This document shows positions 1 through 57,914 of a stretch of DNA of 57,914 bases, one piece after another; positions within the stretch are counted from its first letter, which is position 1, and the number at the start of each line of letters is the position of its first letter. The notes under the pieces were generated by a model that did not search any database, had not been told where the DNA came from, and saw only the letters and a program-made list of their open reading frames with translations. Source of the stretch: Oscillospiraceae bacterium. Lineage in GTDB: Bacteria; Bacillota; Clostridia; Oscillospirales; Oscillospiraceae. The stretch lies in the NCBI GenBank assembly GCA_015067795.1, contig SVLU01000013.1, positions 1 through 57,914 on the forward strand. Direction: 5' to 3'. The position numbers were made by a program, and so were the translations under genes.

Positions 1-211
1 GCAAGTATGATATAATATCCGTTCCTTTCATACGCGAAGCGTATATCATCTGCGAAGCAGATATCATAGCGTCAGCTATATCACCCGTTCCAAAAGGAAC
101 GGATATCATTGAAAAAAGTCCCTTTTGTCAGTAGACAAAAGAGACTTTTTTCGTGCGAAAGACTACCTAAACGGAGCAGAATTGAGGTAAGAGTAAGCAA
201 AAGTACACCTA

Positions 212-625
212 TTATCTGTCAACTTCTGCTCGTTCGAATTTTATTTTGAATGTAAATTCCTCGGGATAAGCATCAAAATCTTGTAAATCAATTTCTAAAG
301 TATAGTATTCACCGTGATCAACAAGTCTGTCTGCTAACCACCAAACTTTTTCTCTGCCTTCTAAAGAAATACCCTCGGTTAGAATCCTATAATTGAAAAG
401 ACGAATCTCTTTCACCTCATTGTTATATAGCGCACCCTTTGCGTTAATTCTCAAGGTTATGAGGTTTCGATTGTATTTATTCTTTTCGCCAACAAATTTA
501 TTATAATCGAAGGGAAACTCAAATGATTCTGTACCTATAATACAAGCGTCATGTAAACCACTAATCCAATACCATTCCGGAGGATTGTCAGGGTAATTTG
601 AAAGATACACTTTACCTTTTGACAT
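212..625 (-). CDS. hypothetical protein (about 138 aa), no recognisable family
   Basis: ORF 212..658, trimmed to the internal ATG (MSKGKVYL...) just after the stop of the upstream gene. It overlaps the neighbouring gene, so the two are probably an operon. I see no motif I can name. Confidence 0.45.
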   Translation of the reverse strand: MSKGKVYLSNYPDNPPEWYWISGLHDACIIGTESFEFPFDYNKFVGEKNKYNRNLITLRINAKGALYNNEVKEIRLFNYRILTEGISLEGREKVWWLADRLVDHGEYYTLEIDLQDFDAYPEEFTFKIKFERAEVDR

Positions 626-968
626 CTTTATTCTCCTTTGCAGTATTGATGGAAGCAATTAAGATACGACGGATTGTTCCACACTGATTGTAAAGATCTA
701 TTGCTGTATCTCTATTCAGAATATCGGATTTCACAAACAATTCCAGCCAATATTCCGTTTCATAGCATTCCTTCAAAGCGATTTGTAATTTTGCAATAAA
801 GTCAGGCTTTCCGTGTGCGTAATTTGCTTCGTGAATGTTGGCACCGATAGATGTAGCAGAACGCTCCAACTGATTTACAAGGGAATAATGACCTTTGATG
901 GTTTCGCAGAGCTTAATGATTTTAACTGCAAAGTCTGTTGAAATATCCCGGAGTTTTGATTCAGTCAT
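612..968 (-). CDS. four-helix-bundle protein (TIGR02436 / 23S rRNA intervening-sequence protein family, Avd-like)
   Basis: 118 aa. Conserved features of this family include ...TSIGANI.EA... and the helical ...ALKECYETEYWLEL... stretch. Confidence 0.65.
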   Translation of the reverse strand: MTESKLRDISTDFAVKIIKLCETIKGHYSLVNQLERSATSIGANIHEANYAHGKPDFIAKLQIALKECYETEYWLELFVKSDILNRDTAIDLYNQCGTIRRILIASINTAKENKDVKR

Positions 969-1195
969 ATCACTACCGCCTTTCGTGAAATAAGTATATC
1001 ATAATTGTCAGGAAAGTTAAAGTGAAATATCCTTCGGATGTGAAATAATGACCCATGGTCATTGTGAAATATTGCTCCTTCGTCGCAATGTGAAATGAAA
1101 TAAATCCGCTCACGCCCGCAGGCATTTCACACGCCGTAGGCGTATTTCACGCACGAAGTGCATTTCACAAATCCCGCAAGGGATTTATTTCGTTG

Positions 1196-1236
1196 AAAAG
1201 AAACACCATTTGTCTACCAGACAAATGGTGTTTCTT
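1196..1236. terminator. rho-independent terminator (perfect 16-bp inverted repeat) downstream of tRNA-Leu, bidirectional
   Basis: gaaacaccatttgtct-acc-agacaaatggtgtttc, flanked by A/T runs. Confidence 0.7.
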
Positions 1237-1238
1237 TT

Positions 1239-1327
1239 CTGGTGCCGGTGGCGGGGCTCGAACCCGCACGATGTTGCCACCAAAGGATTTTGAGTCCTCC
1301 TCGTCTACCAATTCCAACACACCGGCA
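1239..1327 (-). tRNA. tRNA-Leu (anticodon CAA), class II with a long variable arm, CCA encoded
   Basis: Reverse complement reads tgccggtgtgttggaattggtagacgaggaggactCAAaatcc...gggttcgagccccgccaccggcacca. It has a T-loop GGTTCGAGCC, a 3' CCA and an anticodon loop ctCAAaa. Confidence 0.85.
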
Positions 1328-1433
1328 TATTTCTGAATAATTAGCTTATATATTATAAATCATACTGTCAATAATTTCAACAGTAAATTTACCGAGCGTG
1401 CCGATACATATATCGACACGCTCTGCTTTATCT

Positions 1434-3710
1434 TTACTTTCTCTCTATCATATCCCTGATACTGCCGCACAGCTCCTCTGCGGCTTCCATTGTGGTACAT
1501 TCGGCTGTAACCATCAGAGCCTCACGGTCAACAATTGGTTTGACTCTTGCGTACCCCTTATCAGAGCTGTACCAAAGTCCGGGACCACCATCACGGCAGA
1601 AACCATCATCACATGACAGCTTCCTCATTGCTTCTCCCCTTTTGCCCAAAATAACCACTTCTCTCGAGACAGTTGAAAAATTCGGCACTCTATCCGTCAT
1701 ATTCACAAGACTGCTATCAGCAAGCACCATGCCTGCCGCAATACGCAATGCCGCAAATATACCGTCACGAAGCCAGGGCTGCCCTGTAAAAACCGGCTCA
1801 GCCTCACGCTCTCTCCCCAGCCGCAAAACCTTTCTGCCATACCCTCCTGCAATATCGTCTATCACTTTAGGAGCTTCAAATGGCACAGCCATTCTGCCCT
1901 TTCCAAATTCCATTTCAATCAAACTCATAACGCACATAAGATGCTCCCAGTTCACCTCATGTCCCGCTTCGTTCTTTGCTCTCAGACGTGTACCTCCGTT
2001 ATACAATTCAAACACAGGCACACCATAGTTTATATCCACAAGCTCACAGCCCAAATCCAAAAGCAATTCCCGCAGAGTAAAGCTTTCCGGATTATCTCCC
2101 AGCACATTGAGCTTCATGTTTATCTTTTCCTGCCCAAGAGTGCTCAGACGCTTTGCCGCAGTACCGTACAGCTTCACTCCACCACCGATATGGTTTGCCG
2201 CCTCCGTGGACTCCGACGGCACAAGCTTTCTGCTTCCCGCAAATATTGCCTCCAATTTCCGCTCTGTATCTCTTGAAATGGGCATACCTCTTTCGTCAGT
2301 AAAGCTTATCATGGCAGCACCATCATTTTCATACACAAATACCGTGATTCCCATTCCGAGAGTGTGTCCCAAATACGCCGCACCTGCTGCAAAATCAATA
2401 TCCATCACAAAGCTTTCACCGCCGGCAGCACTCACACCACAGGAAATTGCCGAGGCAAGTATCTTGGCACTCGGTGTCTTGGCATGAGCAACGCCAACCT
2501 TGCCCATTTTCGCCGCCGCAGCTCCCAACGCAAAGCAAATCTCAGGTGTAATTGTGGAGTTGTACTCCCCTTCCATAATTCCTTTTTCCGAAAACTGCGG
2601 CCAGCTTCGCAAAGCTCCCGACACGATATTCCTGTTAACAAGCTGTCCTGCCTCTATCTTCTGCCGTGGCCATATTCTGACCTCCGGCATCAGCACCGCT
2701 CTGCCACCGATAATCGTCTCATTACCCACAACACAGCCCTCACCAAGCTTTGCACCGCTCATCGCCTGCGACCCCTGACACATTATGCTTCCGTCAACGT
2801 CACAATCATCCATGATACAAGCTCCGTCTATAACAGAATTTGCGGCCTTTGCATTTTTCCCAACGATACTGCCCTGTCCGATTACGGAGTAAGGGCCAAT
2901 CACCGCACCTGTGCCTACATGGGCATCGGGACTTATAAACACCGGTGGTTTTACGGTTATCTGTGGGTTTTGTGCCGCTGTGGCATAGATTTCCAGCGAA
3001 GTCTTGCCACCAAGCATATCCCGTGTGCATTTCAGATATGCCTTCGGACATCCCACATCGCACCAGTAGCCTTTTGCTTCAATTCCAAAAAGCGGGTAAT
3101 CCTCACTCAAGAGGGTCGGAAATACATCCTTTCCAAAATCCCACGGGGTTTCATCGGGTATTTTTGAAAGAATTCTGTTTGAAAAGATATAAATTCCGGT
3201 ATTTATAAGGTCGGTCTCAACCTTATCCCAGGATGGTTTTTCAACAAATCCCCGAATTCTGCTATCATCGCCTGTCACCACCAAACCAAATTCCAGTGGT
3301 TCAGGATGACTGTAAAGCACTATCGAGGCTTCAGATTTCAGCTCATAGTGCCTGTGAATACAGGCTGAAAGGTCAAAATCACATATCGAATCGCCTGAAA
3401 TAACAATAAAATCATCGTCACCAATGAATTTTTTGCACTGCTTTACGCTTCCGGCAGTCCCCATTGGCTTATCCTCAACCACACAGCTCACATTCACACC
3501 AAAGCCGTCATTTGCAGTTATAAAGCTCTCAATGGTCTTTGGCAGATATCCGAGGGTCAGACAGGCATCGTTGATGTTGTGTTTTTTCAATAATTCAATG
3601 GTGTATTGTATGATCGGTTTGTCGATTATTTTAATCATCGGCTTCGGACAGCAGGCGGTCACAGGCATCAGCCTTGTACCAAATCCTCCTGCCAGTATCA
3701 CAGCTTTCAT
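1434..3710 (-). CDS. sugar-1-phosphate nucleotidyltransferase (NTP_transferase plus left-handed beta-helix) fused to a phosphoglucomutase/phosphomannomutase-like domain whose active site looks degenerate
   Basis: N-terminus MKAVILAGGFGTRL (G-x-G-T-R nucleotide-binding motif), followed by hexapeptide repeats. The C-terminal roughly 400 aa resemble PGM/PMM, but FVYEND stands where the TASHNP phosphoserine loop should be, and LGDNPE where the DGDGDR Mg loop should be. The start is placed at the ATG after an AAGGAGG ribosome-binding site. Confidence 0.75.
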   Translation of the reverse strand: MKAVILAGGFGTRLMPVTACCPKPMIKIIDKPIIQYTIELLKKHNINDACLTLGYLPKTIESFITANDGFGVNVSCVVEDKPMGTAGSVKQCKKFIGDDDFIVISGDSICDFDLSACIHRHYELKSEASIVLYSHPEPLEFGLVVTGDDSRIRGFVEKPSWDKVETDLINTGIYIFSNRILSKIPDETPWDFGKDVFPTLLSEDYPLFGIEAKGYWCDVGCPKAYLKCTRDMLGGKTSLEIYATAAQNPQITVKPPVFISPDAHVGTGAVIGPYSVIGQGSIVGKNAKAANSVIDGACIMDDCDVDGSIMCQGSQAMSGAKLGEGCVVGNETIIGGRAVLMPEVRIWPRQKIEAGQLVNRNIVSGALRSWPQFSEKGIMEGEYNSTITPEICFALGAAAAKMGKVGVAHAKTPSAKILASAISCGVSAAGGESFVMDIDFAAGAAYLGHTLGMGITVFVYENDGAAMISFTDERGMPISRDTERKLEAIFAGSRKLVPSESTEAANHIGGGVKLYGTAAKRLSTLGQEKINMKLNVLGDNPESFTLRELLLDLGCELVDINYGVPVFELYNGGTRLRAKNEAGHEVNWEHLMCVMSLIEMEFGKGRMAVPFEAPKVIDDIAGGYGRKVLRLGREREAEPVFTGQPWLRDGIFAALRIAAGMVLADSSLVNMTDRVPNFSTVSREVVILGKRGEAMRKLSCDDGFCRDGGPGLWYSSDKGYARVKPIVDREALMVTAECTTMEAAEELCGSIRDMIERK

Positions 3711-3890
3711 TTTCGCGGCCTCCTTTTTTCTTTTAGTTTGCCGCAAAATGATAAAAATATGGCTTTATTTTATCAGCGTTTATAATAATCTTTATATCGT
3801 GTTTTTGCCCTAACATCTCCTTGAAATCCATATTTTCAACTGATTAAGTTTAAATTTAAGGAAAAATTTGCGACTTTTTCTTAATTACAG

Positions 3891-3919
3891 TTGATTTAAA
3901 GTGAATTTTCATATAGAAT
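3891..3919 (+). promoter_or_regulatory. sigma-A-type promoter, TTGATT-17-TAGAAT, inside a conserved 36-bp cassette (copy 1)
   Basis: acagTTGATTtaaagtgaattttcataTAGAATg. A near-identical cassette occurs at 16518-16553. Confidence 0.6.
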
Positions 3920-3996
3920 GTGTTTGAAAGATTTTATGGCTTTTAACCAGCTATACTTCAACAAAGATATCATTGATAAGGAGCATTACGATACCT

Positions 3997-5013
3997 ATGA
4001 ATAATGAAAAAATCTACGTTGTAGTTCCGGTATACAATGTTGAACCTTATCTGGAACGCTGTATTGACAGCATCTTAAATCAGACATATCAAGATTTTGA
4101 ACTGATTCTTGTGGATGACGGCTCTCCGGATAATTGTCCCGCCATCTGCGACCGCTACGCCGCAGAACACAAGAATATCACCGTTATCCACCAGGAAAAT
4201 GGTGGTCTGTCAGCTGCTCGAAACGCAGGCATTGATTACGCTTTTAAAAACGGCAATCCTGAACAGGATTGGATCAATTTCATCGATAGTGATGATTTTG
4301 TGCATCCAAAGTATCTGGAATATCTGTACAGGGCTGCAAAAGAGACAGGAGTGGAGATCAGTAGTTGTGGTTTTACTCGAACAGCGTCCCAAAATATTGC
4401 TTCTGCAGATATTGGTGCGTTTGAATTCGAAAATCTCACACCAGAAGAATATTGGCATAAACGCCGTATCAATGCAACTGTTGCTTGGGGAAAGCTGTAT
4501 AGACTGATTTTATTCAAAAGCATCAAATATCCTGTTGGAAAAATCCACGAAGATACCTTTACCACATGGAAATTGATGTTCCAGTGTTCTGAAATTACAA
4601 GCACTGAGGATCGTTTATATTGCTACTATATAAATCCTGAGAGTATCACCGCTTCGACTTGGACACCCCATCGTATGGCTGTTTTAGATGCATTGAAAGA
4701 ACAGATTGATTTTTTCGATCGAAACGGCTATTTAAAGGCACGAAAGCCTATCATTGAATTCTTATTCTGGACTAGCATCAAACAACTGATGCTTATTAAA
4801 GGGTTATCCCCTAAATATGATTCGCATATTCCAGAAATAAAAAAATGGCGCAAATACGCATTTACTCTTTATTCTCAAGAATTTGGGTTAATCCGCACTG
4901 TAGCTTATTTGTTTAATATACGAATTATTGATCCTGCAAAGCACATTTTGCGTAATGAATCTGTTTTCTCTTTTATGAAACGAAAGATTAAAAAGAAGCT
5001 ACACATAAAGTAA
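3997..5013 (+). CDS. family 2 glycosyltransferase
   Basis: YVVVPVYNVEPYLERCIDSILNQTYQDFELILVDDGSPD is a canonical GT2 N-terminus with the DxD motif. The ribosome-binding site AAGGAG lies upstream of ATG 3997. Confidence 0.85.
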   Translation: MNNEKIYVVVPVYNVEPYLERCIDSILNQTYQDFELILVDDGSPDNCPAICDRYAAEHKNITVIHQENGGLSAARNAGIDYAFKNGNPEQDWINFIDSDDFVHPKYLEYLYRAAKETGVEISSCGFTRTASQNIASADIGAFEFENLTPEEYWHKRRINATVAWGKLYRLILFKSIKYPVGKIHEDTFTTWKLMFQCSEITSTEDRLYCYYINPESITASTWTPHRMAVLDALKEQIDFFDRNGYLKARKPIIEFLFWTSIKQLMLIKGLSPKYDSHIPEIKKWRKYAFTLYSQEFGLIRTVAYLFNIRIIDPAKHILRNESVFSFMKRKIKKKLHIK

Positions 5014-5035
5014 TTTTCACAAGGCAAAAAAAGCA

Positions 5036-5065
5036 TCGGCAGAACTCAGTTGAGTTCTGCCGTTA
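5036..5065. terminator. bidirectional terminator between convergent genes
   Basis: ggcagaactcagttgagttctgcc hairpin. Confidence 0.65.
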
Positions 5066-5067
5066 AT

Positions 5068-5892
5068 TTATGCACGATTACACAGTGAGCGGTATTTATG
5101 CCATATGTAAACTTTATAGAACAATTTATCCCACTTTCTACGTACGATATTTGAAACAAGGATTCTGAGATGATGGTATTTTCCGTAATCCCAGGGCTTG
5201 TCTTTTCCGACAAAATGAATCACATGCATATCTTTGGATGTACATTTTTCTTTTCTGCACAGGTTTCCAATCCACGACCAGCAAATATTATACTTCTCGG
5301 AAACACACAATTCAGGATGATCTCTCCACTCAGGAAATGCCATCTGAAATACATCCTGATCACCGGCTTGTAAGCCTTTAGATTCCTTATATCTAATTGC
5401 TGGAATGACCAACGAAATCAATTTCTCATACAATGCAAGAGATGGTTCGAGTACCAACATCCCGGAATTCAGGCTGTGCCAATCATCATGCACACATTTT
5501 CCTCCAACCGTTGCTGTAAAAGAAGGACACCCAAACAGATGATCAATGTTTCTTGCCACCAGCATGTCAGAATCCAAGAGGATGATTTTTTCAAATTCCA
5601 CACAGCTTGCAGCTTGTAACTTAAAAAAAGTTGCACTCCAGTAGCTGTACTTTTCCTCCACAATAACATCCATTTCAGGTACCCTAACATTTTCCTTTGG
5701 CAAAAGATAGGTGCCCGGAATATCCAGAATACCGTATTCCCGAATTGCAGCCTCCAGAGAGTCCGCTTTTTCAACCGGAATCATTATTGCCAGATCGTAT
5801 GCGGATTTGACCTCGTGGAGAGATCTCGCCAGTGCCATCACACCGGGCAGGTATCTTTCGTTTGTTAATGCTGTCAAATAAACTAAACTCAT
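5068..5892 (-). CDS. family 8 glycosyltransferase (glycogenin / LPS glycosyltransferase-like)
   Basis: The GT8 motif ...ILLDSDMLV... is present, along with a DxD-like element and HF.G.DKPW near the C-terminus. The start is at MSLVYL, after a GGAG ribosome-binding site. Confidence 0.7.
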   Translation of the reverse strand: MSLVYLTALTNERYLPGVMALARSLHEVKSAYDLAIMIPVEKADSLEAAIREYGILDIPGTYLLPKENVRVPEMDVIVEEKYSYWSATFFKLQAASCVEFEKIILLDSDMLVARNIDHLFGCPSFTATVGGKCVHDDWHSLNSGMLVLEPSLALYEKLISLVIPAIRYKESKGLQAGDQDVFQMAFPEWRDHPELCVSEKYNICWSWIGNLCRKEKCTSKDMHVIHFVGKDKPWDYGKYHHLRILVSNIVRRKWDKLFYKVYIWHKYRSLCNRA

Positions 5893-5899
5893 CGTGTTT

Positions 5900-7018
5900 C
5901 TACGCTCCATTATACAGATGATAAATTATTCCGCTCATATTTTCTACTGAAAATTCGCTGACATCGTATTCTCCATCGTATCCAAGGCCTTTCTTGATTT
6001 CTTCGTTGATAGCTTCTGCCCAGTATGCAGCACCTTTTTCCAAAGGCAGGTATTGGATACCTCCGCAGTTCGCCTCTTTGGAAACGATATCAGAAGCCAA
6101 ACATTTCAGGCCCAGTGCTTGAGCTTCGATCAGCACAATACCAAATCCTTCGAAGGTAGATGGAAAAACAAACAGATCTGCTGCTGCCATGGCTTCGGGA
6201 ACATTGGTGTTGGGTGCCATGATGGACACATAGTTTTCCAGCTTTGTCTGTGCAATCCGTTCCTTCACCTGTTCCTGATATGCTGATACACTGCCTATCA
6301 TCGTTAAATGAACATTCTGATTATGTTTTGTCAGTTCTTCCATTACATCAACAAGGAACAACTGGTTTTTCTGCTCACTCATATTGCCCACGTGGAGCAG
6401 TTCGGTAGTCATGTTATTCCTTTTGTGAGCTTTTATGTTCTGAAACTCAGTCAGATCAATACCAATATGAACTACCTTGCCATAACCTTCGCCAAAGAAA
6501 TAGTCCACAACCTGCCGAGAGCAACCTACCATGTGGGTGGCAAAACGGTGAATTTTTTTGCGATTGTGTTGGTAAAGAGCTTTGTAAGCGGGATAAATCC
6601 GCTTTTTGCTGAGATTAGGATTCTCCGTATTATGTGCATGAGAAATACGCACAGGAATACCTGCCTTGTATGCCGCCTCCAAACACGCTGCAGCATCATA
6701 GGCATTGTGGCAGTGGATAGCATCATATGGGCCATGCTCACGGATAACATTTCTAATAATCTTCTGCAGCTCTCCATAACGGACAAAGGCATCCGCTTTT
6801 CTTCGCAAAAGCGTCCTTCCGGGATTTCGGAAACAGCGAATTATCTTCACTCCATACTGCTTTAGCTCCGGAGTATAATAATCCTTCACCTCATCCCAGA
6901 CCACGATATCAAAATCCACCTTGTCCTTCAGCGACCGGACAATACCCATGATTTGATTTTGAATACCGCCCTTGCCCAAATTATTGTAGGCAATAAGCAA
7001 CACCTTTAATTTCTTCAT
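5900..7018 (-). CDS. GT4-family glycosyltransferase (GT-B fold)
   Basis: N-terminus KVLLIAYNNLGKGGIQNQI. The C-terminal ...FVFPSTFEGFGIVLIEAQALG... is the GT4 E-x7-E region. Confidence 0.8.
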   Translation of the reverse strand: MKKLKVLLIAYNNLGKGGIQNQIMGIVRSLKDKVDFDIVVWDEVKDYYTPELKQYGVKIIRCFRNPGRTLLRRKADAFVRYGELQKIIRNVIREHGPYDAIHCHNAYDAAACLEAAYKAGIPVRISHAHNTENPNLSKKRIYPAYKALYQHNRKKIHRFATHMVGCSRQVVDYFFGEGYGKVVHIGIDLTEFQNIKAHKRNNMTTELLHVGNMSEQKNQLFLVDVMEELTKHNQNVHLTMIGSVSAYQEQVKERIAQTKLENYVSIMAPNTNVPEAMAAADLFVFPSTFEGFGIVLIEAQALGLKCLASDIVSKEANCGGIQYLPLEKGAAYWAEAINEEIKKGLGYDGEYDVSEFSVENMSGIIYHLYNGA

Positions 7019-7027
7019 GATACACCT

Positions 7028-8065
7028 TTACTGACCACGCAGGACCTTTTCTATTCGGAAAATTGCCTTTGCCGCATCATATGACCGATAAGAAAGAATA
7101 CTTTTCACGATCATAGGATCTCGCAGTTTAATATACCTTGTGGCAAGGTACTCCTTTTTGTACTGCTTTACCGCCATATCAAACCACTTATTTTCCAGGA
7201 ACACTTCCCTGAAAATCTCTTTTTTCTGCTCTTCATCCAGGCCGGACTTCATCAGCAGCCAGCCCAGGAAATTGCAGTAATCGGAAACACATCTTGCTCC
7301 GTAAGCCTGTGCTACATTCTCAGGCACGTTCCAAAGCTTCACGTATTTCCAGCCAAGTTCAATGCAGACACGAACGGCATGCCAGTAGTCCATATTTACA
7401 TTTGAGGTAATGCTGACAATGCTTCTTCTGTAAGAGTAAAGCACATCGGGAATGAAAACTATCCTTTTCGCCCTTGTATAAAGCTCGTAGCTTAGTATGG
7501 CATCATCACACATATTTTTAACACCAAGAGCATCATAATCCGTTTCAAAGTCCACAACAGAGCGCTTTATAGCCTTTGTCCACATATTATTGTACTTATT
7601 CTTCAGCAGGCGTTTTTTATAAATATCCTGCTTTCCGCCATTTTCATAAATCTGAATATCCTGAATATCAATTCCGGAGGGCTCTGTACGACCATCGGGA
7701 TAAAAAGACTCATAGTCGAACATGAGCATATCACAATCGTATTGTTCTATTGCTGCCACTATGGTCTGGAGATGATTTTCCTTGATGCAATCATCAGGAT
7801 CAACACTGACATACCAATCCCCCTTTGCCATAACAAAGCCGCGGCATCTGTTTTTTAGCACACCTTCATTCTCCTTGTGGATAACCCTCACGATATTTGG
7901 ATATGCCCGGGCATACTCGTCGCAAATCGTACCGCTGCTGTCCGTAGAACCGTCATCCAGCAGAAGCACCTCAAACTCCGCACCACTCTGGCTGAGAATG
8001 CTGTCCAGACACTGCCTTATGTACTTTTCAACATTGTAAACCGGAACAAGATAGGATATTAACAT
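7028..8065 (-). CDS. family 2 glycosyltransferase
   Basis: LISYLVPVYNVEKYIRQCLDSILSQSGAEFEVLLLDDGSTDSS. Confidence 0.8.
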   Translation of the reverse strand: MLISYLVPVYNVEKYIRQCLDSILSQSGAEFEVLLLDDGSTDSSGTICDEYARAYPNIVRVIHKENEGVLKNRCRGFVMAKGDWYVSVDPDDCIKENHLQTIVAAIEQYDCDMLMFDYESFYPDGRTEPSGIDIQDIQIYENGGKQDIYKKRLLKNKYNNMWTKAIKRSVVDFETDYDALGVKNMCDDAILSYELYTRAKRIVFIPDVLYSYRRSIVSITSNVNMDYWHAVRVCIELGWKYVKLWNVPENVAQAYGARCVSDYCNFLGWLLMKSGLDEEQKKEIFREVFLENKWFDMAVKQYKKEYLATRYIKLRDPMIVKSILSYRSYDAAKAIFRIEKVLRGQ

Positions 8066-8109
8066 ATTGAGTCCTTTCTGGCTTTGATTAGTACAACGTT
8101 TTGGTTAAA

Positions 8110-9030
8110 TCAATGTTTTCTCTTCTTTGGCAATTTAATCCATTCTCCCATTTGCAAGTTCCATTCATCCGGAGTAATTCTTGCAAAACCTGCTGAGTGA
8201 TAAAATGTTAATTCGCCAACATAGATTTTACCTTTAATTAGATAAAAATCCACTCTCAGATGAGGTATATCTTTAGATAGAATCTCTGCAAATTGTTTCA
8301 TTTTCTCAAAATGCTCCGGTTTTTGTGGTGCGATGTCCGCAGGGGGATCTTTTATCCGGATGGACAAATGGTTGAAATCCATATCAAAAAAATCTGTTCG
8401 AGGTTCTTTGCTGAAATCATTAGAAATATACATAATCTTTGCAGCACCATTAAAACAGAAAAACTTATAATCTGTCAGTCCTTCTGTACCGGAACCATCT
8501 TTCATATACTGCTCGCAAATGATTTTTCTATGTACATTTTTGTATGGCCATTCTCTTGAATTGAGATAAAAATTTTCCTGTAGTCCTTTTCTCAATTCAT
8601 TTCTAACTTCAGTATAATTCAACGTGGACTTATCTCGACAAATGCACATTCCTTTACCTGAATTGTGATTACACTTCAGTACAAACTGATCCGGCAAGGT
8701 ATCGAAATCTATATCATCTGGGTCATCCCCTACCCACAGTAAAGGAATCAGATACTCCTCGCCCAGTTTTTGGGCAATATATTCACGAACCCGATACTTA
8801 TCCACAAGTTGAGTGTATAACGGATTACGATCATACAGTTTCAGCCATTGTAATTTCTCGTTAAAGGTGACAGGATCCTTCAGGTTCAGTTTTTCTCCAA
8901 ATTCTTCTCTATACCTTTTCCTGATATACGCCTTATCTCCTGCATATTTATAATAAGCCAGATCCCGGTATTTCTTAATCTTTCTAAGCAACCAGTAATA
9001 TCGGTTTCTGATTTTCTGAATCAGTATCAT
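8110..9030 (-). CDS. ATP-grasp amidoligase, TupA-like (teichuronopeptide-type, adds an amino acid to a glycopolymer)
   Basis: About 300 aa with an ATP-grasp-like C-terminal half (...DFYLIKGKIYVGELTFYHSAGF...). The domain composition resembles the PF14305 family found in capsule and teichuronic acid loci. This is assigned from memory of the family and not verified. Confidence 0.5.
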   Translation of the reverse strand: MILIQKIRNRYYWLLRKIKKYRDLAYYKYAGDKAYIRKRYREEFGEKLNLKDPVTFNEKLQWLKLYDRNPLYTQLVDKYRVREYIAQKLGEEYLIPLLWVGDDPDDIDFDTLPDQFVLKCNHNSGKGMCICRDKSTLNYTEVRNELRKGLQENFYLNSREWPYKNVHRKIICEQYMKDGSGTEGLTDYKFFCFNGAAKIMYISNDFSKEPRTDFFDMDFNHLSIRIKDPPADIAPQKPEHFEKMKQFAEILSKDIPHLRVDFYLIKGKIYVGELTFYHSAGFARITPDEWNLQMGEWIKLPKKRKH

Positions 9031-10295
9031 TCTTTTTCCTCCACATGACGCAAACACGGAAGAACTGCAGATCCCCAGTTATTGTACCATTCCCGGAGAT
9101 GTATTGATTTCTCACTGTGTTCAACTGTGAATGCAAGCGCTTCACAGGTATCATAGGTAATCACATTTCCCTGATCAATCTGGTTATACAACTTTAAATT
9201 CAAAAAATAGCTGCCGGGAACAAAATAACGTGTATCAATAGTGATATCAGCATAGTTTAATCCTTCGGAATGCTCCAGTTTACCTAAAAAAGAGCCGCCT
9301 ACAACTCCTCTCGCACTGTTTATAAACAAAACTTTCAGTTCCAAATTTGCATCACTATCAGGACTTTCCCAGCCAAGTCGTATTTTTATTAAATCCCCAT
9401 ACATAAAATGATTGGTATTGCTATCCAGAATTTCAACACTATGAAGCTTGTGCTCCAAAGTACAGTGGTTGCCTCTGAGTAGATCATCGGGACCATAGTA
9501 GATCTTTTCCGCATCATCAGCCACCTTCATATAGATGCCGATAGCGGTATTGACATCACCATCATATACAGTCTGACCATGATCCAGAACAATACACCTG
9601 TCACAGAGGGCACGAATGGTAGCCATGTTGTGGCTGACATAGAGAATTGTCTTTCCGGAATCTGCAACTTCGCGCATTTTCTGGATGCACTTATTCTGAA
9701 AAGCCACATCACCGACAGCAAGAACCTCATCCATAATCATGATTTCAGAGTCCAGATGTGCCGCAACGGAAAAGGCGAGCTTTACATACATACCGGAAGA
9801 GTATCTCTTAACAGGAGTATCAATAAACTGACGCACCTCGGAAAATTCAATAATATCCTCCATTTTGGCATCAATTTCTTTTTTTGTCATGCCAAGGATA
9901 GCACCGTTCAGATAAACATTCTCTCGACCGGTAAGCTCCTGATGGAATCCGGTACCAACCTCCAGCATGGAGGCAACACGACCATTAAGATATATATCAC
10001 CTGTAGTAGGAGCTGTAATTCGGGTAATCAGCTTCAAAAGGGTGGATTTACCTGCACCGTTATGGCCGATAATACCAACAGCCTCACCCTTTTTGACTTC
10101 AAAAGACACACCATTTAATGCCATAAACCGCTCGTTGGAATCCGCTCTTGTTTCACCGATTTTCAGCGTTGGATCCTCCAAATGTTTCCGCTTTGCTCTG
10201 CGTCGCTGAAGCTCCTCGCGAAGTGTCGTTCCGCCAATAGCACCAAGACGGTATTCTTTTGTAACATCACTAACTTTAATCATTAATTCATCCAT
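9027..10295 (-). CDS. ABC transporter ATP-binding protein of a polysaccharide/teichoic-acid exporter (Wzt/TagH-like) with a C-terminal substrate-binding extension
   Basis: Walker A GHNGAGKST, signature LSSGMYVKL, Walker B IMIMDEVLAVGD. About 170 aa follow the nucleotide-binding domain. Start is ATG 10295, after the permease stop. Confidence 0.85.
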   Translation of the reverse strand: MDELMIKVSDVTKEYRLGAIGGTTLREELQRRRAKRKHLEDPTLKIGETRADSNERFMALNGVSFEVKKGEAVGIIGHNGAGKSTLLKLITRITAPTTGDIYLNGRVASMLEVGTGFHQELTGRENVYLNGAILGMTKKEIDAKMEDIIEFSEVRQFIDTPVKRYSSGMYVKLAFSVAAHLDSEIMIMDEVLAVGDVAFQNKCIQKMREVADSGKTILYVSHNMATIRALCDRCIVLDHGQTVYDGDVNTAIGIYMKVADDAEKIYYGPDDLLRGNHCTLEHKLHSVEILDSNTNHFMYGDLIKIRLGWESPDSDANLELKVLFINSARGVVGGSFLGKLEHSEGLNYADITIDTRYFVPGSYFLNLKLYNQIDQGNVITYDTCEALAFTVEHSEKSIHLREWYNNWGSAVLPCLRHVEEKE

Positions 10296-10309
10296 GAATT
10301 CTACCTCTA

Positions 10310-11182
10310 TCACACTGTATCCATAAAGGTTTTCTCAATTCTGTTAAATAAAACCATGCCAACGAAAAATACAGCTACAGTAAACACTAAACTGATTATG
10401 TAATACAGCGTATTAAAATATCCCTGACCTAAAAATGCCATACGCATTGTTGTAACTATTGGAGTAACAGGGTTTAACATATATAAGCCCAGATACTTCT
10501 CAGGGATAAGCGCCAAACCATAAGGAATCGGTGATAAATACTGCCACAGCTGAAGTCCGAAGCCCACAAGCATGGCAAGGTCACGATACTTTGTGGTAAG
10601 CGAGGAAATGATTATACCCACACCTGTACTGAGCAAAACAAGCTGAATAACCATCACAGGGAATAACAGCATATACTTTGAAAAGCGAATGTGTGTTATA
10701 CCAACCAAATTGCAAACAAGTACGATACCGCAGAACAGCAGTATCTGAATAAAAAATGAGATCAGGTCTGCTATTGCCGTTGCGATTGGTGTAACGATAC
10801 GCGGATAATATACCTTGCCCATAATTGCTCGGTTTGTAATAAAAGTATTGGAATTAGCCGTTACCGTTGATGAGAAATATGACCAGATAACAGTACCGAT
10901 CATATAGAACAGGAAAGACGGCATCTGCAATACTTCACCTTCCACATCTGAGGTGGTAAGTCCTGCCAGGCTGCCGAAAACAATAGAGAACACCACCGTA
11001 GTAAGCAGAGGCTGGATTACAGCCCACAATGGTCCCAGAACGGTCTGTTTATATTTAGCTGTAAAATCTCGCTTCACAAAAAGCCATGTCAGATCTCGGT
11101 ATTCCCAAACCTCTTTAAAGTTTATCTTTACTGCACTTTTCGATGAAGTAATATGCGTTTTCCAGTTTTGCCGTTCCTGCAT
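10310..11182 (-). CDS. ABC-2 type polysaccharide/teichoic-acid export permease (Wzm/TagG-like)
   Basis: Six-TM hydrophobic protein immediately upstream of, and overlapping, the Wzt-like ATPase. Confidence 0.8.
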   Translation of the reverse strand: MQERQNWKTHITSSKSAVKINFKEVWEYRDLTWLFVKRDFTAKYKQTVLGPLWAVIQPLLTTVVFSIVFGSLAGLTTSDVEGEVLQMPSFLFYMIGTVIWSYFSSTVTANSNTFITNRAIMGKVYYPRIVTPIATAIADLISFFIQILLFCGIVLVCNLVGITHIRFSKYMLLFPVMVIQLVLLSTGVGIIISSLTTKYRDLAMLVGFGLQLWQYLSPIPYGLALIPEKYLGLYMLNPVTPIVTTMRMAFLGQGYFNTLYYIISLVFTVAVFFVGMVLFNRIEKTFMDTV

Positions 11183-11205
11183 ATTTCTTTACTCCTTATA
11201 CTTCG

Positions 11206-12390
11206 TTAAATTATTGCTTCCCAACGGTCGGCAATTCTTTCAATACTCAGTTCATCCCGTACTTTGGCCGCCTCGCCGGAAAGGTGCTGAGCCAGAGCGG
11301 GATTTTCAATTATTTCTTTCATTCCGTTATAGAGTGCCTGCACATCCCCGATCGGTGTCAGGATGCCGTTCTTGTGACCACTTATCATCATTCTTGCCCC
11401 ACCACCGTGGCAGTCGGTGCATACACACGGCAATCCAATAGCAAGAGCCTCCAGCATGGAGTTGGACAGCCCTTCAAAATCCGAGCTGCACACATACATC
11501 GCCGCATCTCTTATACGCTCATGGACATCCGATGCAAAATCCTCAAAGAAAACAGACTTTTCCAGTCCTTTTTCCTTCGTCAGGGCAATCAGAGAGTCTT
11601 TTTCCTCACCTCTGCCATAAATTCGCAGAGTATAATCCGGATACTCTGCCAGCAGCATTTCAAACGCGTCAATAAGCAGAGGGATATTCTTCTGCTTATT
11701 CAACCGACAGAAATTTACTATCTCATGCCTCCGCTCCCCTGTAAAGGGCTGTGGTAATCCTTCTTTTAAAGGATTGGGAATTACGGCACTTTCACAGCGA
11801 AGCTTTGTATAATACGCTCTCTCATCCTCTGTCTGGAACACTGCCGCCTTACAGCAGCGGTATATCCCATCACGGATCTTCATGATATTTCGCGGCATAT
11901 CAGGACGAACAGGATTATTTCTTTCGCAGAATACGGTTTTAACAGAAATCCCCTTTGCCGCCATCAGCATTGCGATATTGGAGCGGATCAGGAAGCCAAA
12001 AGCGGTACAGTCTTTGTTGTTTTTCAGATATTCCCGATATGGCAATGCGTAATTTGCGTAGAAATACATTCGGGTTTCGTTAACCTTAGGATAGGTTGTA
12101 CAGCCGAATTTCCGCAAAAGCGGATTTAAGAAACGAACCTGCAGATGCATACACCTGTTCAAAAACTTTCGGGCAAGCTTTCCCCAAGTGGTAGTGACAG
12201 GCATATCCTCAGCTATGTACAGCGTAATACCTTCCGGCAGAGGATATGCAACAGGTCGCCTGTTCAGCATCAGAATATCAATATCATATTCTCTGGAGTA
12301 CAGCTCATTGCTGAGAACGGAAACCACCCGCTCTGCACCCCCGCCGCCAAGAGAATCAATAAAAAACGCAATTTTCTTATTTTTCATCAT
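11206..12390 (-). CDS. GT4-family glycosyltransferase
   Basis: KIAFFIDSLGGGGAERV... The C-terminal ...YVCSSDFEGLSNSMLEALAIGLPCVCTD... is the GT4 motif. Confidence 0.8.
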   Translation of the reverse strand: MMKNKKIAFFIDSLGGGGAERVVSVLSNELYSREYDIDILMLNRRPVAYPLPEGITLYIAEDMPVTTTWGKLARKFLNRCMHLQVRFLNPLLRKFGCTTYPKVNETRMYFYANYALPYREYLKNNKDCTAFGFLIRSNIAMLMAAKGISVKTVFCERNNPVRPDMPRNIMKIRDGIYRCCKAAVFQTEDERAYYTKLRCESAVIPNPLKEGLPQPFTGERRHEIVNFCRLNKQKNIPLLIDAFEMLLAEYPDYTLRIYGRGEEKDSLIALTKEKGLEKSVFFEDFASDVHERIRDAAMYVCSSDFEGLSNSMLEALAIGLPCVCTDCHGGGARMMISGHKNGILTPIGDVQALYNGMKEIIENPALAQHLSGEAAKVRDELSIERIADRWEAII

Positions 12391-13358
12391 TTATTCATCA
12401 TGCACATCAGTTTATTCTGCGCTCTGTAAAAGAGATTTCTCAGTTTGCCGGAACACTTGATCTTCAGCTTCATATCCCCGAACCCCTTATGGGACATTAC
12501 ATCCTTTTTAAACGCTCGATGCTGTCCCTCCAGGCTTTCACGGTCGGTTTCGGACAGAAGATTGTACTTGCCTATCACCGATTTGGCAGTACGAACAAGA
12601 TACATGGCTGCAGCTTCACCCTCAGCCTTTCCGTTTCGATACATTTGGGACAGTACATAGTAAATCCGAAGCATACTGTCATAACGACGCATAGCACCGG
12701 AGGATGTCATAATGGATGCCGGACGTATTCTGCGGGCATAAAGCTGCTCATGGCAGTGTGCCACCCGACCATCAGCGTTATATACCAGGAAGGTAAAAAG
12801 CTCGTCCTCGTGAATGATGCCCTCTTCAAACCACAGGTTATTCTCAAGCAGATAGCTTGTACGGAAGAGCATCAGAGGAACAGCTGTGCGGTACTCTTCA
12901 TTCCGAAGAAGTCTGAGAAGCATCTTGCGACCTGTTTGCGGCCGATACTGCTCTTTTCGGATGTATCTTGATACATTATCATCCTCTTCGCACTCATCAA
13001 AAAATACATAACCATTGAAAAACACAGCATCAGCGTTTTCCTTATCAGACAGTGCTGTCAGATGCTCCAAGGTATGGGGCTCGATGTAGTCATCGCTGTC
13101 CAGAAAATAGACATACTCACCTTTAGCTTCTCTGAGTCCTGTGTTTCTTGCAGCAGATAATCCACCATTTGGTTGATGAATTACCCGTATTTTATCAGAA
13201 ATATTTATATACTCATCACAAATCAAGCCGCTGCGATCTGTTGAACCGTCATCAACCAGAATGATCTCGTAATCTGTGTATGACTGCTTCAATACGCTGT
13301 CAACACATTCGTTTAAGTATTTTTCTACATTGTATACAGGGATAACAACACTTATCAT
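12387..13358 (-). CDS. family 2 glycosyltransferase (first of three tandem paralogues)
   Basis: MISVVIPVYNVEKYLNECVDSVLKQSYTDYEIILVDDGSTDRSG. Confidence 0.8.
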   Translation of the reverse strand: MISVVIPVYNVEKYLNECVDSVLKQSYTDYEIILVDDGSTDRSGLICDEYINISDKIRVIHQPNGGLSAARNTGLREAKGEYVYFLDSDDYIEPHTLEHLTALSDKENADAVFFNGYVFFDECEEDDNVSRYIRKEQYRPQTGRKMLLRLLRNEEYRTAVPLMLFRTSYLLENNLWFEEGIIHEDELFTFLVYNADGRVAHCHEQLYARRIRPASIMTSSGAMRRYDSMLRIYYVLSQMYRNGKAEGEAAAMYLVRTAKSVIGKYNLLSETDRESLEGQHRAFKKDVMSHKGFGDMKLKIKCSGKLRNLFYRAQNKLMCMMNK

Positions 13359-13361
13359 CTT

Positions 13362-14450
13362 TTATCTTCCCCGAGTTTTCTGGTAAATTTTTCTGACTGC
13401 CTGATTTTTAAAGATACAGTTCAGAACAGGTGTAATATATTTCTTCTTCCAGGCCAAGTTTTTCAGATAATGAACCAAGCCTGTCGCATCCTGATTTTTT
13501 ACATAACCATAAACGGCGGTATATTCCGAATTCATACCGGTACAGGAAATGTTTCCCACCGCACTAATGCATAGGGGATCGGTCACAACCTCTCGGATTT
13601 TTTCAATACGCTGTTTATCCTTTGCCAGACGCATTTCGTTGCGGATCACCTGCGTGCAGAAATAGAAGATGCACATCTGCATGGCATTTGTAAAATCGTG
13701 AGCCTCAAATTTTCCGGTAATTTCAACCATATAGGTCATCAGACTGCGAATGGAGTTCCACATATTTTTCGTGTAGGAACGAGACTTGGAGTTTTCGTTG
13801 GGTCGGTAGTGGTACAGTTCACCGGCAGCAAGAACCACATAGGTATCAGCGTGCAGGGCACACTCCACAGAAAACGCAAAATCCTCACACCTGCGGCTTT
13901 TCTCGTAAAACCGGATATTGTTTTCGTGAACCATGCTTCGGCGATAAAGCCGAGAACAGTTTCCCCAGTCAACAGTACGGAATGTGCCAGTCCTTACCAC
14001 ATGGGGCAGCAGTACGGGATAAATCTGCTCACGTATTTCTTCTCCCCGGTAAACGCCTTCCGGGAATACCACATAATCCGCAAGACCTTCCATCCTGCAA
14101 TAAATGATATCTGCACCCGCCTTCTTTGCCGCCCTGTACATGGTTTCAAACATATCCGGTTCGATCCAGTCATCAGAATCCACAAAGCCGATATATTCAC
14201 CGCGAGCATGAGTTAAACCCACATTTCGTGCAGATGCCGTACCGCCGTTTTCCTTATAATAATACTCAAAATTTGGATGTGAAAGTATAAAATCTTTACA
14301 TATCTGACCTGAAGTATCTCTGGATCCATCATCAATCAGCAAAACCTGTATATTACCCAGCGTCTGGGCTGCTATGCTTTCCAGGCATTCTATTAGATAT
14401 TTTTCAATGTTATAGACCGGGACAATCACACTGACTTTCGGTTCCATCAA
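13362..14450 (-). CDS. family 2 glycosyltransferase (tandem paralogue)
   Basis: VSVIVPVYNIEKYLIECLESIAAQTLGNIQVLLIDDGSRDTSG. Confidence 0.8.
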   Translation of the reverse strand: MMEPKVSVIVPVYNIEKYLIECLESIAAQTLGNIQVLLIDDGSRDTSGQICKDFILSHPNFEYYYKENGGTASARNVGLTHARGEYIGFVDSDDWIEPDMFETMYRAAKKAGADIIYCRMEGLADYVVFPEGVYRGEEIREQIYPVLLPHVVRTGTFRTVDWGNCSRLYRRSMVHENNIRFYEKSRRCEDFAFSVECALHADTYVVLAAGELYHYRPNENSKSRSYTKNMWNSIRSLMTYMVEITGKFEAHDFTNAMQMCIFYFCTQVIRNEMRLAKDKQRIEKIREVVTDPLCISAVGNISCTGMNSEYTAVYGYVKNQDATGLVHYLKNLAWKKKYITPVLNCIFKNQAVRKIYQKTRGR

Positions 14451-15496
14451 TTACTCCTCTGTATGTATTTTTTAATTCTCACAAGGAATTCAACTGTTTT
14501 TTTCACAATTTGCAGGATTAAAAACTGCTTTTTCAGAATCAGCTGACCCATTAGCATATAATATTTGCAGATATAGGCTTTATCCCGCTTCTGCCACAAT
14601 TCCCGGAAGAATGGATCATCGGAAACCTCACTTAGCACCTGCAGCCACCGTTTACGATCCGGCTGATGCTCCGCCAGCAGAACGCCAAAGATCATATTGA
14701 TCCTGCCCTGCATTATCCGGTGGATCTTCTCCTCTTCAAAGCCCCATTTTTTCAAATATTCATCAGTACGCTGATAGACTGTACGGTAGGCATAATAGTA
14801 ATCCGGACGAATATTTCTGGAAATACTGGCGGGATTCCAACGGTAAAAGTACAAAGACTCTTTCAGATATGCCACCCGCTGTGCCGCATCCAGAATTGGC
14901 AGGGTCTGAAACAAGTCTTCTGCCAGACCATTGACCAGGGAATCCTTCCACCGGCTGTAGTCCTCATCCATATCCACGATTTTGCGGGACACAGCTTTAA
15001 TAACAATTGGATTAAGCCCTTTTCCAAGCAAAAACTTATTATAAAGCTCCTGCTTTTGTTCCCCCTGAAATATATAGCCACTTGGGTGATCAAATAAAGA
15101 TATCCGTTTTCCTGCTCCAACTGTTCTTTCGAAGGCATAAAAATACTCGTATATAACCATATCTGCATTTTTTTCTTCGATCATGTGCCGTATCTTTTTC
15201 AGCCCATCCACATCGTTAAGAGCATCATCCGAATCAAGGCATATAAAATAATCACCTCGTGCTTCCTGAAACCCTCTTCTGCGAGTCATCATTAAGCCTT
15301 CGTTCTGCTTATGTATCACTCTGATATTTGAGTGCTCTTCTGCATATTCATCACAAATGCGTGGTGAATCATCCGTAGAACCATCGTCAATCAGAACAAT
15401 TTCAAAATCTCTAAAAGTCTGAGAAAGTACAGAATCCAAGCATTCCCTTAAATACTCTGACGTATTATACACGGGAATACAAACACTAAACATCAT
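14447..15496 (-). CDS. family 2 glycosyltransferase (tandem paralogue)
   Basis: FSVCIPVYNTSEYLRECLDSVLSQTFRDFEIVLIDDGSTDDS. Confidence 0.8.
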   Translation of the reverse strand: MMFSVCIPVYNTSEYLRECLDSVLSQTFRDFEIVLIDDGSTDDSPRICDEYAEEHSNIRVIHKQNEGLMMTRRRGFQEARGDYFICLDSDDALNDVDGLKKIRHMIEEKNADMVIYEYFYAFERTVGAGKRISLFDHPSGYIFQGEQKQELYNKFLLGKGLNPIVIKAVSRKIVDMDEDYSRWKDSLVNGLAEDLFQTLPILDAAQRVAYLKESLYFYRWNPASISRNIRPDYYYAYRTVYQRTDEYLKKWGFEEEKIHRIMQGRINMIFGVLLAEHQPDRKRWLQVLSEVSDDPFFRELWQKRDKAYICKYYMLMGQLILKKQFLILQIVKKTVEFLVRIKKYIQRSN

Positions 15497-15509
15497 TTAT
15501 CAATACCTC

Positions 15510-16082
15510 TTAGTTCTTAGAAGCTTCTCTGGCCGGAATACCGATTATCACCTTACCGGGATTTGGAAAGTCTTTATTCACCACAGCGTTTGCTCCAATA
15601 ATGCAGCCATCTGCTATATGAATTCCACCTATAATTACTGCACCTACACCAATATCCACTTTATTTCCCAACGAAGGAATGCCCGTTTCATTACCTTCTC
15701 CTTTATTGCCAAGGATATTGTTGCCATGTATGACACAGTCATCTCCCAGATTAGCGTTAACGACAACTCCACCGTGCCAAATCTGAGTTCTTCTCCCAAG
15801 CTTTGAATGATTTGCTATCTCAACATTCGTTTTTTCACCTAAAATGTTTCGCTTTCTCAAATAATAGCGATACATCATTTTGCCGTAATACTTACGGAGT
15901 ATGTTGGCAGACTCCATCTGCAGTTCTTCTTTATAAAACTGAGCCATTCTGAAAGCTGACAGGTACTTCCAAATCATAAATCTTTTTTGGTGAATAAAAC
16001 TATTGAAGTGATAATTGAAAGGTACATACAACGCTTTTTCTTCGTTGATAATTTCCTTGACCTCTTTCAAATCCATAAACAA
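15510..16082 (-). CDS. hexapeptide-repeat acetyltransferase (serine O-acetyltransferase / polysaccharide O-acetyltransferase-like)
   Basis: Left-handed beta-helix repeats in the C-terminal half (GDDCVIHGNNILG...VDIGVGAVIIGGIHIADGCIIGANAVV). First gene of the minus-strand operon. Confidence 0.75.
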   Translation of the reverse strand: MFMDLKEVKEIINEEKALYVPFNYHFNSFIHQKRFMIWKYLSAFRMAQFYKEELQMESANILRKYYGKMMYRYYLRKRNILGEKTNVEIANHSKLGRRTQIWHGGVVVNANLGDDCVIHGNNILGNKGEGNETGIPSLGNKVDIGVGAVIIGGIHIADGCIIGANAVVNKDFPNPGKVIIGIPAREASKN

Positions 16083-16523
16083 ATCTCACTTTCAAATATG
16101 CTTCTTTAGTCAACAAACACTCAATAATATAGCTATCACTTCACAAAGGGCATAACACCCCGATTTTCCACTTTATATTATATTACAATCACAAAACAAT
16201 GTAAACTGTCATTCCTTACAGAATTCCGGAAAAATTTGTTCTAAAAGCTAACTTCATCCCAAATAGTCACTTTTCCATATTGCACTCAGCTCTCCAAAAC
16301 CGATTTATCCGCTTACCACCCGATATCGTCCGGAGAATTTTGGAATGTTTTCATACCGCACAGGCAGGAATTTTTTTCCGTTTATTAAGCTAAGATTAAA
16401 TTGACTTGTATTCTTGCATTATTTGTTACATTTTGGTTACAATATCGCAGTATGCTTCATGATTTTAACTAACATTTAAGTTAAAGTTTAAAAAATTATT
16501 GACAGATTTTTTCAAAATGACAG

Positions 16524-16552
16524 TTGATTTAAAGTAAAGTTTCATATAAAAT
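16524..16552 (+). promoter_or_regulatory. sigma-A-type promoter, TTGATT-17-TAAAAT, in the conserved 36-bp cassette (copy 2)
   Basis: acagTTGATTtaaagtaaagtttcataTAAAATa. It matches 33 of 36 positions with the copy at 3887-3922. Confidence 0.6.
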
Positions 16553-16597
16553 ATAATTGAAATTGAAATTATCTTCCATTTATCGGGAGTTGTATAT

Positions 16598-17380
16598 ATG
16601 AAAAAAATCATCTCTATGTTACTCATTGCAGTCGCGCTTCTTTCTCTGTGCGGCTGTTCAAGAGGTGCACCCGAAAACCAGGTCTTTTCCCCCTCTGACC
16701 TTGAAGGAAAACAGACAGGCATAGTCACCGACTCCACCACGGGTTATTTTCTTTCCGATCTCGAAAAGCTGGGCATCAATGTAAGAACATACACAGACGC
16801 CCGGGTTGCTGTAAACGATGTTGAGTCCGGCTCTCTTGACTGTGCCATAATGGATGAGGAAACCGCAAAGGATCAGCTTTCCATGTTCTCCAGCTCTGAA
16901 ATTCTGGACACACCCGTTATTGACGCGGAGCTTTCCATCGTCACCGCTCTTGAAAGTGCATCCCTTCTTTCCGTTATTGACAGCACTCTCGGTGAGCTTA
17001 TCGATGACGGCATTGTCAACCGAATTGCCAATAACTATCTCGGCGGAAAGGAATACGTCTATAAATCCCCTGAGGATATTGAATACTCAGGTACTCTTAA
17101 ACTGGCTGTAAATGCCATCGGACAGCCCTTTGCATTTTACAATGTACAGGGTGAACTTGTTGGCATGGACATCGACATTGCAAGGGCCGTATGCGATGAA
17201 ATGGGCGTTGAGCTGACTGTCGTTGACGCAGGCGGCGAGGATCTTTACGGCTACATCCGCAGCGGCAAGGCCGATCTTGCAATGGGGTGTCTTTACAAAA
17301 ATGACAGCACCAAAGACCTTGTAAGCTTCTCCCAGTCCTATTACACCAGCACACAGGTCATAGTTGTCAGAAAGAAGTAA
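16598..17380 (+). CDS. lipoprotein with two tandem solute-binding-protein family 3 (amino-acid-binding-like) domains; orphan, with no transporter partner nearby
   Basis: Signal peptide with lipobox LLSLCGC. It has duplicated SBP_bac_3-like segments (...GIVTDSTTGYF... and ...LKLAVNAIGQPFAFYN...GMDIDIARAVCDEMG...). Confidence 0.65.
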   Translation: MKKIISMLLIAVALLSLCGCSRGAPENQVFSPSDLEGKQTGIVTDSTTGYFLSDLEKLGINVRTYTDARVAVNDVESGSLDCAIMDEETAKDQLSMFSSSEILDTPVIDAELSIVTALESASLLSVIDSTLGELIDDGIVNRIANNYLGGKEYVYKSPEDIEYSGTLKLAVNAIGQPFAFYNVQGELVGMDIDIARAVCDEMGVELTVVDAGGEDLYGYIRSGKADLAMGCLYKNDSTKDLVSFSQSYYTSTQVIVVRKK

Positions 17381-17393
17381 GGATCGAGAACTT

Positions 17394-18392
17394 ATGAAAG
17401 GTATCGATTTTAACGCTTACGGTCTCCGTCCATCAGGTTCATACCTTTCGGACTTTTACTCAAGCCTGGAACAGGCTGAAAAGGCCGCCGATGAGCTGAT
17501 GAAGGAAACTGCAAAGCACACAAACAATGTTGAAGAAAACAAGGCTGCTGACAATGATGCTCCGGAAAAATTGGATCTGGACGAGCTTCTCGGGGAGCTT
17601 GACAGTCTTATCGGTCTGGAAAAGGTTAAGGAAAATGTCCGCAGTCTTATTAACCTTGTAAAAGTACGCAAGCTGCGTGCTGAACGTGACCTGCCAACAC
17701 CTGCCATGTCATTGCACCTTGTGTTTATGGGCAATCCCGGCACAGGCAAGACCACAGTTGCAAGACTTGTCGCCAAACTGTACCACTCCATCGGCGTTCT
17801 CAGCAAGGGTCAGCTTGTAGAGGTTGACCGCTCCGGTCTGGTTGCGGGATACGTTGGTCAGACAGCGATCAAAACAAAGGAAGCTGTTGACAAGGCTTTG
17901 GGCGGTGTGCTTTTCATCGACGAGGCATACGCTCTCACATCCTCCACAGGTCAGAATGATTTCGGCCGTGAGGCTGTGGATACTCTGCTTAAAGCAATGG
18001 AGGACCACAGAGATGACTTCGTCGTAATCGTTGCAGGCTATGATGATCTCATGGAGGATTTCATTTCCTCCAACCCCGGTCTTGAGTCCCGTTTCAACCG
18101 TTACCTTGTTTTTGACGATTATTCCGGTCAGCAGCTTACAGAAATTTTCCTCTCCATGTGTGCCAAAAACAAATACACTCTGGAGGCGGATGCGGAAAAA
18201 TACGCCGCTGAGATATTTACCAGACTCTACGAAGAGCGAGATGACAACTTCGGCAACGCCCGCGACGTGCGTAATTTCTTTGAAAACGTAATAACCGTTC
18301 ACTCAGACCGCATTGCCCCCCTTGATTCCCCCTCTGACGAGGATCTTGTGACCGTAAAACTATGCGACCTGAAAAATGCCGAAAAAATGTAG
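17394..18392 (+). CDS. AAA+ ATPase of the SpoVK/CbbX family
   Basis: Walker A GNPGTGKTTVAR, Walker B VLFIDEAYAL. Features of this family include the arrangement of the N-terminal region relative to the AAA domain. The gene begins just after the lipoprotein stop, with an AAGGA ribosome-binding site. Confidence 0.8.
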   Translation: MKGIDFNAYGLRPSGSYLSDFYSSLEQAEKAADELMKETAKHTNNVEENKAADNDAPEKLDLDELLGELDSLIGLEKVKENVRSLINLVKVRKLRAERDLPTPAMSLHLVFMGNPGTGKTTVARLVAKLYHSIGVLSKGQLVEVDRSGLVAGYVGQTAIKTKEAVDKALGGVLFIDEAYALTSSTGQNDFGREAVDTLLKAMEDHRDDFVVIVAGYDDLMEDFISSNPGLESRFNRYLVFDDYSGQQLTEIFLSMCAKNKYTLEADAEKYAAEIFTRLYEERDDNFGNARDVRNFFENVITVHSDRIAPLDSPSDEDLVTVKLCDLKNAEKM

Positions 18393-18470
18393 TTTCAACC
18401 TGTTTTTAAGTGTTTTTTTCATTTCTCTACCGTTGGTAGAGACCGATTATACCGATAGGAGTGTCCCAAA

Positions 18471-19055
18471 ATGGCAGAAATAAAGCAGATTGCCGCTGAA
18501 AATATATCACGACTGCGTACCACTGCCGGTATGACACAGGCAGAGCTTGCCAGGATTTTGAACTATTCCGACAAGGCTGTTTCAAAATGGGAACGTGGTG
18601 AATCCCTTCCGGACATTGTTGTATTAAAGCAGATAGCCGATATCTTCAACGTCACTCTCGACTTCCTTGTAACTGAACACGCCGTTATTGAAACACCGAA
18701 TACTCAGAAGTCTTACAGATGGATGAGTGCAAATCATTACATAATCACCATGCTTTCCGTACTTTGTGTGTGGTTTGTGTCCACGGTTATATTTGTTTCC
18801 GGTTACTGGACCGGGGCAAATATGTGGATGTGTTTCATTGTACCTATTCCGATCTCACTTATTATCATTCTCATATTCAATTCCGTTTGGGGAAAAGTCA
18901 GGTATAATATGCATATTATATCCCTCCTCATCTGGTCGGTACTTGCCGTTATCTATCTGGCACTTCTTAAGTACAATTACTGGCTTATCTTCTTCATCGG
19001 TATTCCTCTCCAGATAGCAACCATAATATCCTTTAAGTTCAGCAGAAAGAAATAG
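18471..19055 (+). CDS. membrane-anchored XRE-family HTH transcriptional regulator
   Basis: N-terminal HTH (MTQAELARILNYSDKAVSKWERGESLP), then about four predicted TM helices. Confidence 0.8.
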   Translation: MAEIKQIAAENISRLRTTAGMTQAELARILNYSDKAVSKWERGESLPDIVVLKQIADIFNVTLDFLVTEHAVIETPNTQKSYRWMSANHYIITMLSVLCVWFVSTVIFVSGYWTGANMWMCFIVPIPISLIIILIFNSVWGKVRYNMHIISLLIWSVLAVIYLALLKYNYWLIFFIGIPLQIATIISFKFSRKK

Positions 19056-19085
19056 CGGCAATATAAAAACAATAAAAATCACAAA

Positions 19086-19115
19086 ATGAAGGCAAAAATG
19101 CCTTCATTTTTCATT
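19086..19115 (+). terminator. rho-independent terminator
   Basis: gaaggcaaaaatgccttc hairpin followed by a T-run. Confidence 0.6.
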
Positions 19116-19359
19116 TTTCCAAAAACATTCAGAAATTACATCAAATCAGCAGTATTTGATAACTATTTCAAGCAGTAGAATTCCACTCTACTGTGGGTAG
19201 AGACTCTACTCATGCCCTTTCTCCGTTGGAATTGCCCTTTAGGTTGAGCATTTTCCCTTCGATTATTATAATCGAAGACAAGGAAAACACTTATTCCTCA
19301 GCCAAAAACTCAGCAGAAAAAATGCTTTGGAAAAACCCAATTATGAGAGGAGCATTAAT

Positions 19360-20280
19360 ATGGGTAAGATCGCCTTTGTATTTGCAGGGCAGGGCGCACA
19401 GTATTCGGGCATGGGACTGGATCTGACAATGGTTTCTCCTGCTGCGGCAAAAGTATTTAACACTCTGGATATCATACATCCCGGAACTTCTTATCAGTGC
19501 TTCAGCGGTGACAGCAAAGCATTACGCGACAGCAAGAACTCACACCCTTGCTTATTTGCAGTAGATATGGCATGTGCCGCCGCTCTCAATGACATCGGTG
19601 TTAAGGCTGATATGGTTGCCGGCTATTCCGTAGGCGAAATGGCAGCGCTTGCATATTCAGGTGCAATCGACATTCCCTCTGCGTTTCGTCTTGTACATAA
19701 ACGCAGCAGCTTCATGCACAAGGCTGCAGAATTCAGCGAAACCTCTCTGTTTGCTGTTACTCGTCTTTCCAATGAAAAGGTTAAGGAGATTTGCTCCCGT
19801 TTTACCAACGTATATCCTATTTGTTTCAACTGTCCCGGTCAGGTATTGGTTTCCGGTCTTAAGGAGGCACTCCCTGAATTCGTGTGGGCTGTTAAGGAAG
19901 CCGGCGGAAAATTACTGCCAATGAAGAATTGCAGCAGCTACCACTCCCCTTTTATGCTTTCCGCATCAATGGCACTTGCAGGTGAAGCTGCAAAGTATCA
20001 TTTCAATCGTCCAAACATTCCTGTCTACTCCAACTACACAGGTGAGGCTTACCCTGCCGATATAAAGAAGATGCCTGAATACATTTCACGTCAGGTTTCA
20101 TCCCCTGTTCTCTGGGAAAGAAACATTCGCAATATGATCCTTACAGGTGCCGATACATTTATCATTCTCGGTCCAAGTCAGATACTTGGCGATACTATCA
20201 GAAAGATCAATCCTGCTGTCCGCATTTACACCGCAGCAGATGTACTTGGTCTGAACACCATTCTCCAGGAAGTTTGTTAA
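19360..20280 (+). CDS. fabD: ACP S-malonyltransferase (FabD-like), stand-alone and not in a fab cluster
   Basis: GQGAQYSGMG, GYSVGE (GHSxG nucleophile elbow), ...YHSPFM... (active-site His), R in ...LVHKRS... Start ATG 19360 follows a GAGAGGAG ribosome-binding site. Confidence 0.8.
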   Translation: MGKIAFVFAGQGAQYSGMGLDLTMVSPAAAKVFNTLDIIHPGTSYQCFSGDSKALRDSKNSHPCLFAVDMACAAALNDIGVKADMVAGYSVGEMAALAYSGAIDIPSAFRLVHKRSSFMHKAAEFSETSLFAVTRLSNEKVKEICSRFTNVYPICFNCPGQVLVSGLKEALPEFVWAVKEAGGKLLPMKNCSSYHSPFMLSASMALAGEAAKYHFNRPNIPVYSNYTGEAYPADIKKMPEYISRQVSSPVLWERNIRNMILTGADTFIILGPSQILGDTIRKINPAVRIYTAADVLGLNTILQEVC

Positions 20281-20319
20281 AAATCTCCTACCTCAATTAT
20301 ATTCCATCCTCTATATCCC

Positions 20320-20360
20320 TTGACCTGCAAACACTTCCCCCCGTGTTTGCAGGTCGCCTT
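20320..20360 (+). terminator. rho-independent terminator after fabD
   Basis: cctgcaaacacttccccccgtgtttgcagg hairpin followed by a T-rich tail. Confidence 0.6.
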
Positions 20361-20469
20361 TTATCAGAAAGTTTTCATGGATAATACTGGCATCACGACA
20401 GATTTAATGGTATAATGCAGGATGGCGGTTAATAGGAACCGCACTATATAAATTGGGGTAGGAATACTG

Positions 20470-21054
20470 ATGTCAGAACATCCAAAGTACAGACGCAACA
20501 GCAAGCGTGAGGATCTTATTAAGGCAGGTATTGCAGAAATCAATGCACACGGTATAGCAGGCTTTTCCATCCGCAGCGTTGCTGCCGCCTGCGGTGTATC
20601 CTGTGCGGCACCTGCCAAGCATTTTGGCAACCGCAACGGGTTCCTTGCGGCTATAATAGAATACGTAAACTCTCAGTGGCGTGAACGCCAGCTTTGCATT
20701 ATTGAGGAACATAAGGACAGCATTAAGGATCAAATTATAGGCTTAAGTGTTGCTTATGTGCAGTTTTTAGTAGAAAACCCGCATTTTCGTTCCATTCTCA
20801 TGCTGAAGGACGATGAATTTGACAATACTTATCATAAGCTCCGCGGTGAGATGACAAGCATCACCCAAAAGTTAGTGGATGAATATTGCAAATCGGTAAA
20901 CATGGACGACGATGTCCGTGCACGGAAGCTGTACGTGGTACGTTCACTTATATTCGGTGCGGCACTTATGTTTGATAACGGCGAAATGGAATACAGCGAA
21001 AAAACAATGGAATATGTACGTACAAGCATTGCGCGTGAATTTGAACTGGCTTAA
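20470..21054 (+). CDS. TetR/AcrR-family transcriptional regulator
   Basis: N-terminal HTH ...GIAGFSIRSVAAACGVSCAAPAKHFGNRNGFL... An extended -10 element (tgGTATAAT) lies at 20404-20416. Confidence 0.85.
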   Translation: MSEHPKYRRNSKREDLIKAGIAEINAHGIAGFSIRSVAAACGVSCAAPAKHFGNRNGFLAAIIEYVNSQWRERQLCIIEEHKDSIKDQIIGLSVAYVQFLVENPHFRSILMLKDDEFDNTYHKLRGEMTSITQKLVDEYCKSVNMDDDVRARKLYVVRSLIFGAALMFDNGEMEYSEKTMEYVRTSIAREFELA

Positions 21055-21063
21055 GGAGCATAA

Positions 21064-21774
21064 ATGAGTATTAAAGCAGTATTATTCGATCTCGACGGCA
21101 CACTCATACCTATGAGTCAGGATGAATTTATTGCCGCATATTTTAAGGAGCTTGCCAAAAAGGTATGCCCTGTTATGGGCATCAGCCCGGATATGCTTGT
21201 AAAGGGTATCTGGACAGGCACAGGGGCAATGATAGAAAACGACGGCTCAAGACGAAACGATGAAGCCTTCTGGGATGTTTTTATCAGGCTGACGGGACTT
21301 GAATATGATATAGTAAAGCCTCTCACCGATGACTTCTATCCCAACGAATTCAACAACGCCAAAGTCGTTGCAAAGGAAAATTCCCTTGCAAAAAAGGCTG
21401 TTGAGCTTGCCGGCAGAAATGGCAGGAAGGTAGTTCTTGCCACAAACCCCATCTTCCCTATGGCAGGACAGGTTTCCAGAGTGCATTGGATCGGTCTCAA
21501 CGAAGCCGACTTTGAGCTTATCACAGCCTACGAAACCGAGAGTTACTGCAAGCCCAACAGACAGTATTATCTCTCCATTTGTGAGCGTATCGGTGTGCCT
21601 CCCGAAGAGTGCCTTATGGTCGGCAACGACGAGGGCGAGGATATGTATCCCGCCTCTTCTCTTGGTATGCGCTGCTTTAATGTTACCGACTATAAAATCG
21701 CAAATGAAGCTCACCCTTGGAATGGCGACAGCGGTGATTTTACTCAGCTTATTGAGTATCTCGAAAAGCTGTAA
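21064..21774 (+). CDS. HAD-superfamily hydrolase (subfamily IA)
   Basis: Motif I VLFDLDGTL, motif III K, motif IV GNDEGED. Confidence 0.8.
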   Translation: MSIKAVLFDLDGTLIPMSQDEFIAAYFKELAKKVCPVMGISPDMLVKGIWTGTGAMIENDGSRRNDEAFWDVFIRLTGLEYDIVKPLTDDFYPNEFNNAKVVAKENSLAKKAVELAGRNGRKVVLATNPIFPMAGQVSRVHWIGLNEADFELITAYETESYCKPNRQYYLSICERIGVPPEECLMVGNDEGEDMYPASSLGMRCFNVTDYKIANEAHPWNGDSGDFTQLIEYLEKL

Positions 21775-21869
21775 TGACAATTATTTGCAGAATAGTTTTC
21801 CTCCCTCAGTCAGCTTACTCCAACAAACCAAGATCATAAAATTGCAGTGGGTTCATGGATAAATATGAG

Positions 21870-22245
21870 TGGCAGAAAACTAAAACAATCACCGCAGAAA
21901 GCGTCTAAGCGATGGTGAGGCAGAGTCAATTAAAATCTGTTTCCGCAGAAAGTCAGAGGCTGGTGTGTATGATTGTAGCGGAGGGGATTTTTAAGGGGGA
22001 CCGCTATTTGTAAAGCGGTTCCTCTTAAGTAAACGATGATTAAATGCACCTTCAGCATCTGGCGGCTATTTTCCGCCGGAAATGCGTTACATTTTCTTGA
22101 AATACACAAAGTATTACCTGCGAAAATGTGCCTTTTTCCAACGAAAAATATCTCGCCATCTGCTCTCGGTGAATTAATCATCGTTTACTTAAACGGACTT
22201 GGTTACTTTCTTCCGAAAGAAAGTAACCGCTCGCCGCGTAGGCGA
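21870..22245 (+). repeat. intergenic repeat element, copy A: conserved termini shared with copy B, and a nested inner unit (22024-22193) with 19-bp terminal inverted repeats carrying a 66-bp core shared with copy C
   Basis: The 5' end tggcagaaaacyaaaacaatcac...agcgtcyaagcgatggtgaggcasagtcaattaaartctg and the 3' end ctttct..cgaaagaaagt..gc.cgccgcgtaggcga both recur, inverted, at 51636-51861. The inner terminal inverted repeats are cttaagtaaacgatgattaa / ttaatcatcgtttacttaa. The core ggaaatgcgttacattttcttgaaatacacaaagtatt is identical at 52819-52856. Confidence 0.7.
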
Positions 22246-22520
22246 CACAATGAAAAAAATTGTTTTGCAGAAAAAACTATGCCTTGAAGGGCAGCGGTTT
22301 GCTCCCACAGCAAAAAATGCTCTGAGATTATACTGGCGGCTGATAGCCGCCCCTACGAGAAATCATGAAAAAAGATGGATTTCGCCGGGAAAATATTGCT
22401 GAAAAATATACTCTTTTGACACGCTCCTTCCATCTTTGATGGAGGTTTTCTGCCTTTTGTCATTTCGGGAATTGACAAAAATTCTCTCGAATATTACAAT
22501 AATTACGTGAAAATAATGTG

Positions 22521-22549
22521 TTGACAACATTTTAAAATTGTGGTATAAC
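22521..22549 (+). promoter_or_regulatory. promoter of the aspS operon (TTGACA-17-TATAAC with an extended -10 TG)
   Basis: TTGACAacattttaaaattgTGgTATAAC. Confidence 0.6.
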
Positions 22550-22555
22550 GAAAAA

Positions 22556-22825
22556 GTAAAAAATAAAGGCAGCGATGGAGATAGTATCGTGGCAATCGCA
22601 TTCACAGAGAGCTGTTGGTGCTGGGAAAACGGCAATGTCTGTCATGAGAAGCAACACTCCGGAGCCGACGGAAGAAAACCCTTTACAGGTGAGTAGAACC
22701 GTCCGTTGCATCGCGTAAAGATGAAAATGAAGAGGATTGTAATCAATCAATTTGGGTGGTATCGCGGAAGATGTCTTTCGTCCCATGGATGGGCGAATGT
22801 CATCTTCTTTTTTTATTTCATTTTT
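22556..22825 (+). ncRNA. T-box riboswitch leader of aspS, probably with a GAC (Asp) specifier
   Basis: AG-box AGAGAG at about 22603. The canonical T-box sequence AATTTGGGTGGTATCGCGG is at 22749-22767 and runs straight into the terminator hairpin gaagatgtc...gacatcttc plus a T-run at 22767-22814. A GAC triplet sits in a plausible specifier position (ccGACgga). Confidence 0.85.
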
Positions 22826-22886
22826 TCGGAAGTATGGCATATCGCACCAAATATCTCATACTTTATTGTTTGGAGGAATATGACTT

Positions 22887-24650
22887 ATGTTAAGAACACA
22901 CACTTGTAATGAGTTGACCCTGAACCACATCGGCGAGACCGTAACACTCACCGGTTGGGTAGATACCGTTCGTGACCACGGCGGTGTTATTTTCGTTGAC
23001 CTGAGAGACCATTTTGGTGTTACACAGGTCGTTCTCTCTGATGACAGCCTCATTAACGGCATCAGCAAGGAAACCGTTGTTCTCATCGAAGGTAATGTTA
23101 CCCGCAGAGATGAAGAAACCATCAATCCAAAGATCGCAACAGGCATGATCGAGGTTCGTGCTGACCGTCTTGAGGTTCTTGGCCCAAGCCAGCAGTCCCT
23201 GCCTTTTGAAATCGACAATTCCACACAGACCCGTGAAGATGTACGTCTTAAGTACCGCTTCCTCGATCTGCGTAATCCAAAGATCCACAAGAACATCGTT
23301 CTTCGTTCCCAGGTTCTCAGCTATCTGAGAAGCCAGATGGAAGAAATGGGCTTCATGGAGATCCAGACACCTATCCTCACAGCTTCTTCCCCCGAAGGTG
23401 CTCGTGACTATCTGGTACCAAGCCGTAAGCACAAGGGCAAATTCTACGCTCTTCCACAGGCTCCACAGCAGTTCAAGCAGCTTCTGATGGCATCCGGCTT
23501 CGACCGTTACTTCCAGATCGCTCCATGCTTCCGTGACGAAGACGCACGTCAGGATCGTTCCCCCGGTGAATTCTACCAGCTGGACTTTGAAATGGCATTT
23601 GCAACTCAGGAGGACGTTTTTGAGGTAGCTGAACAGGTTATCTATAACACCTTCAAGAAGTTCACCGATAAGGAAATCTCCGCACCACCTTTCAAGCGTA
23701 TTCCATTCAACGAAGCAATGCTGAAGTACGGCACAGATAAGCCTGACCTTCGCAACCCACTTCTCATTCAGGACCTTACCGAATTCTTCGGCAAGCACGA
23801 ATTCCTGTACTTCAACGGCAGAACTATTCCTTTCAAGAACAAGCTGGTTCGCGGTATCGTTGCCAACTACCTTGTAAAGAAGGACGGCAAGAAGGCATTT
23901 GAAAAGGACATCGACGCATATTCCAGAAGCATCGGTATGCGCTTCGGCGTTGGTTATATCACCCTTGAAAACGGCGAATACAAGGGTCCTATCGCAAAGT
24001 TCCTTACAGAAGAACAGAAGGCTGAGCTTACTGAGCTTGTTGGCATCAAGGATGGCGAATCTCTCTTCTTCATCAGCGATACTCCTGCTGTTATCAACCA
24101 GCTTGCAGGTCAGATGAGAACATGGATCGCAAATGAGCTGAACCTCATCAATAAGGATGCATTTGAATTCTGCTATATCGTTGACTTCCCAATGTACGAA
24201 CGCAACAGCGAAACAAACAAGATCGACTTCACCCATAACCCATTCTCCATGCCACAGGGCGGTATGGACGCTCTTCTCAACAAGGATCCTCTTGAAATTT
24301 TTGCTTACCAGTACGACATCGTTTGCAACGGTATTGAGCTGTCCTCCGGTGCTGTTCGTAACCACAACCCTGAAATCATGAAGAAGGCATTTGAAATTGC
24401 CGGCTACGGCGAAGAGGATGTTAAGGCTAAGTTTGGTGCTCTGTATACCGCTTTCTCTTACGGTGCTCCTCCACACGCAGGCATGGCACCGGGCGTTGAC
24501 CGTATGATCATGCTCCTGGCAGGAGAAGAAACCATCCGTGACGTTATCGCATTCCCACTTAACGGCAATGCTCAGGACGTTATGATGGGTGCTCCCGGCG
24601 AAGTAACCGAACAGCAGCTGAGAGAAGTTCATATCAGAGTCAGAGACTAA
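22887..24650 (+). CDS. aspS: aspartyl-tRNA synthetase, probably non-discriminating since gatCAB follows
   Basis: The 587 aa product has an N-terminal OB-fold anticodon-binding domain and class II aaRS motifs (FRDEDARQDRSPGEFYQLDFE; GAPPHAGMAPGVDR). Confidence 0.95.
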   Translation: MLRTHTCNELTLNHIGETVTLTGWVDTVRDHGGVIFVDLRDHFGVTQVVLSDDSLINGISKETVVLIEGNVTRRDEETINPKIATGMIEVRADRLEVLGPSQQSLPFEIDNSTQTREDVRLKYRFLDLRNPKIHKNIVLRSQVLSYLRSQMEEMGFMEIQTPILTASSPEGARDYLVPSRKHKGKFYALPQAPQQFKQLLMASGFDRYFQIAPCFRDEDARQDRSPGEFYQLDFEMAFATQEDVFEVAEQVIYNTFKKFTDKEISAPPFKRIPFNEAMLKYGTDKPDLRNPLLIQDLTEFFGKHEFLYFNGRTIPFKNKLVRGIVANYLVKKDGKKAFEKDIDAYSRSIGMRFGVGYITLENGEYKGPIAKFLTEEQKAELTELVGIKDGESLFFISDTPAVINQLAGQMRTWIANELNLINKDAFEFCYIVDFPMYERNSETNKIDFTHNPFSMPQGGMDALLNKDPLEIFAYQYDIVCNGIELSSGAVRNHNPEIMKKAFEIAGYGEEDVKAKFGALYTAFSYGAPPHAGMAPGVDRMIMLLAGEETIRDVIAFPLNGNAQDVMMGAPGEVTEQQLREVHIRVRD

Positions 24651-24664
24651 GAAAGGAGCTATCT

Positions 24665-24946
24665 ATGGATAGAGAAGCTTTACGCAGACTGGAAAAGCTT
24701 AACCAGCTGCAGCTGAATGATGAACAGAAAGAAGATGTACTGGCTTTCTTTGCAGACCAGTATGACCGTATCGATAAGCTGTCCGCCATCGACACAGAAC
24801 AGGTGGAACGCATGGTACACGTAATGCCGATCTTCACGGTAGTACGTGATGACGTTGCCGTTCAGCCTTTCACTCGCGACCAGCTCCAGAAGGATGCTCC
24901 CGAGACAATGGATGGCTACTGGCAGGTTCCAAGACTTGTTGAATAA
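24665..24946 (+). CDS. gatC: Asp/Glu-tRNA amidotransferase subunit C
   Basis: 93 aa at the operon position between aspS and gatA. The small acidic, helical protein is typical of GatC. Confidence 0.85.
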   Translation: MDREALRRLEKLNQLQLNDEQKEDVLAFFADQYDRIDKLSAIDTEQVERMVHVMPIFTVVRDDVAVQPFTRDQLQKDAPETMDGYWQVPRLVE

Positions 24947-24969
24947 GTCCTTTTGAAAGGAAGATTCTT

Positions 24970-26175
24970 ATGAGATTATATGTAAATGAAAGTTCTAAGG
25001 CTGACGGCAAGCGTGTAGTGCTGGACGATATGCTCCTGACAACCGACCTGCCAACCACCGCAGGCTCTAAAATGCTTGAAAATTATGTAAGCCTTTTTGA
25101 AGCTGATATTATCAGCAAGCTGAGAAACGCAGGCTACTCCGTCTGCGGCAAGGCAAATATTGGTGAATTTGCAATCGACCTGCTGGGCGAAACATCCTGG
25201 TTCGGTGCCTGTGTCCGTGAGGACGGCACTCTCACCAATGCTTCCGCTGAGATTTTAGCAGACGACTCCATTGACGCTGTCATCTGCCTCGATGTAAACG
25301 GTGCACCAAGACGTGCTGCCGCTCTCGCAAACCGCGTTTTTATCAAGCCAACCTACGGCACAGTTTCCCGCTATGGCACTATCCCTGTTGCCTGCTCCGG
25401 TGAAACCGTCAGCGTTATGGCAGCAAGCACAGCAAAGTGCCGTGAGGCTCTTTCCGCTATCGTTGGTCATGACGATAAGGACGGCACAAGCCTTTCTGAA
25501 GCACAGTGTGCTCTTCTCAAGTCCGATGCTGAACGTAAGGCAGTAAAAAAGGTTGCTCTCGCTTCCTCTCTCACAGCTTCCGCCGACGAAGAGACAAAGG
25601 CAAAGATCAATGCTTTCCGTGCTTCCCTTGAAGCTCAGGGCATCACAGTAACCGAAATTGACGATCAGCTCCTTGGGGCTGCAAATACCGCATGGAACGT
25701 CCTGATGGCTGCCGAGCTTTGCAACAACGTATCCCGTTATGAGGGCGTTAAGTTCGGCTATCGTTCCCCTAACTACACAAACATCGACGAGCTGTATACA
25801 AACAGCCGTACCGAAGCTTTCGGTGATCTCCTCAAGACCACCATCCTGTTTGGCTCAGATGTGCTTTCCACCGACAATTACATGAAGATGTACGACAAGG
25901 GTCTCAGAGTTCGCAGAGTCATCTCCGAAGCATTTGCCGGTATTTTCAAGGAATATGATGCAGTTCTGATGCCTGCCTGTTCCAAGTGCAGTTATTCCGA
26001 AGCTGATGTTAAGGCAAACAAGTATATCGCATACGAAGAGAACGTTTACACAGCACCTGCTTCCATCACAGGTCTGCCTGCTGTTGTAGTGGGCGGTGTA
26101 CAGCTTGTGGGTGCTCCATTCTCCGACAACAGCCTGCTTGATGCTGCCGAAATCTACGAAAAGGAGCATAAGTGA
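24970..26175 (+). CDS. gatA: GatA-like amidotransferase subunit A paralogue: truncated (401 aa rather than about 485) and lacking the amidase-signature catalytic motif
   Basis: It retains DLPTTAGSKMLENY (the Lys of the triad) and KPTYGTVSRYG. The region that should read GGSSGGSAAAVA....GSDTGGSIR instead reads ASAEILADDSIDAV...LDVNGAPRRAAAL. About 45 N-terminal residues are also missing. Confidence 0.75.
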   Translation: MRLYVNESSKADGKRVVLDDMLLTTDLPTTAGSKMLENYVSLFEADIISKLRNAGYSVCGKANIGEFAIDLLGETSWFGACVREDGTLTNASAEILADDSIDAVICLDVNGAPRRAAALANRVFIKPTYGTVSRYGTIPVACSGETVSVMAASTAKCREALSAIVGHDDKDGTSLSEAQCALLKSDAERKAVKKVALASSLTASADEETKAKINAFRASLEAQGITVTEIDDQLLGAANTAWNVLMAAELCNNVSRYEGVKFGYRSPNYTNIDELYTNSRTEAFGDLLKTTILFGSDVLSTDNYMKMYDKGLRVRRVISEAFAGIFKEYDAVLMPACSKCSYSEADVKANKYIAYEENVYTAPASITGLPAVVVGGVQLVGAPFSDNSLLDAAEIYEKEHK

Positions 26176-27611
26176 TGAGTAAGTACGAAACCGTAATCGG
26201 CCTGGAAGTTCATGTTGAGCTTGCCACCGAATCGAAAATTTTCTGTTCCTGTTCCGCAAAGTTTGGTGCAGAACAGAACGATCACGTCTGTCCTGCCTGC
26301 TGTGGTATGCCGGGTATGCTCCCTGTAACCAACAAGCGTGTTGTTGACCTGGGCGTTACCGCAGGTCTGATGCTGAACTGCGATATCAACCGTGTTACCA
26401 CCTTCGACAAAAAGAGCTATTACTATCCTGACCTCCCCTGCTCCTATCAGACAACTCAGTGGTTTGCTCCTGTCTGTGTGAACGGTACAGTTACCATCGA
26501 GACTTCCAAGGGCAAGAAGGACATCCGCATTAAGCAGATCCATATGGAAGAAGATGCAGGCAAGCTGGTTCATGACGACTGGACCGACACCTCCCTTGTT
26601 GACTTCAACCGTACCAGTGTTCCTCTTATCGAGATCGTCAGCCAGCCTGACCTCTCCAGTGCTGAGGAGGTTGTAGCATACCTGGAACGTCTCCGTTCCC
26701 TTCTCCGTTTTGCAAAGGTTTCCGACTGCCGTATGGAACAGGGCTCCATGCGCTGTGACGTAAACCTCTCTGTACGTCCTGAGGGTAGCGATATTCTCGG
26801 TGTCAGAACCGAAATGAAGAACATGAACTCCCTGTCCGCTATTGAACGTGCTATCGAATACGAAACAGCAAGACATATCGACGCTATTGAACGCGGTACC
26901 GAAGTTCTTGTTCAGGAAACTCGCCGCTGGGACGACATCAAGGGCAAGAGCTACGCTATGCGTAACAAGGAAACCGCAGGCGACTATCGCTACTTCCCTG
27001 ATCCTAACGTAATGCCTATCGTTATTGACGACGAATGGTTTGCAAAGATCACATCCACAATTCCCGATCTCCCTGAAGTTAAGAAGCAGAAGTACATCGA
27101 AAACCTGGGCCTCAGCGAATACGATGCTGACCAGCTTGTTCAGAGCAGAGCTTTCTGCGATTGCTTTGAAGCTGCTTATGCTGAATGCGGCATGGCTAAG
27201 GACGTTGCAAACTGGGTTATCTCCGACTGTGCAAATATGCTGAACAAGAAGCAGATGACTGCTGATATGCTCACCATCGACGGCAAGGCTCTCGGTCAGC
27301 TTATAAAGCTCGTTGCAGACGGTAAGGTCAGCCGTGCAAACGCAAAGAAGATCCTTGCAGTTATGTTCAACGAAAACATTGATCCTGCAGCTTACGCCGA
27401 GGCTAACGGTCTTATCGTTTCCAACGACACAGGCAAGATCAAGGATGTCATCAGAGGCGTTCTGGATGCAGATCCAAAGTCCGTTGCTGACTATAAGAAT
27501 GGCAAGGAAAAAGCTCTCATGGCGCTCTTCGGCAAGTGTATGCGCGAGCTTAAGGGCAATTGCGACCCACAGCTTCTTAGAAGCTATCTCCTTGAAATGA
27601 TCAATCAGTAA
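26175..27611 (+). CDS. gatB: Asp/Glu-tRNA amidotransferase subunit B
   Basis: YETVIGLEVHVEL...CSC....C..C.G.PG..P at the N-terminus. The C-terminal YqeY/GatB tail is present. The ATG overlaps the gatA stop. Confidence 0.95.
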   Translation: MSKYETVIGLEVHVELATESKIFCSCSAKFGAEQNDHVCPACCGMPGMLPVTNKRVVDLGVTAGLMLNCDINRVTTFDKKSYYYPDLPCSYQTTQWFAPVCVNGTVTIETSKGKKDIRIKQIHMEEDAGKLVHDDWTDTSLVDFNRTSVPLIEIVSQPDLSSAEEVVAYLERLRSLLRFAKVSDCRMEQGSMRCDVNLSVRPEGSDILGVRTEMKNMNSLSAIERAIEYETARHIDAIERGTEVLVQETRRWDDIKGKSYAMRNKETAGDYRYFPDPNVMPIVIDDEWFAKITSTIPDLPEVKKQKYIENLGLSEYDADQLVQSRAFCDCFEAAYAECGMAKDVANWVISDCANMLNKKQMTADMLTIDGKALGQLIKLVADGKVSRANAKKILAVMFNENIDPAAYAEANGLIVSNDTGKIKDVIRGVLDADPKSVADYKNGKEKALMALFGKCMRELKGNCDPQLLRSYLLEMINQ

Positions 27612-27622
27612 ACAAACAATTT

Positions 27623-27660
27623 ATGCCTCATCTGAGCTATTTCAGATGAGGCATTTGTTT
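27623..27660. terminator. bidirectional terminator between gatB and the convergent asparaginase gene
   Basis: atgcctcatctga-gctatt-tcagatgaggcat flanked by T-runs on both strands. Confidence 0.75.
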
Positions 27661-27666
27661 TGCTTA

Positions 27667-28701
27667 TCAGTATATCATTTCGTGGTTGATGCTTCTGTTT
27701 ACAAACCGTGATAGCTGTTTTTCATCCAAATCCAGGGCACACCCCAAAAGTGTCTTTACATAAGCCATCTCATTTGTCACACCGCTTATGTGATATGCCC
27801 CCGCCCTGAGAATATCACCTGTGGACTCATATTTATATGCGTCAGGTCTGCACGGAGCGAGGAAAAGCTGAACTCCTACAGATTTACAGCGGTCCAGGAG
27901 ATACAGTATCGAGGAGCTTGAATACGCTCCCGCTCCTCCCTTGCGTTCAACGCATACGGTGTCTGAGTGATAAGTGCCGTGGACTATGGCACGAATTCCG
28001 GTAAGGCTGAAAGCCGCATAATCAATACCCACATAAGGCATTATCCTCATAACGCATGGGAGTAGTGGTTTCATTTTATTCAGATAAAATGTCCCTGTCT
28101 CATAAGCTTTCCCCTGAAGCTTTGCATTATTTGCATCAGTCACGATCATGGCATCAGCACTGAAGAAATCGTCACTGAAATTAGCACACTGCAGCAGATG
28201 TGAACCGTAATGGGTATAGATGACACCATCGCTGTTTCTGTAAACCGCGTAGACATTCGGAGCGATATTGTTCATGATCAGCTCGACAGACGCCCGGAAA
28301 TTGGCGTGTCCGTTGGTATTTTCATAATTTAGCGGAAGCTGGCTGGATACCAAGCAAACAGGAATATGAACACCGGCAAGAACTATCGACAACAGCGAAG
28401 CAGTATAGGCAAGGGTATCAGTACCGTGGAGAATGATGATACCCTGATATGCGTTCCAATCTACCTGATTTAGTAAAGCATCAAGGAGGATATTCCATGT
28501 TTTAACGGTCATGTTCTCGCTCAAAATATCCGTGGGCATTATCACATCAAAATGCACCCTGCCGGCAAAAGGAGAGTTTCCTCTTTCAAATCCGTCAATT
28601 ATATGCACGTTGGCGGCATCGGAATAACGCTGACCAAATGCATCGGTAGACGCACAGATTGTGCCGCCTGTAAGTATTACAAGGATTTTCTTATCGCTCA
28701 T
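27667..28701 (-). CDS. L-asparaginase family protein (type I / AnsA-like)
   Basis: The N-terminal KILVILTGGTI matches the asparaginase Thr nucleophile motif TGGTI, and HGTDTL is also present. The start is placed after a GGGAGGGG ribosome-binding site. Confidence 0.75.
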   Translation of the reverse strand: MSDKKILVILTGGTICASTDAFGQRYSDAANVHIIDGFERGNSPFAGRVHFDVIMPTDILSENMTVKTWNILLDALLNQVDWNAYQGIIILHGTDTLAYTASLLSIVLAGVHIPVCLVSSQLPLNYENTNGHANFRASVELIMNNIAPNVYAVYRNSDGVIYTHYGSHLLQCANFSDDFFSADAMIVTDANNAKLQGKAYETGTFYLNKMKPLLPCVMRIMPYVGIDYAAFSLTGIRAIVHGTYHSDTVCVERKGGAGAYSSSSILYLLDRCKSVGVQLFLAPCRPDAYKYESTGDILRAGAYHISGVTNEMAYVKTLLGCALDLDEKQLSRFVNRSINHEMIY

Positions 28702-28854
28702 AGCATCCCCTCCCATGTATATTGTAATTATAACCAACCGGCCAGACTAAAACAAGCTTTTCCTACCTTAATCTGTTCCATTTACATTAAAGTAGCAAAA
28801 ATATGGATAATATGATATATTGTTGTTAGTATGTCCCGAAAGGAGAATTCCAAC

Positions 28855-29328
28855 ATGATAAAAATACTGTTTGTCTGCCACGGCAACATCTGCAGAAGTC
28901 CCATGGGTGAATATATATTAAAGGATATGGTAAAAAAGCAGGGTCTTGCTAAGGAGTTCTATATCGCCTCTGCCGCCGCCCACAGGGACGAGATAGGCAA
29001 TCCTGTCTATCCCCCTGCCAGACGCAAGCTGGGAGAGATGGGCATAAGCTGTTCCGAAAAGCGTGCTATCCTTTTGACGGCTGATGATTACAATAAATAT
29101 GACCTGCTTTTAGCCGCTGACAGCTACAATGTGAGAGATATGCGCCGCATATGTGGCGGTGACCCTCAGGGTAAAATCCGCCGTCTCCTTGATTACACCA
29201 GCCGCCCCCGTGACATCGCCGACCCCTGGTATACCGGAGATTTTGACCGTACCGCCGATGATATTATAGAGGGCTGCAGGGCGTTGTTATCTCACCTGAA
29301 AAAAGAGGGCAGGATGCTATCTTGTTAG
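28855..29328 (+). CDS. low-molecular-weight protein-tyrosine phosphatase
   Basis: The P-loop CHGNICRSP matches C-x5-R, and the Asp loop ...DPWY is present. Confidence 0.85.
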   Translation: MIKILFVCHGNICRSPMGEYILKDMVKKQGLAKEFYIASAAAHRDEIGNPVYPPARRKLGEMGISCSEKRAILLTADDYNKYDLLLAADSYNVRDMRRICGGDPQGKIRRLLDYTSRPRDIADPWYTGDFDRTADDIIEGCRALLSHLKKEGRMLSC

Positions 29329-29371
29329 TTTTTTCAACAGCAAGGACAAAAGGCATCGCATTTTTTCTAAT

Positions 29372-30001
29372 TTACTGAATTTCTCTCTTTTTGAAAAATA
29401 CAACCGACAGATACCAAGAAAGAATATACACGATGACACCAACAACAGCAAGGGCTGCGAGAATTACATTAGGCCGAACCTCAGCAACCAGTTGCCCTCT
29501 GAAAAAGCTTGTTGCTAAGACGCTGGCTCCACATCCAAAACCAATCATCACATAATAGGCGGTTCGTCCTTTTTCTACGCCCAGTTTAAAAATGAACGGA
29601 AGAGAAATCGAAGATGTTAAGGTTGCCACGATCAGCATTAGCAGCATTAAAACAACAAATTCACCGAATGCAAAATTACCGGCTACGAACATCTTAATGC
29701 TTTGTGCAATACCGGTTACGATCAGCATTGTTACCTGCACAAACAAGCCTATCAAATACTTAGCAGAAACGATTTGAGCCTTCGTATACGGTAGCGTTCC
29801 GCTATATTGCATCCATCGGCTTCGCTCATCATAACCAAGTAGATTAACAGGAATCATACCGCAGAGCAGATAAGGATAGAAAACAAAGAACATATTTCCT
29901 TTACTCATCAAAGAAAGAATGGTAAATCCAATACAAACAAAAAAATAGTTTCTACAATATTTTTTCATCATATACCAATCTTTTAAAAGCAGTCCCTTCA
30001 T
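29372..30001 (-). CDS. ABC-2-type transporter permease (YtrC/D-like membrane subunit)
   Basis: Polytopic hydrophobic protein. Its start overlaps the stop of the upstream ATPase (ATGA). Confidence 0.6.
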   Translation of the reverse strand: MKGLLLKDWYMMKKYCRNYFFVCIGFTILSLMSKGNMFFVFYPYLLCGMIPVNLLGYDERSRWMQYSGTLPYTKAQIVSAKYLIGLFVQVTMLIVTGIAQSIKMFVAGNFAFGEFVVLMLLMLIVATLTSSISLPFIFKLGVEKGRTAYYVMIGFGCGASVLATSFFRGQLVAEVRPNVILAALAVVGVIVYILSWYLSVVFFKKREIQ

Positions 30002-30002
30002 T

Positions 30003-30845
30003 TTATCTCGCCTCCTTCGCCATAAACACGAATAGTTCCTCAATGCTAACAGGGCTAATATTGACATTTGCAGGTATGGCACTTCTTAAAACCATCGCCT
30101 CAATACCATATGGATTTTCTTTTTTATGCTTAATTGCCTCTGGCGGAAGCTTTTGCAGTTCTTCGGCAGTACAATGAATCAATCCGTATTCCGCAAGCAG
30201 TTGATCTTTTTCTTCGAAGAGCAGAAGCTTTCCTTTATGAAGGAAAGCAATGTAGTCGCACAGTTTTTCAAGATCACTAACGATATGCGAAGAAATAAGA
30301 ATGGAATGATTTTCATCTCTCGTAAAATCACTTAGCATCTCTACAACTTCATCACGAGCCACAGGGTCAAGCCCTGATGTTGCTTCGTCCATAATGAGAA
30401 GCTTTGCATTATGAGATAATGCTATGGCAATTCCAAGCTTCATCTTCATACCACGGGAAAACTCTTTGAACTGTTTTTCGTCAGTCAGTGCAAGTTTCTG
30501 TACCATGCGAGCATATTCAGCACTATCCCAGTTACGAAATGTGTGCTTCATTATCTTTCCGACCTGTTTTACTGTAAGACATTCCGGGATGCCAACCTCA
30601 TCCATCACAACGCCTATGTCCTCTTTTGTGAGTTCAATACCGTCCGTGTTATCTTTTCCGAGGATATCGATGCTTCCGCTGTCCTTGTGGATCATATTTA
30701 GAATAAGCTTGATAGTGGTGCTTTTGCCGGCACCGTTTTCACCTATAATCCCCATAATGCATCCACTTGGCAGGGTTAGATTAAGATCATCCAGCTTAAA
30801 GCCGGGATATGACTTGGTTAGATTTACAATTTCAAGTGCATTCAT
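30003..30845 (-). CDS. ABC transporter ATP-binding protein
   Basis: Walker A GENGAGKST, signature LSRGMKMKLG, Walker B LLIMDEATSGLD. Confidence 0.9.
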   Translation of the reverse strand: MNALEIVNLTKSYPGFKLDDLNLTLPSGCIMGIIGENGAGKSTTIKLILNMIHKDSGSIDILGKDNTDGIELTKEDIGVVMDEVGIPECLTVKQVGKIMKHTFRNWDSAEYARMVQKLALTDEKQFKEFSRGMKMKLGIAIALSHNAKLLIMDEATSGLDPVARDEVVEMLSDFTRDENHSILISSHIVSDLEKLCDYIAFLHKGKLLLFEEKDQLLAEYGLIHCTAEELQKLPPEAIKHKKENPYGIEAMVLRSAIPANVNISPVSIEELFVFMAKEAR

Positions 30846-31252
30846 CCTTGTTCCTCCAGACTAAAATTAACCATTTCGATAATATCTTGTTTGCTTAAAT
30901 TACAAGTAGCCGCAAGCCTAACGATCTCATCTATATGTTTTTCAATCTTTTTCAGATTTTCTTCTCGAAGAAGCTCCACGTTTTTTGGTGCAATGTAACA
31001 ACCCTTACCGGGAAGCGTATAGATAAAACCATCCTTTTCAAGCTCTTCATAAGCACGTTTTGTTGTAATAAAGCTAATGTGCAGATCCTTCGCCAAACCA
31101 CGAATAGACGGAAGCATCTCATCCTCTTTTAATGCTCCGCTGATGATCTGACTTTTAATTTGGGAATATATCTGGTCATAAATAGGGGCACCACTTTTAT
31201 TGTCAATCAGTATATTCACACCATCACCTCTGTTTGTACTGTATATATTCAT
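30842..31252 (-). CDS. GntR-family (YtrA subfamily) transcriptional repressor
   Basis: ...PIYDQIYSQIKSQIISGALKEDEMLPSIRGLAKDLHISFITTKRAYEEL... About 135 aa with only a short C-terminal extension, which fits the YtrA subfamily. It is followed by ABC ATPase and permease genes. Confidence 0.8.
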   Translation of the reverse strand: MNIYSTNRGDGVNILIDNKSGAPIYDQIYSQIKSQIISGALKEDEMLPSIRGLAKDLHISFITTKRAYEELEKDGFIYTLPGKGCYIAPKNVELLREENLKKIEKHIDEIVRLAATCNLSKQDIIEMVNFSLEEQG

Positions 31253-31264
31253 TATATACAGTAC
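31236..31264. promoter_or_regulatory. perfect 12-bp inverted repeat (operator candidate) overlapping the GntR start codon
   Basis: gtactgtatata-ttcat-tatatacagtac. Confidence 0.55.
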
Positions 31265-31333
31265 AAACACAAAAATCAATAGATTCTGAATAAGTTCACA
31301 GAAAAGTTAAAAAGCATGGCCAAAGCAAAAAGA

Positions 31334-31363
31334 GCTGACAGACTTCTACGGAAATCTGTCAGC
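31334..31363 (-). terminator. terminator of the V-ATPase operon
   Basis: gctgacaga...tctgtcagc hairpin with a T-run on the minus strand. Confidence 0.6.
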
Positions 31364-31393
31364 TCGTTATTCATTTGCAAAAAACAGTTCTTT

Positions 31394-31819
31394 TTAGCCG
31401 AGAGCTACCATGCTGAAAACCAGTGCGAACAATGCAACGGTTTCGCAAAGACCAACAACTGTGATGTACTGTGCAAAGCCCTTGCCTGTTTCTGCCAGAG
31501 CATCTGCACCGGCTGCGCCTGCTTTGCCCTGGAATACAGCGGAAAATGCCATAGCAATACCGGATGCAACGCCAAGGCCAAGTAAAAACGCAGGGTCAGC
31601 AGAGGAAGCCTTCATCTGCTGCATAAGAAGGAAGCCGTAAATAGTCTGTGTAAGAGGTGCGCCTGCAAAAACGGTGAGAATAAACGGTGCGGCTTTATTG
31701 CTCATGTAGCACTTCTTCCATGCGCCTATTGATGCCTGACCTGCAATACCAATGCCGATTGCAGAGCCGATAGCGGAGATGCCCATAACAAGGGCAGTTG
31801 CCAATAATCCTAAATTCAT
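31394..31819 (-). CDS. ntpK: V-type ATPase proteolipid subunit K (c-ring)
   Basis: Small, Gly/Ala-rich hydrophobic protein (...GIAMAFSAVFQGKAGAAG...) following subunit I. Confidence 0.85.
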   Translation of the reverse strand: MNLGLLATALVMGISAIGSAIGIGIAGQASIGAWKKCYMSNKAAPFILTVFAGAPLTQTIYGFLLMQQMKASSADPAFLLGLGVASGIAMAFSAVFQGKAGAAGADALAETGKGFAQYITVVGLCETVALFALVFSMVALG

Positions 31820-31843
31820 AATAATTCTCCTTTATAATCTAAT

Positions 31844-33757
31844 TCATTCTTCAAATGGTTTAAACTTATGTCCGCTCCAGGACATATCCAAATGCGATGA
31901 GAATTCCAATGTATTTAATCTTATGCCATGAACGATAACAGACAGAATATTCAAAATCATATTAAGTCCGTGACCGAATACCAGAAGGACAATGGCAATG
32001 ATCATAAACAGGAAATTCCCGAACAGCGGCCCTGCCAGTTCGTTGACGGTTGCGGATATTGCCGCACCTGCAAGACCGACAGCCCAAAGGCGTATGTACG
32101 ATACTATGTCGGAAAATACATTAACCACACCAAGCAATACGGAAACGATATTGACAAGACTTGAAAGTATGGATTTTATAATGCTTCCCTCATAGTTCGA
32201 GAACACAAAGCTCATACAGAAGCCTATTCCTATAAGAGCAATGGCAACCGTGCCGATGGGGATGCCGCCTATCACAAGTCCAAAGCTGAAAACTTCAGCA
32301 TTAACTACAAGGCTGAGCACCAAATAAAAGATACCGAAAAGCTGTAATATGGAACCGATATCACCAAGCACTTTTATTGATTTTCCGTTTCTCAACGCAA
32401 CTTTTATATGCGCGACCGTCAGCTGAATAAGGGCCAACAGGAAACAGAATATCTGCAAATTCTGTGCTGTGGTAAGTCCTGCTGTACCATTGGTCCAGAA
32501 CGGATACCAGATCGTATCTCCGTAAACATTTGAGATAAGTGGTATTGACAAGCTTTTAAGCCACCCAGGTAACTGCTCGGGAGAAAGACCAAACCACGTG
32601 CAGGTAAGTGTTCCCCAAAGCACCGTCGACAAGCCGAAAAGACCAACCAGCAGAATGGTAGGTGAAACAGGTTTCTTTGCAATAAGTGATTTAATAATTG
32701 GTATAGCGGCAACGGTGCAGATCAGCAATCCGTATCCGCCGTCTCCGAAAATAATTCCGAAGAAAATGAGTATAAACGCTAAGAACCAACCGGAAATGTC
32801 AAATTCAAAATATCCCGGAACAGTACCCAAAAAGTCTGTCAGCGGATAAATCAAACTTACGAACTTATTGTTTTTAAGCTTGGTTGGAACGTTGTCCTCC
32901 TCGCAGGGCTCTTCTATAAGAAGTCCCCATGAATTCTCTTTCGCAGCACGCTTCAGCTTATCAAGGTTGTCCGCTTCGATGAAGCCCTTAAAATATGCAA
33001 CCGAAACATTGCTCCTATCATCCGCCGACAAGCTTGCATTCGCCATGCCCGTAGCATAGACTTCAAATTCGATTTCCTTTTCACAGGCCTTGATGGCATT
33101 TTTCATGCCTGCGACACAGCCTGCATACGAACCGATTTTCTCGTCAATGGTTTCGATACGGCTGCTGAGTTCAGCGGTTTTCCGCTTCATTTCCGCAACC
33201 GAAAGCTTCGGCAGCTCTAACCTGAAGCTATCCAAAGCCTCAACAGCTTCAGCTTCGCCTTCTGCTCCTGTTTTTATCAACAGGCACTTTACAGTGGACT
33301 TGCCTGCATCTAACCTTATGGTTTTAACACGCTGGTCCAAACCCTCATATTCGGCTTTGGGAACATCGTAAAGTGAAACATTAACGCCCTTGCCTACTAA
33401 ATTCTCAATTTCCCGAGGGTCAATATCACCCCAATTCTTCAATCTCTCAAGCTCTGAATTAAGGGCTATTCTTTCTCCCTGGCATACCTGTCTTTCCTCA
33501 GCCAGAGAAGCAATTTCCCTTGCCGCAGCCAAAGCCTCGGCTGTGGTTAAATCTTTAACCTCCGCATTTTTGCTTTTTTCTATGTGGTATACAGCGTTTT
33601 CAAGCAGGGATATATTATCCGTCAACTCATTTATCCTGTCACCATGACCTTCGGTTATCTCGATATGAAGGATCCCTAATTTGCGGAGTTTTTTAAGTGT
33701 TTCTGCTTTTCTGTCTCCCAGAATTATGAGAGACACCTTTTTCATAGGCACAATCAT
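31844..33757 (-). CDS. ntpI: V-type ATPase subunit I (a-subunit)
   Basis: 637 aa with an N-terminal soluble coiled-coil domain and a C-terminal polytopic membrane domain. Confidence 0.85.
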   Translation of the reverse strand: MIVPMKKVSLIILGDRKAETLKKLRKLGILHIEITEGHGDRINELTDNISLLENAVYHIEKSKNAEVKDLTTAEALAAAREIASLAEERQVCQGERIALNSELERLKNWGDIDPREIENLVGKGVNVSLYDVPKAEYEGLDQRVKTIRLDAGKSTVKCLLIKTGAEGEAEAVEALDSFRLELPKLSVAEMKRKTAELSSRIETIDEKIGSYAGCVAGMKNAIKACEKEIEFEVYATGMANASLSADDRSNVSVAYFKGFIEADNLDKLKRAAKENSWGLLIEEPCEEDNVPTKLKNNKFVSLIYPLTDFLGTVPGYFEFDISGWFLAFILIFFGIIFGDGGYGLLICTVAAIPIIKSLIAKKPVSPTILLVGLFGLSTVLWGTLTCTWFGLSPEQLPGWLKSLSIPLISNVYGDTIWYPFWTNGTAGLTTAQNLQIFCFLLALIQLTVAHIKVALRNGKSIKVLGDIGSILQLFGIFYLVLSLVVNAEVFSFGLVIGGIPIGTVAIALIGIGFCMSFVFSNYEGSIIKSILSSLVNIVSVLLGVVNVFSDIVSYIRLWAVGLAGAAISATVNELAGPLFGNFLFMIIAIVLLVFGHGLNMILNILSVIVHGIRLNTLEFSSHLDMSWSGHKFKPFEE

Positions 33758-34392
33758 AACGAATAAACCTGCCTTTCGGAATCCTCAGCATTGCGAAGGG
33801 CTATTTTGCGTTTTGAAATCTTGGAACGCACCACAGCATTAACCTGCTGGTCTGCCAAATAAATTGATATTTTTCTGATGTTCTCCTCAGTTTCGGGTAT
33901 TTTTACCTTTTCAAACAGGTTGACTCTCTGTGAGGTTGCATGAAGCTCTTCCTGTAAGAGTCTGACCTGCTCATCCAACACTTCCGCCTCCAAATCGAGC
34001 AGCATAGCCTTTTCCATGTGGTTTGCTGCTATATCTACCCAAAGAGGCGTTTTATATAAATCATAGTCTCCTCTGAGAAAATCCGCTCCTTCAAAGACCG
34101 GAATAGCAACACCTGCAATATTCCCAACGCCCTTGCGAATATTGCTTACGGTGATTATTCCATCGGGGAAAGCGTCTTTTTCGCTGAAAACCGAGATCCA
34201 GGACTCAAATCCTTTTTCAAGGTTTTCTTTCTCTTGTCTTACAGCTCTGGCCTTTGGTTCGATGTTGCGGATTTCGGCCTGAAGCTGCTGCTTTTTAAGT
34301 GTCAGAGTAGGCAAATATCTCCGGTACATTTTGAGAGCATCCTTTTGTACCTTTAACTCGTTTTTGGTTAGTTTGATTTTTGCCATAAGCAC
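33754..34392 (-). CDS. ntpD: V-type ATPase subunit D
   Basis: About 210 aa, charged and helical: MAKIKLTKNELKVQKDALKMYRRYLPTLTLKKQQLQ. Confidence 0.85.
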   Translation of the reverse strand: MLMAKIKLTKNELKVQKDALKMYRRYLPTLTLKKQQLQAEIRNIEPKARAVRQEKENLEKGFESWISVFSEKDAFPDGIITVSNIRKGVGNIAGVAIPVFEGADFLRGDYDLYKTPLWVDIAANHMEKAMLLDLEAEVLDEQVRLLQEELHATSQRVNLFEKVKIPETEENIRKISIYLADQQVNAVVRSKISKRKIALRNAEDSERQVYSL

Positions 34393-34400
34393 AGTCCCCC

Positions 34401-35696
34401 TTACTTAACAGGCCAGAATTCATCAGTAAGGTCTGACTTTATACCGGTTTCATCCTTTTCAAAGCAGTCGGCCAGAATTTCCCATCCCAAATCGAGAGCG
34501 TTTTCAAGAGATAAATTGACCGACAGGTCCATGAGCTTGTTTTCAAAAAGCTTGCCGTATTTAAGAAGCTTTTCGTCCCAGCGGTTCATGGCAAAGCCCA
34601 TGTTTTTCTTTTCAAGAGTTTCCTTATAGGAAGAATACAGACGAATCATAGAGTCCATAAGGGCACGGTGGTCTTTGCGGGTTTTGTTGTTTACGTTCTG
34701 CTTCAGTCGGGAAAGCGAACCAAAGGGCTCAATACGGCCGCCCTTAAGGTAATACTGGCCTTCTGTAATATAGCCGGTATTATCGGGAACGGGATGTGTT
34801 ACGTCGTCGCCCGGCATGGTGGTGACAGCCAGAATGGTAACGGAGCCGGAATCGGCAAAGTCAACCGCCTTTTCGTAACGGGCAGCAAGCTGGGAATAGA
34901 GGTCACCGGGATAGCCGCGGTTGGAAGGTACCTGCTCCTGAATAATTGCAACTTCCTTCATGGCATCGGCATAGTTGGTCATATCGGTGAGCAGTACCAA
35001 TACGTCCTTGTCCTGCAAAGCAAACTGCTCTGCAACTGCCAGAACCATATCAGGGATCATCATACATTCAACGGTTGGGTCGGCTGCAGTATGAATAAAC
35101 ATAACTGTCTTGCTTAAAGCACCGCCCTTTGAAAGGGTGTCCTTAAAATAAAGAAAATCATCATATTTAAGGCCCATGCCGCCAAGAACAATTACATCTG
35201 CCTCCGCCTGCATTGCAATATGGGCAAGAAGCTCATTGTAGGGCTCGCCGGAAATGGAGAAAATAGGAAGCTTCTGAGAAACAACCAATGTATTGAACAT
35301 ATCGATCATCGGAATGTTGGTTCTCATCATTCGGTTAGCAAGAATTCGTTTGGTCGGGTTAACGGAAGGTCCGCCGATAGGTGTCATATTTTCGGCAAGT
35401 GCCGGACCGTTATCTCTCGGCTCACCTGAGCCGTTAAAAATACGACCCAAAAGATTCTCGCTGAAGGATACACGCATTTCGTGACCTAAAAAACGAACCT
35501 CGTCACCTGTGAAAATGCCCTGTCCGCCTGCAAACACCTGCAAGGAAACAATGTCACCGTCGATTTTATTAACCTTGGCAAGTGATTTGCCGAAGCGTGT
35601 ACTTATCTGAGCAAGCTCATTATATCGAACATCTTTCGCCTTTACGGTAATAACGCTGCCTGTGATAGATTCAATTCGGTTATATACTTTATTCAT
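34401..35696 (-). CDS. ntpB: V-type ATPase subunit B
   Basis: 431 aa homologous to the regulatory (non-catalytic) nucleotide-binding subunit. Confidence 0.9.
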
Positions 35697-35698
35697 TC

Positions 35699-37468
35699 TT
35701 ACTCACCGCCCTTTAACAAAAGCTCTGCCTCATGGCTGAGTTTGCCCTGACCGTCCTTGTAAAGCCGGTCGATTTCCGCTTCAGCCTTCTTGAAGGCATC
35801 GCTTTCAAATTCCGTATAATTCCAGTTGATAAATCTCTGACGCATACGGTTGAAGAAGCTGCGTGCGTCGTCTTTATTATCAACCGCAAATTCACTGCCT
35901 AAAACAAGTATCAGCTTATCGGTAACATAGCGCTGACGTAATGTGCCGCAGTTTGCTTCGATGGGGTCAAAGGAATTCTGCTGCAGATAAACCGCGTCGA
36001 GCATTTCCTCTTTAAGATAAATAATATAGTCGGAAAGACTTGTGCCTTCTTCGCCAACAACCTTCATCATGGAGTTGATCTCATCACCGTGGTTAAGCAT
36101 ATTTTTGAAAAACTCGCTCTTTTTGCGATCAATAACACCGTTGTACTTGGACCAGGAGATAAGTGCGTCAATCGCAGGATACTTTCTTGCGTCAGAGCGT
36201 TCACGGGAAAGACCGTGGAAAGCACCTACAACCTTTAAGGTTGCCTGAGTTACCGGCTCTTCAAAGTTGCCGCCTGCCGGTGAAACCGTGCCGCCTATTG
36301 TTACGGAGCCTGTACTTCCATCGGGTAAGCGAACATAGCCCGCTCTTTCATAAAATGAAGCAATGTAAGATTCCAGATAAGCAGGAAAAGCTTCCTCGCC
36401 GGGGATTTCTTCAAGTCTGCCGGACATTTCTCTGAGAGCCTGTGCCCATCGGGATGTGGAGTCTGCCAGAAGCAGAACATTCAGACCCATCTGACGGTAA
36501 TACTCAGCAAGAGTTACCGAGGTATATACCGATGCTTCTCTGGATGCTACCGGCATGGAGGAGGTATTGCAAATAATAATGGTGCGTTCCATGAGAGAAC
36601 GGCCTGTTTTTGGGTCGGTAAGCTCAGGGAATTCGGTAATCGTTTCAACAACTTCACCGGCACGCTCACCGCAGGCTGCGATAATAACAATATCCACATC
36701 TGCGTACTTGGATGTGGTGTGCTGTAAAACGGTTTTACCTGCGCCAAATGGTCCGGGAGTACAGTATGTGCCGCCCTTTGCAACCGGGAATAAAGAGTCG
36801 ATAACGCGAACCTTTGTCTCCATGTTTTCAACAGGTGCCAATCTTTCGCTGTAACACTTTATCGCACGCTTAACAGGCCACTTGAATGACATAGACAGAG
36901 AAATATTTTTTCCGCGTTCATCGGTAATAACCGCAATAGATTCATTTACGGTATAAGCACCCTTTTTTGCAATATATGTCAGGGTATAATTTCCCAGCAG
37001 ATAAAAAGGAACAAAGATCTTATGGGTAAATACACCTTCCGGAACGGTTCCTATGTATTCGCCGGCACGCAGAGTATCGCCGATTTTGGCGGTAGGAGTA
37101 AACTCCCACTTTTTCTCAGCATTGAGGCTGTCCATATAAACACCGCGTTCCAGGAACCAGCCTGCCTTTTCAGCTAATTTAGGCAGCGGATTTTGAAGTC
37201 CGTCATATATCTGACCAAGCAGACCCGGGCCAAGCTGTGCCGACAGCATATGTCCTGTAAATTCAACTTCATCGCCGCACTTTATACCATTTGTCATTTC
37301 ATAAACCTGTATCTGAGCGACATTTCCGCGAATACGGATAACCTCGCTTTTAAGTGCGGTATCTTCAACTATAACATAGCAAATTTCATTCATGGAAACA
37401 TTGCCCGTAAATTCAACAGACACTAAGTTTCCGTTAATACTAATAACCTTACCTGTTCTTTCGGTCAT
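35699..37468 (-). CDS. ntpA: V-type ATPase catalytic subunit A
   Basis: 589 aa with Walker [10 protein letters not shown] and the A-subunit non-homologous insertion. Confidence 0.9.
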
Positions 37469-38022
37469 AATATATCCTCCAACCTTCTGCTGTTTAAAGC
37501 GGAGTCGTAAAAATATCTGTATGCGGCCTCTCCGACAGCCGCATCAAACTGCCTTGTTCGCAAAATCAGTTTCAGCTTAAGACCATAGTAAAAGACAAAT
37601 TCCTCCGAAAATTGATCCATTGGTCTGAGAGTTTCCAAAAATTCCATCCGATAACCGTCAAGGAATTTTTCCGCTTCCAGAGGATTTTCAATCTCTACCG
37701 CTGTGCTTGCCACCTTTACAAGTCCTATCGGCAGGCATCTGTTTCCTATGTCAAATGGCTTTTTCATTTTTTCTGCCCTGACTTTACCAAGAGCAAGCCG
37801 CAAATTCCGTTCTCCTTCATTCCATGCTTCAACCAAAGCTGAGCTTGATTTTTCACAGTTTATCTGCGGCACAAGTGCTAAATTGTTTAATTCTTTCAGT
37901 GTCTTTTTCCCTAAAAAGCGGCTGCATAGCTCTGAAAACCGCTCCTCAGTAATAGGTGCCGGCATATTTTCACCGATTGCGTCCAAACACGGCAGCTGTG
38001 AAATCAAATAATATTCAGCCAT
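37465..38022 (-). CDS. V-ATPase operon protein of unknown function (DUF2764-like, as in spirochaete/chlamydial second-type V-ATPase operons); it occupies the slot where subunits C and F would be
   Basis: 185 aa, located between E and A. It resembles neither C (about 330 aa) nor F (about 100 aa). Confidence 0.5.
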   Translation of the reverse strand: MAEYYLISQLPCLDAIGENMPAPITEERFSELCSRFLGKKTLKELNNLALVPQINCEKSSSALVEAWNEGERNLRLALGKVRAEKMKKPFDIGNRCLPIGLVKVASTAVEIENPLEAEKFLDGYRMEFLETLRPMDQFSEEFVFYYGLKLKLILRTRQFDAAVGEAAYRYFYDSALNSRRLEDIL

Positions 38023-38024
38023 AA

Positions 38025-38633
38025 TTATTCAGCCTCTTTCAAAAGCTCCGTAACCCTGGGGCTCAGGTAGTTTGATAACATATCCACCACAGCCTCGGCA
38101 GAGTAGTCATAATAAACACCGTCGCTATTTTCGGCAATACGGAAGCCTCCGTCAAAATTGTCATTTGCCCTGAGCGTTACGCCCTTTATCATTCTGTCCT
38201 TAAGAGCCGCAAGGATAGCTTTTTCAAACCGCTTCAAATCTTCGCTGTTCATAACCACTGAGATATCCTCTGCATCCGGCTTGCTTGCCCATCCCTCAAC
38301 AGCCTTTACAACAAGCTGCACAAGTGCATCCGAGGTGTACACATCAGTAACACGTTCTCCGACAATAGCCTTAAGCTCTCTCGCAACGCTTTCTCTGAAG
38401 GAAATAAGGAGATTACGTCCCGCCTGTCGGATAGAGTCCTCGCCCGACTTCACCATTCGTTCATTCTCAGTTTTTGCATTAAGTATAATTCTGTCTGCCT
38501 GTGCCTGTGCATCTGCAATAATTTTCTCAGCCTGTTCGTTCGCAGCATCAACTATTGCCTTGGCTTCAAATTCCGCAGCCTCTACGCCGTCCTTTTTTAT
38601 CTGGTCAATAAGCTCCTGTAATTGTATTTCCAT
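38025..38633 (-). CDS. ntpE: V-type ATPase subunit E
   Basis: Starts at MEIQLQELIDQIKKDGVEAAE, after an AAAGGAGAAAG ribosome-binding site. N-terminal coiled coil plus a C-terminal globular domain. Confidence 0.75.
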   Translation of the reverse strand: MEIQLQELIDQIKKDGVEAAEFEAKAIVDAANEQAEKIIADAQAQADRIILNAKTENERMVKSGEDSIRQAGRNLLISFRESVARELKAIVGERVTDVYTSDALVQLVVKAVEGWASKPDAEDISVVMNSEDLKRFEKAILAALKDRMIKGVTLRANDNFDGGFRIAENSDGVYYDYSAEAVVDMLSNYLSPRVTELLKEAE

Positions 38634-38983
38634 AAGACTTTCTCCTTTATTGTATTTACACTGATCACAATCTTGACATGATCCGACACTCATTTTATGC
38701 AATGGGTATCAGGTTGCGTTTGCCTCCCCTGTTCACAGGGTTTTTCTGCAATACCGACAGCAAAATTGGTACAGTTAGTTTCCGTGCAACTGATTTTTAC
38801 GGCTGTAATTTTTCAATGCCGCGAATTCTGTTTTAACATCTTCCCCAGACTATTGTATCATTAAAACGCTAAATAATATAGTGTAATTTTTTGAATTTTG
38901 AAAAAATTTTTACCAAAATATTTGGGGTCACCAATCTCAATCGTTCCCGCAATCGCATACCGCAAGCTTAGTCTGCTCTAAAA

Positions 38984-39025
38984 AACAAAATCCCGAAAAC
39001 CCATAATTTGCAAGGGTTTTCGGGA
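38984..39025 (-). terminator. terminator downstream of the TPM-domain gene
   Basis: cccgaaaaccc...gggttttcggg hairpin. Confidence 0.6.
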
Positions 39026-39071
39026 CTTGAAAGTCTAATTTGATCTCATTTGGTTTCGGCAACTTTATCCT

Positions 39072-39854
39072 TTAAAAAGAACCCCTGCTTCCGCCGTGTG
39101 ATCTTCCTGAAGAGGATCTATGGGTGGAAGAACCGCCGGAACTGCTGCTCTCCCGCTTCTGTCGGCGGACCTGACGGTACAGGAACATATCACGTCTTTC
39201 GGTGACTTTCATGCTTCCGGATTTTACATATTCGGAAGCCGCAGTTTGAGCACGAACGGTCTTGAGCTTGCTTCTCATGACACCTGTCACAATAAGTGCC
39301 GCAAACAGACCGATACCAAGAGAAATCAGCAGAGTTTTTCCAACGTTAAAAGTTCCTCTTGGCAGGCTACCCACATCATAAGGTCTGCCTGTCTTTGCCT
39401 GAGAGATAAATTCATCACAGAGTTCGGCGTATGTATCAAATGCCGCACTATACTCACCAGCGGACAGAAGATCCGCAAACTGATTTGCCATATAATCCAG
39501 TCCGGCATCGGTAAATGCAGTAATGCAGTATCCGGTAGTGGAAATGGCCCATTCCCTGTCATAGTCGGAAACTAACAGCAAAATGCCATCGGGCAGGTAT
39601 CCGTTCTCATCGTAATAGTCATCTGCAAAAGCTGTGATATCATTACCATACAGTGCCGGGATGGTCACGACAACAACGTCCATCCCCTGTCGGGTGCTGA
39701 TTTCATTTAGCTTACTTAAAAGTGCGGTTTCTTCACTGTCTGTCAAATAGTCTGCATTATCGTCCAGACGTGAGGAACCTGCGGCACAAACCGGAAGCAC
39801 CATGGAAACGCAGAACATTAGCAGGAAGACGAGAGATAAATATTTCTTTTTCAT
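39072..39854 (-). CDS. TPM-domain (YgcG/YdjH-like) secreted/membrane protein with a C-terminal TM helix and a Gly/Ser/Arg-rich tail
   Basis: Signal peptide; ...LTDSEETALLSKLNEISTRQGMDVVVVTI... is the TPM fold signature. TM helix LLISLGIGLFAALIVTGV, then a low-complexity tail. Confidence 0.7.
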   Translation of the reverse strand: MKKKYLSLVFLLMFCVSMVLPVCAAGSSRLDDNADYLTDSEETALLSKLNEISTRQGMDVVVVTIPALYGNDITAFADDYYDENGYLPDGILLLVSDYDREWAISTTGYCITAFTDAGLDYMANQFADLLSAGEYSAAFDTYAELCDEFISQAKTGRPYDVGSLPRGTFNVGKTLLISLGIGLFAALIVTGVMRSKLKTVRAQTAASEYVKSGSMKVTERRDMFLYRQVRRQKRESSSSGGSSTHRSSSGRSHGGSRGSF

Positions 39855-39867
39855 CGCCCACACCTCC

Positions 39868-40953
39868 TTACAGCAGCCACAGGAGATAGGAAACGGCAAA
39901 GCAAGCCGCACCGATCAGGCCTGTCAGTCCAAACAACCATTTTCTGAATGCACCCTTATCCACCGGAAGATCACCTACGAATTTACCTGTCTGGCCATTC
40001 ATAGCAAAGGTGTATTTTTTGCCGTTCCATGTGGTATTCAGCAGCCAAACAGGATACAGAGCATATTTTGCTGTTCCGTTCTGCAGGCGAATACTTGTGA
40101 ATTCCGGTACAACTGTGGTATAGCCCTGCACTGTGGAGGCAAAGGCATTTTCTGTACTCTTTTTGATACGCTGATTTGCCCGCTCAACGCTCTGCTCAGA
40201 ATCAACATCATACTTATCCGCCAAGTAACCGGCAAGATATGCCGTTTGGAAATCCACCGCTTCGGCAAAGTTGTAAGGCTCGATGGATTCCATAAGCGCA
40301 TCATCCATCTTGGAAGAGCCGTCCACCGGCACACGTTCAAAGCCTATCTGACCGCCTCGGCTTACCGCATAAAAGCTTGTTTCGGTGTAGTTATAGTTGC
40401 GGTCGCTCCATGCACGAACCTTCGTTGCCTTATAACGGATATTAGCATCGGCATCAGCATCAAAGAGCCAAACCGGAACATATATACCCTTGATTTCATC
40501 GAGATGGTTTTCGTCCTTAAACACCTTAGGCATCAGACGCTTTCCTTCATAATGCTTCTTTAACGCCGCTTTAGCCGCTTTTTTATCTATCTTAAACGGA
40601 ATTACATAGTCAGGCTTCAGGCTGCCCGAAAACTGACGCATCATAACAATAGGATTACCGCAGAATGGGCAGGAGGTTGCCGCAGTCGTTTCGTCACCGA
40701 CAATTTCACAGCCGCAGGATTTGCAGATATAGGAGTTCAGTCCATCTGTTTCACCGTCCTGCCATTCAGAACCAGCTGCATTTTCCCACTTCATTTCTTC
40801 CGCAGGCTGGTTTTTCAGTTCTTCGTCGTAGGAAACCAAGGTCTCCATTTCAAATTCCGCATCGCAAAACGGACACTTCATCTTTTGCAGCGAGCTGTTA
40901 AACTCGATAGGTCCGCCGCAGCAGGGGCATTTGTATTCCTGTAATACAGCCAT
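39868..40953 (-). CDS. double zinc-ribbon membrane protein (YdjG-like)
   Basis: CPCCG...CPFC and CKSCG...CPFCG ribbons, a central soluble domain and a C-terminal TM helix. Confidence 0.6.
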   Translation of the reverse strand: MAVLQEYKCPCCGGPIEFNSSLQKMKCPFCDAEFEMETLVSYDEELKNQPAEEMKWENAAGSEWQDGETDGLNSYICKSCGCEIVGDETTAATSCPFCGNPIVMMRQFSGSLKPDYVIPFKIDKKAAKAALKKHYEGKRLMPKVFKDENHLDEIKGIYVPVWLFDADADANIRYKATKVRAWSDRNYNYTETSFYAVSRGGQIGFERVPVDGSSKMDDALMESIEPYNFAEAVDFQTAYLAGYLADKYDVDSEQSVERANQRIKKSTENAFASTVQGYTTVVPEFTSIRLQNGTAKYALYPVWLLNTTWNGKKYTFAMNGQTGKFVGDLPVDKGAFRKWLFGLTGLIGAACFAVSYLLWLL

Positions 40954-40976
40954 TTATACCACCTCCTTATGCGTTC

Positions 40977-42374
40977 TTATCTTTTATCGTTGTCATCAAA
41001 CAGGTCTCCGCATTCCGGACAGAATTTTGGTGGGTTGCGTGGATCTTCCGGTTCCCAGCCGCACTTGTCACAGCGATACAGCGGAGCACCTTCCGGTTTC
41101 TTTGAGCCGCAATTCTGGCAGAACTTACCCTTGTTTACTGCACCGCAGGAACAGGTCCAGCCGCCATCAGCAGGCTTTGGAGATCCGCATTCAGGACAGA
41201 ACTTTCCTGTTGCCATAGTGCCGCATTTGCATTTCCAGCTTCCTGCCTGTACAGGCTCCGGCTTCTTACCGCCGCATTCCGGGCAGAACTTACCGGTTGC
41301 CATTGCTCCGCAGGAGCATTTCCAACCGTTTGCATTAGGTGCAGCCTGAACGGGCTGCTGTGGCTGCTGCTGACCCATAGCAAAGAGGTTTTGAGGGTTT
41401 ACACCGCCTGCATTCATTGCCATGCCCATTCCCATAAAGCCGGTCATAGCACCGGCCTGGTTGGAGGCTGCTGCCTTCATTGCATCTGCCTGAGCACCAA
41501 CCAATGTAGCCGCCGCCATGGTAGGATCACGCATGATAGCGGTACGCTGTGCCTGCTTGATCATTTCCGCATCTTCTTCCGGCAGAGTAACAGAACCGAG
41601 AGCGATGCTTACAACCTGCAAGCCTCTCAGCTCGCCCCACTTCGCGGAAAGCGCAGCATTCATGGCTTCTTCTAACTCTGTGTTGTGAGAAATGATCTGA
41701 TTTGGACGAAGCTCCATATTGGACAGTCTGCCCAGTGCCGGCTGTAATGCGCTGATGAACTCAGTCTTTAACTGATTTTCAATCTCGTCACGGGTATATT
41801 CCTGTTCCACATTGCCGCATACGTTGGTATAGAACAGCAGAGGATTTGCGATCTTATAGGAATATACACCGAAGCAGCGGAGAGATACGTCAATATCCAG
41901 ACCGATTTTAGAGTCCACTACCCGGAATGGAATTGGGTTTGGTGTACCGAATTTGTTGTCAATCAGCTCTTTTGTGTTGAAATAGTAAACACGCTGATCC
42001 TTGCCTGTGTCACCGCCAAAGGTAAAACGCTTACCAACGGTTTTAAATGTTTCCTTTATGCTGCTGCCAAGACTGCCTGCAAAAATGCTTGGTTCTGTGG
42101 AAGTGTCGTATGTAAATTCACCGGGTTCAGCACAGACCTCAACGATTTTGCCTTGCTCCACGATCATCATGCACTGACCGTCCGCAACGGCGATTACGCT
42201 GCCGTTGGAAATAATATTATCGCTGCCCTTGGTATTGGAGGAACGTCTGCCTGTACGCTTACGTCCTTTAGCCACCATAGTGTCCTTATCCATTGATTCG
42301 CAATAGAAATACTCTTTCCATTGATCGGCAAAGGTTCCGCCTAAAGCTCCTAAGCCTGCTTTAATGAGACCCAT
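40977..42374 (-). CDS. SPFH/band-7 domain protein (YdjI-like) fused to three or four C-terminal zinc-ribbon repeats
   Basis: N-terminus MGLIKAGLGALGG...NTKGSDNIISNGSVIAV...; the SPFH core is in the central region. A Met/Gly/Ala/Gln-rich linker follows, then W(K/T)C(S/K)CG..(A/N)(T/K)GKFC(P/Q)(E/N)CG repeated three times, plus a CDKCG...CPECG. Confidence 0.7.
   Translation of the reverse strand: MGLIKAGLGALGGTFADQWKEYFYCESMDKDTMVAKGRKRTGRRSSNTKGSDNIISNGSVIAVADGQCMMIVEQGKIVEVCAEPGEFTYDTSTEPSIFAGSLGSSIKETFKTVGKRFTFGGDTGKDQRVYYFNTKELIDNKFGTPNPIPFRVVDSKIGLDIDVSLRCFGVYSYKIANPLLFYTNVCGNVEQEYTRDEIENQLKTEFISALQPALGRLSNMELRPNQIISHNTELEEAMNAALSAKWGELRGLQVVSIALGSVTLPEEDAEMIKQAQRTAIMRDPTMAAATLVGAQADAMKAAASNQAGAMTGFMGMGMAMNAGGVNPQNLFAMGQQQPQQPVQAAPNANGWKCSCGAMATGKFCPECGGKKPEPVQAGSWKCKCGTMATGKFCPECGSPKPADGGWTCSCGAVNKGKFCQNCGSKKPEGAPLYRCDKCGWEPEDPRNPPKFCPECGDLFDDNDKR
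41010..41340. repeat. tandem repeats of about 63 bp (x3) encoding the zinc-ribbon repeats
   Basis: ccgcattccggrcagaayttwccggttgccat.g..ccgcag... repeated in phase. Confidence 0.7.
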
Positions 42375-42410
42375 AATTCATTTCTCCTTTTTTAGTTTTA
42401 TATACTATTT

Positions 42411-43757
42411 TTATTTACTTGGCATACCGTTATTACCGACTGTAAATTCAATCTTTTCTGTGCCATTGTCAACATCGTCCAGAATTAACTTACCCGGATC
42501 GGTTGGCACTATGAATTTGTTATCGGCAAGCCAGGATGGACTTACATTCATTTCGCCAACCTTTGTAACGCTGCCGTCTGCATTCAGACTTAGAACGACA
42601 AGGCTCATCTGTCGCCAGCCCTCTTCAAAGTCCTCGCAGAACAAATACACATAATTACCATCTGCAGCCTTGACATAATATGGGTGTAAGTCATATACAT
42701 AACATTCCTCATAGTAGTACTGACCGTCTGTATCTGTGTAGATGCCATAATCCATAAAGTGATTACGCTCATCGTTGTACCAGCCTGAAACGGATATTGC
42801 CTCTAAATCATCGTCTGTATCAAGTTCTGCAAAGAAGGAAATATCAAGGGGCAGTTCAATCGCATATTCCGCCGGAGCAACCATATATTTTTCGTTAAAC
42901 AGCTCCGGATACTCAGCAAAGGCAAGGGTTGCCGACGTCAAACCATCGTCACTCAAATCTCCTGCTGAAAAATAGAAGGTCAGACCGATATAATCAATCG
43001 TCCAGTTAAAGCCGTCGTATGGAGTGTTTGCGAAATAATCCTGAACGGCATATTCGGAATAGAAATCAGCTGTCCATGTATGATCGTTAAGTTCCTTTTC
43101 CACAGCTAATGCCAGATCATTATTTACAGACTTTACAACATCGTCCAGCGTAAGCTCTTCACCGCTTTGCGTATCATAGTTGCTGCCGTGAAATACTCTG
43201 TAATTTTCAATCTGACCGTAATGTGAATAGGAATCCGTCAGGAGACTGATGACAACACTATCCCCACGGCGTACCTGAACATCCAGCGTTGACACACAGG
43301 TTTCAAAGCCATCACTGTTTGCGTCCAGCTCTTCCCTGGCAATGCTTAACAGATTATCAAACTCATCCTCCATGGAACGGGTTTGCATTGCGGCGATTTG
43401 ATTGAAGGTTTCTGCCATTTCGGGATATAATTCCGCATCTTCCTGTCCAACCGTTACATAAGAATGTTCACTGCGGACCATATCCTTGCCGGAGGTATCA
43501 TCCCATTCGTAATACGTATGCAATGATTTTTCAAGGGAAAGAATCTTAACTGACTCAGTATCGTTTACTACCGGATCTTCGGTGATTTCGGTATCGGGCT
43601 GGTTTTCGGTTATTTCTTCACTTTCGGTATCGGGCTCTGTTTCTATTATGTCTTCATTTTCAGGCTCCTGAGGCTGTTCAGTATCTTTTTGGCAAGCGGC
43701 CAAACACAGAAGCATACAGACAGAAAGCAGTAAACTTACAATTTTCTGACACTTCAT
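42411..43757 (-). CDS. acidic lipoprotein of unknown function
   Basis: Lipobox LAAC, an acidic E/T/P-rich linker, and a roughly 380 aa Asp/Tyr-rich globular region. Confidence 0.7.
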   Translation of the reverse strand: MKCQKIVSLLLSVCMLLCLAACQKDTEQPQEPENEDIIETEPDTESEEITENQPDTEITEDPVVNDTESVKILSLEKSLHTYYEWDDTSGKDMVRSEHSYVTVGQEDAELYPEMAETFNQIAAMQTRSMEDEFDNLLSIAREELDANSDGFETCVSTLDVQVRRGDSVVISLLTDSYSHYGQIENYRVFHGSNYDTQSGEELTLDDVVKSVNNDLALAVEKELNDHTWTADFYSEYAVQDYFANTPYDGFNWTIDYIGLTFYFSAGDLSDDGLTSATLAFAEYPELFNEKYMVAPAEYAIELPLDISFFAELDTDDDLEAISVSGWYNDERNHFMDYGIYTDTDGQYYYEECYVYDLHPYYVKAADGNYVYLFCEDFEEGWRQMSLVVLSLNADGSVTKVGEMNVSPSWLADNKFIVPTDPGKLILDDVDNGTEKIEFTVGNNGMPSK

Positions 43758-43789
43758 TTGGGTAAATCTCCTTCCTGATTTTAAACACA

Positions 43790-43822
43790 GGGCGAAAGGG
43801 CTGCTGCCCCTTCGCCCTCTAT
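43790..43822 (-). terminator. terminator between the two lipoprotein genes
   Basis: agggcgaagg...ccttcgccct hairpin. Confidence 0.5.
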
Positions 43823-43835
43823 TATAGCTATTATT

Positions 43836-45143
43836 TTACTTTCGTACAAGTACCCAATCCAAGTCAAGAACCAGATTGCCATCTTCGATCTCTGCGTAGA
43901 AGTTGCTATGATCACCGTCATCATAGCGAATGTCAATATTATTGTCGTACAGAGTATAGGAGAATTCATAGGTGTCGTCCTTCCATGTGTAAACACCTCT
44001 GCCGTCGGCTTTGAATGTGAAGCTTTCGTTATTTCCTGCTTCTTCATCCAGCCAGCATCCAATCAATGCGCTTGCCAAATCGCTGTCATCGGAAACTTCG
44101 ATCTCTTCGTCGGATTTGTCCAGTATGATCTCATTGCCGAACTGGTCAATAAGGGTCAGCACGCTGCCGGCTGCAGAAACAGTGAAGCTTTCCTCGTCGC
44201 CGTCATCGTATGTCAGAGTGAGACTATCGCCGCTAACCGCATATGTAAATGGATATTCCGGACCGCTGATAAGAAGACCGCTGCCATCTTCATTGAATAC
44301 ATAAGTGTTGTCCCAGTCGCTGTCTCTTTCAAGCCATGTGCCGTAAAGTGCGGAAGCATCCACGTTCACAACGGGAGCTGCAGTTCCTTCGTCAGCTTCC
44401 AGATCCCATGTTCTGCCGCTGTCCACACCAAATAGCTGGCCTGCGATCCATGCATACTGGTCTTCAGTAATATCCCAACCGTTGACTGTAAAACCGAAAA
44501 GACCGGGTGCTGTGACGCCATCCTCAACCTTGCCGTCGTCCATGACTCTCCAGAAGTAGTGCGTGTACTCGACGCCAACAAATACTTCGCTATAGGTAAA
44601 GTCGTCGGCAGAGGTATATGTAGTCTCAATGAGCTTTACGTCCTTGTCCTCCCACTTGAAGCCAAGGTCTATTACCTTCTGATCGTACTCTGGGTATTCT
44701 GCTGCGGTCTCAGGGGCCAGTTCGCCGTCAAAGTAGAGCTGCTCGAGAACGCCGTAACCTGTAGGAAGTTCAGTTGGGTCGTTATAGATGTCGCGGCTCC
44801 AATAAACATGGGAGTAGGTGCTGTAATCTCTGACATCGTCATATACCCAGAAGTCATTGAGATATCCGTCTGTCAGATATTCAGCATACTCATCCTCGTC
44901 GAAGTATGCGCCTTCAGGGCAGTAGATGGTGGCTGTGTAAGCCTCATAGTCCGGGTTGCTGCCGTACTGGGTCACAACGGACTTGACCTCGTCATCAGCC
45001 GGCTCAGACTCCTCAGGTGTTACATTCTCGTCCGTAGTGGACTCAACCGGTTCGGAATTCTCCTCAGGTGCTTCCTTTCCACCACAGGCAACCAGAGTAA
45101 GCAGCATGATTGCTGTAAGAATGATTGCTAAAATTCTTTTCAT
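43836..45143 (-). CDS. acidic lipoprotein of unknown function
   Basis: Lipobox LVAC, an acidic linker, and a very Asp/Tyr/Glu-rich body. Confidence 0.7.
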   Translation of the reverse strand: MKRILAIILTAIMLLTLVACGGKEAPEENSEPVESTTDENVTPEESEPADDEVKSVVTQYGSNPDYEAYTATIYCPEGAYFDEDEYAEYLTDGYLNDFWVYDDVRDYSTYSHVYWSRDIYNDPTELPTGYGVLEQLYFDGELAPETAAEYPEYDQKVIDLGFKWEDKDVKLIETTYTSADDFTYSEVFVGVEYTHYFWRVMDDGKVEDGVTAPGLFGFTVNGWDITEDQYAWIAGQLFGVDSGRTWDLEADEGTAAPVVNVDASALYGTWLERDSDWDNTYVFNEDGSGLLISGPEYPFTYAVSGDSLTLTYDDGDEESFTVSAAGSVLTLIDQFGNEIILDKSDEEIEVSDDSDLASALIGCWLDEEAGNNESFTFKADGRGVYTWKDDTYEFSYTLYDNNIDIRYDDGDHSNFYAEIEDGNLVLDLDWVLVRK

Positions 45144-45164
45144 TTTCTTTTCCTCCTATGTATA

Positions 45165-46001
45165 CTACTTTTTAAATAACTTACCGAAGAAACCTTGCTT
45201 TACCTTGCCTTCTTCGATGGCGTTTGCTGTTTCAATACCCTCTTTGACGACTTCCTTCACGTTTTCGCCCTTCACCGCTGCCTTGAGGGCTGCTGCGGCG
45301 GTATCGCCAAGATTGCGTACCTGCATACGGCTTTTGCGTTCCAGGTCAAACTCAGCCTTGCCAAGCCATGCTATGCGGTCGCTATTAATCCGATTAGCCA
45401 GATCATGGAATGCTCTAACCCCATCCGCACCGGATACTTCAGACTCAAAACGAATTTCACGGATGCAAATATCGTCGTATGGAATGGTCAGCACACAGCG
45501 GTTAACCTTGCCATCATCGCCCTTGGATTCTTCAACCTGTACATATTCAGCATTTGGGTTAGTGATTTCGCTGCGGCGTGTAAAGAATTCGGACTCACCT
45601 TCGGAGCGGAACTCATAAGGCATCATCTTTTCAAACCAGAATACCGGGATATGCTCATAGCGGCTCATCTCGCTCATGTTGATCTGGAAAGCACCAATGG
45701 TGGTGTTGCAGCGGTAGTGGACACGCTTGCTACCTAAGTCCCAAGTGTTGAAGCTGCGTTCTGCTCGAGCAAATCTACCTTCAGCGGCATCAAAGCTGGC
45801 CTCAAAATCAGCTGCTTCCTGTCCCAGATTATCCATCATAAGCTGGGCGTTGTCTTTAGAGGTGTAGCTCATTCTTGCGAAGTAATTGGTTTTGTGCTTA
45901 CATTCGTTGCAGATAAATTCCTTTGTTGCCAGTTTGGAGCGCTTCAATGCTCCTACTTCTGTACCGCAAAAGGTACAGGCTTCTTTGCTAAATAAACCCA
46001 T
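45165..46001 (-). CDS. zinc-ribbon protein of unknown function (N-terminal C-x2-C...C-x2-C)
   Basis: Starts MGLFSKEACTFCG...CNECK, followed by a roughly 250 aa domain with no recognisable motif. Confidence 0.55.
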   Translation of the reverse strand: MGLFSKEACTFCGTEVGALKRSKLATKEFICNECKHKTNYFARMSYTSKDNAQLMMDNLGQEAADFEASFDAAEGRFARAERSFNTWDLGSKRVHYRCNTTIGAFQINMSEMSRYEHIPVFWFEKMMPYEFRSEGESEFFTRRSEITNPNAEYVQVEESKGDDGKVNRCVLTIPYDDICIREIRFESEVSGADGVRAFHDLANRINSDRIAWLGKAEFDLERKSRMQVRNLGDTAAAALKAAVKGENVKEVVKEGIETANAIEEGKVKQGFFGKLFKK

Positions 46002-46054
46002 AATCTTTCTTCCTTTCCTTAATAACTGTTGAATAAAATCCTGCAATTTGGGCT

Positions 46055-46354
46055 TTACAGCTTTTCGGCACAGCGTTTACAACAGACACCGCCATTGTCC
46101 AATGCACCATACACCGTGCACTCCTCACAGACCATATCTCCGCATACTTCACAACGATTAAGCTCATGACGTACTTCATTGTTTGCCCGCTCGTAAGCCT
46201 TGCTGTGATCGTTTGCGTAGATAATAGCCCGTGCCTCCCGTTCATCGCGGCTGAGCCAAAGCTTCTTTTTGAACTGCATCTGTGGCTCGATCACGATGGG
46301 CGGCAAAGACTTCCCACAGCAATCACAGAAAAATTCAAACTCGAAACGGCTCAT
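46055..46354 (-). CDS. small multi-CxxC zinc-finger protein
   Basis: FCDCCG, CEVCGD, CEEC and CCKRC within 99 aa. Confidence 0.5.
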   Translation of the reverse strand: MSRFEFEFFCDCCGKSLPPIVIEPQMQFKKKLWLSRDEREARAIIYANDHSKAYERANNEVRHELNRCEVCGDMVCEECTVYGALDNGGVCCKRCAEKL

Positions 46355-46540
46355 TGTTGAATTATCTGCAAACCGTTTTGTGACAGATCTCAGCACGGTT
46401 GACCTCCTTCCAATATTTTATTTCAATTATATTTTACGAGAAAAACCGTCTCTGGAACAGGCCACTTCAGCAGCAAAAAGGGCTAATTTTAGGGCTACCA
46501 TGGGAGGGTTACCATCATTAAGGTATCAGCGATAACTTAT

Positions 46541-46556
46541 AATTGACAGTATTGTC
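46541..46556. promoter_or_regulatory. palindromic -35/operator candidate TTGACA-gtat-TGTCAA upstream of the XRE gene
   Basis: TTGACAgtatTGTCAAattatgcTATATT lies 45 bp upstream of the ATG. Confidence 0.45.
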
Positions 46557-46601
46557 AAATTATGCTATATTATGATATACTAAACATGAGAGGTTATCCC
46601 C

Positions 46602-46844
46602 ATGAGTGGAATTAAATTAGACATTCATAATAAGGCTTTTCCGGACCAGGTCAAGTATGTACGCATGGTTTTGCAATTAAGCCAGACAGAGCTTGCTGAG
46701 CAGATCGGTGTCTCCTACGCAACCGTCAGCCGTTGGGAACGCGAAAACCGCAAGCCGCAGCTTGCAATGCTGGGCAAGTTCTATTCCTTCTGTTTGCGTA
46801 ATGGCATTGAGCCGGAAAACACAGAACAAGGAGATCAGATATGA
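46602..46844 (+). CDS. XRE-family HTH transcriptional regulator (small, Cro/CI-like)
   Basis: LSQTELAEQIGVSYATVSRWERENRKP. Confidence 0.85.
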   Translation: MSGIKLDIHNKAFPDQVKYVRMVLQLSQTELAEQIGVSYATVSRWERENRKPQLAMLGKFYSFCLRNGIEPENTEQGDQI

Positions 46845-47851
46845 CTCTGTTTTATGTAATTACATTTGCAGTTTCTCTGCTAATGCTTTTAGTATATTTT
46901 ATCATCGACAGAAAACGTGATATTTGGCTGCGGCTGCTTTTTATCTTCGTTGCCATCAGTAATGCAGGCTATCTTGCATTATCGCTATCACGTTCTCTTA
47001 CCGCCGCACTTTTGTCAAACGCGGTTGCATATCTGGGAAACGTTTTCCTGCCTTTTTTCCTGCTGATGATGGTCATTCAGCTTTCCTATGTTCGGTATTC
47101 CAAGCGGCTTCCCATTATCCTGATTGTTCTTAATACAGTCATGTTCCTGATTGCAACCAGCGGCGGCTACCTTCCGATTTACTATAAAGAGGTATCCTTT
47201 GAGATCGTTGAGGGTGTCGGACATTTAGTCAAGGTCTACGGACCGCTGCACTGCGTATATAAATATTATCTGTTTGGATATTTTATTGCTATTAGCACCG
47301 TTATTTGCTATACCGCAATCAAAAAGACAGCTGTTTCCACAAAGCACACTGCATTTCTGGCTATTGTTTTGCTGGGCAATATCGCACTGTGGCTGGTGGA
47401 AAATCTCACCGGCACAAAATATGAATTTCTCACAATTTCTTACCTCATGACAGAGGGACTTATCCTGCTACTTTATGGTATTTTACAGGACTATGAAGCT
47501 GCCGAACCCGCAAGCGACTCCAGCGACCTTGCCTATGCGGACGCGGACGAACATCTGACAGTCGAAATGGTACAGGAAGAACCTGTAGTATTTGTTGATA
47601 ATCAACAGGTCTTTTCCGATGAGCAGATCAAAAATCTGCTTGAAAACTGGAACGTAATTTACGCTCTGACACAAAGAGAAGCCGAAGTTTTGAAATTCAT
47701 TCTTGAAAAACGCAAACGCAAAGACATCGCCCAGGTGCTTTTCGTAACAGAGAGTACAATTAAAAAGCACACCTCCAACATTTACAAAAAAATCGGTGTC
47801 GCCAATCGTACGGAGCTTTTTGAAAAAGCAAATACATATCTTATGAAATAA
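46841..47851 (+). CDS. membrane protein (about 6 TM) with a C-terminal LuxR-type HTH
   Basis: ...LTQREAEVLKFILEKRKRKDIAQVLFVTESTIKKHTSNIYKKIGVANRTEL... The N-terminal 200 aa are hydrophobic. Its ATG overlaps the XRE stop (ATGA). Confidence 0.75.
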   Translation: MTLFYVITFAVSLLMLLVYFIIDRKRDIWLRLLFIFVAISNAGYLALSLSRSLTAALLSNAVAYLGNVFLPFFLLMMVIQLSYVRYSKRLPIILIVLNTVMFLIATSGGYLPIYYKEVSFEIVEGVGHLVKVYGPLHCVYKYYLFGYFIAISTVICYTAIKKTAVSTKHTAFLAIVLLGNIALWLVENLTGTKYEFLTISYLMTEGLILLLYGILQDYEAAEPASDSSDLAYADADEHLTVEMVQEEPVVFVDNQQVFSDEQIKNLLENWNVIYALTQREAEVLKFILEKRKRKDIAQVLFVTESTIKKHTSNIYKKIGVANRTELFEKANTYLMK

Positions 47852-47854
47852 AAA

Positions 47855-47892
47855 TAGAGCTAACTGATTGATTAAGTCAGTTAGCTCTTTAA
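47855..47892. terminator. bidirectional terminator
   Basis: agagctaactga...tcagttagctct. Confidence 0.65.
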
Positions 47893-47987
47893 TTATTGAT
47901 AGTGAAATTTTGTTGCCATTTCGTTGCCACGAATGGCTCAAATCCTTAAAAAGTCCGGTGATGACTGGGCTTTTTCGACCTGCGGGA

Positions 47988-48968
47988 TCACTCCCACTCA
48001 ATAGTGCCGATAGGCTTTGGAGTGATGTCCATAACCACGCGGTTGATGCCTTCCACCTCATGGGTGATACGGTCGGTAATATGGTGCAGGATTGGATATG
48101 GGATTTCTTCGATGGTAGCTGTCATAGCGTCCACAGTGTTTACTGCACGGAGGATAGCAGGCCAGCCTTCATAACGCTTGCCGTCGCGAACACCAACGCT
48201 CTTGAAATCAGGAACAGCGATGAAATACTGCCATACCTTTTCGGCAAGGCCGTTCTTGTCAAATTCTTCACGGAGAATTGCATCAGCTTCACGCAGTGCG
48301 TGGAGACGATCTCTTGTGATAGCACCGAGGCAGCGTACACCAAGACCGGGACCTGGGAATGGCTGACGGTATACCATGCCGTGCGGCAGGCCAAGAGCTT
48401 CACCAACGACACGAACCTCGTCCTTATACAGAAGCTTTACAGGCTCAACAAGCTGCATTTCCATTTCTTCAGGCAGACCGCCAACATTGTGGTGTGCCTT
48501 AACGCCATCGGACTCGATGATGTCAGGATAAATTGTACCCTGTGCAAGGAAGGAGATGCCCTCCAGCTTTGCGGACTCTTCATCAAATACCTTAATGAAT
48601 TCTTCGCCGATGATCTTACGCTTGCGTTCTGGTTCAGCTACGCCAGCCAGCTTGTCCAGGAAGCGGTCGGTTGCATCCACATAAATAAGGTTTGCGTCCA
48701 GTGCCTTACCGAAAACTTCGATAACCTGTTCACTTTCACCCTTACGCATAAGACCGTGGTTTACATGAACACAGACGAGCTGCTTACCAATAGCCTTAAT
48801 GAGCAGAGCTGCAACAACGGAAGAATCAACACCACCGGACAGAGCCAGCAGAACCTTCTTATCTCCTACCTGATTGCGTACAGCCTCTACCTGCTCGGCA
48901 ATAAAAGCCTGCGCCAGTTCATTATTAGTAATGCGTTCCATTGTTTCCGGACGTTTGTTGTTTTCCAT
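47988..48968 (-). CDS. guaA: GMP synthase, ATP-pyrophosphatase/synthetase subunit only (GuaA C-terminal half, like archaeal GuaAB subunit B); no glutamine amidotransferase domain is encoded here
   Basis: P-loop SGGVDSSV, plus the dimerisation domain. The start has a strong AGGGAGG ribosome-binding site, and upstream intergenic DNA leads directly to purF. Confidence 0.8.
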   Translation of the reverse strand: MENNKRPETMERITNNELAQAFIAEQVEAVRNQVGDKKVLLALSGGVDSSVVAALLIKAIGKQLVCVHVNHGLMRKGESEQVIEVFGKALDANLIYVDATDRFLDKLAGVAEPERKRKIIGEEFIKVFDEESAKLEGISFLAQGTIYPDIIESDGVKAHHNVGGLPEEMEMQLVEPVKLLYKDEVRVVGEALGLPHGMVYRQPFPGPGLGVRCLGAITRDRLHALREADAILREEFDKNGLAEKVWQYFIAVPDFKSVGVRDGKRYEGWPAILRAVNTVDAMTATIEEIPYPILHHITDRITHEVEGINRVVMDITPKPIGTIEWE

Positions 48969-49043
48969 TGTAATGCCTCCCTTAATTTCTATGTAAAAAT
49001 ATTAAACAATAATCAGATAATTATACGCTTCCCTGTGAAATTA

Positions 49044-50471
49044 TTATTCTTTTCCGTCCCAGCAGTAGGTGCAGAGCTTGCATTTGTCAATACCGATAGC
49101 CTCAACAGCACCCTCAAGAGACTGGAATTCAAGAGATGCGAAATTGAACTTATCACATATAGCCTGACGCATTCTCTTGCCGCGTTCCGTGGAAGCGTCA
49201 CTGTATTCATCAATATACTTAAGTCCTTCTTCACCCTCAAGTTCAACAATAGTCTTGCGTGTGATAAGCTCCATTGGGCTGGTTGCACGGGAGAAGTTGA
49301 GATATTTGCAGCTATACATAATAGGTGGACAAGCAGAACGCATATGAACAGACTTCGCACCATTGTCATACAGGAATTCTACTGTTTCCTTAAGCTGTGT
49401 GCCTCTAACGATGGAGTCGTCAACGAACAGCAGATTTTTGCCTTCGATGAGCTCGTGAATAGCTATCTGCTTCATCTTTGCAACCTTATTTCTATCCCTC
49501 TGGTTGGTAGGAGTGAAGCTTCTTGCCCATGTTGGGGTATATTTAATGAAAGGACGTGCAAACGGAATACCGCTTTCATTTGCGTAGCCAATAGCATGAG
49601 GTGTGCCGGAATCAGGAACACCGCTTACATAGTCAATATCCGCTGCAGTCTTACTCTCAGCATCAGCCTTTGCCAAAATGCCGCCATTGCGATAACGCAT
49701 GGTTTCGACATTTTTACCTTCATATGTGGAGTTTGGATAGCCGTAATAGGTCCAGAGGAATGCACAAATACGCATTTCTTTTCTTGGCGGAAGAATTTCA
49801 CTAATGCCGTCGGCTGTAATTTCAACTGTTTCGCCGGGGCCCAGCTCCTTTACGGTCTCATATCCCAGCTTCTGGAATGCGAAGGATTCAAAGGATACGC
49901 AATGACCGTCCTTGGACTTGCCGATGATAACAGGCAGACGACCATAGCGGTCGCGTGCCGCGATAATACCGCCGTCATCCTTGAGAATAAGGATGGATGC
50001 TGTACCGTCGATGGAGTCCTGTGCAAACCTGATACCATCTGCAAATGTACTCTTTCTGTTGATAAGCGCCGCAACAAGCTCAGCGGAATTGACCTTACCG
50101 CTTGTCATGGCATTGAATTGACCTGTACCGAAATCCAGATTGTGCTGGATAAGCTCTTCCGCATTATTGATAACGCCTATGATGCAAATTGCATAGGTGC
50201 CGAGATTGGAGCGCATCAGCAGTGGCTGTGGATCATAGTCGCTGATACAGCCGATTGCGGAATTACCGCTCATCTCGTCAGTAATTCTTTCAAACTTTGT
50301 TCTGAATGGAGAGTTCTGAATATTGTGGATGTCACGCTGTAAGCCAAGTCCTTCAGCGTCATAAGCAGCCATGCCGCCTCTTCTTGTGCCAAGGTGAGAA
50401 TGATAGTCTGTGCCGTAAAATACGTCGGAAACTGCATCTCGTTTACTTGCTATTCCGAAAAATCCGCCCAT
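49044..50471 (-). CDS. purF: amidophosphoribosyltransferase (PurF) with Gly in place of the N-terminal Cys nucleophile
   Basis: Starts MGGFFGI where the canonical sequence is MCG(I/V)(V/F)G. It has a PRTase domain and a C-terminal Cys cluster (CKLCTYC). A GGAGGA ribosome-binding site lies 5 nt upstream of the ATG. Confidence 0.8.
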   Translation of the reverse strand: MGGFFGIASKRDAVSDVFYGTDYHSHLGTRRGGMAAYDAEGLGLQRDIHNIQNSPFRTKFERITDEMSGNSAIGCISDYDPQPLLMRSNLGTYAICIIGVINNAEELIQHNLDFGTGQFNAMTSGKVNSAELVAALINRKSTFADGIRFAQDSIDGTASILILKDDGGIIAARDRYGRLPVIIGKSKDGHCVSFESFAFQKLGYETVKELGPGETVEITADGISEILPPRKEMRICAFLWTYYGYPNSTYEGKNVETMRYRNGGILAKADAESKTAADIDYVSGVPDSGTPHAIGYANESGIPFARPFIKYTPTWARSFTPTNQRDRNKVAKMKQIAIHELIEGKNLLFVDDSIVRGTQLKETVEFLYDNGAKSVHMRSACPPIMYSCKYLNFSRATSPMELITRKTIVELEGEEGLKYIDEYSDASTERGKRMRQAICDKFNFASLEFQSLEGAVEAIGIDKCKLCTYCWDGKE

Positions 50472-50659
50472 AGTTTTCCTCCATTATGTATCTGATAAAA
50501 AACTTTTTGCAAATACATTATACGCAAAGAGTGTCTGAATTTCAATGAATAGTCTTACCAAATTTATGGAATTATTTGATTTAAATTTTGTAGTTTTAAA
50601 GAAATGTTCTTTCGCTCAGTAACCAATCGTACAGCATAATAAATTTAACAAAAAATGTA

Positions 50660-50689
50660 TTGATATTCTGTGGGTTCTGATAGTATAAT
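50660..50689 (+). promoter_or_regulatory. promoter of uppP (TTGATA-18-TATAAT)
   Basis: TTGATAttctgtgggttctgatagTATAAT. Confidence 0.5.
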
Positions 50690-50721
50690 GTGTCAGAATG
50701 ATTTTTTATATGGAGATTTGT

Positions 50722-51549
50722 ATGGACATTATTGAAATAATCAAAGCCATAATTCTGGGCATCGTTGAGGGCATTACCGAATGGCTTCCAATCAGCAGCA
50801 CAGGACACATGATCCTTGTGGACGAATTTTTAAAGCTGAATGTCTCAGCGGAATTTTTGGAAATGTTCCTTGTTGTAATTCAGTTTGGTGCAATTTTAGC
50901 TGTTATCGTCACTTTCTGGAACAAGCTTTTTCCTTTCACCTTCAAGGGCGGGTTTGGAATTAAAAAAGAAACCTTTAATATGTGGTTCAAGGTCATTGCT
51001 GCCTGCTTGCCTGCCGCTGTTGTGGGACTCCTTTTCGATGACAAGCTGAATGAGCTGTTTTACAATTACCAGACAGTTGCAATTACCCTTATCGTTTTCG
51101 GTATCGCTTTTATTCTCATTGAAAACTACAACAAAAGCAAAACCCCTGTGATTAATGATATCCCTTCCATAACCTACAAAACCGCTCTTATCATCGGTCT
51201 TTTCCAGCTTATTGCCGCAATCTTCCCGGGCACTTCCCGCTCCGGTGCTACTATCCTTGGTGCACTTCTTATCGGTGTATCCAGAACTACTGCCGCTGAG
51301 TTTACATTCTTCCTTGCTGTTCCAACCATGCTGGGTGCAAGTCTTTTGAAGCTTGTGAAGTTCGGACTTGTCTTTACCGCACAGGAGGCTGTACTGCTTA
51401 TCACAGGCATGGCGGTTGCATTTGTGGTTTCCATGGTAACCATTAAATTCCTGATGGGATATATCAAGAAGCACGACTTCAAGTTCTTCGGCTGGTACAG
51501 AATTATACTGGGCTGTGTCGTTGTGGTGTATTTCCTGCTGGCTAATTAA
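50722..51549 (+). CDS. uppP: undecaprenyl-diphosphate phosphatase
   Basis: N-terminus ILGIVEGITEWLPISSTGHMIL. The central region PGTSRSGATILGALLIGVSR. These are the BacA/UppP motifs. Confidence 0.9.
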   Translation: MDIIEIIKAIILGIVEGITEWLPISSTGHMILVDEFLKLNVSAEFLEMFLVVIQFGAILAVIVTFWNKLFPFTFKGGFGIKKETFNMWFKVIAACLPAAVVGLLFDDKLNELFYNYQTVAITLIVFGIAFILIENYNKSKTPVINDIPSITYKTALIIGLFQLIAAIFPGTSRSGATILGALLIGVSRTTAAEFTFFLAVPTMLGASLLKLVKFGLVFTAQEAVLLITGMAVAFVVSMVTIKFLMGYIKKHDFKFFGWYRIILGCVVVVYFLLAN

Positions 51550-51635
51550 TTGACAACAGAAAAGAATGTTTCAAAATGGAGCTGTTGCAGAACTGCAGCA
51601 GCTTCTTTCTGTAATACTCAGTATATTATTCTATT

Positions 51636-51861
51636 TCGCCTACGCGGCGTGCGCCTACTTTCTGCCGAAAGAAAGTAGGCAAAGTTCGCAAAAGGGACAC
51701 CACTCCAGAAAAGTCGCGGTTTCCCTTTTGAATCCCTTCCCTAAACTTTTAAAACACGGTACTCTCTTACTGCCATTATAGCTAATAGAAGCAGACTTTA
51801 ATTGACTGTGCCTCACCATCGCTTGGACGCTCCATGCAGTGATTGTTTTGGTTTTCTGCCA
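51636..51861 (-). repeat. intergenic repeat element, copy B (shares both termini with copy A, in inverted orientation)
   Basis: The reverse complement begins tggcagaaaaccaaaacaatcactgca..agcgtccaagcgatggtgaggcacagtcaattaaagtctg and ends ctactttctttcggcagaaagtaggcgcacgccgcgtaggcga. Confidence 0.7.
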
Positions 51862-51918
51862 CTAATTTTATAATATAAAAGGAGATACTCTTATATTGAG
51901 CATCTCCTTTTTACTATA

Positions 51919-52563
51919 TTATTCGTCTTCGTAATCATCTTCTAAGTCGTCATCGTCATAGTATTCAACCGATGTCTCGTCTTCGTCATTATCATCATCT
52001 TCGTCATCATAGTCATCGTCTTCAGCCGTAAGCAGGGTAATATCCTTCAGAGCTTCTTCATAACCTTCCTCGTAAGCCTTCTGATACCATGCCAGTGCTG
52101 TGTCAAATTCCTCTAATATCGAGTAGATATTTCCAAGCTCATACATTGCTTTAGCTTCATCATACGTCTCAGCCGCTTCGGTATACCAATAGATAGCTCG
52201 TGGATAATCACTATCCAAATAAGGTGAGTTCTCATCTATCATCTCATCCATATAGCCCAGACCTAATTGATACATCTCGCCCAGTTTCATCTGAGACTTA
52301 AGATGATCCTGATTTGCTGCCTTTTCAAGCATCGCCAGGGCCTCTTTTTTGGTCAGAAGCTCGGTCTTGTGATCAAAGCAAAGCTCTGCAAGTTTATACT
52401 GACAGTCAGCATCATCCATATCGGCACCCTTCTTAAATTCTTCGGCAGCCCTTTCATAATTCTTAGATGCAATATAAGTTGAACCGGAATAATAATAATC
52501 AAACCCACAAGGCTGTTTCTCCGGCTCAGCTGCGGTTTTCTTAAAGCGATCAAAAATTCCCAT
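51919..52563 (-). CDS. Sel1/TPR-like repeat protein with a poly-acidic C-terminal tail
   Basis: Repeats of ...A...Y..A...G...A......G (Sel1-like), ending in about 45 Asp/Glu-rich residues. Confidence 0.6.
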   Translation of the reverse strand: MGIFDRFKKTAAEPEKQPCGFDYYYSGSTYIASKNYERAAEEFKKGADMDDADCQYKLAELCFDHKTELLTKKEALAMLEKAANQDHLKSQMKLGEMYQLGLGYMDEMIDENSPYLDSDYPRAIYWYTEAAETYDEAKAMYELGNIYSILEEFDTALAWYQKAYEEGYEEALKDITLLTAEDDDYDDEDDDNDEDETSVEYYDDDDLEDDYEDE

Positions 52564-52731
52564 TATTTCTTTCCCCTTTTATCTGTTATTGAAATGTATG
52601 CTTCATCCGGTTTGGTGATACAAATGATTTGAATGTATAATATCACAGCTCAAAGCATTTTACCATATTGTTTTTGATCAATCATACTAAAACTGCCCTT
52701 TTACCATAAAAAGAGCAGTTTATTAGGCGGA

Positions 52732-53047
52732 CTCACATAGGGATTTACACGGTTTTGAAGGAATCTTTTTCCTCAGGCAAACGACAACTAAATACAGCTT
52801 CGGCATATGGTGGCTATTTCCCGCTGGAAATGCGTTACATTTTCTTGAAATACACAAAGTATTTCCGCATCCTCCGGTCGCTCCTGTGAGAAAAAATCTT
52901 GCCTTCAAAACTGCAAAGCACTCCAAAATGAGAGATTTTTTCGCAAGACAATGAGAAAAGCCATGGTAAGGCTGACGCCTTCCATGGCTTTTTGAAGCAG
53001 TATTGTGGGAAAATATCCGTTTTGGAGCGTATAAATCCCTATGTGAG
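52732..53047. mobile_element. MITE-like element, copy C (316 bp) with 20-bp terminal inverted repeats, carrying the 66-bp core shared with copy A
   Basis: Terminal inverted repeats ctcacatagggatttacacg (52732-52751) and cgtataaatccctatgtgag (53028-53047). Core tggtggctatttcccgctggaaatgcgttacattttcttgaaatacacaaagtatt at 52799-52856. Confidence 0.6.
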
Positions 53048-53058
53048 GCCGCCTATAT

Positions 53059-53947
53059 TTATGCCTTTGGATGTGCCTTGTTGTATACATCTCTGAGTCT
53101 GTTATTTACCACCTGAACATACACCTGAGTGGAGGAAATGTCCGCATGACCCAGCATCTCCTGAATGGAGCGGAGGTCTGCACCGTTTTCCAACAGATGA
53201 GCAGCAAAGGAGTGTCTCAGAGTGTGAGGAGTGATATCCTTCTCTATTTTTGCCATCGCCTGATAGTGCTTCACTATTTTCCAGAAGCCCTGACGCGACA
53301 TACGCTCGCCGTTCATATTGACAAAAAGTGCCTGCTCGTCAGGATCGGCAACAAGCTGTTCACGAACACGGATGATATATTCACTCAGAATGACCACAGC
53401 CGCATGATACATTGGAACAATTCGCTCCTTGCCGCCGGAAACACTTCTACAGCGAACAACACCGGCATCTATATTAACGTCGATCATGTTCAAAGCCAAA
53501 AGCTCACTTACTCTCACACCGGTTGCGTAAAGCACCTCAAGCATCGCCTTGTCACGGCAGCCCTTAAGGTCGGCAACCTCCGGCTGTTCCAGAAGCAGCT
53601 CCACCTCCTTGCCGGTAAGAATGCTTGGCAGCTTCTTTTCAACACGCTCGGTGGTGATGCCGTTCATAGGTGATTTGGAAACAAAACCCTTAAGCATCAT
53701 ATAAGCGTAGAATCCCTTGAGAGTTGCAACACATCTGGAAACGGTAGCCTTTGACTTTCCCTTATCCTTAAGCGCCTTCAGATAGCTATTGACGGTCTTT
53801 TCAGTTACACCAATGATATTACGGCTGTCAAGCCAAGCTACAAACTGATTTAAATCACGGATATAGGATGCAACTGTATTGGCAGAGGAATGCTTTTCAT
53901 CTGTCAGATACTTCTTGTATTCACTTATGTATTCAGCATTAGACAAG
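53059..53947 (-). CDS. xerD: tyrosine recombinase XerD
   Basis: R..HTLRHSFA...LGH....T..Y motifs, with an N-terminal core-binding domain. The probable TTG start is preceded by a GGTGGGG ribosome-binding site. Synteny with spoIIM supports the call. Confidence 0.85.
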
Positions 53948-53965
53948 CAATTCCCCACCCTTCTT

Positions 53966-54589
53966 TTATATATATGACACGGCAAATCTGACCATACGCA
54001 CCGTAAGGTACGTATCAAAAACCGCCGCTGCAGTAAGCAGCCCGAAGCATATCAAACAGCTTACGAAGTATTTTATATTATAGAGGCTCAAGCTGCCCCG
54101 ACTGCCCGGCTTTACAACCATGTATGTCAGCATACAGGAGGCTCTGAAGGACTGTGCCGACAGTATAAGCAAACACGGAACTGTAATCAGCGTACTAACC
54201 GCAAACAGGCTCAAAGCCAGCAGAACACCATCACCGCCATATAGCCTGACCATCACGGAAACGGAAAAGGCCAGCGTATATCCCCTTATACCGGTCAGCA
54301 CAGGAATTCCAATCATTCCCGGCATTGAAAATCCCATAACAAAAACTGCCAAAGGATACCGCAAAGTATCGGCAAGCACCGAAAAAAATGACGGGTCAAT
54401 AAAAGAACCGTCCTGCTCAAGCGACAAATATTCGCTGAAATACTGAGTAAGAGCCGAACCGTCCTCAACAAATGCCGATGAAAAAGTACCGGCCACACAG
54501 CCACATAGAAACAACGCACCGCAGAGGATTAATCCCGGCATGCTGCTGATTTTATCGTCGGTAATAATAAAAGCAAATCTTCTGTTCAT
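53966..54589 (-). CDS. spoIIM: stage II sporulation protein M
   Basis: About 207 aa polytopic membrane protein immediately upstream of xerD, the conserved spoIIM-xerD arrangement. Hydrophobic profile and size match. Confidence 0.7.
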   Translation of the reverse strand: MNRRFAFIITDDKISSMPGLILCGALFLCGCVAGTFSSAFVEDGSALTQYFSEYLSLEQDGSFIDPSFFSVLADTLRYPLAVFVMGFSMPGMIGIPVLTGIRGYTLAFSVSVMVRLYGGDGVLLALSLFAVSTLITVPCLLILSAQSFRASCMLTYMVVKPGSRGSLSLYNIKYFVSCLICFGLLTAAAVFDTYLTVRMVRFAVSYI

Positions 54590-54881
54590 TCAAGTCACCC
54601 ATTACATCTTATGAGCATGACCATCCATTATTACCGGGAAGTATAATATAATATATTTTCGAGAAAATATCAAGGAAAATTACTCTATTTTATTATTTTT
54701 GTCAATTATGCCAAAAAATTATGTAAACTATATTATGTCAATTACTGTCGTTTGCAATTTGAATTTAAGTGCAAAATTTCAATTATCTATATTTTGCGCC
54801 CCTTTTGAGTTAATCGCACTATATGTCGAAAACCGCTTCATAATTATGTAAACATATCAGATAAATTTCAAATTTTTGATG

Positions 54882-55292
54882 TTACTTCTTGTGTCTTTTT
54901 CGCTTTTTCCCTGCCATCAAACCGCCGAAAAAGCTTCCCAACAGCAGAAATATCAGCACATTGACGGCGGTGCTGTTCAGCATCAGGGCATTATCATTGA
55001 ACAGCACAAGTATCATTCTCACGCCAAACAGCATTAATCCCACAATCAATCCGGTCAGCACATAGTTTCCTCTGTTTTGTTTTCCCGCAAGAAGTCCTCC
55101 GAAAACTCCGCCAAAAAGTGCCGCAATGGGTATAATAACCTCACTAAAGCTTTCAGGCACCTTCTCACCCGATATCAAAAGTGAACCGAGAAACAGCATC
55201 AGCGTTATTACAATTACTCCAAGGGCAATTCCTGCTCCCAAGGGCTTTATCCCTATCCCAACAGCTTTCTTTCGGTTTTCAGTTTTAGTCAT
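54882..55292 (-). CDS. small membrane protein (TIGR04086/YrzE-like), Gly-rich TM helices
   Basis: 136 aa with four predicted TM helices and a KKRKRHKK tail. Confidence 0.5.
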   Translation of the reverse strand: MTKTENRKKAVGIGIKPLGAGIALGVIVITLMLFLGSLLISGEKVPESFSEVIIPIAALFGGVFGGLLAGKQNRGNYVLTGLIVGLMLFGVRMILVLFNDNALMLNSTAVNVLIFLLLGSFFGGLMAGKKRKRHKK

Positions 55293-55358
55293 AAAAAATA
55301 CCCTCCCATAAACTGCTTTATACAGCTTATTATGGGAAGGTATCTAAAATTCCTGTAA

Positions 55359-55658
55359 TTAGTTTGTTTCTTCTGCAGCCTTGCCGATGCTGCCAACAGC
55401 CCAGCGAGCCAGCTGGATACGAACTCTGTCTTCACCTGTTTCGATAACGATGAGTTCCTTATCAACATCAACGATTGTACCAACAATGCCGCCGATAGTG
55501 GTAATTGTATCACCAATCTTCAGGGAATCACGCATTTCCTGCTGCTGCTTTTTTCTCTTCTTCTCAGGACGGAAGAGAAGAAAATACATAATAGCAATAA
55601 TAACTACAAAATAAATTAATGTGCCCATCATACCATCCATGGATATAAATTCCTCCAA
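55359..55658 (-). CDS. yajC: preprotein translocase subunit YajC
   Basis: Single N-terminal TM. ...FRPEKKRKKQQQEMRDSLKIGDTITTIGGIVGTIVDVD... is the YajC signature. Confidence 0.9.
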   Translation of the reverse strand: MEEFISMDGMMGTLIYFVVIIAIMYFLLFRPEKKRKKQQQEMRDSLKIGDTITTIGGIVGTIVDVDKELIVIETGEDRVRIQLARWAVGSIGKAAEETN

Positions 55659-55709
55659 AAAAATAAATAATATGGTTATTATACTACAATTCGCAGAAAT
55701 TGCAAGTAT

Positions 55710-56840
55710 TTATATACGTTTCCCTAAGATTTCTGTGTATTTATGTCTGAATTCTTCAAATCTTTGCTGCTCTATCGCATCTCTTATGCGTTCCATAAGC
55801 CTGTTGTAGAAATAAAGATTATGCATAACCGCAAGACGCATCGCCAGCATCTCACCACTTTTCATAAGATGACGTACATATGCTCTGGAAAACCGCGAGC
55901 ATACAGGACAGTCACACTCAGGGTCAATGGGGCGTTCATCAACAGCATACTTCTCATTATTGATGTTGATAATGCCGTTCCAGGTAAACAGATGACCGTG
56001 ACGTCCGTTTCGTGCAGGCATTACACAGTCAAAGAAGTCAATACCACGATGGACAGCCTCGATGATATTAACAGGTGTTCCTACACCCATAAGGTATCTT
56101 GGCCTGTCTTTTGGCATATATTCCTCCACCGCATCAATGGTATCATACATTTCCTGATGACTTTCCCCCACTGCTAAACCGCCGATGGCATAACCCGGAA
56201 GTTCAAGGGCGGCAATCTCCTTCATGTGCCAAACACGGAGATCAGTAAATGTTGCCCCCTGATTGATACCGAAGAGCATCTGACCGGGGTTAATTGTCCC
56301 GTCAAGGCTGTTGAGTCGTTCCATCTCGTTCTTACAACGAACAAGCCAGCGAAGGGTTCTCTCACAGGAGTCCTTAACATAGTTATGCGGAGAAGGTATC
56401 TTGATACATTCATCAAATGCCATAGCAATATCAGAGCCGAGATTGGATTGAATACGCATACTATCCTCAGGTCCCATAAAAATTCTTCTGCCGTCAACAT
56501 GGGAGTTAAAGGTAACGCCCTCCTCTGTGATTTTACGCAGACCTGCAAGAGAAAAAATCTGAAAACCACCACTATCCGTAAGAATAGGTCTATCCCATGT
56601 CATAAACTTGTGAAGACCTCCCATCCGACGAATGAGCTCATCACCGGGTCTTACATGAAGGTGATAGGTATTGGAAAGCTCAACCTGACAGCAAATACGT
56701 GAAAGATCCTCCGCAGAAAGGGCACCCTTAATGGCACCCTGAGTGCCAACATTCATAAAAACAGGAGTTTGGACTGTACCGTGAGGTGTTTGGAACTCAC
56801 CTCTTCTTGCTCTGCCCTCCTGGGTAATAAGCTTAAACAT
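55710..56840 (-). CDS. tgt: queuine tRNA-ribosyltransferase (tRNA-guanine transglycosylase)
   Basis: FQTPHGTVQTPVFMNVGTQG, the catalytic Asp region ...LTDSGGFQ..., and the zinc site CDCPVC...H. Confidence 0.95.
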   Translation of the reverse strand: MFKLITQEGRARRGEFQTPHGTVQTPVFMNVGTQGAIKGALSAEDLSRICCQVELSNTYHLHVRPGDELIRRMGGLHKFMTWDRPILTDSGGFQIFSLAGLRKITEEGVTFNSHVDGRRIFMGPEDSMRIQSNLGSDIAMAFDECIKIPSPHNYVKDSCERTLRWLVRCKNEMERLNSLDGTINPGQMLFGINQGATFTDLRVWHMKEIAALELPGYAIGGLAVGESHQEMYDTIDAVEEYMPKDRPRYLMGVGTPVNIIEAVHRGIDFFDCVMPARNGRHGHLFTWNGIININNEKYAVDERPIDPECDCPVCSRFSRAYVRHLMKSGEMLAMRLAVMHNLYFYNRLMERIRDAIEQQRFEEFRHKYTEILGKRI

Positions 56841-56997
56841 GAAACTGTTCCTTTCAAGAATAATTCTGCAATTAGCAAAACAATAATAACATAAAATAAC
56901 AATAATTAAAAGTATATATAGAAAAATCACCTGTATTTAACTTGCTAAAAACAATCAAATATGGTAGGATATATTAAATCAGAGAAAGGGGCTCACC

Positions 56998-57363
56998 ATG
57001 GAAATACGTGAATCTGCTGAAAACTATCTTGAGACTATACTAATACTTCATCAGAAGCATGGACAGGTGCGCTCTATTGACATTGCTGATGAAATGTCCG
57101 TAACAAAGCCAAGTGTCAGTATTGCCATGAAGAAGCTTCGTACTAACGGCTACATCAGCGTAGATAAGGAAGGCTATATCACTCTTGAGAAAGCAGGTCG
57201 TGACATTGCTGAGCGTATGTATGAACGTCACACACTGCTGACAAACTTACTCACATCCATTGGCGTAAGCCCTGAAACTGCAGCTGAGGATGCCTGTAGA
57301 ATTGAACATGTGATCAGTGTGGAAACATTTGAAGTGCTCAAAAATCATTTCACAAATGAATAG
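56998..57363 (+). CDS. DtxR/MntR-family metal-dependent transcriptional repressor
   Basis: N-terminus ENYLETILILHQKHGQVRSIDIADEMSVTKPSVSIAMKKL, plus the metal-binding/dimerisation helix. Confidence 0.85.
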   Translation: MEIRESAENYLETILILHQKHGQVRSIDIADEMSVTKPSVSIAMKKLRTNGYISVDKEGYITLEKAGRDIAERMYERHTLLTNLLTSIGVSPETAAEDACRIEHVISVETFEVLKNHFTNE

Positions 57364-57414
57364 ATCATTGCGGCAAGTCCATGTAACTTGCCGCTGTCTT
57401 ATTAGGAGAATGTT

Positions 57415-57720
57415 ATGAAAATACTTAGAATGATTGGAATTGGAAACAAGAAAATTATAGACGGTGACAGCTGCATATCAGCAAGGATCACAAATGTCAA
57501 AAAATGCTGGTGGATAAAAGTAAACAAGAAAGCAATAAGAATTTCAAGTAATGATGGAGCAGTATATCCATATATATTAACATTTACATATCAAGTAGAT
57601 GGAGTAGTATATACAGGCAAAAGATACATTGGCCCTTCAGTGATATGTCCACATATCAACGAAGAGATACTTGTATATTATGATGCAGCAGATCCATCAA
57701 GATACGCTGTTGATATATAA
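57415..57720 (+). CDS. hypothetical protein (101 aa)
   Basis: ORF with a plausible start. It lies between the MntR-like gene and a strong terminator. No recognisable motif. Confidence 0.4.
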   Translation: MKILRMIGIGNKKIIDGDSCISARITNVKKCWWIKVNKKAIRISSNDGAVYPYILTFTYQVDGVVYTGKRYIGPSVICPHINEEILVYYDAADPSRYAVDI

Positions 57721-57732
57721 TCAAATAAAAAA

Positions 57733-57760
57733 GAGATTCTGAATTTCAGAATCTCTTATA
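57733..57760. terminator. bidirectional terminator (also terminates the rRNA operon on the minus strand)
   Basis: aaaagagattctgaa-tt-tcagaatctctt. Confidence 0.75.
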
Positions 57761-57764
57761 TTAT

Positions 57765-57880
<116 letters not shown>

Positions 57881-57914
57881 TCTTTTAACTTGTTTAGTAT
57901 ACCATTTTTTCGCT

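Follow-up and report, generated by a model that had tools for sequence, protein, structure and literature searches.

A GatA homologue without the catalytic triad in an Asn T-box aspS-gatCAB operon of gut Clostridia

The aspS-gatCAB operon and its surroundings

The window, by which we mean the whole 57,914-nucleotide stretch of Oscillospiraceae DNA that was analysed, carries an operon in which a promoter-like site, a T-box leader, aspS, gatC, a gatA homologue (here gatA′), gatB and a hairpin terminator follow one another (Table 1). The T-box, aspS, gatC and gatB each scored above the curated cut-off of the respective family, in agreement with the initial annotation, which had described the operon as otherwise intact. 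The specifier codon of the T-box was taken from the alignment (GAAGcAACA). A T-box occupies the equivalent position in all 13 of the related loci that have sufficient upstream sequence; in the distant operons L086, L136 and L133 no T-box reached the gathering score. The aspS product carries the Pfam tRNA-synt_2, OB and GAD domains, and because the operon is under Asn T-box control, we infer that this aspartyl-tRNA synthetase is non-discriminating. The gatB product contains the Pfam domains GatB_N and GatB_Yqey, and its true start is likely the ATG at 26175, which overlaps the stop codon of gatA′ as TGATG. The gatA′ reading frame is continuous and is preceded by a ribosome-binding site, GAAAGGAAG, located 7 nt ahead of the ATG. 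Since the end of gatC lies only 23 nt upstream of the gatA′ start, there is no space for a longer GatA′ N-terminus.

Beyond the terminator lies a gene for an asparaginase/GatD-fold protein (hereafter the asparaginase-like protein). Its TGGT motif, which holds the Thr nucleophile, and its HGTDT motif are invariant in its family. The protein scored 73.3 against GatD (TIGR02153, cut-off 324) and 86.5 bits against type I L-asparaginase (TIGR00519, cut-off 260.5), below the cut-off in both cases, and it is shorter than the matched GatD chains (344 aa versus ~424–438 aa) and without the GatD N-terminal domain. In the family alignments, no lineage has a Lys in the segment equivalent to K162/K254; this absence is read from those alignments, the profile matches ending before that segment. 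When the C-terminal half of the protein was used to search PDB sequences, nothing useful was returned. Among the 39 further open reading frames of the window, Pfam searches detected no second gatCAB, asnS, asnA/B or glnS.

Table 1. Features of the operon, substituted positions in GatA′ (S. aureus GatA numbering for the canonical residues) and the neighbouring gene.
Feature	Position	Strand	Basis or remark
Sigma-70-like promoter, TTGACA-17-TACAAT, 11/12 matches	22472..22500	+	Consensus scan only; upstream of T-box
T-box leader, specifier codon AAC (Asn)	22563..22788	+	Rfam RF00230, 108.5 bits vs gathering score 93
aspS, bacterial-type aspartyl-tRNA synthetase, 587 aa	22887..24650	+	NF001750, 776.8 bits vs cut-off 443
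gatC, 93 aa	24665..24946	+	TIGR00135, 72.3 bits vs cut-off 47.1; PF02686
gatA′, N-terminally truncated triad-less GatA homologue, 401 aa	24970..26175	+	Profile searches, alignments, structure model
Canonical GIK79DN to VLD19DM; catalytic Lys79 to Asp19	25024..25026	+	Numbered alignment to 2DF4
Canonical GGS154SGGS to DGTL88TNA; cis-Ser154 to Leu88	25231..25233	+	Numbered alignment to 2DF4
Canonical SDTGGS178IRQP to LDVNGA112PRRA; nucleophile Ser178 to Ala112	25303..25305	+	Numbered alignment to 2DF4
Gln-binding Tyr309 to Trp242	25693..25695	+	Alignment to 2DF4 and MAFFT
Gln-binding Arg358 to Thr291	25840..25842	+	Alignment to 2DF4 and MAFFT
Gln-binding Asp425 to Asn358	26041..26043	+	Alignment to 2DF4 and MAFFT
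gatB, 479 aa from GTG 26172	26172..27611	+	NF004012, 596.3 bits vs cut-off 338
Hairpin, 14-bp stem, terminator-like on both strands	27623..27654		Between convergent gatB and asparaginase-like gene
Asparaginase/GatD-fold protein, 344 aa from ATG 28701; ORF extends to TTG 28737	27667..28701	-	Downstream of gatB, convergent

Fold and active site of GatA′

GatA′ is a GatA-derived pseudoenzyme that has kept the GatA fold. It matched the Pfam Amidase family (PF01425) over residues 17–390 with 162.8 bits against a cut-off of 27. Its score against the NCBIfam GatA equivalog TIGR00132 was 253 bits, below the cut-off of 481.1, and this was still the top-scoring family. The AlphaFold model had a pLDDT of 80; its best Foldseek matches were amidase-signature enzymes, and the first ten were GatA chains with a TM-score of ~0.8. 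Canonical GatA has 73 positions with a conservation of 90% or more, and the protein keeps 42 of these, including KPTYG.VSR.G, D174, G177 and R180. It is without ~60–70 N-terminal residues, and two loops are also deleted. The segments 66–79 and 254–299, which are of low confidence in the model, may be interface regions.

To locate the catalytic positions, with residue numbering according to the S. aureus GatA chain of 2DF4, we mapped GatA′ with HMMER to five PDB GatAs and with MAFFT to 2 and to 70 canonical sequences. The three independent alignments agreed that all members of the Lys-cisSer-Ser triad are replaced. A triad intact at shifted positions is ruled out, as none of the three alignments revealed an alternative conserved Lys/Ser/Ser set. 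The initial annotation had described a GatA homologue deprived of its catalytic apparatus, and the loss proved larger than it claimed, taking in the triad and the three glutamine-binding residues. It had counted the catalytic Lys as conserved; the Lys of DLPTTAGSKML (TTAGSKML) is not the catalytic one, and since Lys79 is also replaced, the whole triad is lost and not two thirds of it. It was right that both Ser motifs are replaced by other sequence, whereas the roles that it gave them were reversed: the nucleophile Ser178 belongs to GSDTGGSIR and cis-Ser154 to GGSSGGS.

The substitutions extend to the 80 related loci, which have the triad-less state in common. The Lys79 position is Asp in 78 of 80 members and Glu in 2, and the cis-Ser154 position is Leu in 77 of 80. 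Residue 112, at the position of the nucleophile, is unconstrained (Ser in 26, Thr in 24, Ala in 23, Met in 6 and Tyr in 1). The Gly/Ser-rich signature GGSSGG...GxDxGGSIRxP is absent from GatA′, with G153, S155, G157, T175, G176 and P182 changed. Tyr309, Arg358 and Asp425, to which glutamine-binding roles have been assigned (bioRxiv 10.1101/733030; PMC4027206), are also replaced family-wide, Y309 by Trp (79/80), R358 by Ala, Thr, Val or Met, and D425 by Asn, Ala or Ser. In the alignment with canonical GatAs, the pocket substitutions are fixed or nearly so (K79D, G130D and D211E each in 100%; S154L, G176N and Y309W each in 95%), and C142, S143, E145, R114 and R115 are invariant in the GatA′ family. 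The altered pocket positions are thus fixed to new residues and are not drifting.

Distribution, selection and gene neighbourhood

The GatA′ form is encoded in at least 578 GTDB species genomes, which belong to Oscillospiraceae, Acutalibacteraceae and other Clostridia MAGs; the record titles name rumen, hindgut, human gut and similar samples as sources. Clustering at 90% identity gave more than 120 clusters for each of two GatA′ subfamilies, and among the best 150 representatives at 50% identity, 78 are without the triad. The gene order gatC-gatA′-gatB was found with translational coupling in every context examined. The dN/dS of gatA′ was 0.07–0.12 (12 pairs), and gatA′ is under purifying selection. 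The corresponding values of its operon partners were 0.012–0.035 for gatB, 0.015–0.033 for aspS and 0.02–0.17 for gatC, and by this comparison GatA′ evolves like the scaffold subunit. In a canonical control operon, dN/dS was 0.048 for gatA and 0.020 for gatB.

Many further triad-less GatA lineages exist, each within a gatC-gatA-gatB set. In two loci, L163 and L164, a gatC-gatA′-gatB set with the substitutions K→D, S154→A and S178→A stands in tandem with a canonical gatC-gatA-gatB, indicating that duplication is one route to the triad-less state. A second gat gene was found neither within 10 kb in any of the 80 loci nor elsewhere in the 58-kb window.

The sole recurrent neighbour of the gat operon is the asparaginase-like gene, which was found in 16 of 80 related loci in addition to the window; every other cluster of flanking genes occurred in five loci or fewer, and the flanks were otherwise scrambled. 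In ~20–26% of loci the gene is present within 10 kb, and its arrangements number at least three: ahead of the T-box and aspS, in the orientation of gatB and 9–75 bp behind it, or convergent after gatB. The linkage persists where the asparaginase-like protein is only 35–50% identical, and in one such divergent lineage the accompanying operon encodes a dead GatA′ together with a fusion of AspS and GatC. Linkage is seen with operons whose GatA is fully canonical as well; one family member is solitary, its surrounding 10 kb being free of gat genes, and another lies 5.5 kb from the operon in divergent orientation with six genes between. No correlation was seen between the Ser, Thr or Ala state of residue 112 and a nearby asparaginase-like gene, and the other triad-less GatA lineages had no such neighbour in the contexts examined. 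No fusion of the asparaginase-like protein with a gat gene product was found, the longer matches being mis-called N-termini or unrelated tails.

Source of the amide nitrogen

In canonical GatCAB, GatA hydrolyses glutamine and the ammonia tunnels to GatB. The reading that we favour, with confidence that is evenly balanced, is that GatA′ serves as a scaffold or as an ammonia port and that ammonia is made outside it, being either ambient NH4+ or a product of the asparaginase-like protein. Free ammonia with a scaffold GatA and a different amide-donor subunit were the two mechanisms put forward in the initial annotation, and the asparaginase-like protein is a concrete candidate for the second. GatA′ would still be the structural A subunit that joins GatC and GatB in an Asp-tRNA(Asn) amidotransferase, presumably without the ability to hydrolyse glutamine. 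For this reason the amide nitrogen would reach GatB as externally made ammonia, most likely the NH3/NH4+ that surrounds all carriers in their ammonia-rich gut habitats. Ammonia may enter through the remodelled and now acidic former pocket (D19, D70, D108, E145 and W242) and the old tunnel; going by residue identities only, this pocket could be an NH4+ port. Where it is present, the linked asparaginase-fold protein is a candidate for a local supplier that would add ammonia, plus aspartate from asparagine. A precedent for the use of free ammonia is that NH4Cl can replace the glutaminase reaction for amidotransferases in vitro (PMC4027206). On the other hand, in Pseudomonas, Tse8, a GatA-like protein that has no glutaminase activity and takes the place of GatA in GatCAB, impairs protein synthesis (bioRxiv 10.1101/733030), so that ambient ammonia is not always sufficient. 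Two further observations count against our preferred explanation, namely that the asparaginase-like gene recurs in linkage with such operons, which free ammonia alone leaves unexplained, and that a canonical and a degenerate set, of the L163/L164 type, stand in tandem in another lineage.

That linkage would be expected of a four-component amidotransferase, in which the asparaginase-like protein, as the actual amidohydrolase subunit, docks on GatC-GatA′-GatB and channels ammonia from Asn or Gln by way of the dead GatA′ into GatB, an arrangement that we consider unlikely. GatA′ would then be a non-catalytic adaptor or ammonium port, and bacteria would have evolved, independently and on the basis of GatCAB, a counterpart to the GatDE of archaea, a proposal that we hold to be just as improbable; lineages combining a canonical GatA with the asparaginase-like gene would represent an intermediate stage. 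Arguing for such a complex are the status of the gene as the only recurrent neighbour, the variety of its arrangements relative to the gat operon, the survival of the linkage in divergent lineages, including the fusion operon with a dead GatA′, and the invariant TGGT and HGTDT motifs. However, the Lys of the Thr-Asp-Lys triad is missing family-wide, as is the GatD N-terminal domain, and the linkage is loose. The gene accompanies canonical operons too, whereas the other triad-less lineages do without it, and neither gene fusions nor the state of residue 112 connect the asparaginase-like gene with gatA′. The tandem sets of L163/L164 point instead towards a paralogous operon, with a canonical gatCAB and/or AsnRS elsewhere doing the essential work and the GatA′ operon being specialised or regulatory, for example as an ammonia-only backup induced on tRNA(Asn) starvation, or through a GatB that borrows canonical GatA. 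Duplicated gatCAB sets, reportedly present in Clostridium acetobutylicum, fit this picture. It is a real possibility; we nevertheless regard it as doubtful, because the second gat gene was not found in the regions searched, because a second copy would not explain the purifying selection on GatA′, and because the ammonia source of the GatA′ complex would be left unaccounted for.

It is very improbable that GatA′ is still a hydrolase, acting on glutamine or another amide with a new catalytic set composed of Ser/Thr112 and another base, or of Cys142. The pocket is under selection, with its five invariant residues, and 50 of 80 members have Ser or Thr at position 112, but this position is unconstrained (Ala in the window itself), the changes of the general base Lys79 to Asp and of cis-Ser154 to Leu are nearly family-wide, and all three glutamine-binding residues are replaced. 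Virtually no probability attaches to the idea that gatA′ is a pseudogene in decay or the result of a frameshift or assembly error. Such an artefact could explain why GatA′ scores under the curated GatA cut-off and why public records label it “hypothetical protein” or “amidase family protein”; it is ruled out by the intact frame and ribosome-binding site, the architecture in at least 578 species, a dN/dS of about 0.1 and a pocket fixed to new residues. The continuity of the frame, which the initial annotation had stressed as excluding a frameshift, is thus upheld, and the same state is seen in the 80 loci.

Hundreds of species keep, under selection, a GatA without the residues for glutamine hydrolysis. 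This natural experiment bears on the question whether free ammonia can sustain an amidotransferase in vivo, and also on the non-catalytic roles of the A subunit in folding, tunnel and gating, and it connects the nitrogen status of gut ecosystems with translation. Owing to the labels in public records, gatA may appear to be missing from metabolic reconstructions of many Oscillospiraceae and Acutalibacteraceae of the rumen and human gut, or these reconstructions may wrongly assume glutamine-dependent Asn-tRNA synthesis in the carriers. If true, the four-component arrangement would be a previously undescribed tRNA-dependent amidotransferase in a large group of gut Clostridia, and possibly a bacterial asparaginase-type donor, whereas GatDE has been described as exclusively archaeal (PMC2811023).

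Compared with canonical GatCAB (S. aureus 2DF4/2F2A, P. aeruginosa 4WJ3 and A. aeolicus 3H0L), the operon of the window has the same gatC-gatA-gatB order, an intact GatB and GatC, and an A subunit that shares the GatA fold and the 42 retained positions; it differs at K79, S154, S178, Y309, R358 and D425 and in the missing N-terminus and two loops. Archaeal GatD has an extra N-terminal domain, a Thr-Asp-Lys triad and GatE as its partner; the asparaginase-like protein is without that domain and the Lys, and its putative partner is GatB with a dead GatA, not GatE. Tse8, a P. aeruginosa type VI secretion effector, resembles GatA′ in that it is homologous to GatA, shows no glutaminase activity towards Gln, has divergent equivalents of Y309, R358 and D425, and replaces GatA in binding to GatB and GatC; unlike GatA′, it keeps the triad and is a toxin that is delivered into rivals and harms the recipient (bioRxiv 10.1101/733030). 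GatA′, by comparison, is a resident, operon-encoded product that is conserved by selection. In the heterotrimeric yeast mitochondrial GatFAB, NH4Cl can bypass the glutaminase step and changes in the scaffold modulate the use of free ammonia, but its GatA has an intact S154-cisS130-K52 triad and functions as a glutaminase (PMC4027206). Our literature search found no description of a triad-less GatA or of an asparaginase linked to bacterial gatCAB.

Within Clostridia, C. acetobutylicum offers a likeness in regulation. One of its duplicated gatCAB sets is said to be under an Asn T-box, and there, too, an Asn-specifier T-box drives an operon of AspRS and amidotransferase genes for tRNA-dependent asparagine synthesis. 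The GatA of that operon is reportedly a normal glutaminase, in contrast to the triad-less GatA′ of the window. AtzE is an active amidase that has departed from tRNA metabolism. AtzE-AtzG (PDB 6C62, “vestigial protein complex”), which was among the structural matches of GatA′, combines a GatA-derived amidase fold with a GatC-like small partner; GatA′, in contrast to AtzE, has remained in the gatCAB operon and has lost the catalytic residues.

Catalytic residues and operon of GatA'

The triad-less GatA homologue of the window, GatA', scored 162.8 bits against Pfam Amidase and only 253 bits against the GatA equivalog TIGR00132 (cut-off 481.1), and the best structural matches of its AlphaFold model (pLDDT 80) were ten GatA chains (TM ~0.8). 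In a numbered HMMER alignment with S. aureus GatA (2DF4), the catalytic Lys79 aligned with Asp19 (P75-M-G-I-K79-D-N and R15-V-V-L-D19-D-M), the cis-Ser Ser154 with Leu88 (P-G-G-S154-S-G-G-S and D-G-T-L88-T-N-A-S) and the nucleophile Ser178 with Ala112 (D-T-G-G-S178-I-R-Q-P and D-V-N-G-A112-P-R-R-A). MAFFT gave the same mapping, both with two canonical GatAs of related operons and with 70 canonical representatives, and this concordance indicates that all three triad residues are replaced. The initial annotation had noted a loss of catalytic residues, which is borne out more strongly than it was stated. Its placement of the nucleophile in the glycine/serine-rich loop and of the cis-Ser in GSDTGGSIR reversed the two serines, and it took the Lys of TTAGSKML for the catalytic one, whereas the catalytic Lys79 belongs to GIKDN and is replaced by Asp in GatA'.

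The glutamine-binding residues Tyr309, Arg358 and Asp425 of S. aureus GatA (bioRxiv 10.1101/733030), with the equivalent Arg and Asp also described in yeast GatA (PMC4027206), correspond to Trp242, Thr291 and Asn358. Alignment with the two canonical GatAs (MAFFT) revealed that GatA' further lacks about 60–70 residues at the N-terminus, the NPWxxx loop and a 10-residue loop in the C-terminal part; a longer N-terminus cannot be encoded because gatA' starts 23 nt past the gatC stop. With residue roles assigned from the cited papers and the alignments, the glutaminase machinery is, as read from the sequence, gone from GatA', and the protein is very probably catalytically dead.

The gatA' frame has a ribosome-binding site of its own, and its stop overlaps the gatB start in TGATG. 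The T-box leader predicts induction of the operon by uncharged tRNA(Asn). The same operon type (Asn T-box, aspS, gatCAB) has reportedly been described in C. acetobutylicum. Long frames antisense to aspS, gatA' and gatB are shadow ORFs rather than genes; their recurrence in related loci simply follows from conservation of the sense genes.

Features of the window
Feature	Position	Strand	Remarks
Gut-1 small RNA, two copies	38-111; 1119-1195	-	Rfam RF01706; 50.5 and 77.8 bits
tRNA-Leu(CAA) gene	1240-1326	-
Cell-surface polysaccharide gene cluster, long	1434-16082
Promoter-like site, strong	22472-22500	+
T-box leader	22563-22788	+	Rfam 108.5 bits; specifier aligns as AAC (Asn codon)
aspS	22887-24650	+	above curated NCBIfam cut-off
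Shadow ORF	22890-24632	-	580 aa
gatC	24665-24946	+	above curated NCBIfam cut-off
gatA'	24970-26175	+	401 aa
gatB	26172/26175-27611	+	above curated NCBIfam cut-off
Hairpin	27623-27654		14-bp stem
Asparaginase-like gene	27667-28701	-
V/A-type ATPase operon	31844-38702	-	I, D, B, A and small subunits
Pfam-less ORF	39868-40953	-	361 aa
Pfam-less ORF	42411-43757	-	448 aa
Pfam-less ORF	45165-46046	-	293 aa
7TM-LuxR type regulator	46841-47851
Pfam-less ORF	47868-50342	+	824 aa
Tyrosine recombinase	53059-54018	-
Queuine tRNA-ribosyltransferase (tgt)	55710-56930	-
5S rRNA	57764-57880	-	window edge

Conservation of GatA' and of triad-less relatives

A profile scanned against GTDB, with one genome for each species, gave at least 578 relatives. 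The best 80 all come from animal guts (ruminant, horse, deer and others) and belong to Oscillospiraceae, Acutalibacteraceae, 'Ruminococcus' or Clostridia MAGs. More than 120 protein-database clusters (~400 aa, 61–69% identity) are labeled 'hypothetical protein' or 'amidase family protein', and a second subfamily (394 aa, 47% identical) is often met in Acutalibacteraceae of the human gut.

Among 80 family members, position 19 is Asp in 78 and Glu in 2, position 70 Asp in 77, position 88 Leu in 77, position 242 Trp in 79 and position 145 Glu in all. Position 112, the former nucleophile, is unconstrained (Ser 26, Thr 24, Ala 23, Met 6, Tyr 1), as expected if the catalytic role ended. Canonical GatA has 73 positions with conservation of 90% or more, of which GatA' retains 42 and changes 31. 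Many of the changed positions are fixed to one new residue (K79D, G130D, D211E and P182A at 100%; S154L, G176N and Y309W at 95%), so the old pocket, now notably acidic, was remodelled and is itself under selection. Over 12 pairs, dN/dS was 0.07–0.12 for gatA', 0.012–0.035 for gatB, 0.015–0.033 for aspS and 0.02–0.17 for gatC; a control operon with canonical GatA gave 0.048 for gatA and 0.020 for gatB. Clearly, gatA' is maintained by selection, under constraint comparable to that on the scaffold subunit GatC. The conserved family, the fixed new residues and the low dN/dS led us to reject decay of gatA'.

Triad loss extends beyond this clade. An exhaustive profile search (representatives at 50% identity) showed that 78 of the 150 best matches lack the K-S-S triad, among them truncated (370–430 aa) and full-length (450–490 aa) forms with Lys79 replaced by Asp, Glu, Ser, Gln or other residues. 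The order gatC-gatA'-gatB was kept in every genomic context retrieved: adjoining aspS (L169), beside the dcw cluster (L166, a Peptococcaceae MAG), on short contigs (L165, L168), and directly before a canonical gatC-gatA-gatB (L163, 5450-12016; L164). In these tandem loci gatA' is full length (484 aa; K to D, S154 to A, S178 to A; VGVDDT, AGAAAAA, DTGGALRQ), and GatB of the first set shares 63% identity with GatB of the second; the pair looks like an early stage, in which duplication and then triad loss have taken place ahead of truncation. Upstream aspS is missing at L019, L028, L035, L037 and L042, and at 6 others among the 80 related loci. No T-box reached the gathering score in 5 of 6 aspS-less gatC-gatA'-gatB operons checked, so the dead-GatA operon is not always under Asn T-box control.

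Asparaginase-like neighbour and ammonia supply

Flanks are scrambled in 81 loci, where other flanking gene clusters each occur in at most 5; the sole recurrent exception is an asparaginase-fold gene, found in 16 of the 80 related loci and in the window. It is either on the operon's strand, upstream of the T-box/aspS (L010, L014, L021, L026, L053, L062, L067, L071, L074, L077) or 9–75 bp past gatB (L031, L070, L078), or convergent after gatB (window, L016, L023). A metagenome search with its profile showed that the linkage to gat operons persists at greater divergence. Human-gut contigs L086-L096 carry the asparaginase-like gene, an AspS::GatC fusion (692 aa; L086 11404-13482, also L088-L093 and L096), dead GatA' and gatB in that order, and the fusion is in effect a hard-wired part of a transamidosome. 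The gene also accompanies fully canonical GatA (L095/L136, L133/L143), and another two subgroups, at 40% and 31% identity, lack gat genes within 10 kb. The association with Asn-type aspS-gatCAB operons is real but loose, and it either predates the degeneration of GatA or does not depend on it.

The asparaginase-like proteins (~345 aa; L081-L160 and the window) form a large, distinct clade of the asparaginase superfamily. Their TGGT and HGTDT motifs do not vary, and down to 30% identity no lineage has Lys at the catalytic Lys position, where the segment reads HLLQC, HLMQC, RLTQC, HLEEC and similar. The protein linked to the gat operons has dN/dS of 0.11–0.27; it falls below the curated cut-offs of both type I asparaginase and GatD, and its own chemistry is uncertain.

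GatA' may stay as the structural A subunit, with ammonia supplied from outside it. GatC and GatA are required for folding and for assembly with GatB (PMC2330236). We put the chance that this ammonia is mainly ambient at about even. With the glutaminase step bypassed, amidotransferases are able to work on NH4Cl (PMC4027206). The fixed acidic residues and Trp of the former pocket could, speculatively, form an ammonium entry site. All GatA' carriers come from gut-type habitats, which are ammonia-rich. In Pseudomonas, the GatA look-alike Tse8, itself devoid of glutaminase activity, impairs protein synthesis when it sits in the complex (bioRxiv 10.1101/733030), which counts against ambient ammonia as the sole source. 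The asparaginase-like protein could contribute ammonia, and aspartate from asparagine that would otherwise be unusable, whether it works free in the cytoplasm or docks on the complex. The contigs with the AspS::GatC fusion would suit an obligate GatD-like fourth subunit; with the gene at only a fifth of the related loci and alike to GatD in fold only, we regard this as unlikely. Tandem loci illustrate how the operon could be a specialised paralogue in a genome that also has an intact gatCAB or AsnRS, which we likewise doubt; no second intact gatCAB, AsnRS or asparagine synthetase was found in the 58-kb window or in flanks of 10 kb at any of the 80 related loci. A residual new-style hydrolase would account for a pocket under selection, and is highly improbable with position 112 free to vary.

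GatA' descends from GatA and would work as part of a GatCAB, yet it lacks the catalytic hallmarks that define the amidase-signature family and those of the GatA equivalog. Tse8, the nearest described case of a GatA-like protein that sits in the complex and lacks glutaminase activity, differs from GatA' in being a toxin that keeps the triad. Searches of the open-access literature yielded neither a triad-less resident GatA nor a bacterial gatCAB with a linked asparaginase. This form of GatCAB, in which the A subunit is a pseudoenzyme, is a real, conserved and apparently undescribed variant, whose ammonia source is an experimentally tractable question.

Other features of the window

Four sizeable ORFs had no Pfam match at E≤1e-5, and the 7TM-LuxR type regulator precedes the longest. 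The tyrosine recombinase and tgt lie near the 5S rRNA gene. The polysaccharide cluster encodes at least 8 glycosyltransferases, an ABC-2 exporter pair, a TupA-like ATP-grasp protein, a hexapeptide acyltransferase and a 770-aa nucleotidyltransferase fusion. The two Gut-1 copies flank a region adjoining the tRNA-Leu(CAA) gene.

Follow-up and report, generated by a model that had tools for sequence, protein, structure and literature searches.

Members of three conserved amidotransferase families predicted to lack glutaminase function in a contig of rumen Clostridia

RESULTS AND DISCUSSION

Three glutaminase-less amidotransferase families

We analyzed a 57,914-nt stretch of a metagenome contig from rumen Clostridia (the whole stretch is hereafter called the window) and found that it appears to encode members of three separate, conserved amidotransferase lineages, GatA', PurF' and GuaA', none of which is predicted to have glutaminase capacity (Table 1). 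Judging from their sequences, these enzymes serve Asn-tRNA formation, the first step of purine synthesis and GMP synthesis, respectively, with a glutaminase part that is dead (GatA' and the N-domain of PurF') or absent (GuaA'). The original prediction of three independent glutaminase losses in the window was confirmed, because the residues or the domain are gone by alignment and profile scores, and the losses also proved to be old, each being fixed in its own conserved family. As had likewise been predicted, good Shine-Dalgarno sites precede gatA', purF' and guaA', whose reading frames are intact. All three are common among Clostridia of the gut and rumen (Oscillospiraceae and families close to it). 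No further amidotransferase was found among the scanned open reading frames and called genes of the window.

Table 1. Positions of the genes and regulatory elements discussed, in window coordinates
Feature	Position	Strand	Description
Promoter-like site TTGACA-17-TACAAT	22472..22500	+	Ahead of T-box leader; 11/12 consensus matches, consensus match only
T-box leader, specifier AAC (Asn)	22563..22788	+	RF00230, 108.5 bits (gathering score 93), full model matched
aspS	22887..24650	+	Bacterial-type aspartyl-tRNA synthetase; NF001750, 776.8 bits (cut-off 443)
gatC	24665..24946	+	TIGR00135, 72.3 bits (cut-off 47.1)
gatA'	24970..26175	+	401 aa; GatA-fold subunit, triad replaced, N-terminus shortened (predicted)
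gatB	26172..27611	+	Canonical kinase/transamidase subunit; NF004012, 596.3 bits (cut-off 338)
Bidirectional terminator-like hairpin	27623..27654		13–14 bp stem, both strands; between gatB and convergent asparaginase-like gene
Asparaginase-superfamily gene	27667..28701	-	Atypical subfamily, GGT and HGTDT kept; candidate partner of GatCA'B
Terminator-like hairpin	47856..47888		14 bp stem, between convergent genes, downstream of guaA'
guaA'	47988..48968	-	326 aa; stand-alone GMP synthase ATP-pyrophosphatase and dimerisation domain, no GATase domain
purF'	49044..50471	-	475 aa; PRPP amidotransferase homologue, Cys1 replaced by Gly, glutamine site lost (predicted)
Promoter-like site TTGAAA-17-TATAAT	50517..50545	-	Ahead of purF'-guaA' pair; 11/12 consensus matches, consensus match only

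Replacement of the Ser-cisSer-Lys triad in GatA'

GatA' matched the Pfam Amidase model with 162.8 bits and scored 253 bits against the TIGR00132 gatA model, the cut-off of which is 481. We aligned it to the solved GatA structures 4wj3 and 3h0l and to the canonical GatA of a related locus (L105). In this alignment, the catalytic Lys position is taken by Asp19, GGSSGGS has become DGTLTNA with Leu88 in place of the cis-Ser, GTDTGGSIRQP has become LDVNGAPRRAA with Ala112 in place of the nucleophilic Ser, and ~55 N-terminal residues of canonical GatA are absent. These comparisons indicate that the whole triad has been lost and the GatA fold kept; the top 10 PDB matches of an AF2 model (pLDDT 86.7) were all GatA (TMq 0.80–0.90). 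The substitutions are fixed across the 120 closest homologues (Asp at the Lys position in 120/120), which are uniform in length (392–420 aa) and show 61–69% identity.

Every related locus that extended far enough to reveal the neighbours had gatA' between gatC and gatB, and GatB was 70–83% identical in most of the longer loci. In the window, the start of gatB overlaps the stop of gatA', and the aspS-gatC-gatA'-gatB operon is controlled by the T-box. In the specifier loop, AAC followed by A is located at the 3' end and is invariant across five divergent leaders; T-boxes also precede aspS in L090, L092, L096 and L118. Because an Asn T-box and a gat operon accompany aspS, its product is presumably non-discriminating. 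L105 has a canonical gatC-gatA-gatB set beside gatC-gatA'-gatB, and additional gat genes were seen in L152 and L141.

PurF' without the N-terminal cysteine

The N-terminus of PurF' reads MGGFFGI, and Gly2 aligned to Cys1 of mature Bacillus subtilis PurF, the closest protein in both sequence and fold (the top 17 PDB fold matches were all PurF). The first Cys of PurF' is residue 75, and no in-frame start codon was found upstream of purF'. R26, N101 and D127 (E. coli numbering, by our own placement on the alignment) are replaced by Leu, Ile and Ser, respectively, and PurF' reached 181.8 bits on TIGR01134, the cut-off of which is 350. The PRPP loop (LLFVDDSIVRGTQ) is kept, as are four Cys at positions that we assigned to the 4Fe-4S ligands from the alignment. 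The MGG[FY]FG start was shared by 119/120 homologues, and invariant positions made up 36% of the N-domain versus 49% of the C-domain.

PurF' is carried by at least several hundred species-level genomes. For 80 loci from 80 species genomes, we determined the gene context: 71 lay among pur genes, of which 68 had no canonical purF in the operon, so that 68 of the 80 genomes have PurF' in the purF position of purE-(purC)-purF'-purM-purN-purD operons. Canonical PurF adjoins PurF' in tandem at three loci (L057, L076 and L083). In the nearest relatives of the window (L006, L008, L009, L014–L016, L020, L021 and L023), purF' stands outside pur operons. The purF'-guaA' pair of the window has its own promoter-like site, strong ribosome-binding sites and a terminator-like hairpin.

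GuaA' as a stand-alone synthetase

GuaA' matches only positions 193–512 of full-length GMP synthase; its best-scoring model was the bacterial full-length one. It passed the C-terminal-domain model TIGR00884 (432 bits versus 339), and the P-loop SGGVDSS is kept. The gap between purF' and guaA' is only 75 nt and therefore leaves no GATase remnant. Homologues are 89–94% identical, uniformly 325–326 aa long and share a common start point, the few longer ones being internal-duplication misassemblies; fused GuaA of ~500 aa appeared only at ≤60% identity.

Free ammonia as the probable nitrogen donor

The nitrogen-accepting halves appear to be intact where the pathway enzyme belongs, namely GatB with GatC, the phosphoribosyltransferase domain and Fe-S site of PurF, and the ATP-pyrophosphatase of GuaA. 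The predicted conservation of the synthetase and transferase halves, in housekeeping contexts, was thus upheld. Since the glutamine-splitting part is dead or missing, free ammonia is a probable nitrogen source, and we consider with moderate confidence that NH3/NH4+ is the most likely donor of all three enzymes. PurF' would combine PRPP with ammonia to give phosphoribosylamine, GuaA' would use ammonia to aminate adenylyl-XMP, and GatCA'B would use it to amidate Asp-tRNA(Asn) whenever uncharged tRNA(Asn) is sensed by the Asn T-box. Being structural parts of the complex may explain why the dead GatA' and the dead N-domain of PurF' are kept; they may also let ammonia into the existing tunnel. That ammonia is the donor in vivo is inferred as the simplest mechanism, and whatever the dead domains contribute is likewise an inference. 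The uniform length and the identity of the GatA' homologues, the invariant positions of the PurF' N-domain and the high identity of the GuaA' homologues point to purifying selection, and dead domains conserved so strongly might have a new ligand or activity instead of being a passive scaffold.

Rumen fluid contains millimolar ammonia. CarB alone uses ammonia, as does mitochondrial carbamoyl-phosphate synthetase I, the GATase domain of which is dead. External ammonia can be used in vitro by most amidotransferases, including the stand-alone ATPPase subunit of archaeal GMP synthetase (PMC10526850). E. coli PurF Cys1 mutants lost glutamine use and kept ammonia use (Mei and Zalkin 1989, as cited in PMC3261824). 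PurF' resembles a natural equivalent of these mutants, as they are described in that citation, with the PRTase motif kept; it differs from them in that the change is natural and fixed (Gly2), further glutamine-site residues are lost, the N-domain has diverged yet is strongly conserved, and the protein scores below the curated PurF cut-off. The Km of GMP synthetases for NH4+ is high (26–174 mM; PMC10526850), which counts against ammonia use. We also counted against it the neighbouring canonical PurF (3/80) and GatCAB (L105), the linkage of an asparaginase-like gene (7/24) and the glutaminases kept by PurL and TrpG (see below). In addition, genes for canonical paralogues or for trans-acting glutaminase subunits may lie beyond the window.

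It is possible, but in our estimation rather unlikely, that the glutaminase is supplied in trans, by a separate GATase subunit for GuaA', a GatD-like asparaginase-family donor for GatCA'B and mixed oligomers of PurF' with canonical PurF. The subunits of the archaeal two-subunit GMP synthetase associate only transiently (PMC10526850); however, no GATase gene was found near guaA' in the window or within 8 kb flanks in two other distinct neighbourhoods. For GatCA'B, asparaginase-like homologues adjoin 7/24 gatCA'B loci versus 0/8 canonical gatCAB loci, and lie co-directionally directly after gatB in six (L103, L127, L130, L141, L142 and L149); the family profile matches GatD (1zq1, E = 4.5e-23) and asparaginases equally well. 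This protein is therefore a possible partner of GatCA'B. On the other hand, the family has conserved Cys/His motifs but an invariant Gln aligned to the catalytic Lys, and the N-terminal domain of GatD is absent; moreover, the gene of the window is convergent to gatB behind a terminator-like hairpin, and that of L090 lies upstream of the T-box. The tandem purF'/purF loci would permit mixed oligomers, whereas in 68 of the 71 loci that lie among pur genes PurF' stands alone, and its dead N-domain fills the place of the glutaminase and therefore offers no obvious docking site.

We regard as improbable that the three proteins are regulatory or scaffolding pseudoenzymes and that other loci in the genome encode the canonical GatCAB, PurF and GuaA that carry out catalysis. 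GatA' and PurF' do fall below the NCBIfam equivalog cut-offs, dead and canonical types coexist in some genomes, purF' lies outside the pur operon in the nearest relatives, and the dead domains are strongly conserved. Against this, the acceptor halves keep the motifs that we checked (the PRPP loop, the P-loop and a full-scoring GatB), 68 pur operons contain no purF-like gene besides purF', GuaA' passes a curated GMP synthase model, and the tRNA(Asn) T-box switches the gat operon together with aspS, which fits a working Asn-tRNA pathway. Intact paralogues in the genome, together with canonical forms of other amidotransferases, had been named as evidence against the original prediction; in relatives, such paralogues do occur in L057, L076 and L083 (PurF) and in L105 (GatCAB).

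We assigned a negligible probability to errors of sequencing or assembly and to a recent gene decay confined to this contig, and rejected both. Although the source is a metagenome contig and a few GuaA' homologues in databases are visibly misassembled, several metagenomes yielded independent contigs with identical proteins, the substitutions and lengths recur in hundreds of homologues, and the frames are intact with good ribosome-binding sites.

Comparison with known systems

The best precedent for the PurF' N-domain and for GatA' is mitochondrial carbamoyl-phosphate synthetase I, which works with free ammonia and still carries a catalytically dead glutaminase domain. It is, however, a different enzyme, eukaryotic and N-acetylglutamate-dependent, and no descent is implied. 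In archaea (Methanocaldococcus jannaschii and Pyrococcus horikoshii), the ATP-pyrophosphatase of GMP synthetase is separate and alone makes GMP from ammonia in vitro (PMC10526850). GuaA' is likewise a separate polypeptide of similar size; the archaeal enzyme, however, has a dedicated GATase subunit, of which no counterpart was found near guaA'. Bacterial GMP synthetase has been reviewed as the two-domain type (PMC10526850), and the bacterial stand-alone GuaA' falls outside this picture.

A T-box-controlled aspS-gatCAB operon was reported in Clostridium acetobutylicum (Saad et al. 2012, as cited in PMC4206432). As far as that citation describes it, the window operon is similar in being Clostridial, in its predicted tRNA-dependent asparagine formation and in its T-box riboswitch. 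The two differ in the enzyme: GatCAB of C. acetobutylicum is a normal glutamine-dependent enzyme, whereas GatA' lacks the catalytic triad. Archaeal GatDE combines a GatB-type kinase/transamidase with an asparaginase-family ammonia donor (PMC2330236). An asparaginase-family gene with a profile match to GatD is also genomically linked to gatCA'B; in contrast to GatDE, GatC and a GatA-fold subunit have been retained, the asparaginase-family protein carries Gln instead of the catalytic Lys and is missing the GatD N-terminal domain, and only ~30% of loci show the linkage. NAD synthetases occur with and without a glutaminase module within one family across lineages (PMC3376133). NadE is a different family, the ammonia-dependent form of which has long been characterised, unlike GatA', PurF' and GuaA'. 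Our literature search did not turn up a description of any of these three forms.

Restriction of the losses to particular enzymes

The original prediction of a lineage-wide shift toward direct ammonia use did not hold. In four relatives (L010, L048, L053 and L066), the pyr operon reads pyrC-carB-pyrK-pyrD-pyrF-pyrE-pyrB and carA was not found between pyrC and carB; these operons are possibly a fourth case of glutaminase loss. Other amidotransferases retained the glutaminase. In 32/32 pur operons with purF', the single-chain FGAM synthase (PurL) keeps the GATase nucleophile motif G[IV]CNGFQ. Likewise, TrpG of the close relative L008, the PurF' of which is 77% identical to that of the window, keeps GVCLGHQ and HPE. 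Because these motifs are kept, the change does not represent a genome-wide shift and is limited to particular enzymes; glutamine is therefore still in use as a nitrogen donor in this clade.

Loss of glutaminase function in GatA', PurF' and GuaA'

Glutamine-dependent ammonia channelling is classically illustrated by PurF, GatCAB and GMP synthase. The original prediction held that versions of all three encoded in the window had independently lost their glutaminase function, and the alignments bear this out: the Ser-cisSer-Lys triad is absent from GatA', Cys1 and the glutamine-site residues are absent from PurF', and the class I GATase domain with its Cys-His-Glu triad is absent from GuaA'. Judged from these alignments, each protein is without a defining feature of its named family and keeps the rest. 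The three genes also look expressed, and their Shine-Dalgarno sites are good, as had been claimed. NCBI labels the respective family proteins "hypothetical protein" or "amidase family protein" (GatA'), "amidophosphoribosyltransferase" (PurF') and "glutamine-hydrolyzing GMP synthase" (GuaA'); the three probably work like glutamine-hydrolysing GatA, PurF and GuaA but are better not classified under those names.

Coordinates of the analysed features in the window and in related loci fetched for comparison (L-handles)
Feature	Location	Position	Strand	Remark
T-box leader	window	22563-22788	+	RF00230, 108.5 bits (gathering 93); complete leader ahead of aspS
aspS	window	22887-24650	+	
gatC	window	24665-24946	+	
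gatA'	window	24970-26175	+	between gatC and gatB
gatB	window	26172-27611	+	
Asparaginase-superfamily gene	window	27667-28701	-	convergent to gatB, behind hairpin
guaA'	window	47988-48968	-	
purF'	window	49044-50471	-	paired with guaA'
Asparaginase-like homologues	L090; L095; L103; L130; L142	3418-4503; 3860-4897; 3708-4787; 7102-8175; 10659-11711		
purF' immediately followed by canonical purF	L057; L083; L076	10001-12914; 2251-5106; 6-2627		
Canonical gatC-gatA-gatB directly upstream of gatC-gatA'-gatB	L105	4040-10648		high-GC metagenome contig
carA-less pyr operons	L010; L048; L053; L066	556-8951; 190-8067; 80-7407; 147-8502		just upstream of pur operon

In GatA', Asp19 takes the place of the Lys of the KD motif, Leu88 that of the cis-Ser and Ala112 that of the nucleophile Ser; DGTLTNA stands for GGSSGGS and LDVNGAPRRAA for GTDTGGSIRQP, and the N-terminus is short by about 55 residues. 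The protein has the amidase-signature fold with GatA as its nearest relative, as indicated by its score on Pfam Amidase (162.8 bits), by its best PDB sequence matches, all of which are GatA chains (phmmer E 1e-49 to 1e-44), and by an AF2 model (pLDDT 86.7) whose top 10 fold matches are all GatA (TMq 0.80-0.90). It does not reach the TIGR00132 equivalog score (253 bits versus a cut-off of 481.1). Relatives number in the thousands, and the window protein is identical to E7456_04565 from an NCBI MAG labelled Ruminococcaceae/Oscillospiraceae bacterium. Among the 120 closest homologues (392-420 aa; 61-69% identical, one identical copy aside), Asp is invariant at the Lys position (120/120), the cis-Ser position is Leu in nearly all, and the nucleophile position is occupied by Ala, Thr, Ser or Met.

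The PurF' sequence opens with MGGFFGI and has Gly at the position of Cys1 of mature B. subtilis PurF, and the residues that we placed on the alignment as R26, N101 and D127 (E. coli numbering) are Leu, Ile and Ser. The PRPP loop LLFVDDSIVRGTQ and GVPDSG align with B. subtilis PurF and are conserved in the family, as are Cys236, Cys388, Cys467 and Cys470, which occupy what we take to be the 4Fe-4S ligand positions of the B. subtilis type. The TIGR01134 equivalog score is not reached (181.8 bits versus a cut-off of 350), and the AF2 model, which is moderate (pLDDT 66.7) and poor in the C-domain, served for a family-level fold match only. At E <1e-10, the database holds more than 8000 relatives. 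The nearest 120 share 74-88% identity with PurF', and MGG[FY]FG opens 119 of these. With 36% invariant positions, compared with 49% in the transferase domain, the dead N-domain is nearly as constrained as the latter.

GuaA' matches only positions 193-512 of the full-length GMP synthase model and passes TIGR00884 (432.3 bits versus 338.75); it thus comprises just the ATP-pyrophosphatase, with the P-loop SGGVDSS, and the C-terminal dimerisation domain, and GMP_synt_C scores 117.7 bits. Relatives share 89-94% identity with it and all have 325-326 aa, except for three longer homologues (P0241, P0242 and P0312), which we rejected as fused forms because they are internal duplications from misassembly. 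Among 1.84 billion cluster representatives, near neighbours with more than about 65% identity are either stand-alone proteins or fragments, and fused GuaA (about 500 aa) appears only at 60% identity or below.

Genomic context of purF' and guaA'

We scanned the context of purF' in one genome per GTDB species, which yielded at least 591 loci, and analysed the best 80. In 71 of these 80, purF' lies among pur genes, between purE/purC and purM, with purE-(purC)-purF'-purM-purN-...-purD as the typical order. The purF' gene of the window is not in a pur operon and pairs with guaA', and the nine closest relatives (L006, L008, L009, L014-L016, L020, L021 and L023) likewise carry it outside the pur operon. 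The purF'-guaA' unit has its own promoter-like site and terminator-like hairpin. A conserved purF'-guaA' operon was considered and rejected, as the adjacency occurs in none of 80 related genomes and is unique to the window contig.

The neighbourhoods of guaA' vary: the gene follows rpoA-rplQ in one contig and lies beside an integrase island in others. In L087 and L088 (9971-16981; Ruminiclostridium-labelled MAG), an integrase gene and NikA-like, DnaB-like and transposase genes directly follow guaA', which suggests that a mobile element integrates in the 3' flank of this gene.

The gat operon and its T-box leader

The window has the order gatC-gatA'-gatB, as do all related loci that extend far enough to include the neighbours; in the related loci, the gatB beside gatA' is high-scoring and aspS usually precedes the gat genes. 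At the 3' end of the specifier loop, the window T-box reads AAC followed by A, a purine. T-boxes also precede aspS in four relatives, and AAC-A is invariant across the five aligned leaders, in which the flanking sequence is variable. An Asn-codon T-box ahead of aspS-gatC-gatA'-gatB thus marks the operon as a unit that responds to tRNA(Asn) and serves tRNA-dependent asparagine formation. The same logic is reported, in a passage of PMC4206432 that cites Saad 2012, for the aspS-gatCAB operon of C. acetobutylicum.

An asparaginase-superfamily gene lies next to the gat operon of the window. Among informative gatCA'B loci, 7 of 24 have a homologue (38-62% identical) beside them, versus 0 of 8 canonical gatCAB loci; two more cases occur on shorter flanks. 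The gene follows gatB co-directionally in six loci and lies upstream of the T-box in L090. Its linkage to gatC-gatA'-gatB is real. Over both domains, the family profile fits P. abyssi GatD (1zq1, E 4.5e-23) about as well as it fits a type I asparaginase (9ufr, E 1.9e-23). The GGT nucleophile motif and HGTDT are kept, the catalytic Lys aligns to an invariant Gln171, and a conserved HGTYHSxTxCxE replaces the usual YGxGN. The protein represents an atypical subfamily of the asparaginase superfamily; Cys and His are invariant at several positions, perhaps as ligands of a metal. We rejected a plain GatD orthologue, because the Lys is missing, the match begins at GatD residue 95, leaving no N-terminal domain, and the GatD score is low (75.5 bits versus a cut-off of 310).

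Proposed use of free ammonia and alternative explanations

The simplest reading, towards which we lean slightly, is that the acceptor halves of the three enzymes use free ammonia. The dead GatA' and the dead N-domain of PurF' would then serve as a scaffold and perhaps as an ammonium entry port. A dead glutaminase domain that has been kept is known from another amidotransferase, CPS I, which sets a precedent; ammonia in the rumen is at millimolar levels. Ammonia-dependent relatives are known for NadE (PMC3376133). Cys1 mutants of E. coli PurF can no longer use glutamine but still use ammonia (PMC3261824), and amidation is carried out by GatB and GatE with whatever ammonia arrives through the tunnel (PMC2330236). 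External ammonia is usable in vitro by most amidotransferases, including the isolated ATPPase subunit of archaeal GMPS, with the caution that the Km for ammonium in GMP synthetases is 26-174 mM (PMC10526850).

Alternatively, a glutaminase could be supplied in trans, which we regard as unlikely. The two-subunit archaeal-type GMP synthetase has a separately encoded GATase subunit. No GATase gene was seen near guaA', either in the window or within 8 kb on the flanks of three related loci (two further neighbourhoods). A low-power tblastn search of the 1.85 Mb covered by the related loci, for which the queries were TrpG and residues 1-206 of E. coli GuaA, turned up only trpG and neither a GuaA-type GATase nor CarA.

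It is quite improbable that GatA', PurF' and GuaA' are non-catalytic paralogues. Intact paralogues, which the original prediction had named as evidence against itself, do occur in some relatives, where canonical PurF or GatCAB stands beside the dead version. In L057, L076 and L083, PurF' is immediately followed inside the pur operon by a canonical PurF, 30% identical to it, whose propeptide ends in Cys and whose HRGQ and HNGN motifs are intact; such tandems may represent an intermediate on the way to losing the canonical copy, or may point to a hetero-oligomer. In L105, the canonical GatA has KDN, GGSSGGS and GGSIRQP all intact and GatA' has Glu at the Lys position, and second gat genes were also seen in L152 and L141, so that both kinds of amidotransferase can coexist. 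However, purF' is the sole purF-like gene of the operon in 68 of the 71 loci with pur context. Independently of this question, L105 places the A' type in an organism of base composition very unlike that of the window.

That the losses are artefacts of assembly has a negligible probability, since independent contigs carry identical copies of all three window proteins. The window itself corresponds to nearly all of the 58.7-kb JGI metagenome contig Ga0318466_10012278 (sample 3300031555). Hidden upstream starts restoring Cys1 or the GATase domain were likewise rejected: the ORFs open at the first start codon past a stop, as in guaA', 75 nt from purF', and the intergenic gaps of 23-75 nt permit no upstream extension.

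Extent of the proposed shift from glutamine

The three losses had been taken to point to a lineage-wide shift toward direct ammonia use, and here the original prediction went too far. The nucleophile motif G[IV]CNGFQ of the GATase of the single-chain FGAM synthase is kept in all 32 PurF' pur operons that extend far enough, and the FGAM synthase of L010 scores 1856 bits against a cut-off of 1057. In the trp operon of L008, which is among the closest relatives by PurF', TrpG has intact GVCLGHQ and HPE motifs. The intact FGAM synthase GATase and TrpG therefore indicate that glutamine-dependent amidotransfer is retained in the clade.

A fourth glutaminase-less amidotransferase is possible in relatives. 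In four of them (L010, L048, L053 and L066), a pyrC-carB-pyrK-pyrD-pyrF-pyrE-pyrB operon has no carA between pyrC and carB, which are separated by only 15-28 nt; this is an operon-level observation, and a carA elsewhere is conceivable. No other amidotransferase was found among the scanned ORFs and called genes of the window.

A more far-reaching model, which we offer tentatively and consider doubtful as a whole, is that several glutamine amidotransferases of gut and rumen Clostridia have become dedicated ammonia-dependent enzymes, in which the dead modules (GatA' and the PurF' N-domain) would be remodelled into an ammonium-capture or entry port for the old tunnel. Examples of such remodelling would be Asp-Asp replacing Lys-Asp in GatA' and Gly-Gly replacing Cys-Gly at the N-terminus of PurF'. 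On this model, GatCA'B and the linked asparaginase-fold protein, which is Lys-less and Cys/His-rich, would make up a third type of tRNA-dependent amidotransferase, as yet undescribed, dedicated to asparagine synthesis and controlled by the Asn T-box. Bacterial GMPS is described as the two-domain type in a current review (PMC10526850), and in a full-text literature search, neither a GatA without its triad, nor a naturally Cys-less PurF, nor a GuaA ATPPase standing alone in bacteria was found described.

If, in hundreds of abundant gut and rumen species, the pathways run through these natural glutaminase-less versions, annotation as "glutamine-hydrolysing" and the metabolic models would give the wrong nitrogen stoichiometry and ATP cost. 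They would also give a molecular footing to the long-standing observation that ammonia is required by many fibre-degrading bacteria of the rumen, and would be natural experiments on the purpose of the dead glutaminase domain and the tunnel.

Other features of the window

The stretch that separates the gat unit from the purF'-guaA' unit holds a V-type ATPase operon and unrelated genes. Pfam scans of window positions 1-22 kb detected a glycosyltransferase/ABC polysaccharide cluster and no amidotransferase; this polysaccharide biosynthesis cluster (3973-15496) includes ABC transporter genes, a gene for a TupA-like ATP-grasp protein and several glycosyltransferase genes (GT2, GT4 and GT8). At the window start, two copies of the Rfam Gut-1 sRNA motif (38-111 and 1119-1195, both on the minus strand; 50.5 and 77.8 bits) adjoin a tRNA-Leu(CAA) gene (1240-1326, minus strand). 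A Band-7/SPFH-like protein (40977-42374, minus strand) has a C-terminal tail of four CxxC...CPxCG zinc-ribbon-like repeats. Two long antisense ORFs, one of 824 aa opposite guaA'/purF' (47868-50342, plus strand) and one of 580 aa opposite aspS (22890-24632, minus strand), are read as shadow ORFs of conserved genes rather than as genes. A 5S rRNA gene (57764-57880, minus strand) lies at the very end of the window, and the rRNA operon probably continues past the contig end.

Follow-up and report, generated by a model that had tools for sequence, protein, structure and literature searches.

A predicted operon joining a SamGHI/YdjGHI-like gene trio and a zinc-ribbon and lipoprotein cassette in a gut Clostridium

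To our knowledge, work on the SamGHI/YdjGHI module has so far been confined to Bacillus subtilis, where it was studied as a PspA-recruiting device. PspA is recruited there by YdjI (PMC8581546), a protein whose low-complexity region and C-terminal zinc finger have already been described (PMC8581546, PMC11237479). YdjG (SamG) begins with a pair of zinc ribbons and also has an uncharacterised (NTF2/YpeB-like) central domain and a transmembrane (TM) segment (PMC11237479, PMC8581546). A 2026 preprint describes SamGHI as a sensor complex restrained by SamI, with PspA dispensable for that phenotype, and Ravi et al. suggested that PspA homologues from other loci may act together with abbreviated band-7 operons. 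In a separate setting, homologues of SNIPE have DUF4428 and PH domains in place of TM anchors (bioRxiv 10.1101/2025.11.03.685801).

We analysed a 58-kb stretch of gut Clostridium DNA (hereafter the window), within which lies a predicted seven-gene operon on the minus strand. The initial annotation had listed seven consecutive, co-oriented genes, here numbered g7 to g1 in the direction of transcription, and an ORF check with homologue searches confirmed that all are real. Each has strongly conserved homologues (E-values 1e-40 to 0), so they are not chance ORFs. Intergenic gaps of 13–78 nt pack the genes tightly, and a Shine-Dalgarno sequence lies ahead of each of g1–g6. Directly 3′ of g1 the operon is closed by an intrinsic terminator (38979..39028, minus strand), a 15-bp stem with an 11-nt loop followed by a U-run (ΔG −23.8 kcal/mol; z −5.56, with 0 of 200 shuffles folding equally well). 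A consensus scan returned a sigma-70-like site at 46627..46654 on the minus strand (TTGACC, 16 nt, TATTAT; 10/12 matches), a weak candidate for the operon promoter. From the gaps and the one terminator we predict that g7–g1 form a single transcription unit, with two separable parts.

The SPFH, double zinc-ribbon and TPM genes

The genes g3, g2 and g1 are adjacent and co-oriented, with gaps of 23 and 13 nt, as the YdjGHI/SamGHI type requires. The first of them, g3 (40977..42374, minus strand; 465 aa), encodes an SPFH protein of the YdjI/SamI type (Pfam Band_7_1, E 2e-20). It is soluble, lacking any TM or hydrophobic segment. A Met/Gly/Ala/Gln linker (about 41340-41489, minus strand) follows the SPFH domain and leads into a tail (40980-41339, minus strand) in which a broader Cys pattern picks out four zinc units, namely three WxCxCG...GKFCxxCG fingers and one CDKCGW...FCPECG ribbon, with five CxxC motifs. 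Fingers 1 and 2 are an 87-nt tandem duplication, 81% identical at the DNA level. YdjI/SamI is recognised by these traits: it is a soluble Band_7_1 SPFH protein that lacks a TM segment and in which a low-complexity linker and one or more C-terminal zinc fingers are present; g3 shows them all. The linker and three to four zinc ribbons had been regarded as acquired peculiarities of this protein, a view that does not survive comparison: YdjI has a linker and finger, three to four zinc units are present in 78 of 81 clade homologues, and the family alignment shows a g3-type linker and fingers to be typical of a family in which g3 matches 4463 representative clusters.

The middle gene, g2 (39868..40953, minus strand; 361 aa), is YdjG/SamG-like in architecture and operon position. 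It has two N-terminal CxxC...CxxC ribbons, whose CxxC pairs lie at residues 9/27 and 77/95. Residues 339-361 form its single TM segment; since this lies at the extreme C-terminus, the protein is predicted to be tail-anchored. No Pfam model matched the central domain of about 230 aa, zinc-ribbon family hits were weak, and the AF2 model has a pLDDT of 38. Over its full length the protein shares 33% identity (E 2e-69) with the product of an Enterococcus gallinarum gene situated between SPFH and TPM genes. The last gene, g1 (39072..39854, minus strand; 260 aa), encodes a YdjH/SamH-like TPM-domain membrane protein (TPM_phosphatase PF04536, E 4.4e-26). Behind a signal sequence comes the extracytoplasmic TPM domain, residues 169-195 span the membrane, and the cytoplasmic tail is rich in Ser, Gly and Arg, the combination expected of YdjH/SamH; the protein is 24% identical to its E. 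gallinarum counterpart. The proposed match of the three genes to ydjG, ydjH and ydjI is supported by architectures like those published (PMC11237479, PMC8581546); judged by architecture and operon logic, g1, g2 and g3 would correspond to YdjH, YdjG and YdjI, respectively.

This trio is a common, already described module. We compared 80 species-level loci from a genome scan, 40 of them with complete flanks. The arrangement SPFH-G-TPM is kept, with the YdjG-like gene (G) present in 36 and the TPM gene in 37 of the 40 complete loci, and the genes around it otherwise differ from locus to locus. Wherever all three genes are present the order is I-G-H, save at two of the 80 loci, and E. gallinarum NZ_CP116511 likewise has SPFH-G-TPM (WP_005472382, WP_003127086, WP_003127085). 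The gene order, which had been thought unusual, is the ordinary one.

A jackhmmer search from a single distant seed (E. coli PspA; E ≤ 0.01), run without a positive control, found no pspA in the window or in 87 loci (including the 80 from the genome scan), and the best match to the seed in the window had E = 2. No Pfam family, PspA included, occurred in more than three of the 144 nearest 150-320-aa neighbours, and no pspA is annotated beside the Enterococcus trio. The statement that pspA is missing nearby is therefore correct for the 58-kb window, but it does not set this locus apart, given the same absence at the 80 species-level loci and in Enterococcus. The operon thus lacks the pspA gene that accompanies the YdjGHI module in B. 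subtilis, although PspA may possibly be encoded elsewhere in the genome. A classical Psp system (PspA/IM30, PF04012, with PspBC or LiaIH) was rejected for the window, as this single-seed search turned up no PspA there.

The upstream genes and their regulators

The operon opens with g7 (46055..46396, minus strand), a Cys-rich protein of 113 aa with a GTG start. It had been annotated as a 99-aa protein beginning at an ATG at 46354, a codon without a ribosome-binding site. The GTG at 46396 is preceded by the ribosome-binding site GGAAGGAGG, and the N-terminus thereby added, VLRSVTKRFADNST, aligns with the MLKAVTKRFxDKST N-terminus of two homologues (from loci L024 and L065). The upstream limit of the feature accordingly moves from 46354 to 46396. 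The protein has eight conserved Cys residues, enough for about two zinc sites; searches of Pfam, NCBIfam, PADLOC and PHROGs gave no hit. Its N-terminus and Cys pattern are kept in five homologues (L018, L019, L023, L024 and L065), each encoded 0-51 nt directly upstream of an SPFH gene.

Between g7 and g3 lie three genes of another kind. The product of g6 (45165..46001, minus strand; 278 aa) is a soluble protein with an N-terminal DUF4428 zinc ribbon. Its score against PF14471, 25.7 bits, is below the gathering score of 27.8; nevertheless, PF14471 is present in all but one of 120 g6 homologues among the matches listed (64-97% identity), and jackhmmer ties g6 to bona fide DUF4428 proteins, so that the CxxC...CxxC ribbon can be assigned through homologues. 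A fold check of this protein, as the initial annotation had proposed, pointed to a PH/PTB-like beta domain after the ribbon, then a long helix; the protein ends in a tail of amphipathic character (GFFGKLFKK). The next gene, g5 (43836..45143, minus strand; 435 aa), encodes an acidic lipoprotein (lipobox LTLVAC, pI 4.05, 22.8% Asp+Glu) with two C-terminal DUF5640/Lipocalin_4 repeats (Pfam DUF5640 1.9e-16, Lipocalin_4 7.5e-8). A second acidic lipoprotein, g4 (42411..43757, minus strand; 448 aa; lipobox CLAAC, pI 4.05, 21% Asp+Glu), has no Pfam domain that we could find, and the two are unrelated except for signal peptide and linker.

These three genes are an autonomous cassette outside the conserved trio core. 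A g5-like gene follows a g6-like gene in L006, L007, L089, L091 and L093, and g4 homologues follow g5-like genes in L007, L091, L093 and L065. The g6-g5-g4 synteny is kept without any SPFH gene in L006, L089/90, L091/92 and L093, and all told the cassette is found in at least four contexts outside the window where SPFH, G and TPM genes are missing over 10 kb; elsewhere the stand-alone cassette has its own LuxR plus SBP regulator pair. It adjoins SPFH modules in the window, L003-5 and L007, and L019 holds a more distant g6-like/g5-like version.

At 27 of the 40 complete trio loci there are no accessory genes. Insertions between the SPFH and YdjG-like genes occur in 16 of 65 related loci, and the pairing of trio and cassette recurs in about a quarter of related species. 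DUF4428/zinc-ribbon genes are found among the insertions of 10 loci and lipoprotein genes among those of 8, invariably on the same strand as the operon. These two classes recur in 14 of the 16, the other two having no inserted ORF. The zinc-ribbon and lipoprotein theme first noticed in the window is therefore real and recurrent. The upstream four genes as a group lie outside the conserved core, but DUF4428 proteins and lipoproteins do recur in or beside the trio, where they co-occur with g7-like proteins, DUF6935 proteins and 7TM-LuxR regulators. Accessory genes co-occur mutually (p = 6e-6 to 5e-5), as do LuxR/GerE-type regulators with DUF4428 proteins (Fisher p = 4.7e-5), in statistics that ignore phylogenetic non-independence. 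An MG[LIV][FILV] N-terminus, rare in background genes, is common to SPFH, DUF4428 and some DUF6935 proteins. Accessory content and order vary widely among close relatives, for example between L003-5 and the window.

Divergent from the operon is a regulator pair (46602..47851) on the plus strand, an HTH_3 regulator (46602-46844) overlapping a 7TM-LuxR one-component regulator (HisKA_7TM plus GerE; 46841-47851), both identified by Pfam, and this pair probably controls the operon. In L065 the same pair and a g7-like gene likewise precede the SPFH gene, with DUF4428, DUF6935 and lipoprotein genes in other positions than in the window. Shuffled subsets of these genes occur in L019 and L024, and 7TM-LuxR homologues adjoin the extended loci L007, L013, L019, L024, L038, L054 and L065.

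Possible readings of the locus

To explain what was observed (gene structures and their domains, the boundaries of the operon, conservation, co-occurrence) we favour, with some confidence, a composite locus: a SamGHI/YdjGHI-type module with no pspA at the locus, joined by a separate cassette of optional accessories. The membrane module would consist of g7 and g3-g2-g1. By analogy with B. subtilis, g1, with its TPM domain outside the cell, and the tail-anchored g2 may form a membrane complex that recruits soluble, oligomeric g3 to the inner membrane face, where g3 could scaffold or restrain the g1/g2 complex during envelope stress, its four-unit zinc-finger tail supplying multivalent contacts. 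The g6-g5-g4 cassette, inserted between g7 and the SPFH gene, would contribute g6, a peripheral adaptor with zinc ribbon and PH-like domain, to the cytoplasmic face, while its two acidic lipoproteins would sit at the cell surface, close to the TPM domain. Physical contacts between the proteins, 7TM-LuxR regulation, the stress signal and any effector are inferred. Because cassettes are found repeatedly in or beside SPFH trios, together with 7TM-LuxR regulators, they are most likely optional accessories; because most complete trios do without accessory genes and the cassette also occurs without a nearby trio, the coupling may be loose. Alternatively, the SPFH-G junction may simply tolerate insertions.

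The initial annotation saw in the seven genes one zinc-ribbon-dense envelope module, a candidate membrane-stress or membrane-scaffolding system. In its strictest form this would be an obligate, integrated machine of the envelope, with none of the seven proteins dispensable. The compact operon with its one terminator, the near-complete sets of the same families in three other species (L019, L024 and L065) and the significant co-occurrence of accessory families fit that idea, but g4–g7 are absent from most trio loci, the cassette persists in contexts free of trio genes, and accessory content and order shift between close relatives, so that a single seven-gene module does not hold up and the obligate machine seems to us quite improbable. 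The opposite view, that the cassette is functionally unlinked to the trio and that SPFH-gene junctions are permissive sites gathering mobile lipoprotein/zinc-ribbon cassettes, draws on the cassette's autonomy and own regulators elsewhere, on a trio and flanks that look horizontally mobile, with 63-74% identical proteins in Streptococcus, Sphaerochaetaceae, Parolsenella and Acholeplasmatales and mobile-element genes flanking L003-5, and on close relatives that differ in lipoprotein content. We think it unlikely: the insertions are non-random in class and strand, g7-like genes always lie immediately upstream of SPFH genes, and the rare N-terminal motif is common to SPFH and DUF4428 proteins.

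A standard PspA-dependent system, with pspA or liaH outside the window and its product recruited by the trio as in B. subtilis, we consider less likely than not. YdjI does recruit PspA (PMC8581546), remote PspA homologues have been suggested for such abbreviated operons (Ravi et al.), and the genome is seen here through a 58-kb window; against this, no pspA was detected next to the trio at any of the 80 species-level loci, none is annotated in the Enterococcus region, and SamGHI has functions that do not need PspA (2026 preprint). An anti-phage defence or phage-derived island is hardly credible. DUF4428 does occur at the N-terminus of some SNIPE defence nucleases, and an HTH_3 regulator is adjacent, neighbouring regulators giving generic PADLOC HTH matches, yet none of the seven proteins matches PADLOC, PHROGs matches are weak and of ribbon or signal-peptide type, 2.9 million viral contigs yielded three partial SPFH matches, and g1–g7 contain no nuclease or other effector domain.

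Building on the composite locus, we suggest tentatively that DUF4428/PH adaptors, g7, DUF6935 and fast-evolving acidic lipoproteins might be an undescribed layer, controlled by a membrane-embedded 7TM-LuxR regulator, that plugs into SamGHI-type scaffolds as a PspA-independent, envelope-spanning sensing or scaffolding system. Lipoproteins and the TPM domain would then act outside, and SPFH, zinc-ribbon and PH proteins inside.

Comparison with known systems

In Clostridia, Enterococcus and other lineages alike, the trio as a rule occurs by itself, ordered I-G-H and without pspA in its vicinity, which fits the very recent proposal of an autonomous membrane-stress sensor. The optional but recurrent DUF4428/lipoprotein/7TM-LuxR association offers candidate partners and inputs for the trio, and provides a first genomic context for the DUF4428, DUF6935 and g7 families and a first, predicted fold assignment for g6. 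Cultivable carriers include Streptococcus sp. oral taxon 058 F0407, Ruminococcus sp. 5_1_39BFAA, Lachnospiraceae bacterium AM48-27BH and E. gallinarum.

Compared by published descriptions, the locus resembles the B. subtilis pspA-ydjGHI (pspA-samGHI) operon in encoding three proteins of matching architecture in one operon, the YdjG-like one as regards its two ribbons and TM segment; B. subtilis YdjH, like g1, is a TPM-domain membrane protein with a low-complexity tail. It differs in the absence of pspA from both the operon and the 58-kb window, in gene order (I-G-H versus G-H-I), in the zinc units of the SPFH tail (four versus one), in the additional g7, g6, g5 and g4, and in lying beside a 7TM-LuxR regulator, whereas the B. 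subtilis operon is under sigma-W control. With E. coli PspABC and classical Psp systems it may have a logic in common, a sensor complex checked by a peripheral cytoplasmic partner (an analogy that the 2026 SamI preprint makes); however, the window has no PspA, PspB, PspC or PspF homologues, and the partner is an SPFH protein in place of an ESCRT-III-like coiled coil.

Flotillin/NfeD and HflK/C systems likewise rely on an SPFH-domain scaffold at the cytoplasmic membrane, whose gene shares an operon with that of a membrane partner. In contrast to these, g3 is a Band_7_1 protein that lacks both TM segment and hairpin and is partnered by TPM and zinc-ribbon proteins; none of the seven operon products showed an NfeD or FtsH domain in Pfam scans. 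A flotillin/NfeD-type SPFH operon was rejected because g3 has no anchor of its own and no NfeD partner. In combining a DUF4428 ribbon with a PH-like domain, g6 recalls the TM-less SNIPE nucleases, but it has no nuclease or other enzymatic domain and no defence-system context. Also similar in layout are the SPFH-hypothetical-TPM operons of other Firmicutes, such as E. gallinarum, and about 63 Clostridia and other loci, which have the same order, the same families and no pspA; these are bare trios, to which the window adds g7 and g6-g5-g4 upstream.

Organisation of the operon and its surroundings

The seven consecutive minus-strand genes recognised in the initial annotation were confirmed by ORF listing and span 39072-46396, with g7 transcribed first and g1 last. 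Their features were assigned using Pfam, NCBIfam and simple sequence analysis. The final gene, g1 (39072-39854, 260 aa), encodes a protein with a TPM_phosphatase match (4.4e-26), a signal sequence, a TM segment at residues 169-195 and a Ser/Gly/Arg-rich tail. It is preceded by g2 (39868-40953, 361 aa), with CxxC pairs at 9/27 and 77/95 and a single TM segment at 339-361, and by g3 (40977-42374, 465 aa), an SPFH protein (Band_7_1, 2e-20) lacking a TM segment, with a Met/Gly/Ala/Gln linker and a Cys-rich tail. Two proteins with a lipobox and a pI of 4.05 follow upstream: g4 (42411-43757, 448 aa), which has no recognised domain, and g5 (43836-45143, 435 aa), which has two DUF5640/Lipocalin_4 repeats. 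Their likeness is limited to the signal peptide and acidic linker, and we rejected the possibility that they are paralogues. The g6 protein (45165-46001, 278 aa) carries an N-terminal DUF4428 ribbon and no TM segment.

The first gene, g7 (46055-46396), encodes a Cys-rich protein of 113 aa rather than the 99 aa originally called from an ATG at 46354. The GTG at 46396 has a strong ribosome-binding site (GGAAGGAGG), the 14 additional residues (VLRSVTKRFADNST) align with the MLKAVTKRFxDKST N-termini of the two closest homologues, and separate gene calling on a metagenomic contig of identical sequence arrived at the same 113 aa. Eight cysteines are kept across six homologues (CxxC...CxxC-x4-CxxC...C...CxxC), and g7 matched no family in any library searched.

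Intergenic gaps within the operon are 13-78 nt, and each of g1-g6 has a Shine-Dalgarno sequence. Directly 3' of g1 lies a hairpin with a 15-bp stem and a trailing U-run (dG -23.8 kcal/mol, z -5.6), which a simple terminator scan did not flag. Past this terminator, about 370 nt away and with promoter-like sites in the interval, is a minus-strand gene run with V-type ATPase features (vATP-synt_E, DUF2764; 31394-38702). At the other end, a perfect 16-bp palindrome (TTGACAGTATTGTCAA, 46543-46558) between g7 and the gene for an HTH_3 protein, part of a divergent 7TM-LuxR and HTH_3 regulator pair (46602..47851), overlaps promoter-like hexamers. It is absent from all other loci, and at least one comparable match arose in 18 of 100 shuffled versions of the window, so its assignment as a conserved operator is unsupported.

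Beyond the regulators, an 824-aa plus-strand ORF (47868-50342) was dismissed as a shadow ORF overlapping two real minus-strand genes, one for a GMP-synthase C-terminal/NAD-synthase-type protein (47988-48968) and one for a 475-aa protein (49044-50471) whose sequence looks like that of an amidophosphoribosyltransferase. Rfam detected no RNA element within or upstream of the operon; its matches lie elsewhere (38-111, 1119-1195, 22563-22788 and 57764-57880) and include a copy of the Gut-1 sRNA on either side of a tRNA, a T-box leader 5' of a 587-aa gene whose start is at 22887, and, where the window ends, a 5S rRNA. Judged by N-terminal sequences, the region from ~1.4 to 16 kb appears to be a large glycosyltransferase-like cluster.

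The SPFH-G-TPM core

The proximal genes g3-g1 had been matched to the Bacillus subtilis ydjG/ydjH/ydjI trio, and their domain architectures support this assignment. YdjI consists of a band-7 domain and a C-terminal zinc ribbon, YdjG of two zinc ribbons, an uncharacterised domain and a TM segment, and YdjH of a TPM domain and a low-complexity segment (PMC11237479); g3, g2 (hereafter G) and g1 fit these descriptions. The features singled out as peculiar to the window proved to be general. An alignment of 32 diverse SPFH members (37-64% identity) shows a conserved N-terminus (MGLIKA...DQW.E.F), the SPFH domain, a M/G/A/Q/N linker, repeated WxCxCG..NTGKFCxxCGxKKP fingers and a terminal CDKCGWEPEDPxNPPKFCPECGD ribbon. 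The linker and zinc ribbons, initially regarded as acquired, are thus the family norm; since published YdjI already has a linker and zinc finger, neither was gained in this lineage. Of 81 SPFH homologues in species-representative genomes, three zinc units were counted in 41 and four in 37; g3 also has four. Fingers 1 and 2 of g3 (41185-41237 and 41272-41324) are an 87-nt tandem duplication with 81% DNA identity, which fits ongoing gain and loss of units between species with three and four.

The family is large: an exhaustive representative search returned 4463 clusters at E <= 1e-3, of which 708 reach E <= 1e-30. For genome scanning, one genome per GTDB species, we used a 12-sequence SPFH alignment as the seed because the 32-sequence version was too diverse. 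This identified 80 SPFH loci (63-84% identity in the best segment), mostly in Oscillospiraceae, Lachnospiraceae and other Clostridia, whose neighbourhoods were analysed with phmmer and jackhmmer and by clustering every ORF. Loci that have all three genes carry them in the order SPFH, G, TPM, with two exceptions (L026 and L051), and the I-G-H order is therefore not a peculiarity either. In the 40 complete loci, defined by at least 5 kb upstream and at least 8 kb downstream of the SPFH gene, 36 have G and 37 have TPM, and the genes around the trio are otherwise unrelated between loci. Outlying trios occur in Streptococcus sp. oral taxon 058, a Sphaerochaetaceae bacterium, Parolsenella and Acholeplasmatales (L048, L061, L084, L085), with proteins 63-74% identical, although no TPM was detected in L085; in the related loci L003-5 the trio adjoins Mob_Pre, primase and resolvase genes. 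These outlying taxa and mobile-element neighbours suggest horizontal transfer of the trio module.

The reported lack of a nearby pspA gene holds for the window, where none was detected, and extends at the locus level across the whole clade, so it does not set this operon apart. With E. coli PspA as the seed, jackhmmer gave no matches at E <= 0.01 in the window and 87 loci (best window E = 2). Pfam scans found no PspA_IM30 (PF04012) among the remaining unannotated window proteins, which included V-ATPase subunits, BacA, SpoIIM, a Sel1/TPR protein and others, and, among the 144 nearest trio neighbours of 150-320 aa in the 80 loci, no family with more than three members. A 2026 preprint in which the genes are renamed samGHI makes a PspA-independent role for the trio plausible.

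Against the PDB, g3 had no sequence match, g1 a marginal TPM match (7tbr, E 0.003) and the g2 profile chance-level or generic ribbon matches only; structure prediction for g2, aimed at the YpeB/NTF2-like domain reported for YdjG, gave a pLDDT of 38 and a pTM of 0.21 from a shallow alignment. A literature search for COG4260 found nothing. A more distant SPFH homologue in Monoglobus pectinilyticus (L098, NZ_OY725743; 39% identity) has no G or TPM partner and a gene for a TIM44-like domain protein on its 5' side, a different partner for Band_7_1 proteins.

Upstream genes and the g6-g5-g4 cassette

The proposal that all seven genes form one module did not survive comparison across the 40 complete loci, which places the four upstream genes outside the conserved core. 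Genes resembling g7, g4 and g5 occur in 3, 4 and 5 of these loci, DUF4428 (PF14471) proteins in 10, DUF6935 (PF22043) in 7 and LuxR/7TM regulators in 8; 27 have none of these six classes. Among the cultivable carriers Streptococcus sp. oral taxon 058 F0407, Ruminococcus sp. 5_1_39BFAA (L023) and Enterococcus gallinarum, a DUF4428 gene is present in L023 alone. Homologues of g6 (64-68% identity) led to stand-alone cassettes. In L006, L089/L090, L091/L092 and L093 a g5-like lipoprotein comes after the g6 homologue, and in L091/92 and L093 it is itself followed by a g4-like lipoprotein. A DUF6935 gene lies 5' of g6 in L089-L093, usually with a 152-aa acidic protein that is absent or different in L006 and L093, and opposite the cassettes in L006 and L089-L093 are a divergent 552-aa LuxR-type regulator and an SBP_bac_8 solute-binding protein. 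No SPFH, G or TPM gene was found within 10 kb of them. The g6-g5-g4 genes are an autonomous syntenic cassette, and its stand-alone form seems to constitute a conserved, uncharacterised module of its own. The cassette adjoins the SPFH gene in the window, in L003-5 and in L007, and L019 has a more distant g6-like/g5-like version.

Structure prediction of the 278-aa g6 protein, suggested in the initial annotation, yielded an AF2 model from 43 homologues (pLDDT 77, pTM 0.71) in which the N-terminal ribbon and a helix lead into a PH/PTB-like beta domain of seven strands (85-188), capped by a long helix (191-244), and an amphipathic tail. Homologues of the SNIPE nuclease lacking a TM segment reportedly have either a PH or a DUF4428 domain at the N-terminus (2025 preprint, bioRxiv 10.1101/2025.11.03.685801), which is compatible with a membrane role for g6. 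Given the model and this comparison, g6 is best read as a peripheral adaptor. DUF4428 proteins near SPFH genes fall into two classes, full-length g6-like and c4; by hhalign, c4 has only the N-terminal ribbon in common with g6 and lacks the PH-like domain.

Genes resembling g7 always lie 0-51 nt upstream of the SPFH gene. Eight loci without one (L011, L013, L014, L022, L025, L031, L036 and L038) have another 90-135-aa protein directly 5' of SPFH, which probably spans the membrane, with weak matches to small membrane-protein families, and may be an alternative upstream partner to g7.

A composite operon and its relation to known systems

An obligate seven-part machine is contradicted by trio loci without the upstream genes and by cassettes without SPFH. 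The upstream genes lie outside the core, yet their association with the trio is non-random. Of 65 loci, 16 carry extra genes at the SPFH-G junction; these all run on the operon strand and encode DUF4428/Zn-ribbon proteins (10 loci) and lipoproteins (eight loci). Across the 40 complete loci, with kinship ignored, LuxR/7TM regulators accompany DUF4428 in 7/10 loci versus 1/30 without it (p = 4.7e-5), and DUF6935 in 7/10 versus 0/30 (p = 6.4e-6). The closest parallel to the window, L065 (Acutalibacteraceae), reads 7TM-LuxR (reverse), HTH_3 (reverse), g7-like, SPFH, DUF4428, G, TPM, DUF6935, g5-like, g4-like: nearly the same families, plus DUF6935. It differs in that the cassette is split, after SPFH and after TPM, and in that its DUF4428 protein matches g6 in the ribbon alone. 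Compared with L065, the g6-g5-g4 genes of the window look like an insertion between g7 and SPFH. An MG[LIV][FILV] start is found in 82/87 SPFH, 9/16 DUF4428 and 3/12 DUF6935 proteins against 5/795 background genes; it may mark a shared helix for membrane binding or recognition. Taken with the constant position of g7, the recurrent inserts, co-occurrence, L065 and shared N-terminal motif contradict a bare chance neighbourhood. Elsewhere in the window, a Sel1/TPR protein of 214 aa (51919-52563), unrelated to these, also starts MGIFDRFKK, and the N-terminus of E. coli PspA is MGIFSRF. A defence island or prophage was rejected: the seven proteins had no meaningful match in PADLOC or PHROGs, and a viral-contig scan gave three partial matches only, at contig ends.

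The locus is thus a composite operon of a core and an accessory set. The accessory part is optional and recurrent, comprising g7, the DUF4428/PH adaptor and the acidic lipoproteins, with a 7TM-LuxR regulator nearby. By analogy with B. subtilis, a membrane complex of the TPM protein and the tail-anchored zinc-ribbon protein would recruit the SPFH scaffold, and the accessories might work on both membrane faces. The core itself is a PspA-less SamGHI-type system of a known and very common kind, in which the I-G-H order and multi-finger tail are ordinary. An annotated record of Enterococcus gallinarum shares the order SPFH, hypothetical protein (374 aa), TPM, likewise without pspA, in a trio sitting between dnaX and ribosomal-protein genes; its hypothetical protein is 33% identical to g2 over the full length (E 2e-69) and its TPM protein 24% identical to g1.

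Follow-up and report, generated by a model that had tools for sequence, protein, structure and literature searches.

Two reviews (PMC10526850, PMC9312489) describe the bacterial GMP synthetases as two-domain, glutamine-dependent enzymes and the stand-alone synthetase units as archaeal, and no naturally glutaminase-free bacterial GMP synthetase is described in either of them. In the archaeal GuaAB systems (M. jannaschii, PDB 6jp9; P. horikoshii PH1347, 2dpl), a stand-alone chain of ~310 aa made up of the ATP pyrophosphatase (ATPPase) and dimerisation domains has a dedicated glutamine amidotransferase (GATase) partner subunit. External ammonia can be used by all GMP synthetases studied, and the M. 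jannaschii ATPPase subunit alone forms GMP from NH4Cl with a Km of 4.1 mM and a kcat of 1.9 per s, which equals the glutamine-dependent rate. The functions of the GMP synthetase motifs (P-loop, DXXES, lid, KDEVR and C-terminal tail) have been described (PMC10526850). Here we analyse a synthetase-only guaA gene located in a 57.9-kb window (the whole stretch of DNA under study), with the following features:

47856..47888, no strand assigned: hairpin with a 14-bp stem between the convergent short guaA and a LuxR-type gene, likely a bidirectional terminator
47988..48968, minus strand: short guaA, 326-aa stand-alone GMP synthetase unit (from Pfam/NCBIfam matches, identity to E. coli GuaA and membership of the GuaA2 clade)
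48969..49043, minus strand: spacer of 75 nt between the PurF-like gene and short guaA, with no terminator-like site and no room for a GATase domain
48976..48982, minus strand: ribosome-binding site AGGGAGG, 7 nt before the ATG (read from the sequence)
49044..50471, minus strand: PurF-like amidophosphoribosyltransferase paralogue, 475 aa (from the alignment to B. subtilis PurF, 1ao0)
50517..50545, minus strand: sigma-70-like promoter TTGAAA-17-TATAAT upstream of the PurF-like gene, 11/12 matches (consensus match only)

The short guaA encodes an N-type ATP pyrophosphatase followed by a dimerisation/XMP-binding domain, and no GATase domain. Pfam matches on the 326-aa protein are confined to PP-loop/NAD_synthase-type families at residues 28-70 and to GMP_synt_C at residues 234-325, PF00958 scoring 118 bits against a cutoff of 27. 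The protein lies above the curated equivalog cutoffs for GuaA, with 432 bits for TIGR00884 guaA_Cterm (cutoff 338.75; residues 22-326) and 449 bits for NCBIfam PRK00074 (cutoff 400), the latter match covering model positions 193-512 of 512 only. Just 43 residues precede the P-loop (LALSGGVDSSV, with SGGVDSS at residues 44-50), and no PF00117 match was obtained in the protein with Pfam. That is, the Cys-His-Glu triad of a class-I GATase, which a glutamine-hydrolysing GMP synthase (EC 6.3.5.2) carries in the same chain, is missing; the name given to these proteins by PGAP is nevertheless 'glutamine-hydrolyzing GMP synthase'. MBE6949122.1 belongs to the window's own genome, which is a MAG.

The minus-strand sequence around the start is AAGGGAGGcattacaATG, and an in-frame stop codon is found 11 codons 5′ of the ATG (stop-to-stop frame 47991..49001). 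A six-frame search of the window for a GuaA-type class-I GATase gave no match, either by phmmer with an E. coli GATase probe (best E 0.93) or with an HMM built from 13 GATase domains (best E 0.12). The preliminary description had read this gene as a GuaA reduced to its synthetase half, with a genuine start and without a glutaminase subunit gene next to it, and all three points are borne out. No riboswitch or leader was detected near short guaA with Rfam at the gathering threshold, in the window or in eight related loci.

Canonical E. coli GuaA (1gpm) is 56% identical to the window protein over the whole ATPPase half; unlike the latter it has a class-I GATase domain of ~200 aa. The archaeal stand-alone units share with the window protein the P-loop, the HHN of the lid and the C-terminal TIEWE. 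We considered whether the short guaA product is the B subunit of a GMP synthetase made of two subunits as in archaea, with the gene for a stand-alone class-I GATase lying at another place in the genome. Such enzymes are known from M. jannaschii and P. horikoshii, with subunit genes that can be unlinked and a complex that is transient, and the window protein retains the interface motifs DXXES and KDEVR; since these are also catalytic, it would be compatible with a glutaminase acting in trans. However, the protein shows no special affinity to archaeal subunit B: it is 47-49% identical to the archaeal subunit B or stand-alone forms versus 55-59% to the bacterial two-domain enzymes, and among PDB entries E. 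coli 1gpm (339 bits) ranks above 6jp9 (318 bits) and 2dpl (293 bits). An archaeal origin of the gene is likewise unsupported by these values. Furthermore, the lid loop is truncated in the window protein whereas the archaeal stand-alone form keeps a normal lid, and, full-length guaA genes aside, no GuaA-type GATase gene was found in the window or within 10 kb in the loci of 80 related species, where the GATase probe and HMM gave only weak matches (22-27 bits) to three unrelated ORFs (in L014, L051 and L066). Together with the relatives described below, these observations make an archaeal-style pair very improbable, and the split architecture, which had been called typical of archaea, belongs here to a bacterial clade with a decayed GATase remnant.

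In a neighbour-joining tree the window protein falls into a bacterial clade of nine sequences with 100% bootstrap, which we name GuaA2. This clade also includes proteins of 429-435 aa from Subdoligranulum, Bacteroides and Parabacteroides, i.e. products of a second 'guaA' (WP_022191716.1, WP_055279793.1), to which the window protein is 73-77% identical in the ATPPase part, versus 51-58% to canonical GuaA. The N-termini of the 429-435-aa proteins match Pfam GATase positions 1-76 only, without the Cys elbow and without the His/Glu half; these proteins keep nothing but a dead, truncated GATase remnant of ~120 aa. A dead remnant fused in cis in the nearest relatives argues for decay of the glutaminase rather than fission of the gene. 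The longer proteins have a lid of intermediate length and, like the window protein, have lost the second Pro of KPP. The window protein differs in that the remnant is missing, with a conserved N-terminal segment of ~20 aa, MENNKRPETMERITNNELA, in its place, and it is thus a further-reduced variant of the clade. By these comparisons, the glutaminase domain of GuaA2 is decayed in the 429-435-aa forms and wholly lost in the 325-326-aa proteins of Oscillospirales from gut and rumen, and the short guaA is a distinct paralogue, not one half of a split gene. In Swiss-Prot, such 429-435-aa Bacteroides proteins are entered as 'putative GMP synthase 2, guaA2'; nothing relevant on 'guaA2' or on guaA paralogues of Bacteroides was found in the literature searched.

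The synthetase part is well preserved. The window protein retains 73 of the 78 near-invariant ATPPase columns of GuaA, including the SGGVDSS P-loop, DIIES (the DXXES motif), the K-HHN of the lid, KDEVR and the C-terminal K..TIEWE. The lid motif IK(T/S)HHN reads VKAHHN, that is, the K, both H and the N are kept while I is replaced by V and T/S by A; in PfGMPS the T387A substitution caused only marginal impairment. Relative to the E. coli enzyme, the lid loop lacks 8 residues. In the C-terminal tail, KPPxTIEWE reads KPIGTIEWE, with the K, T, E, W and E kept and the second Pro replaced by Ile. Judged by these motifs, the protein is a complete and catalytically equipped ATP-pyrophosphatase/dimerisation unit. 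Two replacements, Y512 to M and P519 to I (E. coli numbering), affect positions that are invariant in 16/16 canonical and archaeal sequences and that sit in the C-terminal region beside the XMP-binding tail, which leaves room for an altered substrate. The protein could thus be neofunctionalised, adenylating or aminating a substrate other than XMP, or acting as a non-catalytic nucleotide sensor. In line with this, the lid is shortened, degenerate relatives without a P-loop exist (a 416-aa protein in L014, and P0304), and the commonest neighbour of the gene, found upstream in 25 of the ~80 loci with a median gap of 18 nt, is a CofE-like/F420_ligase gene. On the other hand, all remaining XMP- and ATP-site residues are kept, the scores exceed the GuaA equivalog cutoffs, and the gene recurs in purine contexts (purA-guaA, beside a canonical purF in L080, and beside PurF-like genes). 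A new function is therefore, in our view, rather improbable.

In the best 80 related species genomes, all 80 carry an orthologue of 325-326 aa with 84-92% identity to the window protein (mean pairwise identity among the 80 species' orthologues, 88%), and nearly all of the top 120 database homologues have this length. The carriers are MAGs from ruminant and human gut; the short form is thus present in at least 80 species of gut and rumen Oscillospirales. One type of carrier (that of L031) is abundant in the human gut. The family has a common N-terminus (RPExMERIT..ELA), and purifying selection on it is strong. A truncated pseudogene, or an assembly or frameshift artefact of an ordinary guaA, would explain the unusual length and nothing else. 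This is excluded because the 80 orthologues, from independent assemblies, share the same architecture and have stop codons shortly upstream of the start; given also the conserved N-terminus, the gene's own ribosome-binding site and the purifying selection, we consider the probability of an artefact negligible. The comparison with related genomes proposed in the preliminary description thus indicates that no GATase domain is hidden by a frameshift upstream. Carriage by mobile replicons was likewise rejected: phage matches were ordinary host guaA genes (54-57% identity), and the only close 'plasmid' matches were gut community assembly contigs so labelled, with loci of chromosomal type.

In most of the 80 species loci, as in the window, the short guaA is flanked not by guaA but by unrelated genes or by other genes of purine metabolism. 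rpoA/rplQ, tried as a conserved neighbour, adjoin it in L001 only, and in L014 and L051 the adjacent genes are NH3-type NadE-like. In L025, L031/L085/L086, L110, L128/L138 and L165, as well as in Subdoligranulum and Parabacteroides, a canonical two-domain guaA directly adjoins the paralogue, so that both genes co-exist in at least four related Oscillospirales lineages in addition to the latter two genera. Thus the short-guaA family and the 429-435-aa second guaA are alike in being found beside canonical guaA, and integrases occur nearby in both cases. A search for exact direct repeats of at least 14 nt on the two sides of the 4161-bp insert in L086 found none. In several relatives the paralogue follows the canonical guaA by 21-51 nt and is probably co-expressed with it, an arrangement that fits a hetero-oligomer as well as an isozyme. 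The protein might therefore be a partner of canonical GuaA, either forming a heterodimer through the dimerisation domain or receiving ammonia in trans from the canonical GATase, i.e. an auxiliary or regulatory subunit rather than an independent isozyme. The recurrence of guaA-guaA2 tandems in both Firmicutes and Bacteroidota (gaps of 21-148 nt) and the contribution of the GMP synthetase dimer interface to XMP binding are consistent with such a partnership. However, a neighbouring guaA is absent from the window and from most of the 80 loci, the dimerisation domain is divergent (overall identity 51-58%) and replacements affect invariant C-terminal residues, and we consider a partner role unlikely.

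The gene upstream of the short guaA had been named purF. It is indeed PurF-like, but its TIGR01134 score is 182 bits, under the cutoff of 350, and the catalytic Cys is absent. When aligned to B. subtilis PurF, the protein shows a dead glutaminase site (Cys1 replaced by Gly, Arg26 by Leu, and Asn101 lost) but intact PRTase motifs and all four Fe-S cysteines. The N-terminus MGG[FY]FG is found in 119/120 PurF-like homologues, and in L168 and L170 the PurF-like gene occupies the purF slot of pur operons. The PurF-like gene and the short guaA, in this order, probably form a two-gene operon; the two genes appear to be co-transcribed in this window, and the hairpin at 47856..47888 likely closes the operon. 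Two amidotransferase steps of the purine pathway would then be represented side by side in this operon by glutaminase-free versions. Cys1 mutants of E. coli PurF retain ammonia-dependent activity, and the Cys-less PurF′ of Crenarchaeota has been proposed to be ammonia-dependent (PMC3261824).

Our preferred reading, held with about even confidence, is that the short guaA product is an ammonia-dependent GMP synthetase. The protein, most likely as a homodimer, would adenylate XMP with ATP, and adenyl-XMP would be aminated by free cytoplasmic ammonia (EC 6.3.4.1-type chemistry). This would let ammonia-rich gut anaerobes make GMP without glutamine, in addition to or in place of synthesis by the canonical glutamine-dependent GuaA. 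Among gut bacteria, Bacteroides, Prevotella and Ruminococcus bromii are known to prefer ammonia or to need it (PMC4446752). A point against ammonia use is the high Km for NH4+ (10-174 mM) of the two-domain enzymes studied. The preliminary description had offered ammonia dependence or a distant glutaminase; the former is favoured, and a third option had been missed, namely the co-existence of a canonical guaA, often adjacent, in several relatives. Similar pairs are known from other enzyme families: AsnA is the ammonia-dependent counterpart of the glutamine amidotransferase AsnB. NH3-type NadE is reported to stand in the same relation to glutamine-dependent NadE (PMC3376133). Like the Cys-less PurF′ of Crenarchaeota, these follow the logic proposed here, that of a glutaminase-free synthetase module working on free ammonia, in different enzyme families.

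The window protein belongs to a conserved bacterial clade of GMP synthetases whose glutaminase is decayed or absent and which is related to the second guaA of Bacteroidales. More tentatively, and with less than even confidence, gut and rumen Clostridia may run part of their purine nucleotide synthesis on free ammonia, the Cys1-less PurF (encoded by the operon's own purF) and the glutaminase-free GuaA2 serving as dedicated ammonia-dependent enzymes that are co-transcribed in this genome. Glutamine would thereby be bypassed, incidentally making these steps insensitive to Cys-attacking glutamine analogues, and horizontal transfer would have carried the GuaA2 gene from one gut bacterium to another, also across phyla. 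If the clade does use ammonia, abundant gut anaerobes would require corrected annotation and metabolic models, and nucleotide synthesis would be linked to the ammonia dependence known for such bacteria. Together with the Cys-less PurF, the clade would then offer a natural series, from intact through dead and truncated to absent glutaminase, for the loss of glutamine coupling.

The short guaA encodes a 326-aa GMP synthetase unit. The elements that bear on its extent are the following.

47988..48968, minus strand: open reading frame of the short guaA, 326 aa
48976-48982, minus strand: ribosome-binding site AGGGAGG of the short guaA, read in the sequence
49044..50471, minus strand: upstream gene, PurF-like

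Pfam found GMP_synt_C at residues 234-325 and PP-loop-type matches near residues 28-70, and nothing else. The NCBIfam model for glutamine-hydrolysing GMP synthase (PRK00074) gave 449 bits (cutoff 400) with only model positions 193-512 aligned, and TIGR00884 (guaA_Cterm) gave 432 bits (cutoff 338.75). These results confirm that the gene is a synthetase-only GMP synthase, as the preliminary description had it. The protein fails the defining feature of its PGAP name, 'glutamine-hydrolyzing'. The strong ribosome-binding site reported there is also real, because the minus strand around the start reads AAGGGAGGcattacaATG. A stop codon lies in frame 11 codons 5′ of the ATG, and the upstream gene has its stop codon just 75 nt away from the ATG. 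No GuaA-type class-I glutaminase (GATase) was found in any frame of the window, either with an E. coli GATase probe (best E 0.93; residues 214-525 of the E. coli GuaA sequence used agree with the PDB 1gpm alignment) or with an HMM from 13 GATase domains (best E 0.12), so that the gene indeed has no glutaminase subunit next to it.

Of the 120 best database homologues (identity 84-100%), nearly all are 325-326 aa long. The exact protein is recorded in a Ruminococcaceae MAG as MBE6949122.1; three JGI metagenome contigs also encode it, with its neighbours unchanged. When species-representative genomes were scanned, at least 591 candidate genome stretches came up, of which the best 80 were inspected. 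These are distinct gut and rumen MAGs (identity 84-92%), with names that include, as given in NCBI records, Faecousia, Acutalibacteraceae and Oscillospiraceae, and hosts that include goat, sheep, deer, buffalo and human; carriers thus come from ruminant and human gut. Comparison with these related genomes upheld the short architecture: the stop-to-stop frame spans only 326-394 codons in 80 of the 80 loci. Pairwise identity among the orthologues averages 88% (minimum 80%), and the N-terminal segment M..N.RPExMERIT..ELA..FI is kept across the family. Since the short frame is common to 80 species loci and to independent assemblies, a frameshift or truncation of an ordinary guaA is ruled out, and the probability that the gene is an artefact or a pseudogene of guaA is negligible.

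The split architecture had been regarded as archaeal in type, a view that the comparisons do not support. Among PDB entries E. coli GuaA (339 bits) outscores archaeal subunit B 6jp9 (318 bits) and 2dpl (293 bits), and identity to an archaeal stand-alone form is 47-49%, so that the protein has no specific archaeal affinity. An archaeal ATPPase (synthetase) subunit working alone resembles the window protein in function, but the descent differs. In an HMMER scan of 1.84 billion cluster representatives, the protein belonged to a tight short clade including P0242 (328 aa, 74% identity), whose cluster contains the cultured rumen isolate Aristaeella hokkaidonensis, and the next-best matches were bacterial GuaA proteins (54-60% identity). 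Furthermore, tblastn of a plasmid collection, in which gut-community contigs are labelled as plasmids, revealed paralogues with a glutaminase remnant. Parabacteroides distasonis has a 435-aa 'guaA' lying 51 nt behind a 506-aa canonical guaA; the same 435-aa protein is present in Bacteroides finegoldii, and in Subdoligranulum variabile a 429-aa paralogue comes after tuf and canonical guaA. The ATPPase of these 429-435-aa proteins is 73-77% identical to the window protein, compared with 51-58% for canonical GuaA. Their N-terminal ~120 residues match Pfam GATase positions 1-76 only (30 bits), and in the alignment both the G(I/V)CYG nucleophile elbow and the entire His/Glu-bearing half are missing. 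A neighbour-joining tree (42 ATPPase units, 310 columns, 100 bootstraps; a distance tree with weakly supported deep branches) united the window protein, four further short proteins, the Aristaeella-type protein and three remnant-bearing proteins with 100% support, apart from the canonical GuaA of the same genomes. Judged by sequence, the window protein is therefore a further-reduced member of this bacterial paralogue clade, which we call GuaA2. In Swiss-Prot, such Bacteroides proteins carry the name 'putative GMP synthase 2'. Two database 'homologues', P0001 (435 aa, with two PP-loop stretches) and P0253 (437 aa, a Parabacteroides GuaA2 N-terminus fused to a Subdoligranulum-like canonical C-terminus), resemble assembly chimeras and are unfit as evidence on architecture.

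The 150 nearest cluster representatives include 22 canonical two-domain proteins and 14 stand-alone ones; 18 are full-length yet lack the Cys or HPE motif, and 25 carry a 90-189-aa N-terminal remnant, with both motifs missing in 21 of the 25. Glutaminase decay is therefore common around the window protein. That an unlinked stand-alone GATase serves as its partner is quite improbable, given that none is encoded in the vicinity of the 80 orthologues and that the history of the GuaA2 clade is one of decay in cis, not of fission.

Relatives also carry a canonical guaA beside the short gene. In a very abundant human-gut species (L031), purA precedes guaA (516 aa, with GATase), and short guaA follows after a 21-nt gap. 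The same order is found in L085 and L086, independent assemblies with gene calls, and in a rumen MAG (L025) the short gene comes after guaA (512 aa). A scan of metagenomes with the GATase domain as seed yielded at least 80 canonical guaA loci, and the short gene adjoins in 9 of 80; the pair occurs in at least four lineages (the L031 group, L025, L110 and L165), counted as distinct where their canonical GuaA proteins are <90% identical to each other. The short protein is 50-56% identical to the resident canonical GuaA. This co-occurrence in relatives means that the short gene is a paralogue of the guaA resident there, not a missing half. The recurring tight tandem could reflect cooperation with canonical GuaA, through a heterodimer or a GATase supplied in trans, but at many loci, the window included, the short gene lies away from guaA, and we regard such cooperation as unlikely.

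Between L025 and L031 the short copies are 92-94% identical and the canonical GuaA proteins 65-67%; in the tree, the short protein of L025 groups with that of L031 and the window protein, and its canonical GuaA with those of L110 and L165. Similarly, Parabacteroides (L172 5626..6933) and Subdoligranulum (L174 5644..6933) share 80% identity in GuaA2 and 59% in canonical GuaA. This incongruence suggests horizontal exchange of GuaA2 among gut bacteria, possibly with spread across phyla. Moreover, the short guaA/GuaA2 gene has an integration hot spot at its 3′ end. In 15 of the 50 species loci with enough flank, a tyrosine integrase is encoded ≤4 kb downstream (L006, L010, L012, L015, L018, L023, L024, L029, L034, L039, L050, L060, L064, L065 and L077), genes for XRE-type HTH proteins and NikA-like mobilisation recur on this side, and L174 7144..10614 belongs to the same observation. 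Relative to L085, L086 carries a 4161-bp insert (8554..12714) beginning exactly after the short guaA stop codon, for which no exact direct repeat of ≥14 nt was found.

The window protein keeps 73 of 78 invariant or near-invariant ATPPase columns, defined on 16 canonical or archaeal units, including SGGVDSS, KRKIIG, QGTIYPD, D..ES, K.HHNVGGLP, EP, KDEVR, PFPGPGL and K..T.EWE. Catalytic and inter-domain roles are documented for DXXES, IK(T/S)HHN and KD(D/E)V(K/R), and T387A has only a marginal effect (PMC10526850); the lid motif here is VKAHHN. The short protein shows three family-specific departures, two of which are Tyr512 to Met and Pro519 to Ile (E. coli numbering), at positions invariant in 16 of 16 references. 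In remnant-bearing GuaA2 the lid is intermediate, the Tyr kept and the Pro lost. Immediately upstream of short guaA, 25 of about 80 loci have a same-strand CofE-like F420_ligase gene (PF01996; ~397 aa with an inserted segment, median gap 18 nt; e.g. L029 8786..9976); other neighbours are cysK (7 loci), canonical purF (L080) and an NH3-type NadE-like gene (L014, L051).

L014 6517..7764 and 7845..8588: degenerate GuaA-like / NadE-like neighbourhood
L051 10982..11728: NadE-like neighbourhood

Beside the NadE-like gene and short guaA, L014 encodes a 416-aa GuaA-like protein that has lost the P-loop and ends in a KPPAAIEWE tail; P0304 (332 aa) has the short-family N-terminus, but TGDLRSY stands in place of SGGVDSS and the lid has lost its HHN motif. 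From their sequences, both proteins are likely pseudo-enzymes. These P-loop-less relatives, the CofE-like neighbour and the two changed invariant residues would suit a new substrate or a sensor role, which is nevertheless quite improbable, as nearly all other conserved ATPPase residues are retained and the scores exceed equivalog cutoffs.

The upstream gene had been called purF. Its product is PurF-like, but it reaches only 182 bits against TIGR01134 (cutoff 350) and its nucleophile Cys is replaced: aligned to B. subtilis PurF (1ao0), residue 2, a Gly, stands at the Cys1 position, Leu replaces Arg26 and the Asn101-Gly102 oxyanion motif is missing. The PRTase motifs GVPDS and VDDSIVRGT remain, as do four of four Fe-S cysteines, and 119 of the 120 best homologues start with MGG[FY]FG. 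In other Clostridia (L168 8001..9425, L170 8001..9425) the gene is X in purE-(purC)-X-purM-purN-IMP cyclohydrolase-purH-purD-purL, in which PurL keeps its GATase_5 domain. It fills the purF position and is therefore the operon's own PurF, without the glutaminase nucleophile. E. coli PurF Cys1 mutants retain ammonia-dependent activity, and Cys-less archaeal PurF′ has been proposed as ammonia-dependent (PMC3261824). This suggests that PRA synthesis may be ammonia-dependent across the whole PurF-like clade, annotated merely as amidophosphoribosyltransferase.

50545-50517, minus strand: putative promoter TTGAAA-17-TATAAT upstream of the PurF-like gene, consensus match
47856-47888: hairpin with a 14-bp stem, 3′ of short guaA

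With no terminator-like site in the 75-nt gap, the promoter-like site and the hairpin predict a two-gene operon; we infer co-transcription of the PurF-like gene and short guaA. No Rfam element was found upstream of short guaA in the window and 8 related loci. An 824-aa stop-free ORF (47868..50342, plus strand), which overlaps both genes and has no family support, was rejected as an antisense-frame artefact; a longest-ORF gene caller would mis-call it. Elsewhere the window contains a cluster for polysaccharide synthesis, aspS-gatA-gatB behind a T-box leader, apparently a T-box-controlled operon for tRNA-dependent transamidation, and further unrelated genes.

22563..22788, plus strand: T-box leader (108 bits) before aspS (587 aa)
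22887..27611, plus strand: aspS, gatA-like amidase, gatB
38..111 and 1119..1195, minus strand: two copies of the Gut-1 RNA motif (50.5 and 77.8 bits)
1243..1326: tRNA by the Gut-1 copies
57764..57880, minus strand: 5S rRNA at the far window end

The best-supported reading, in which we place about even confidence, is that the window protein would be a glutaminase-independent, ammonia-using GMP synthetase, probably acting as a homodimer and making GMP with free ammonia. The graded glutaminase loss within one well-supported clade, the strong synthetase conservation, the pairing with a Cys-less PurF in the window and the trimmed lid segment, whose counterpart in PfGMPS moves with GATase rotation (PMC10526850), all point to it. 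Architecture, clade membership, retained motifs, the canonical guaA of relatives and the dead glutaminase site next door are established here, and the use of ammonia, the homodimer, co-transcription and the physiological role are inferred. The ATPPase module of every GMP synthetase (GMPS) studied is active without GATase and accepts external ammonia; for the M. jannaschii ATPPase subunit on its own, the Km for NH4Cl is 4.1 mM, and its kcat of 1.9 per s equals the rate with glutamine. The short guaA involves no categorically new chemistry. Searches of the accessible literature on guaA2, Bacteroides guaA paralogues and ammonia-dependent GMP synthase found nothing on the GuaA2 clade, and two reviews describe bacterial GMPS as two-domain and two-subunit forms as archaeal (PMC10526850, PMC9312489). 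The short guaA departs from the textbook architecture of GMPS in a way that is widespread, has gone unrecognised and can be tested directly, and the Cys-less PurF encoded next door lends coherence to the case.
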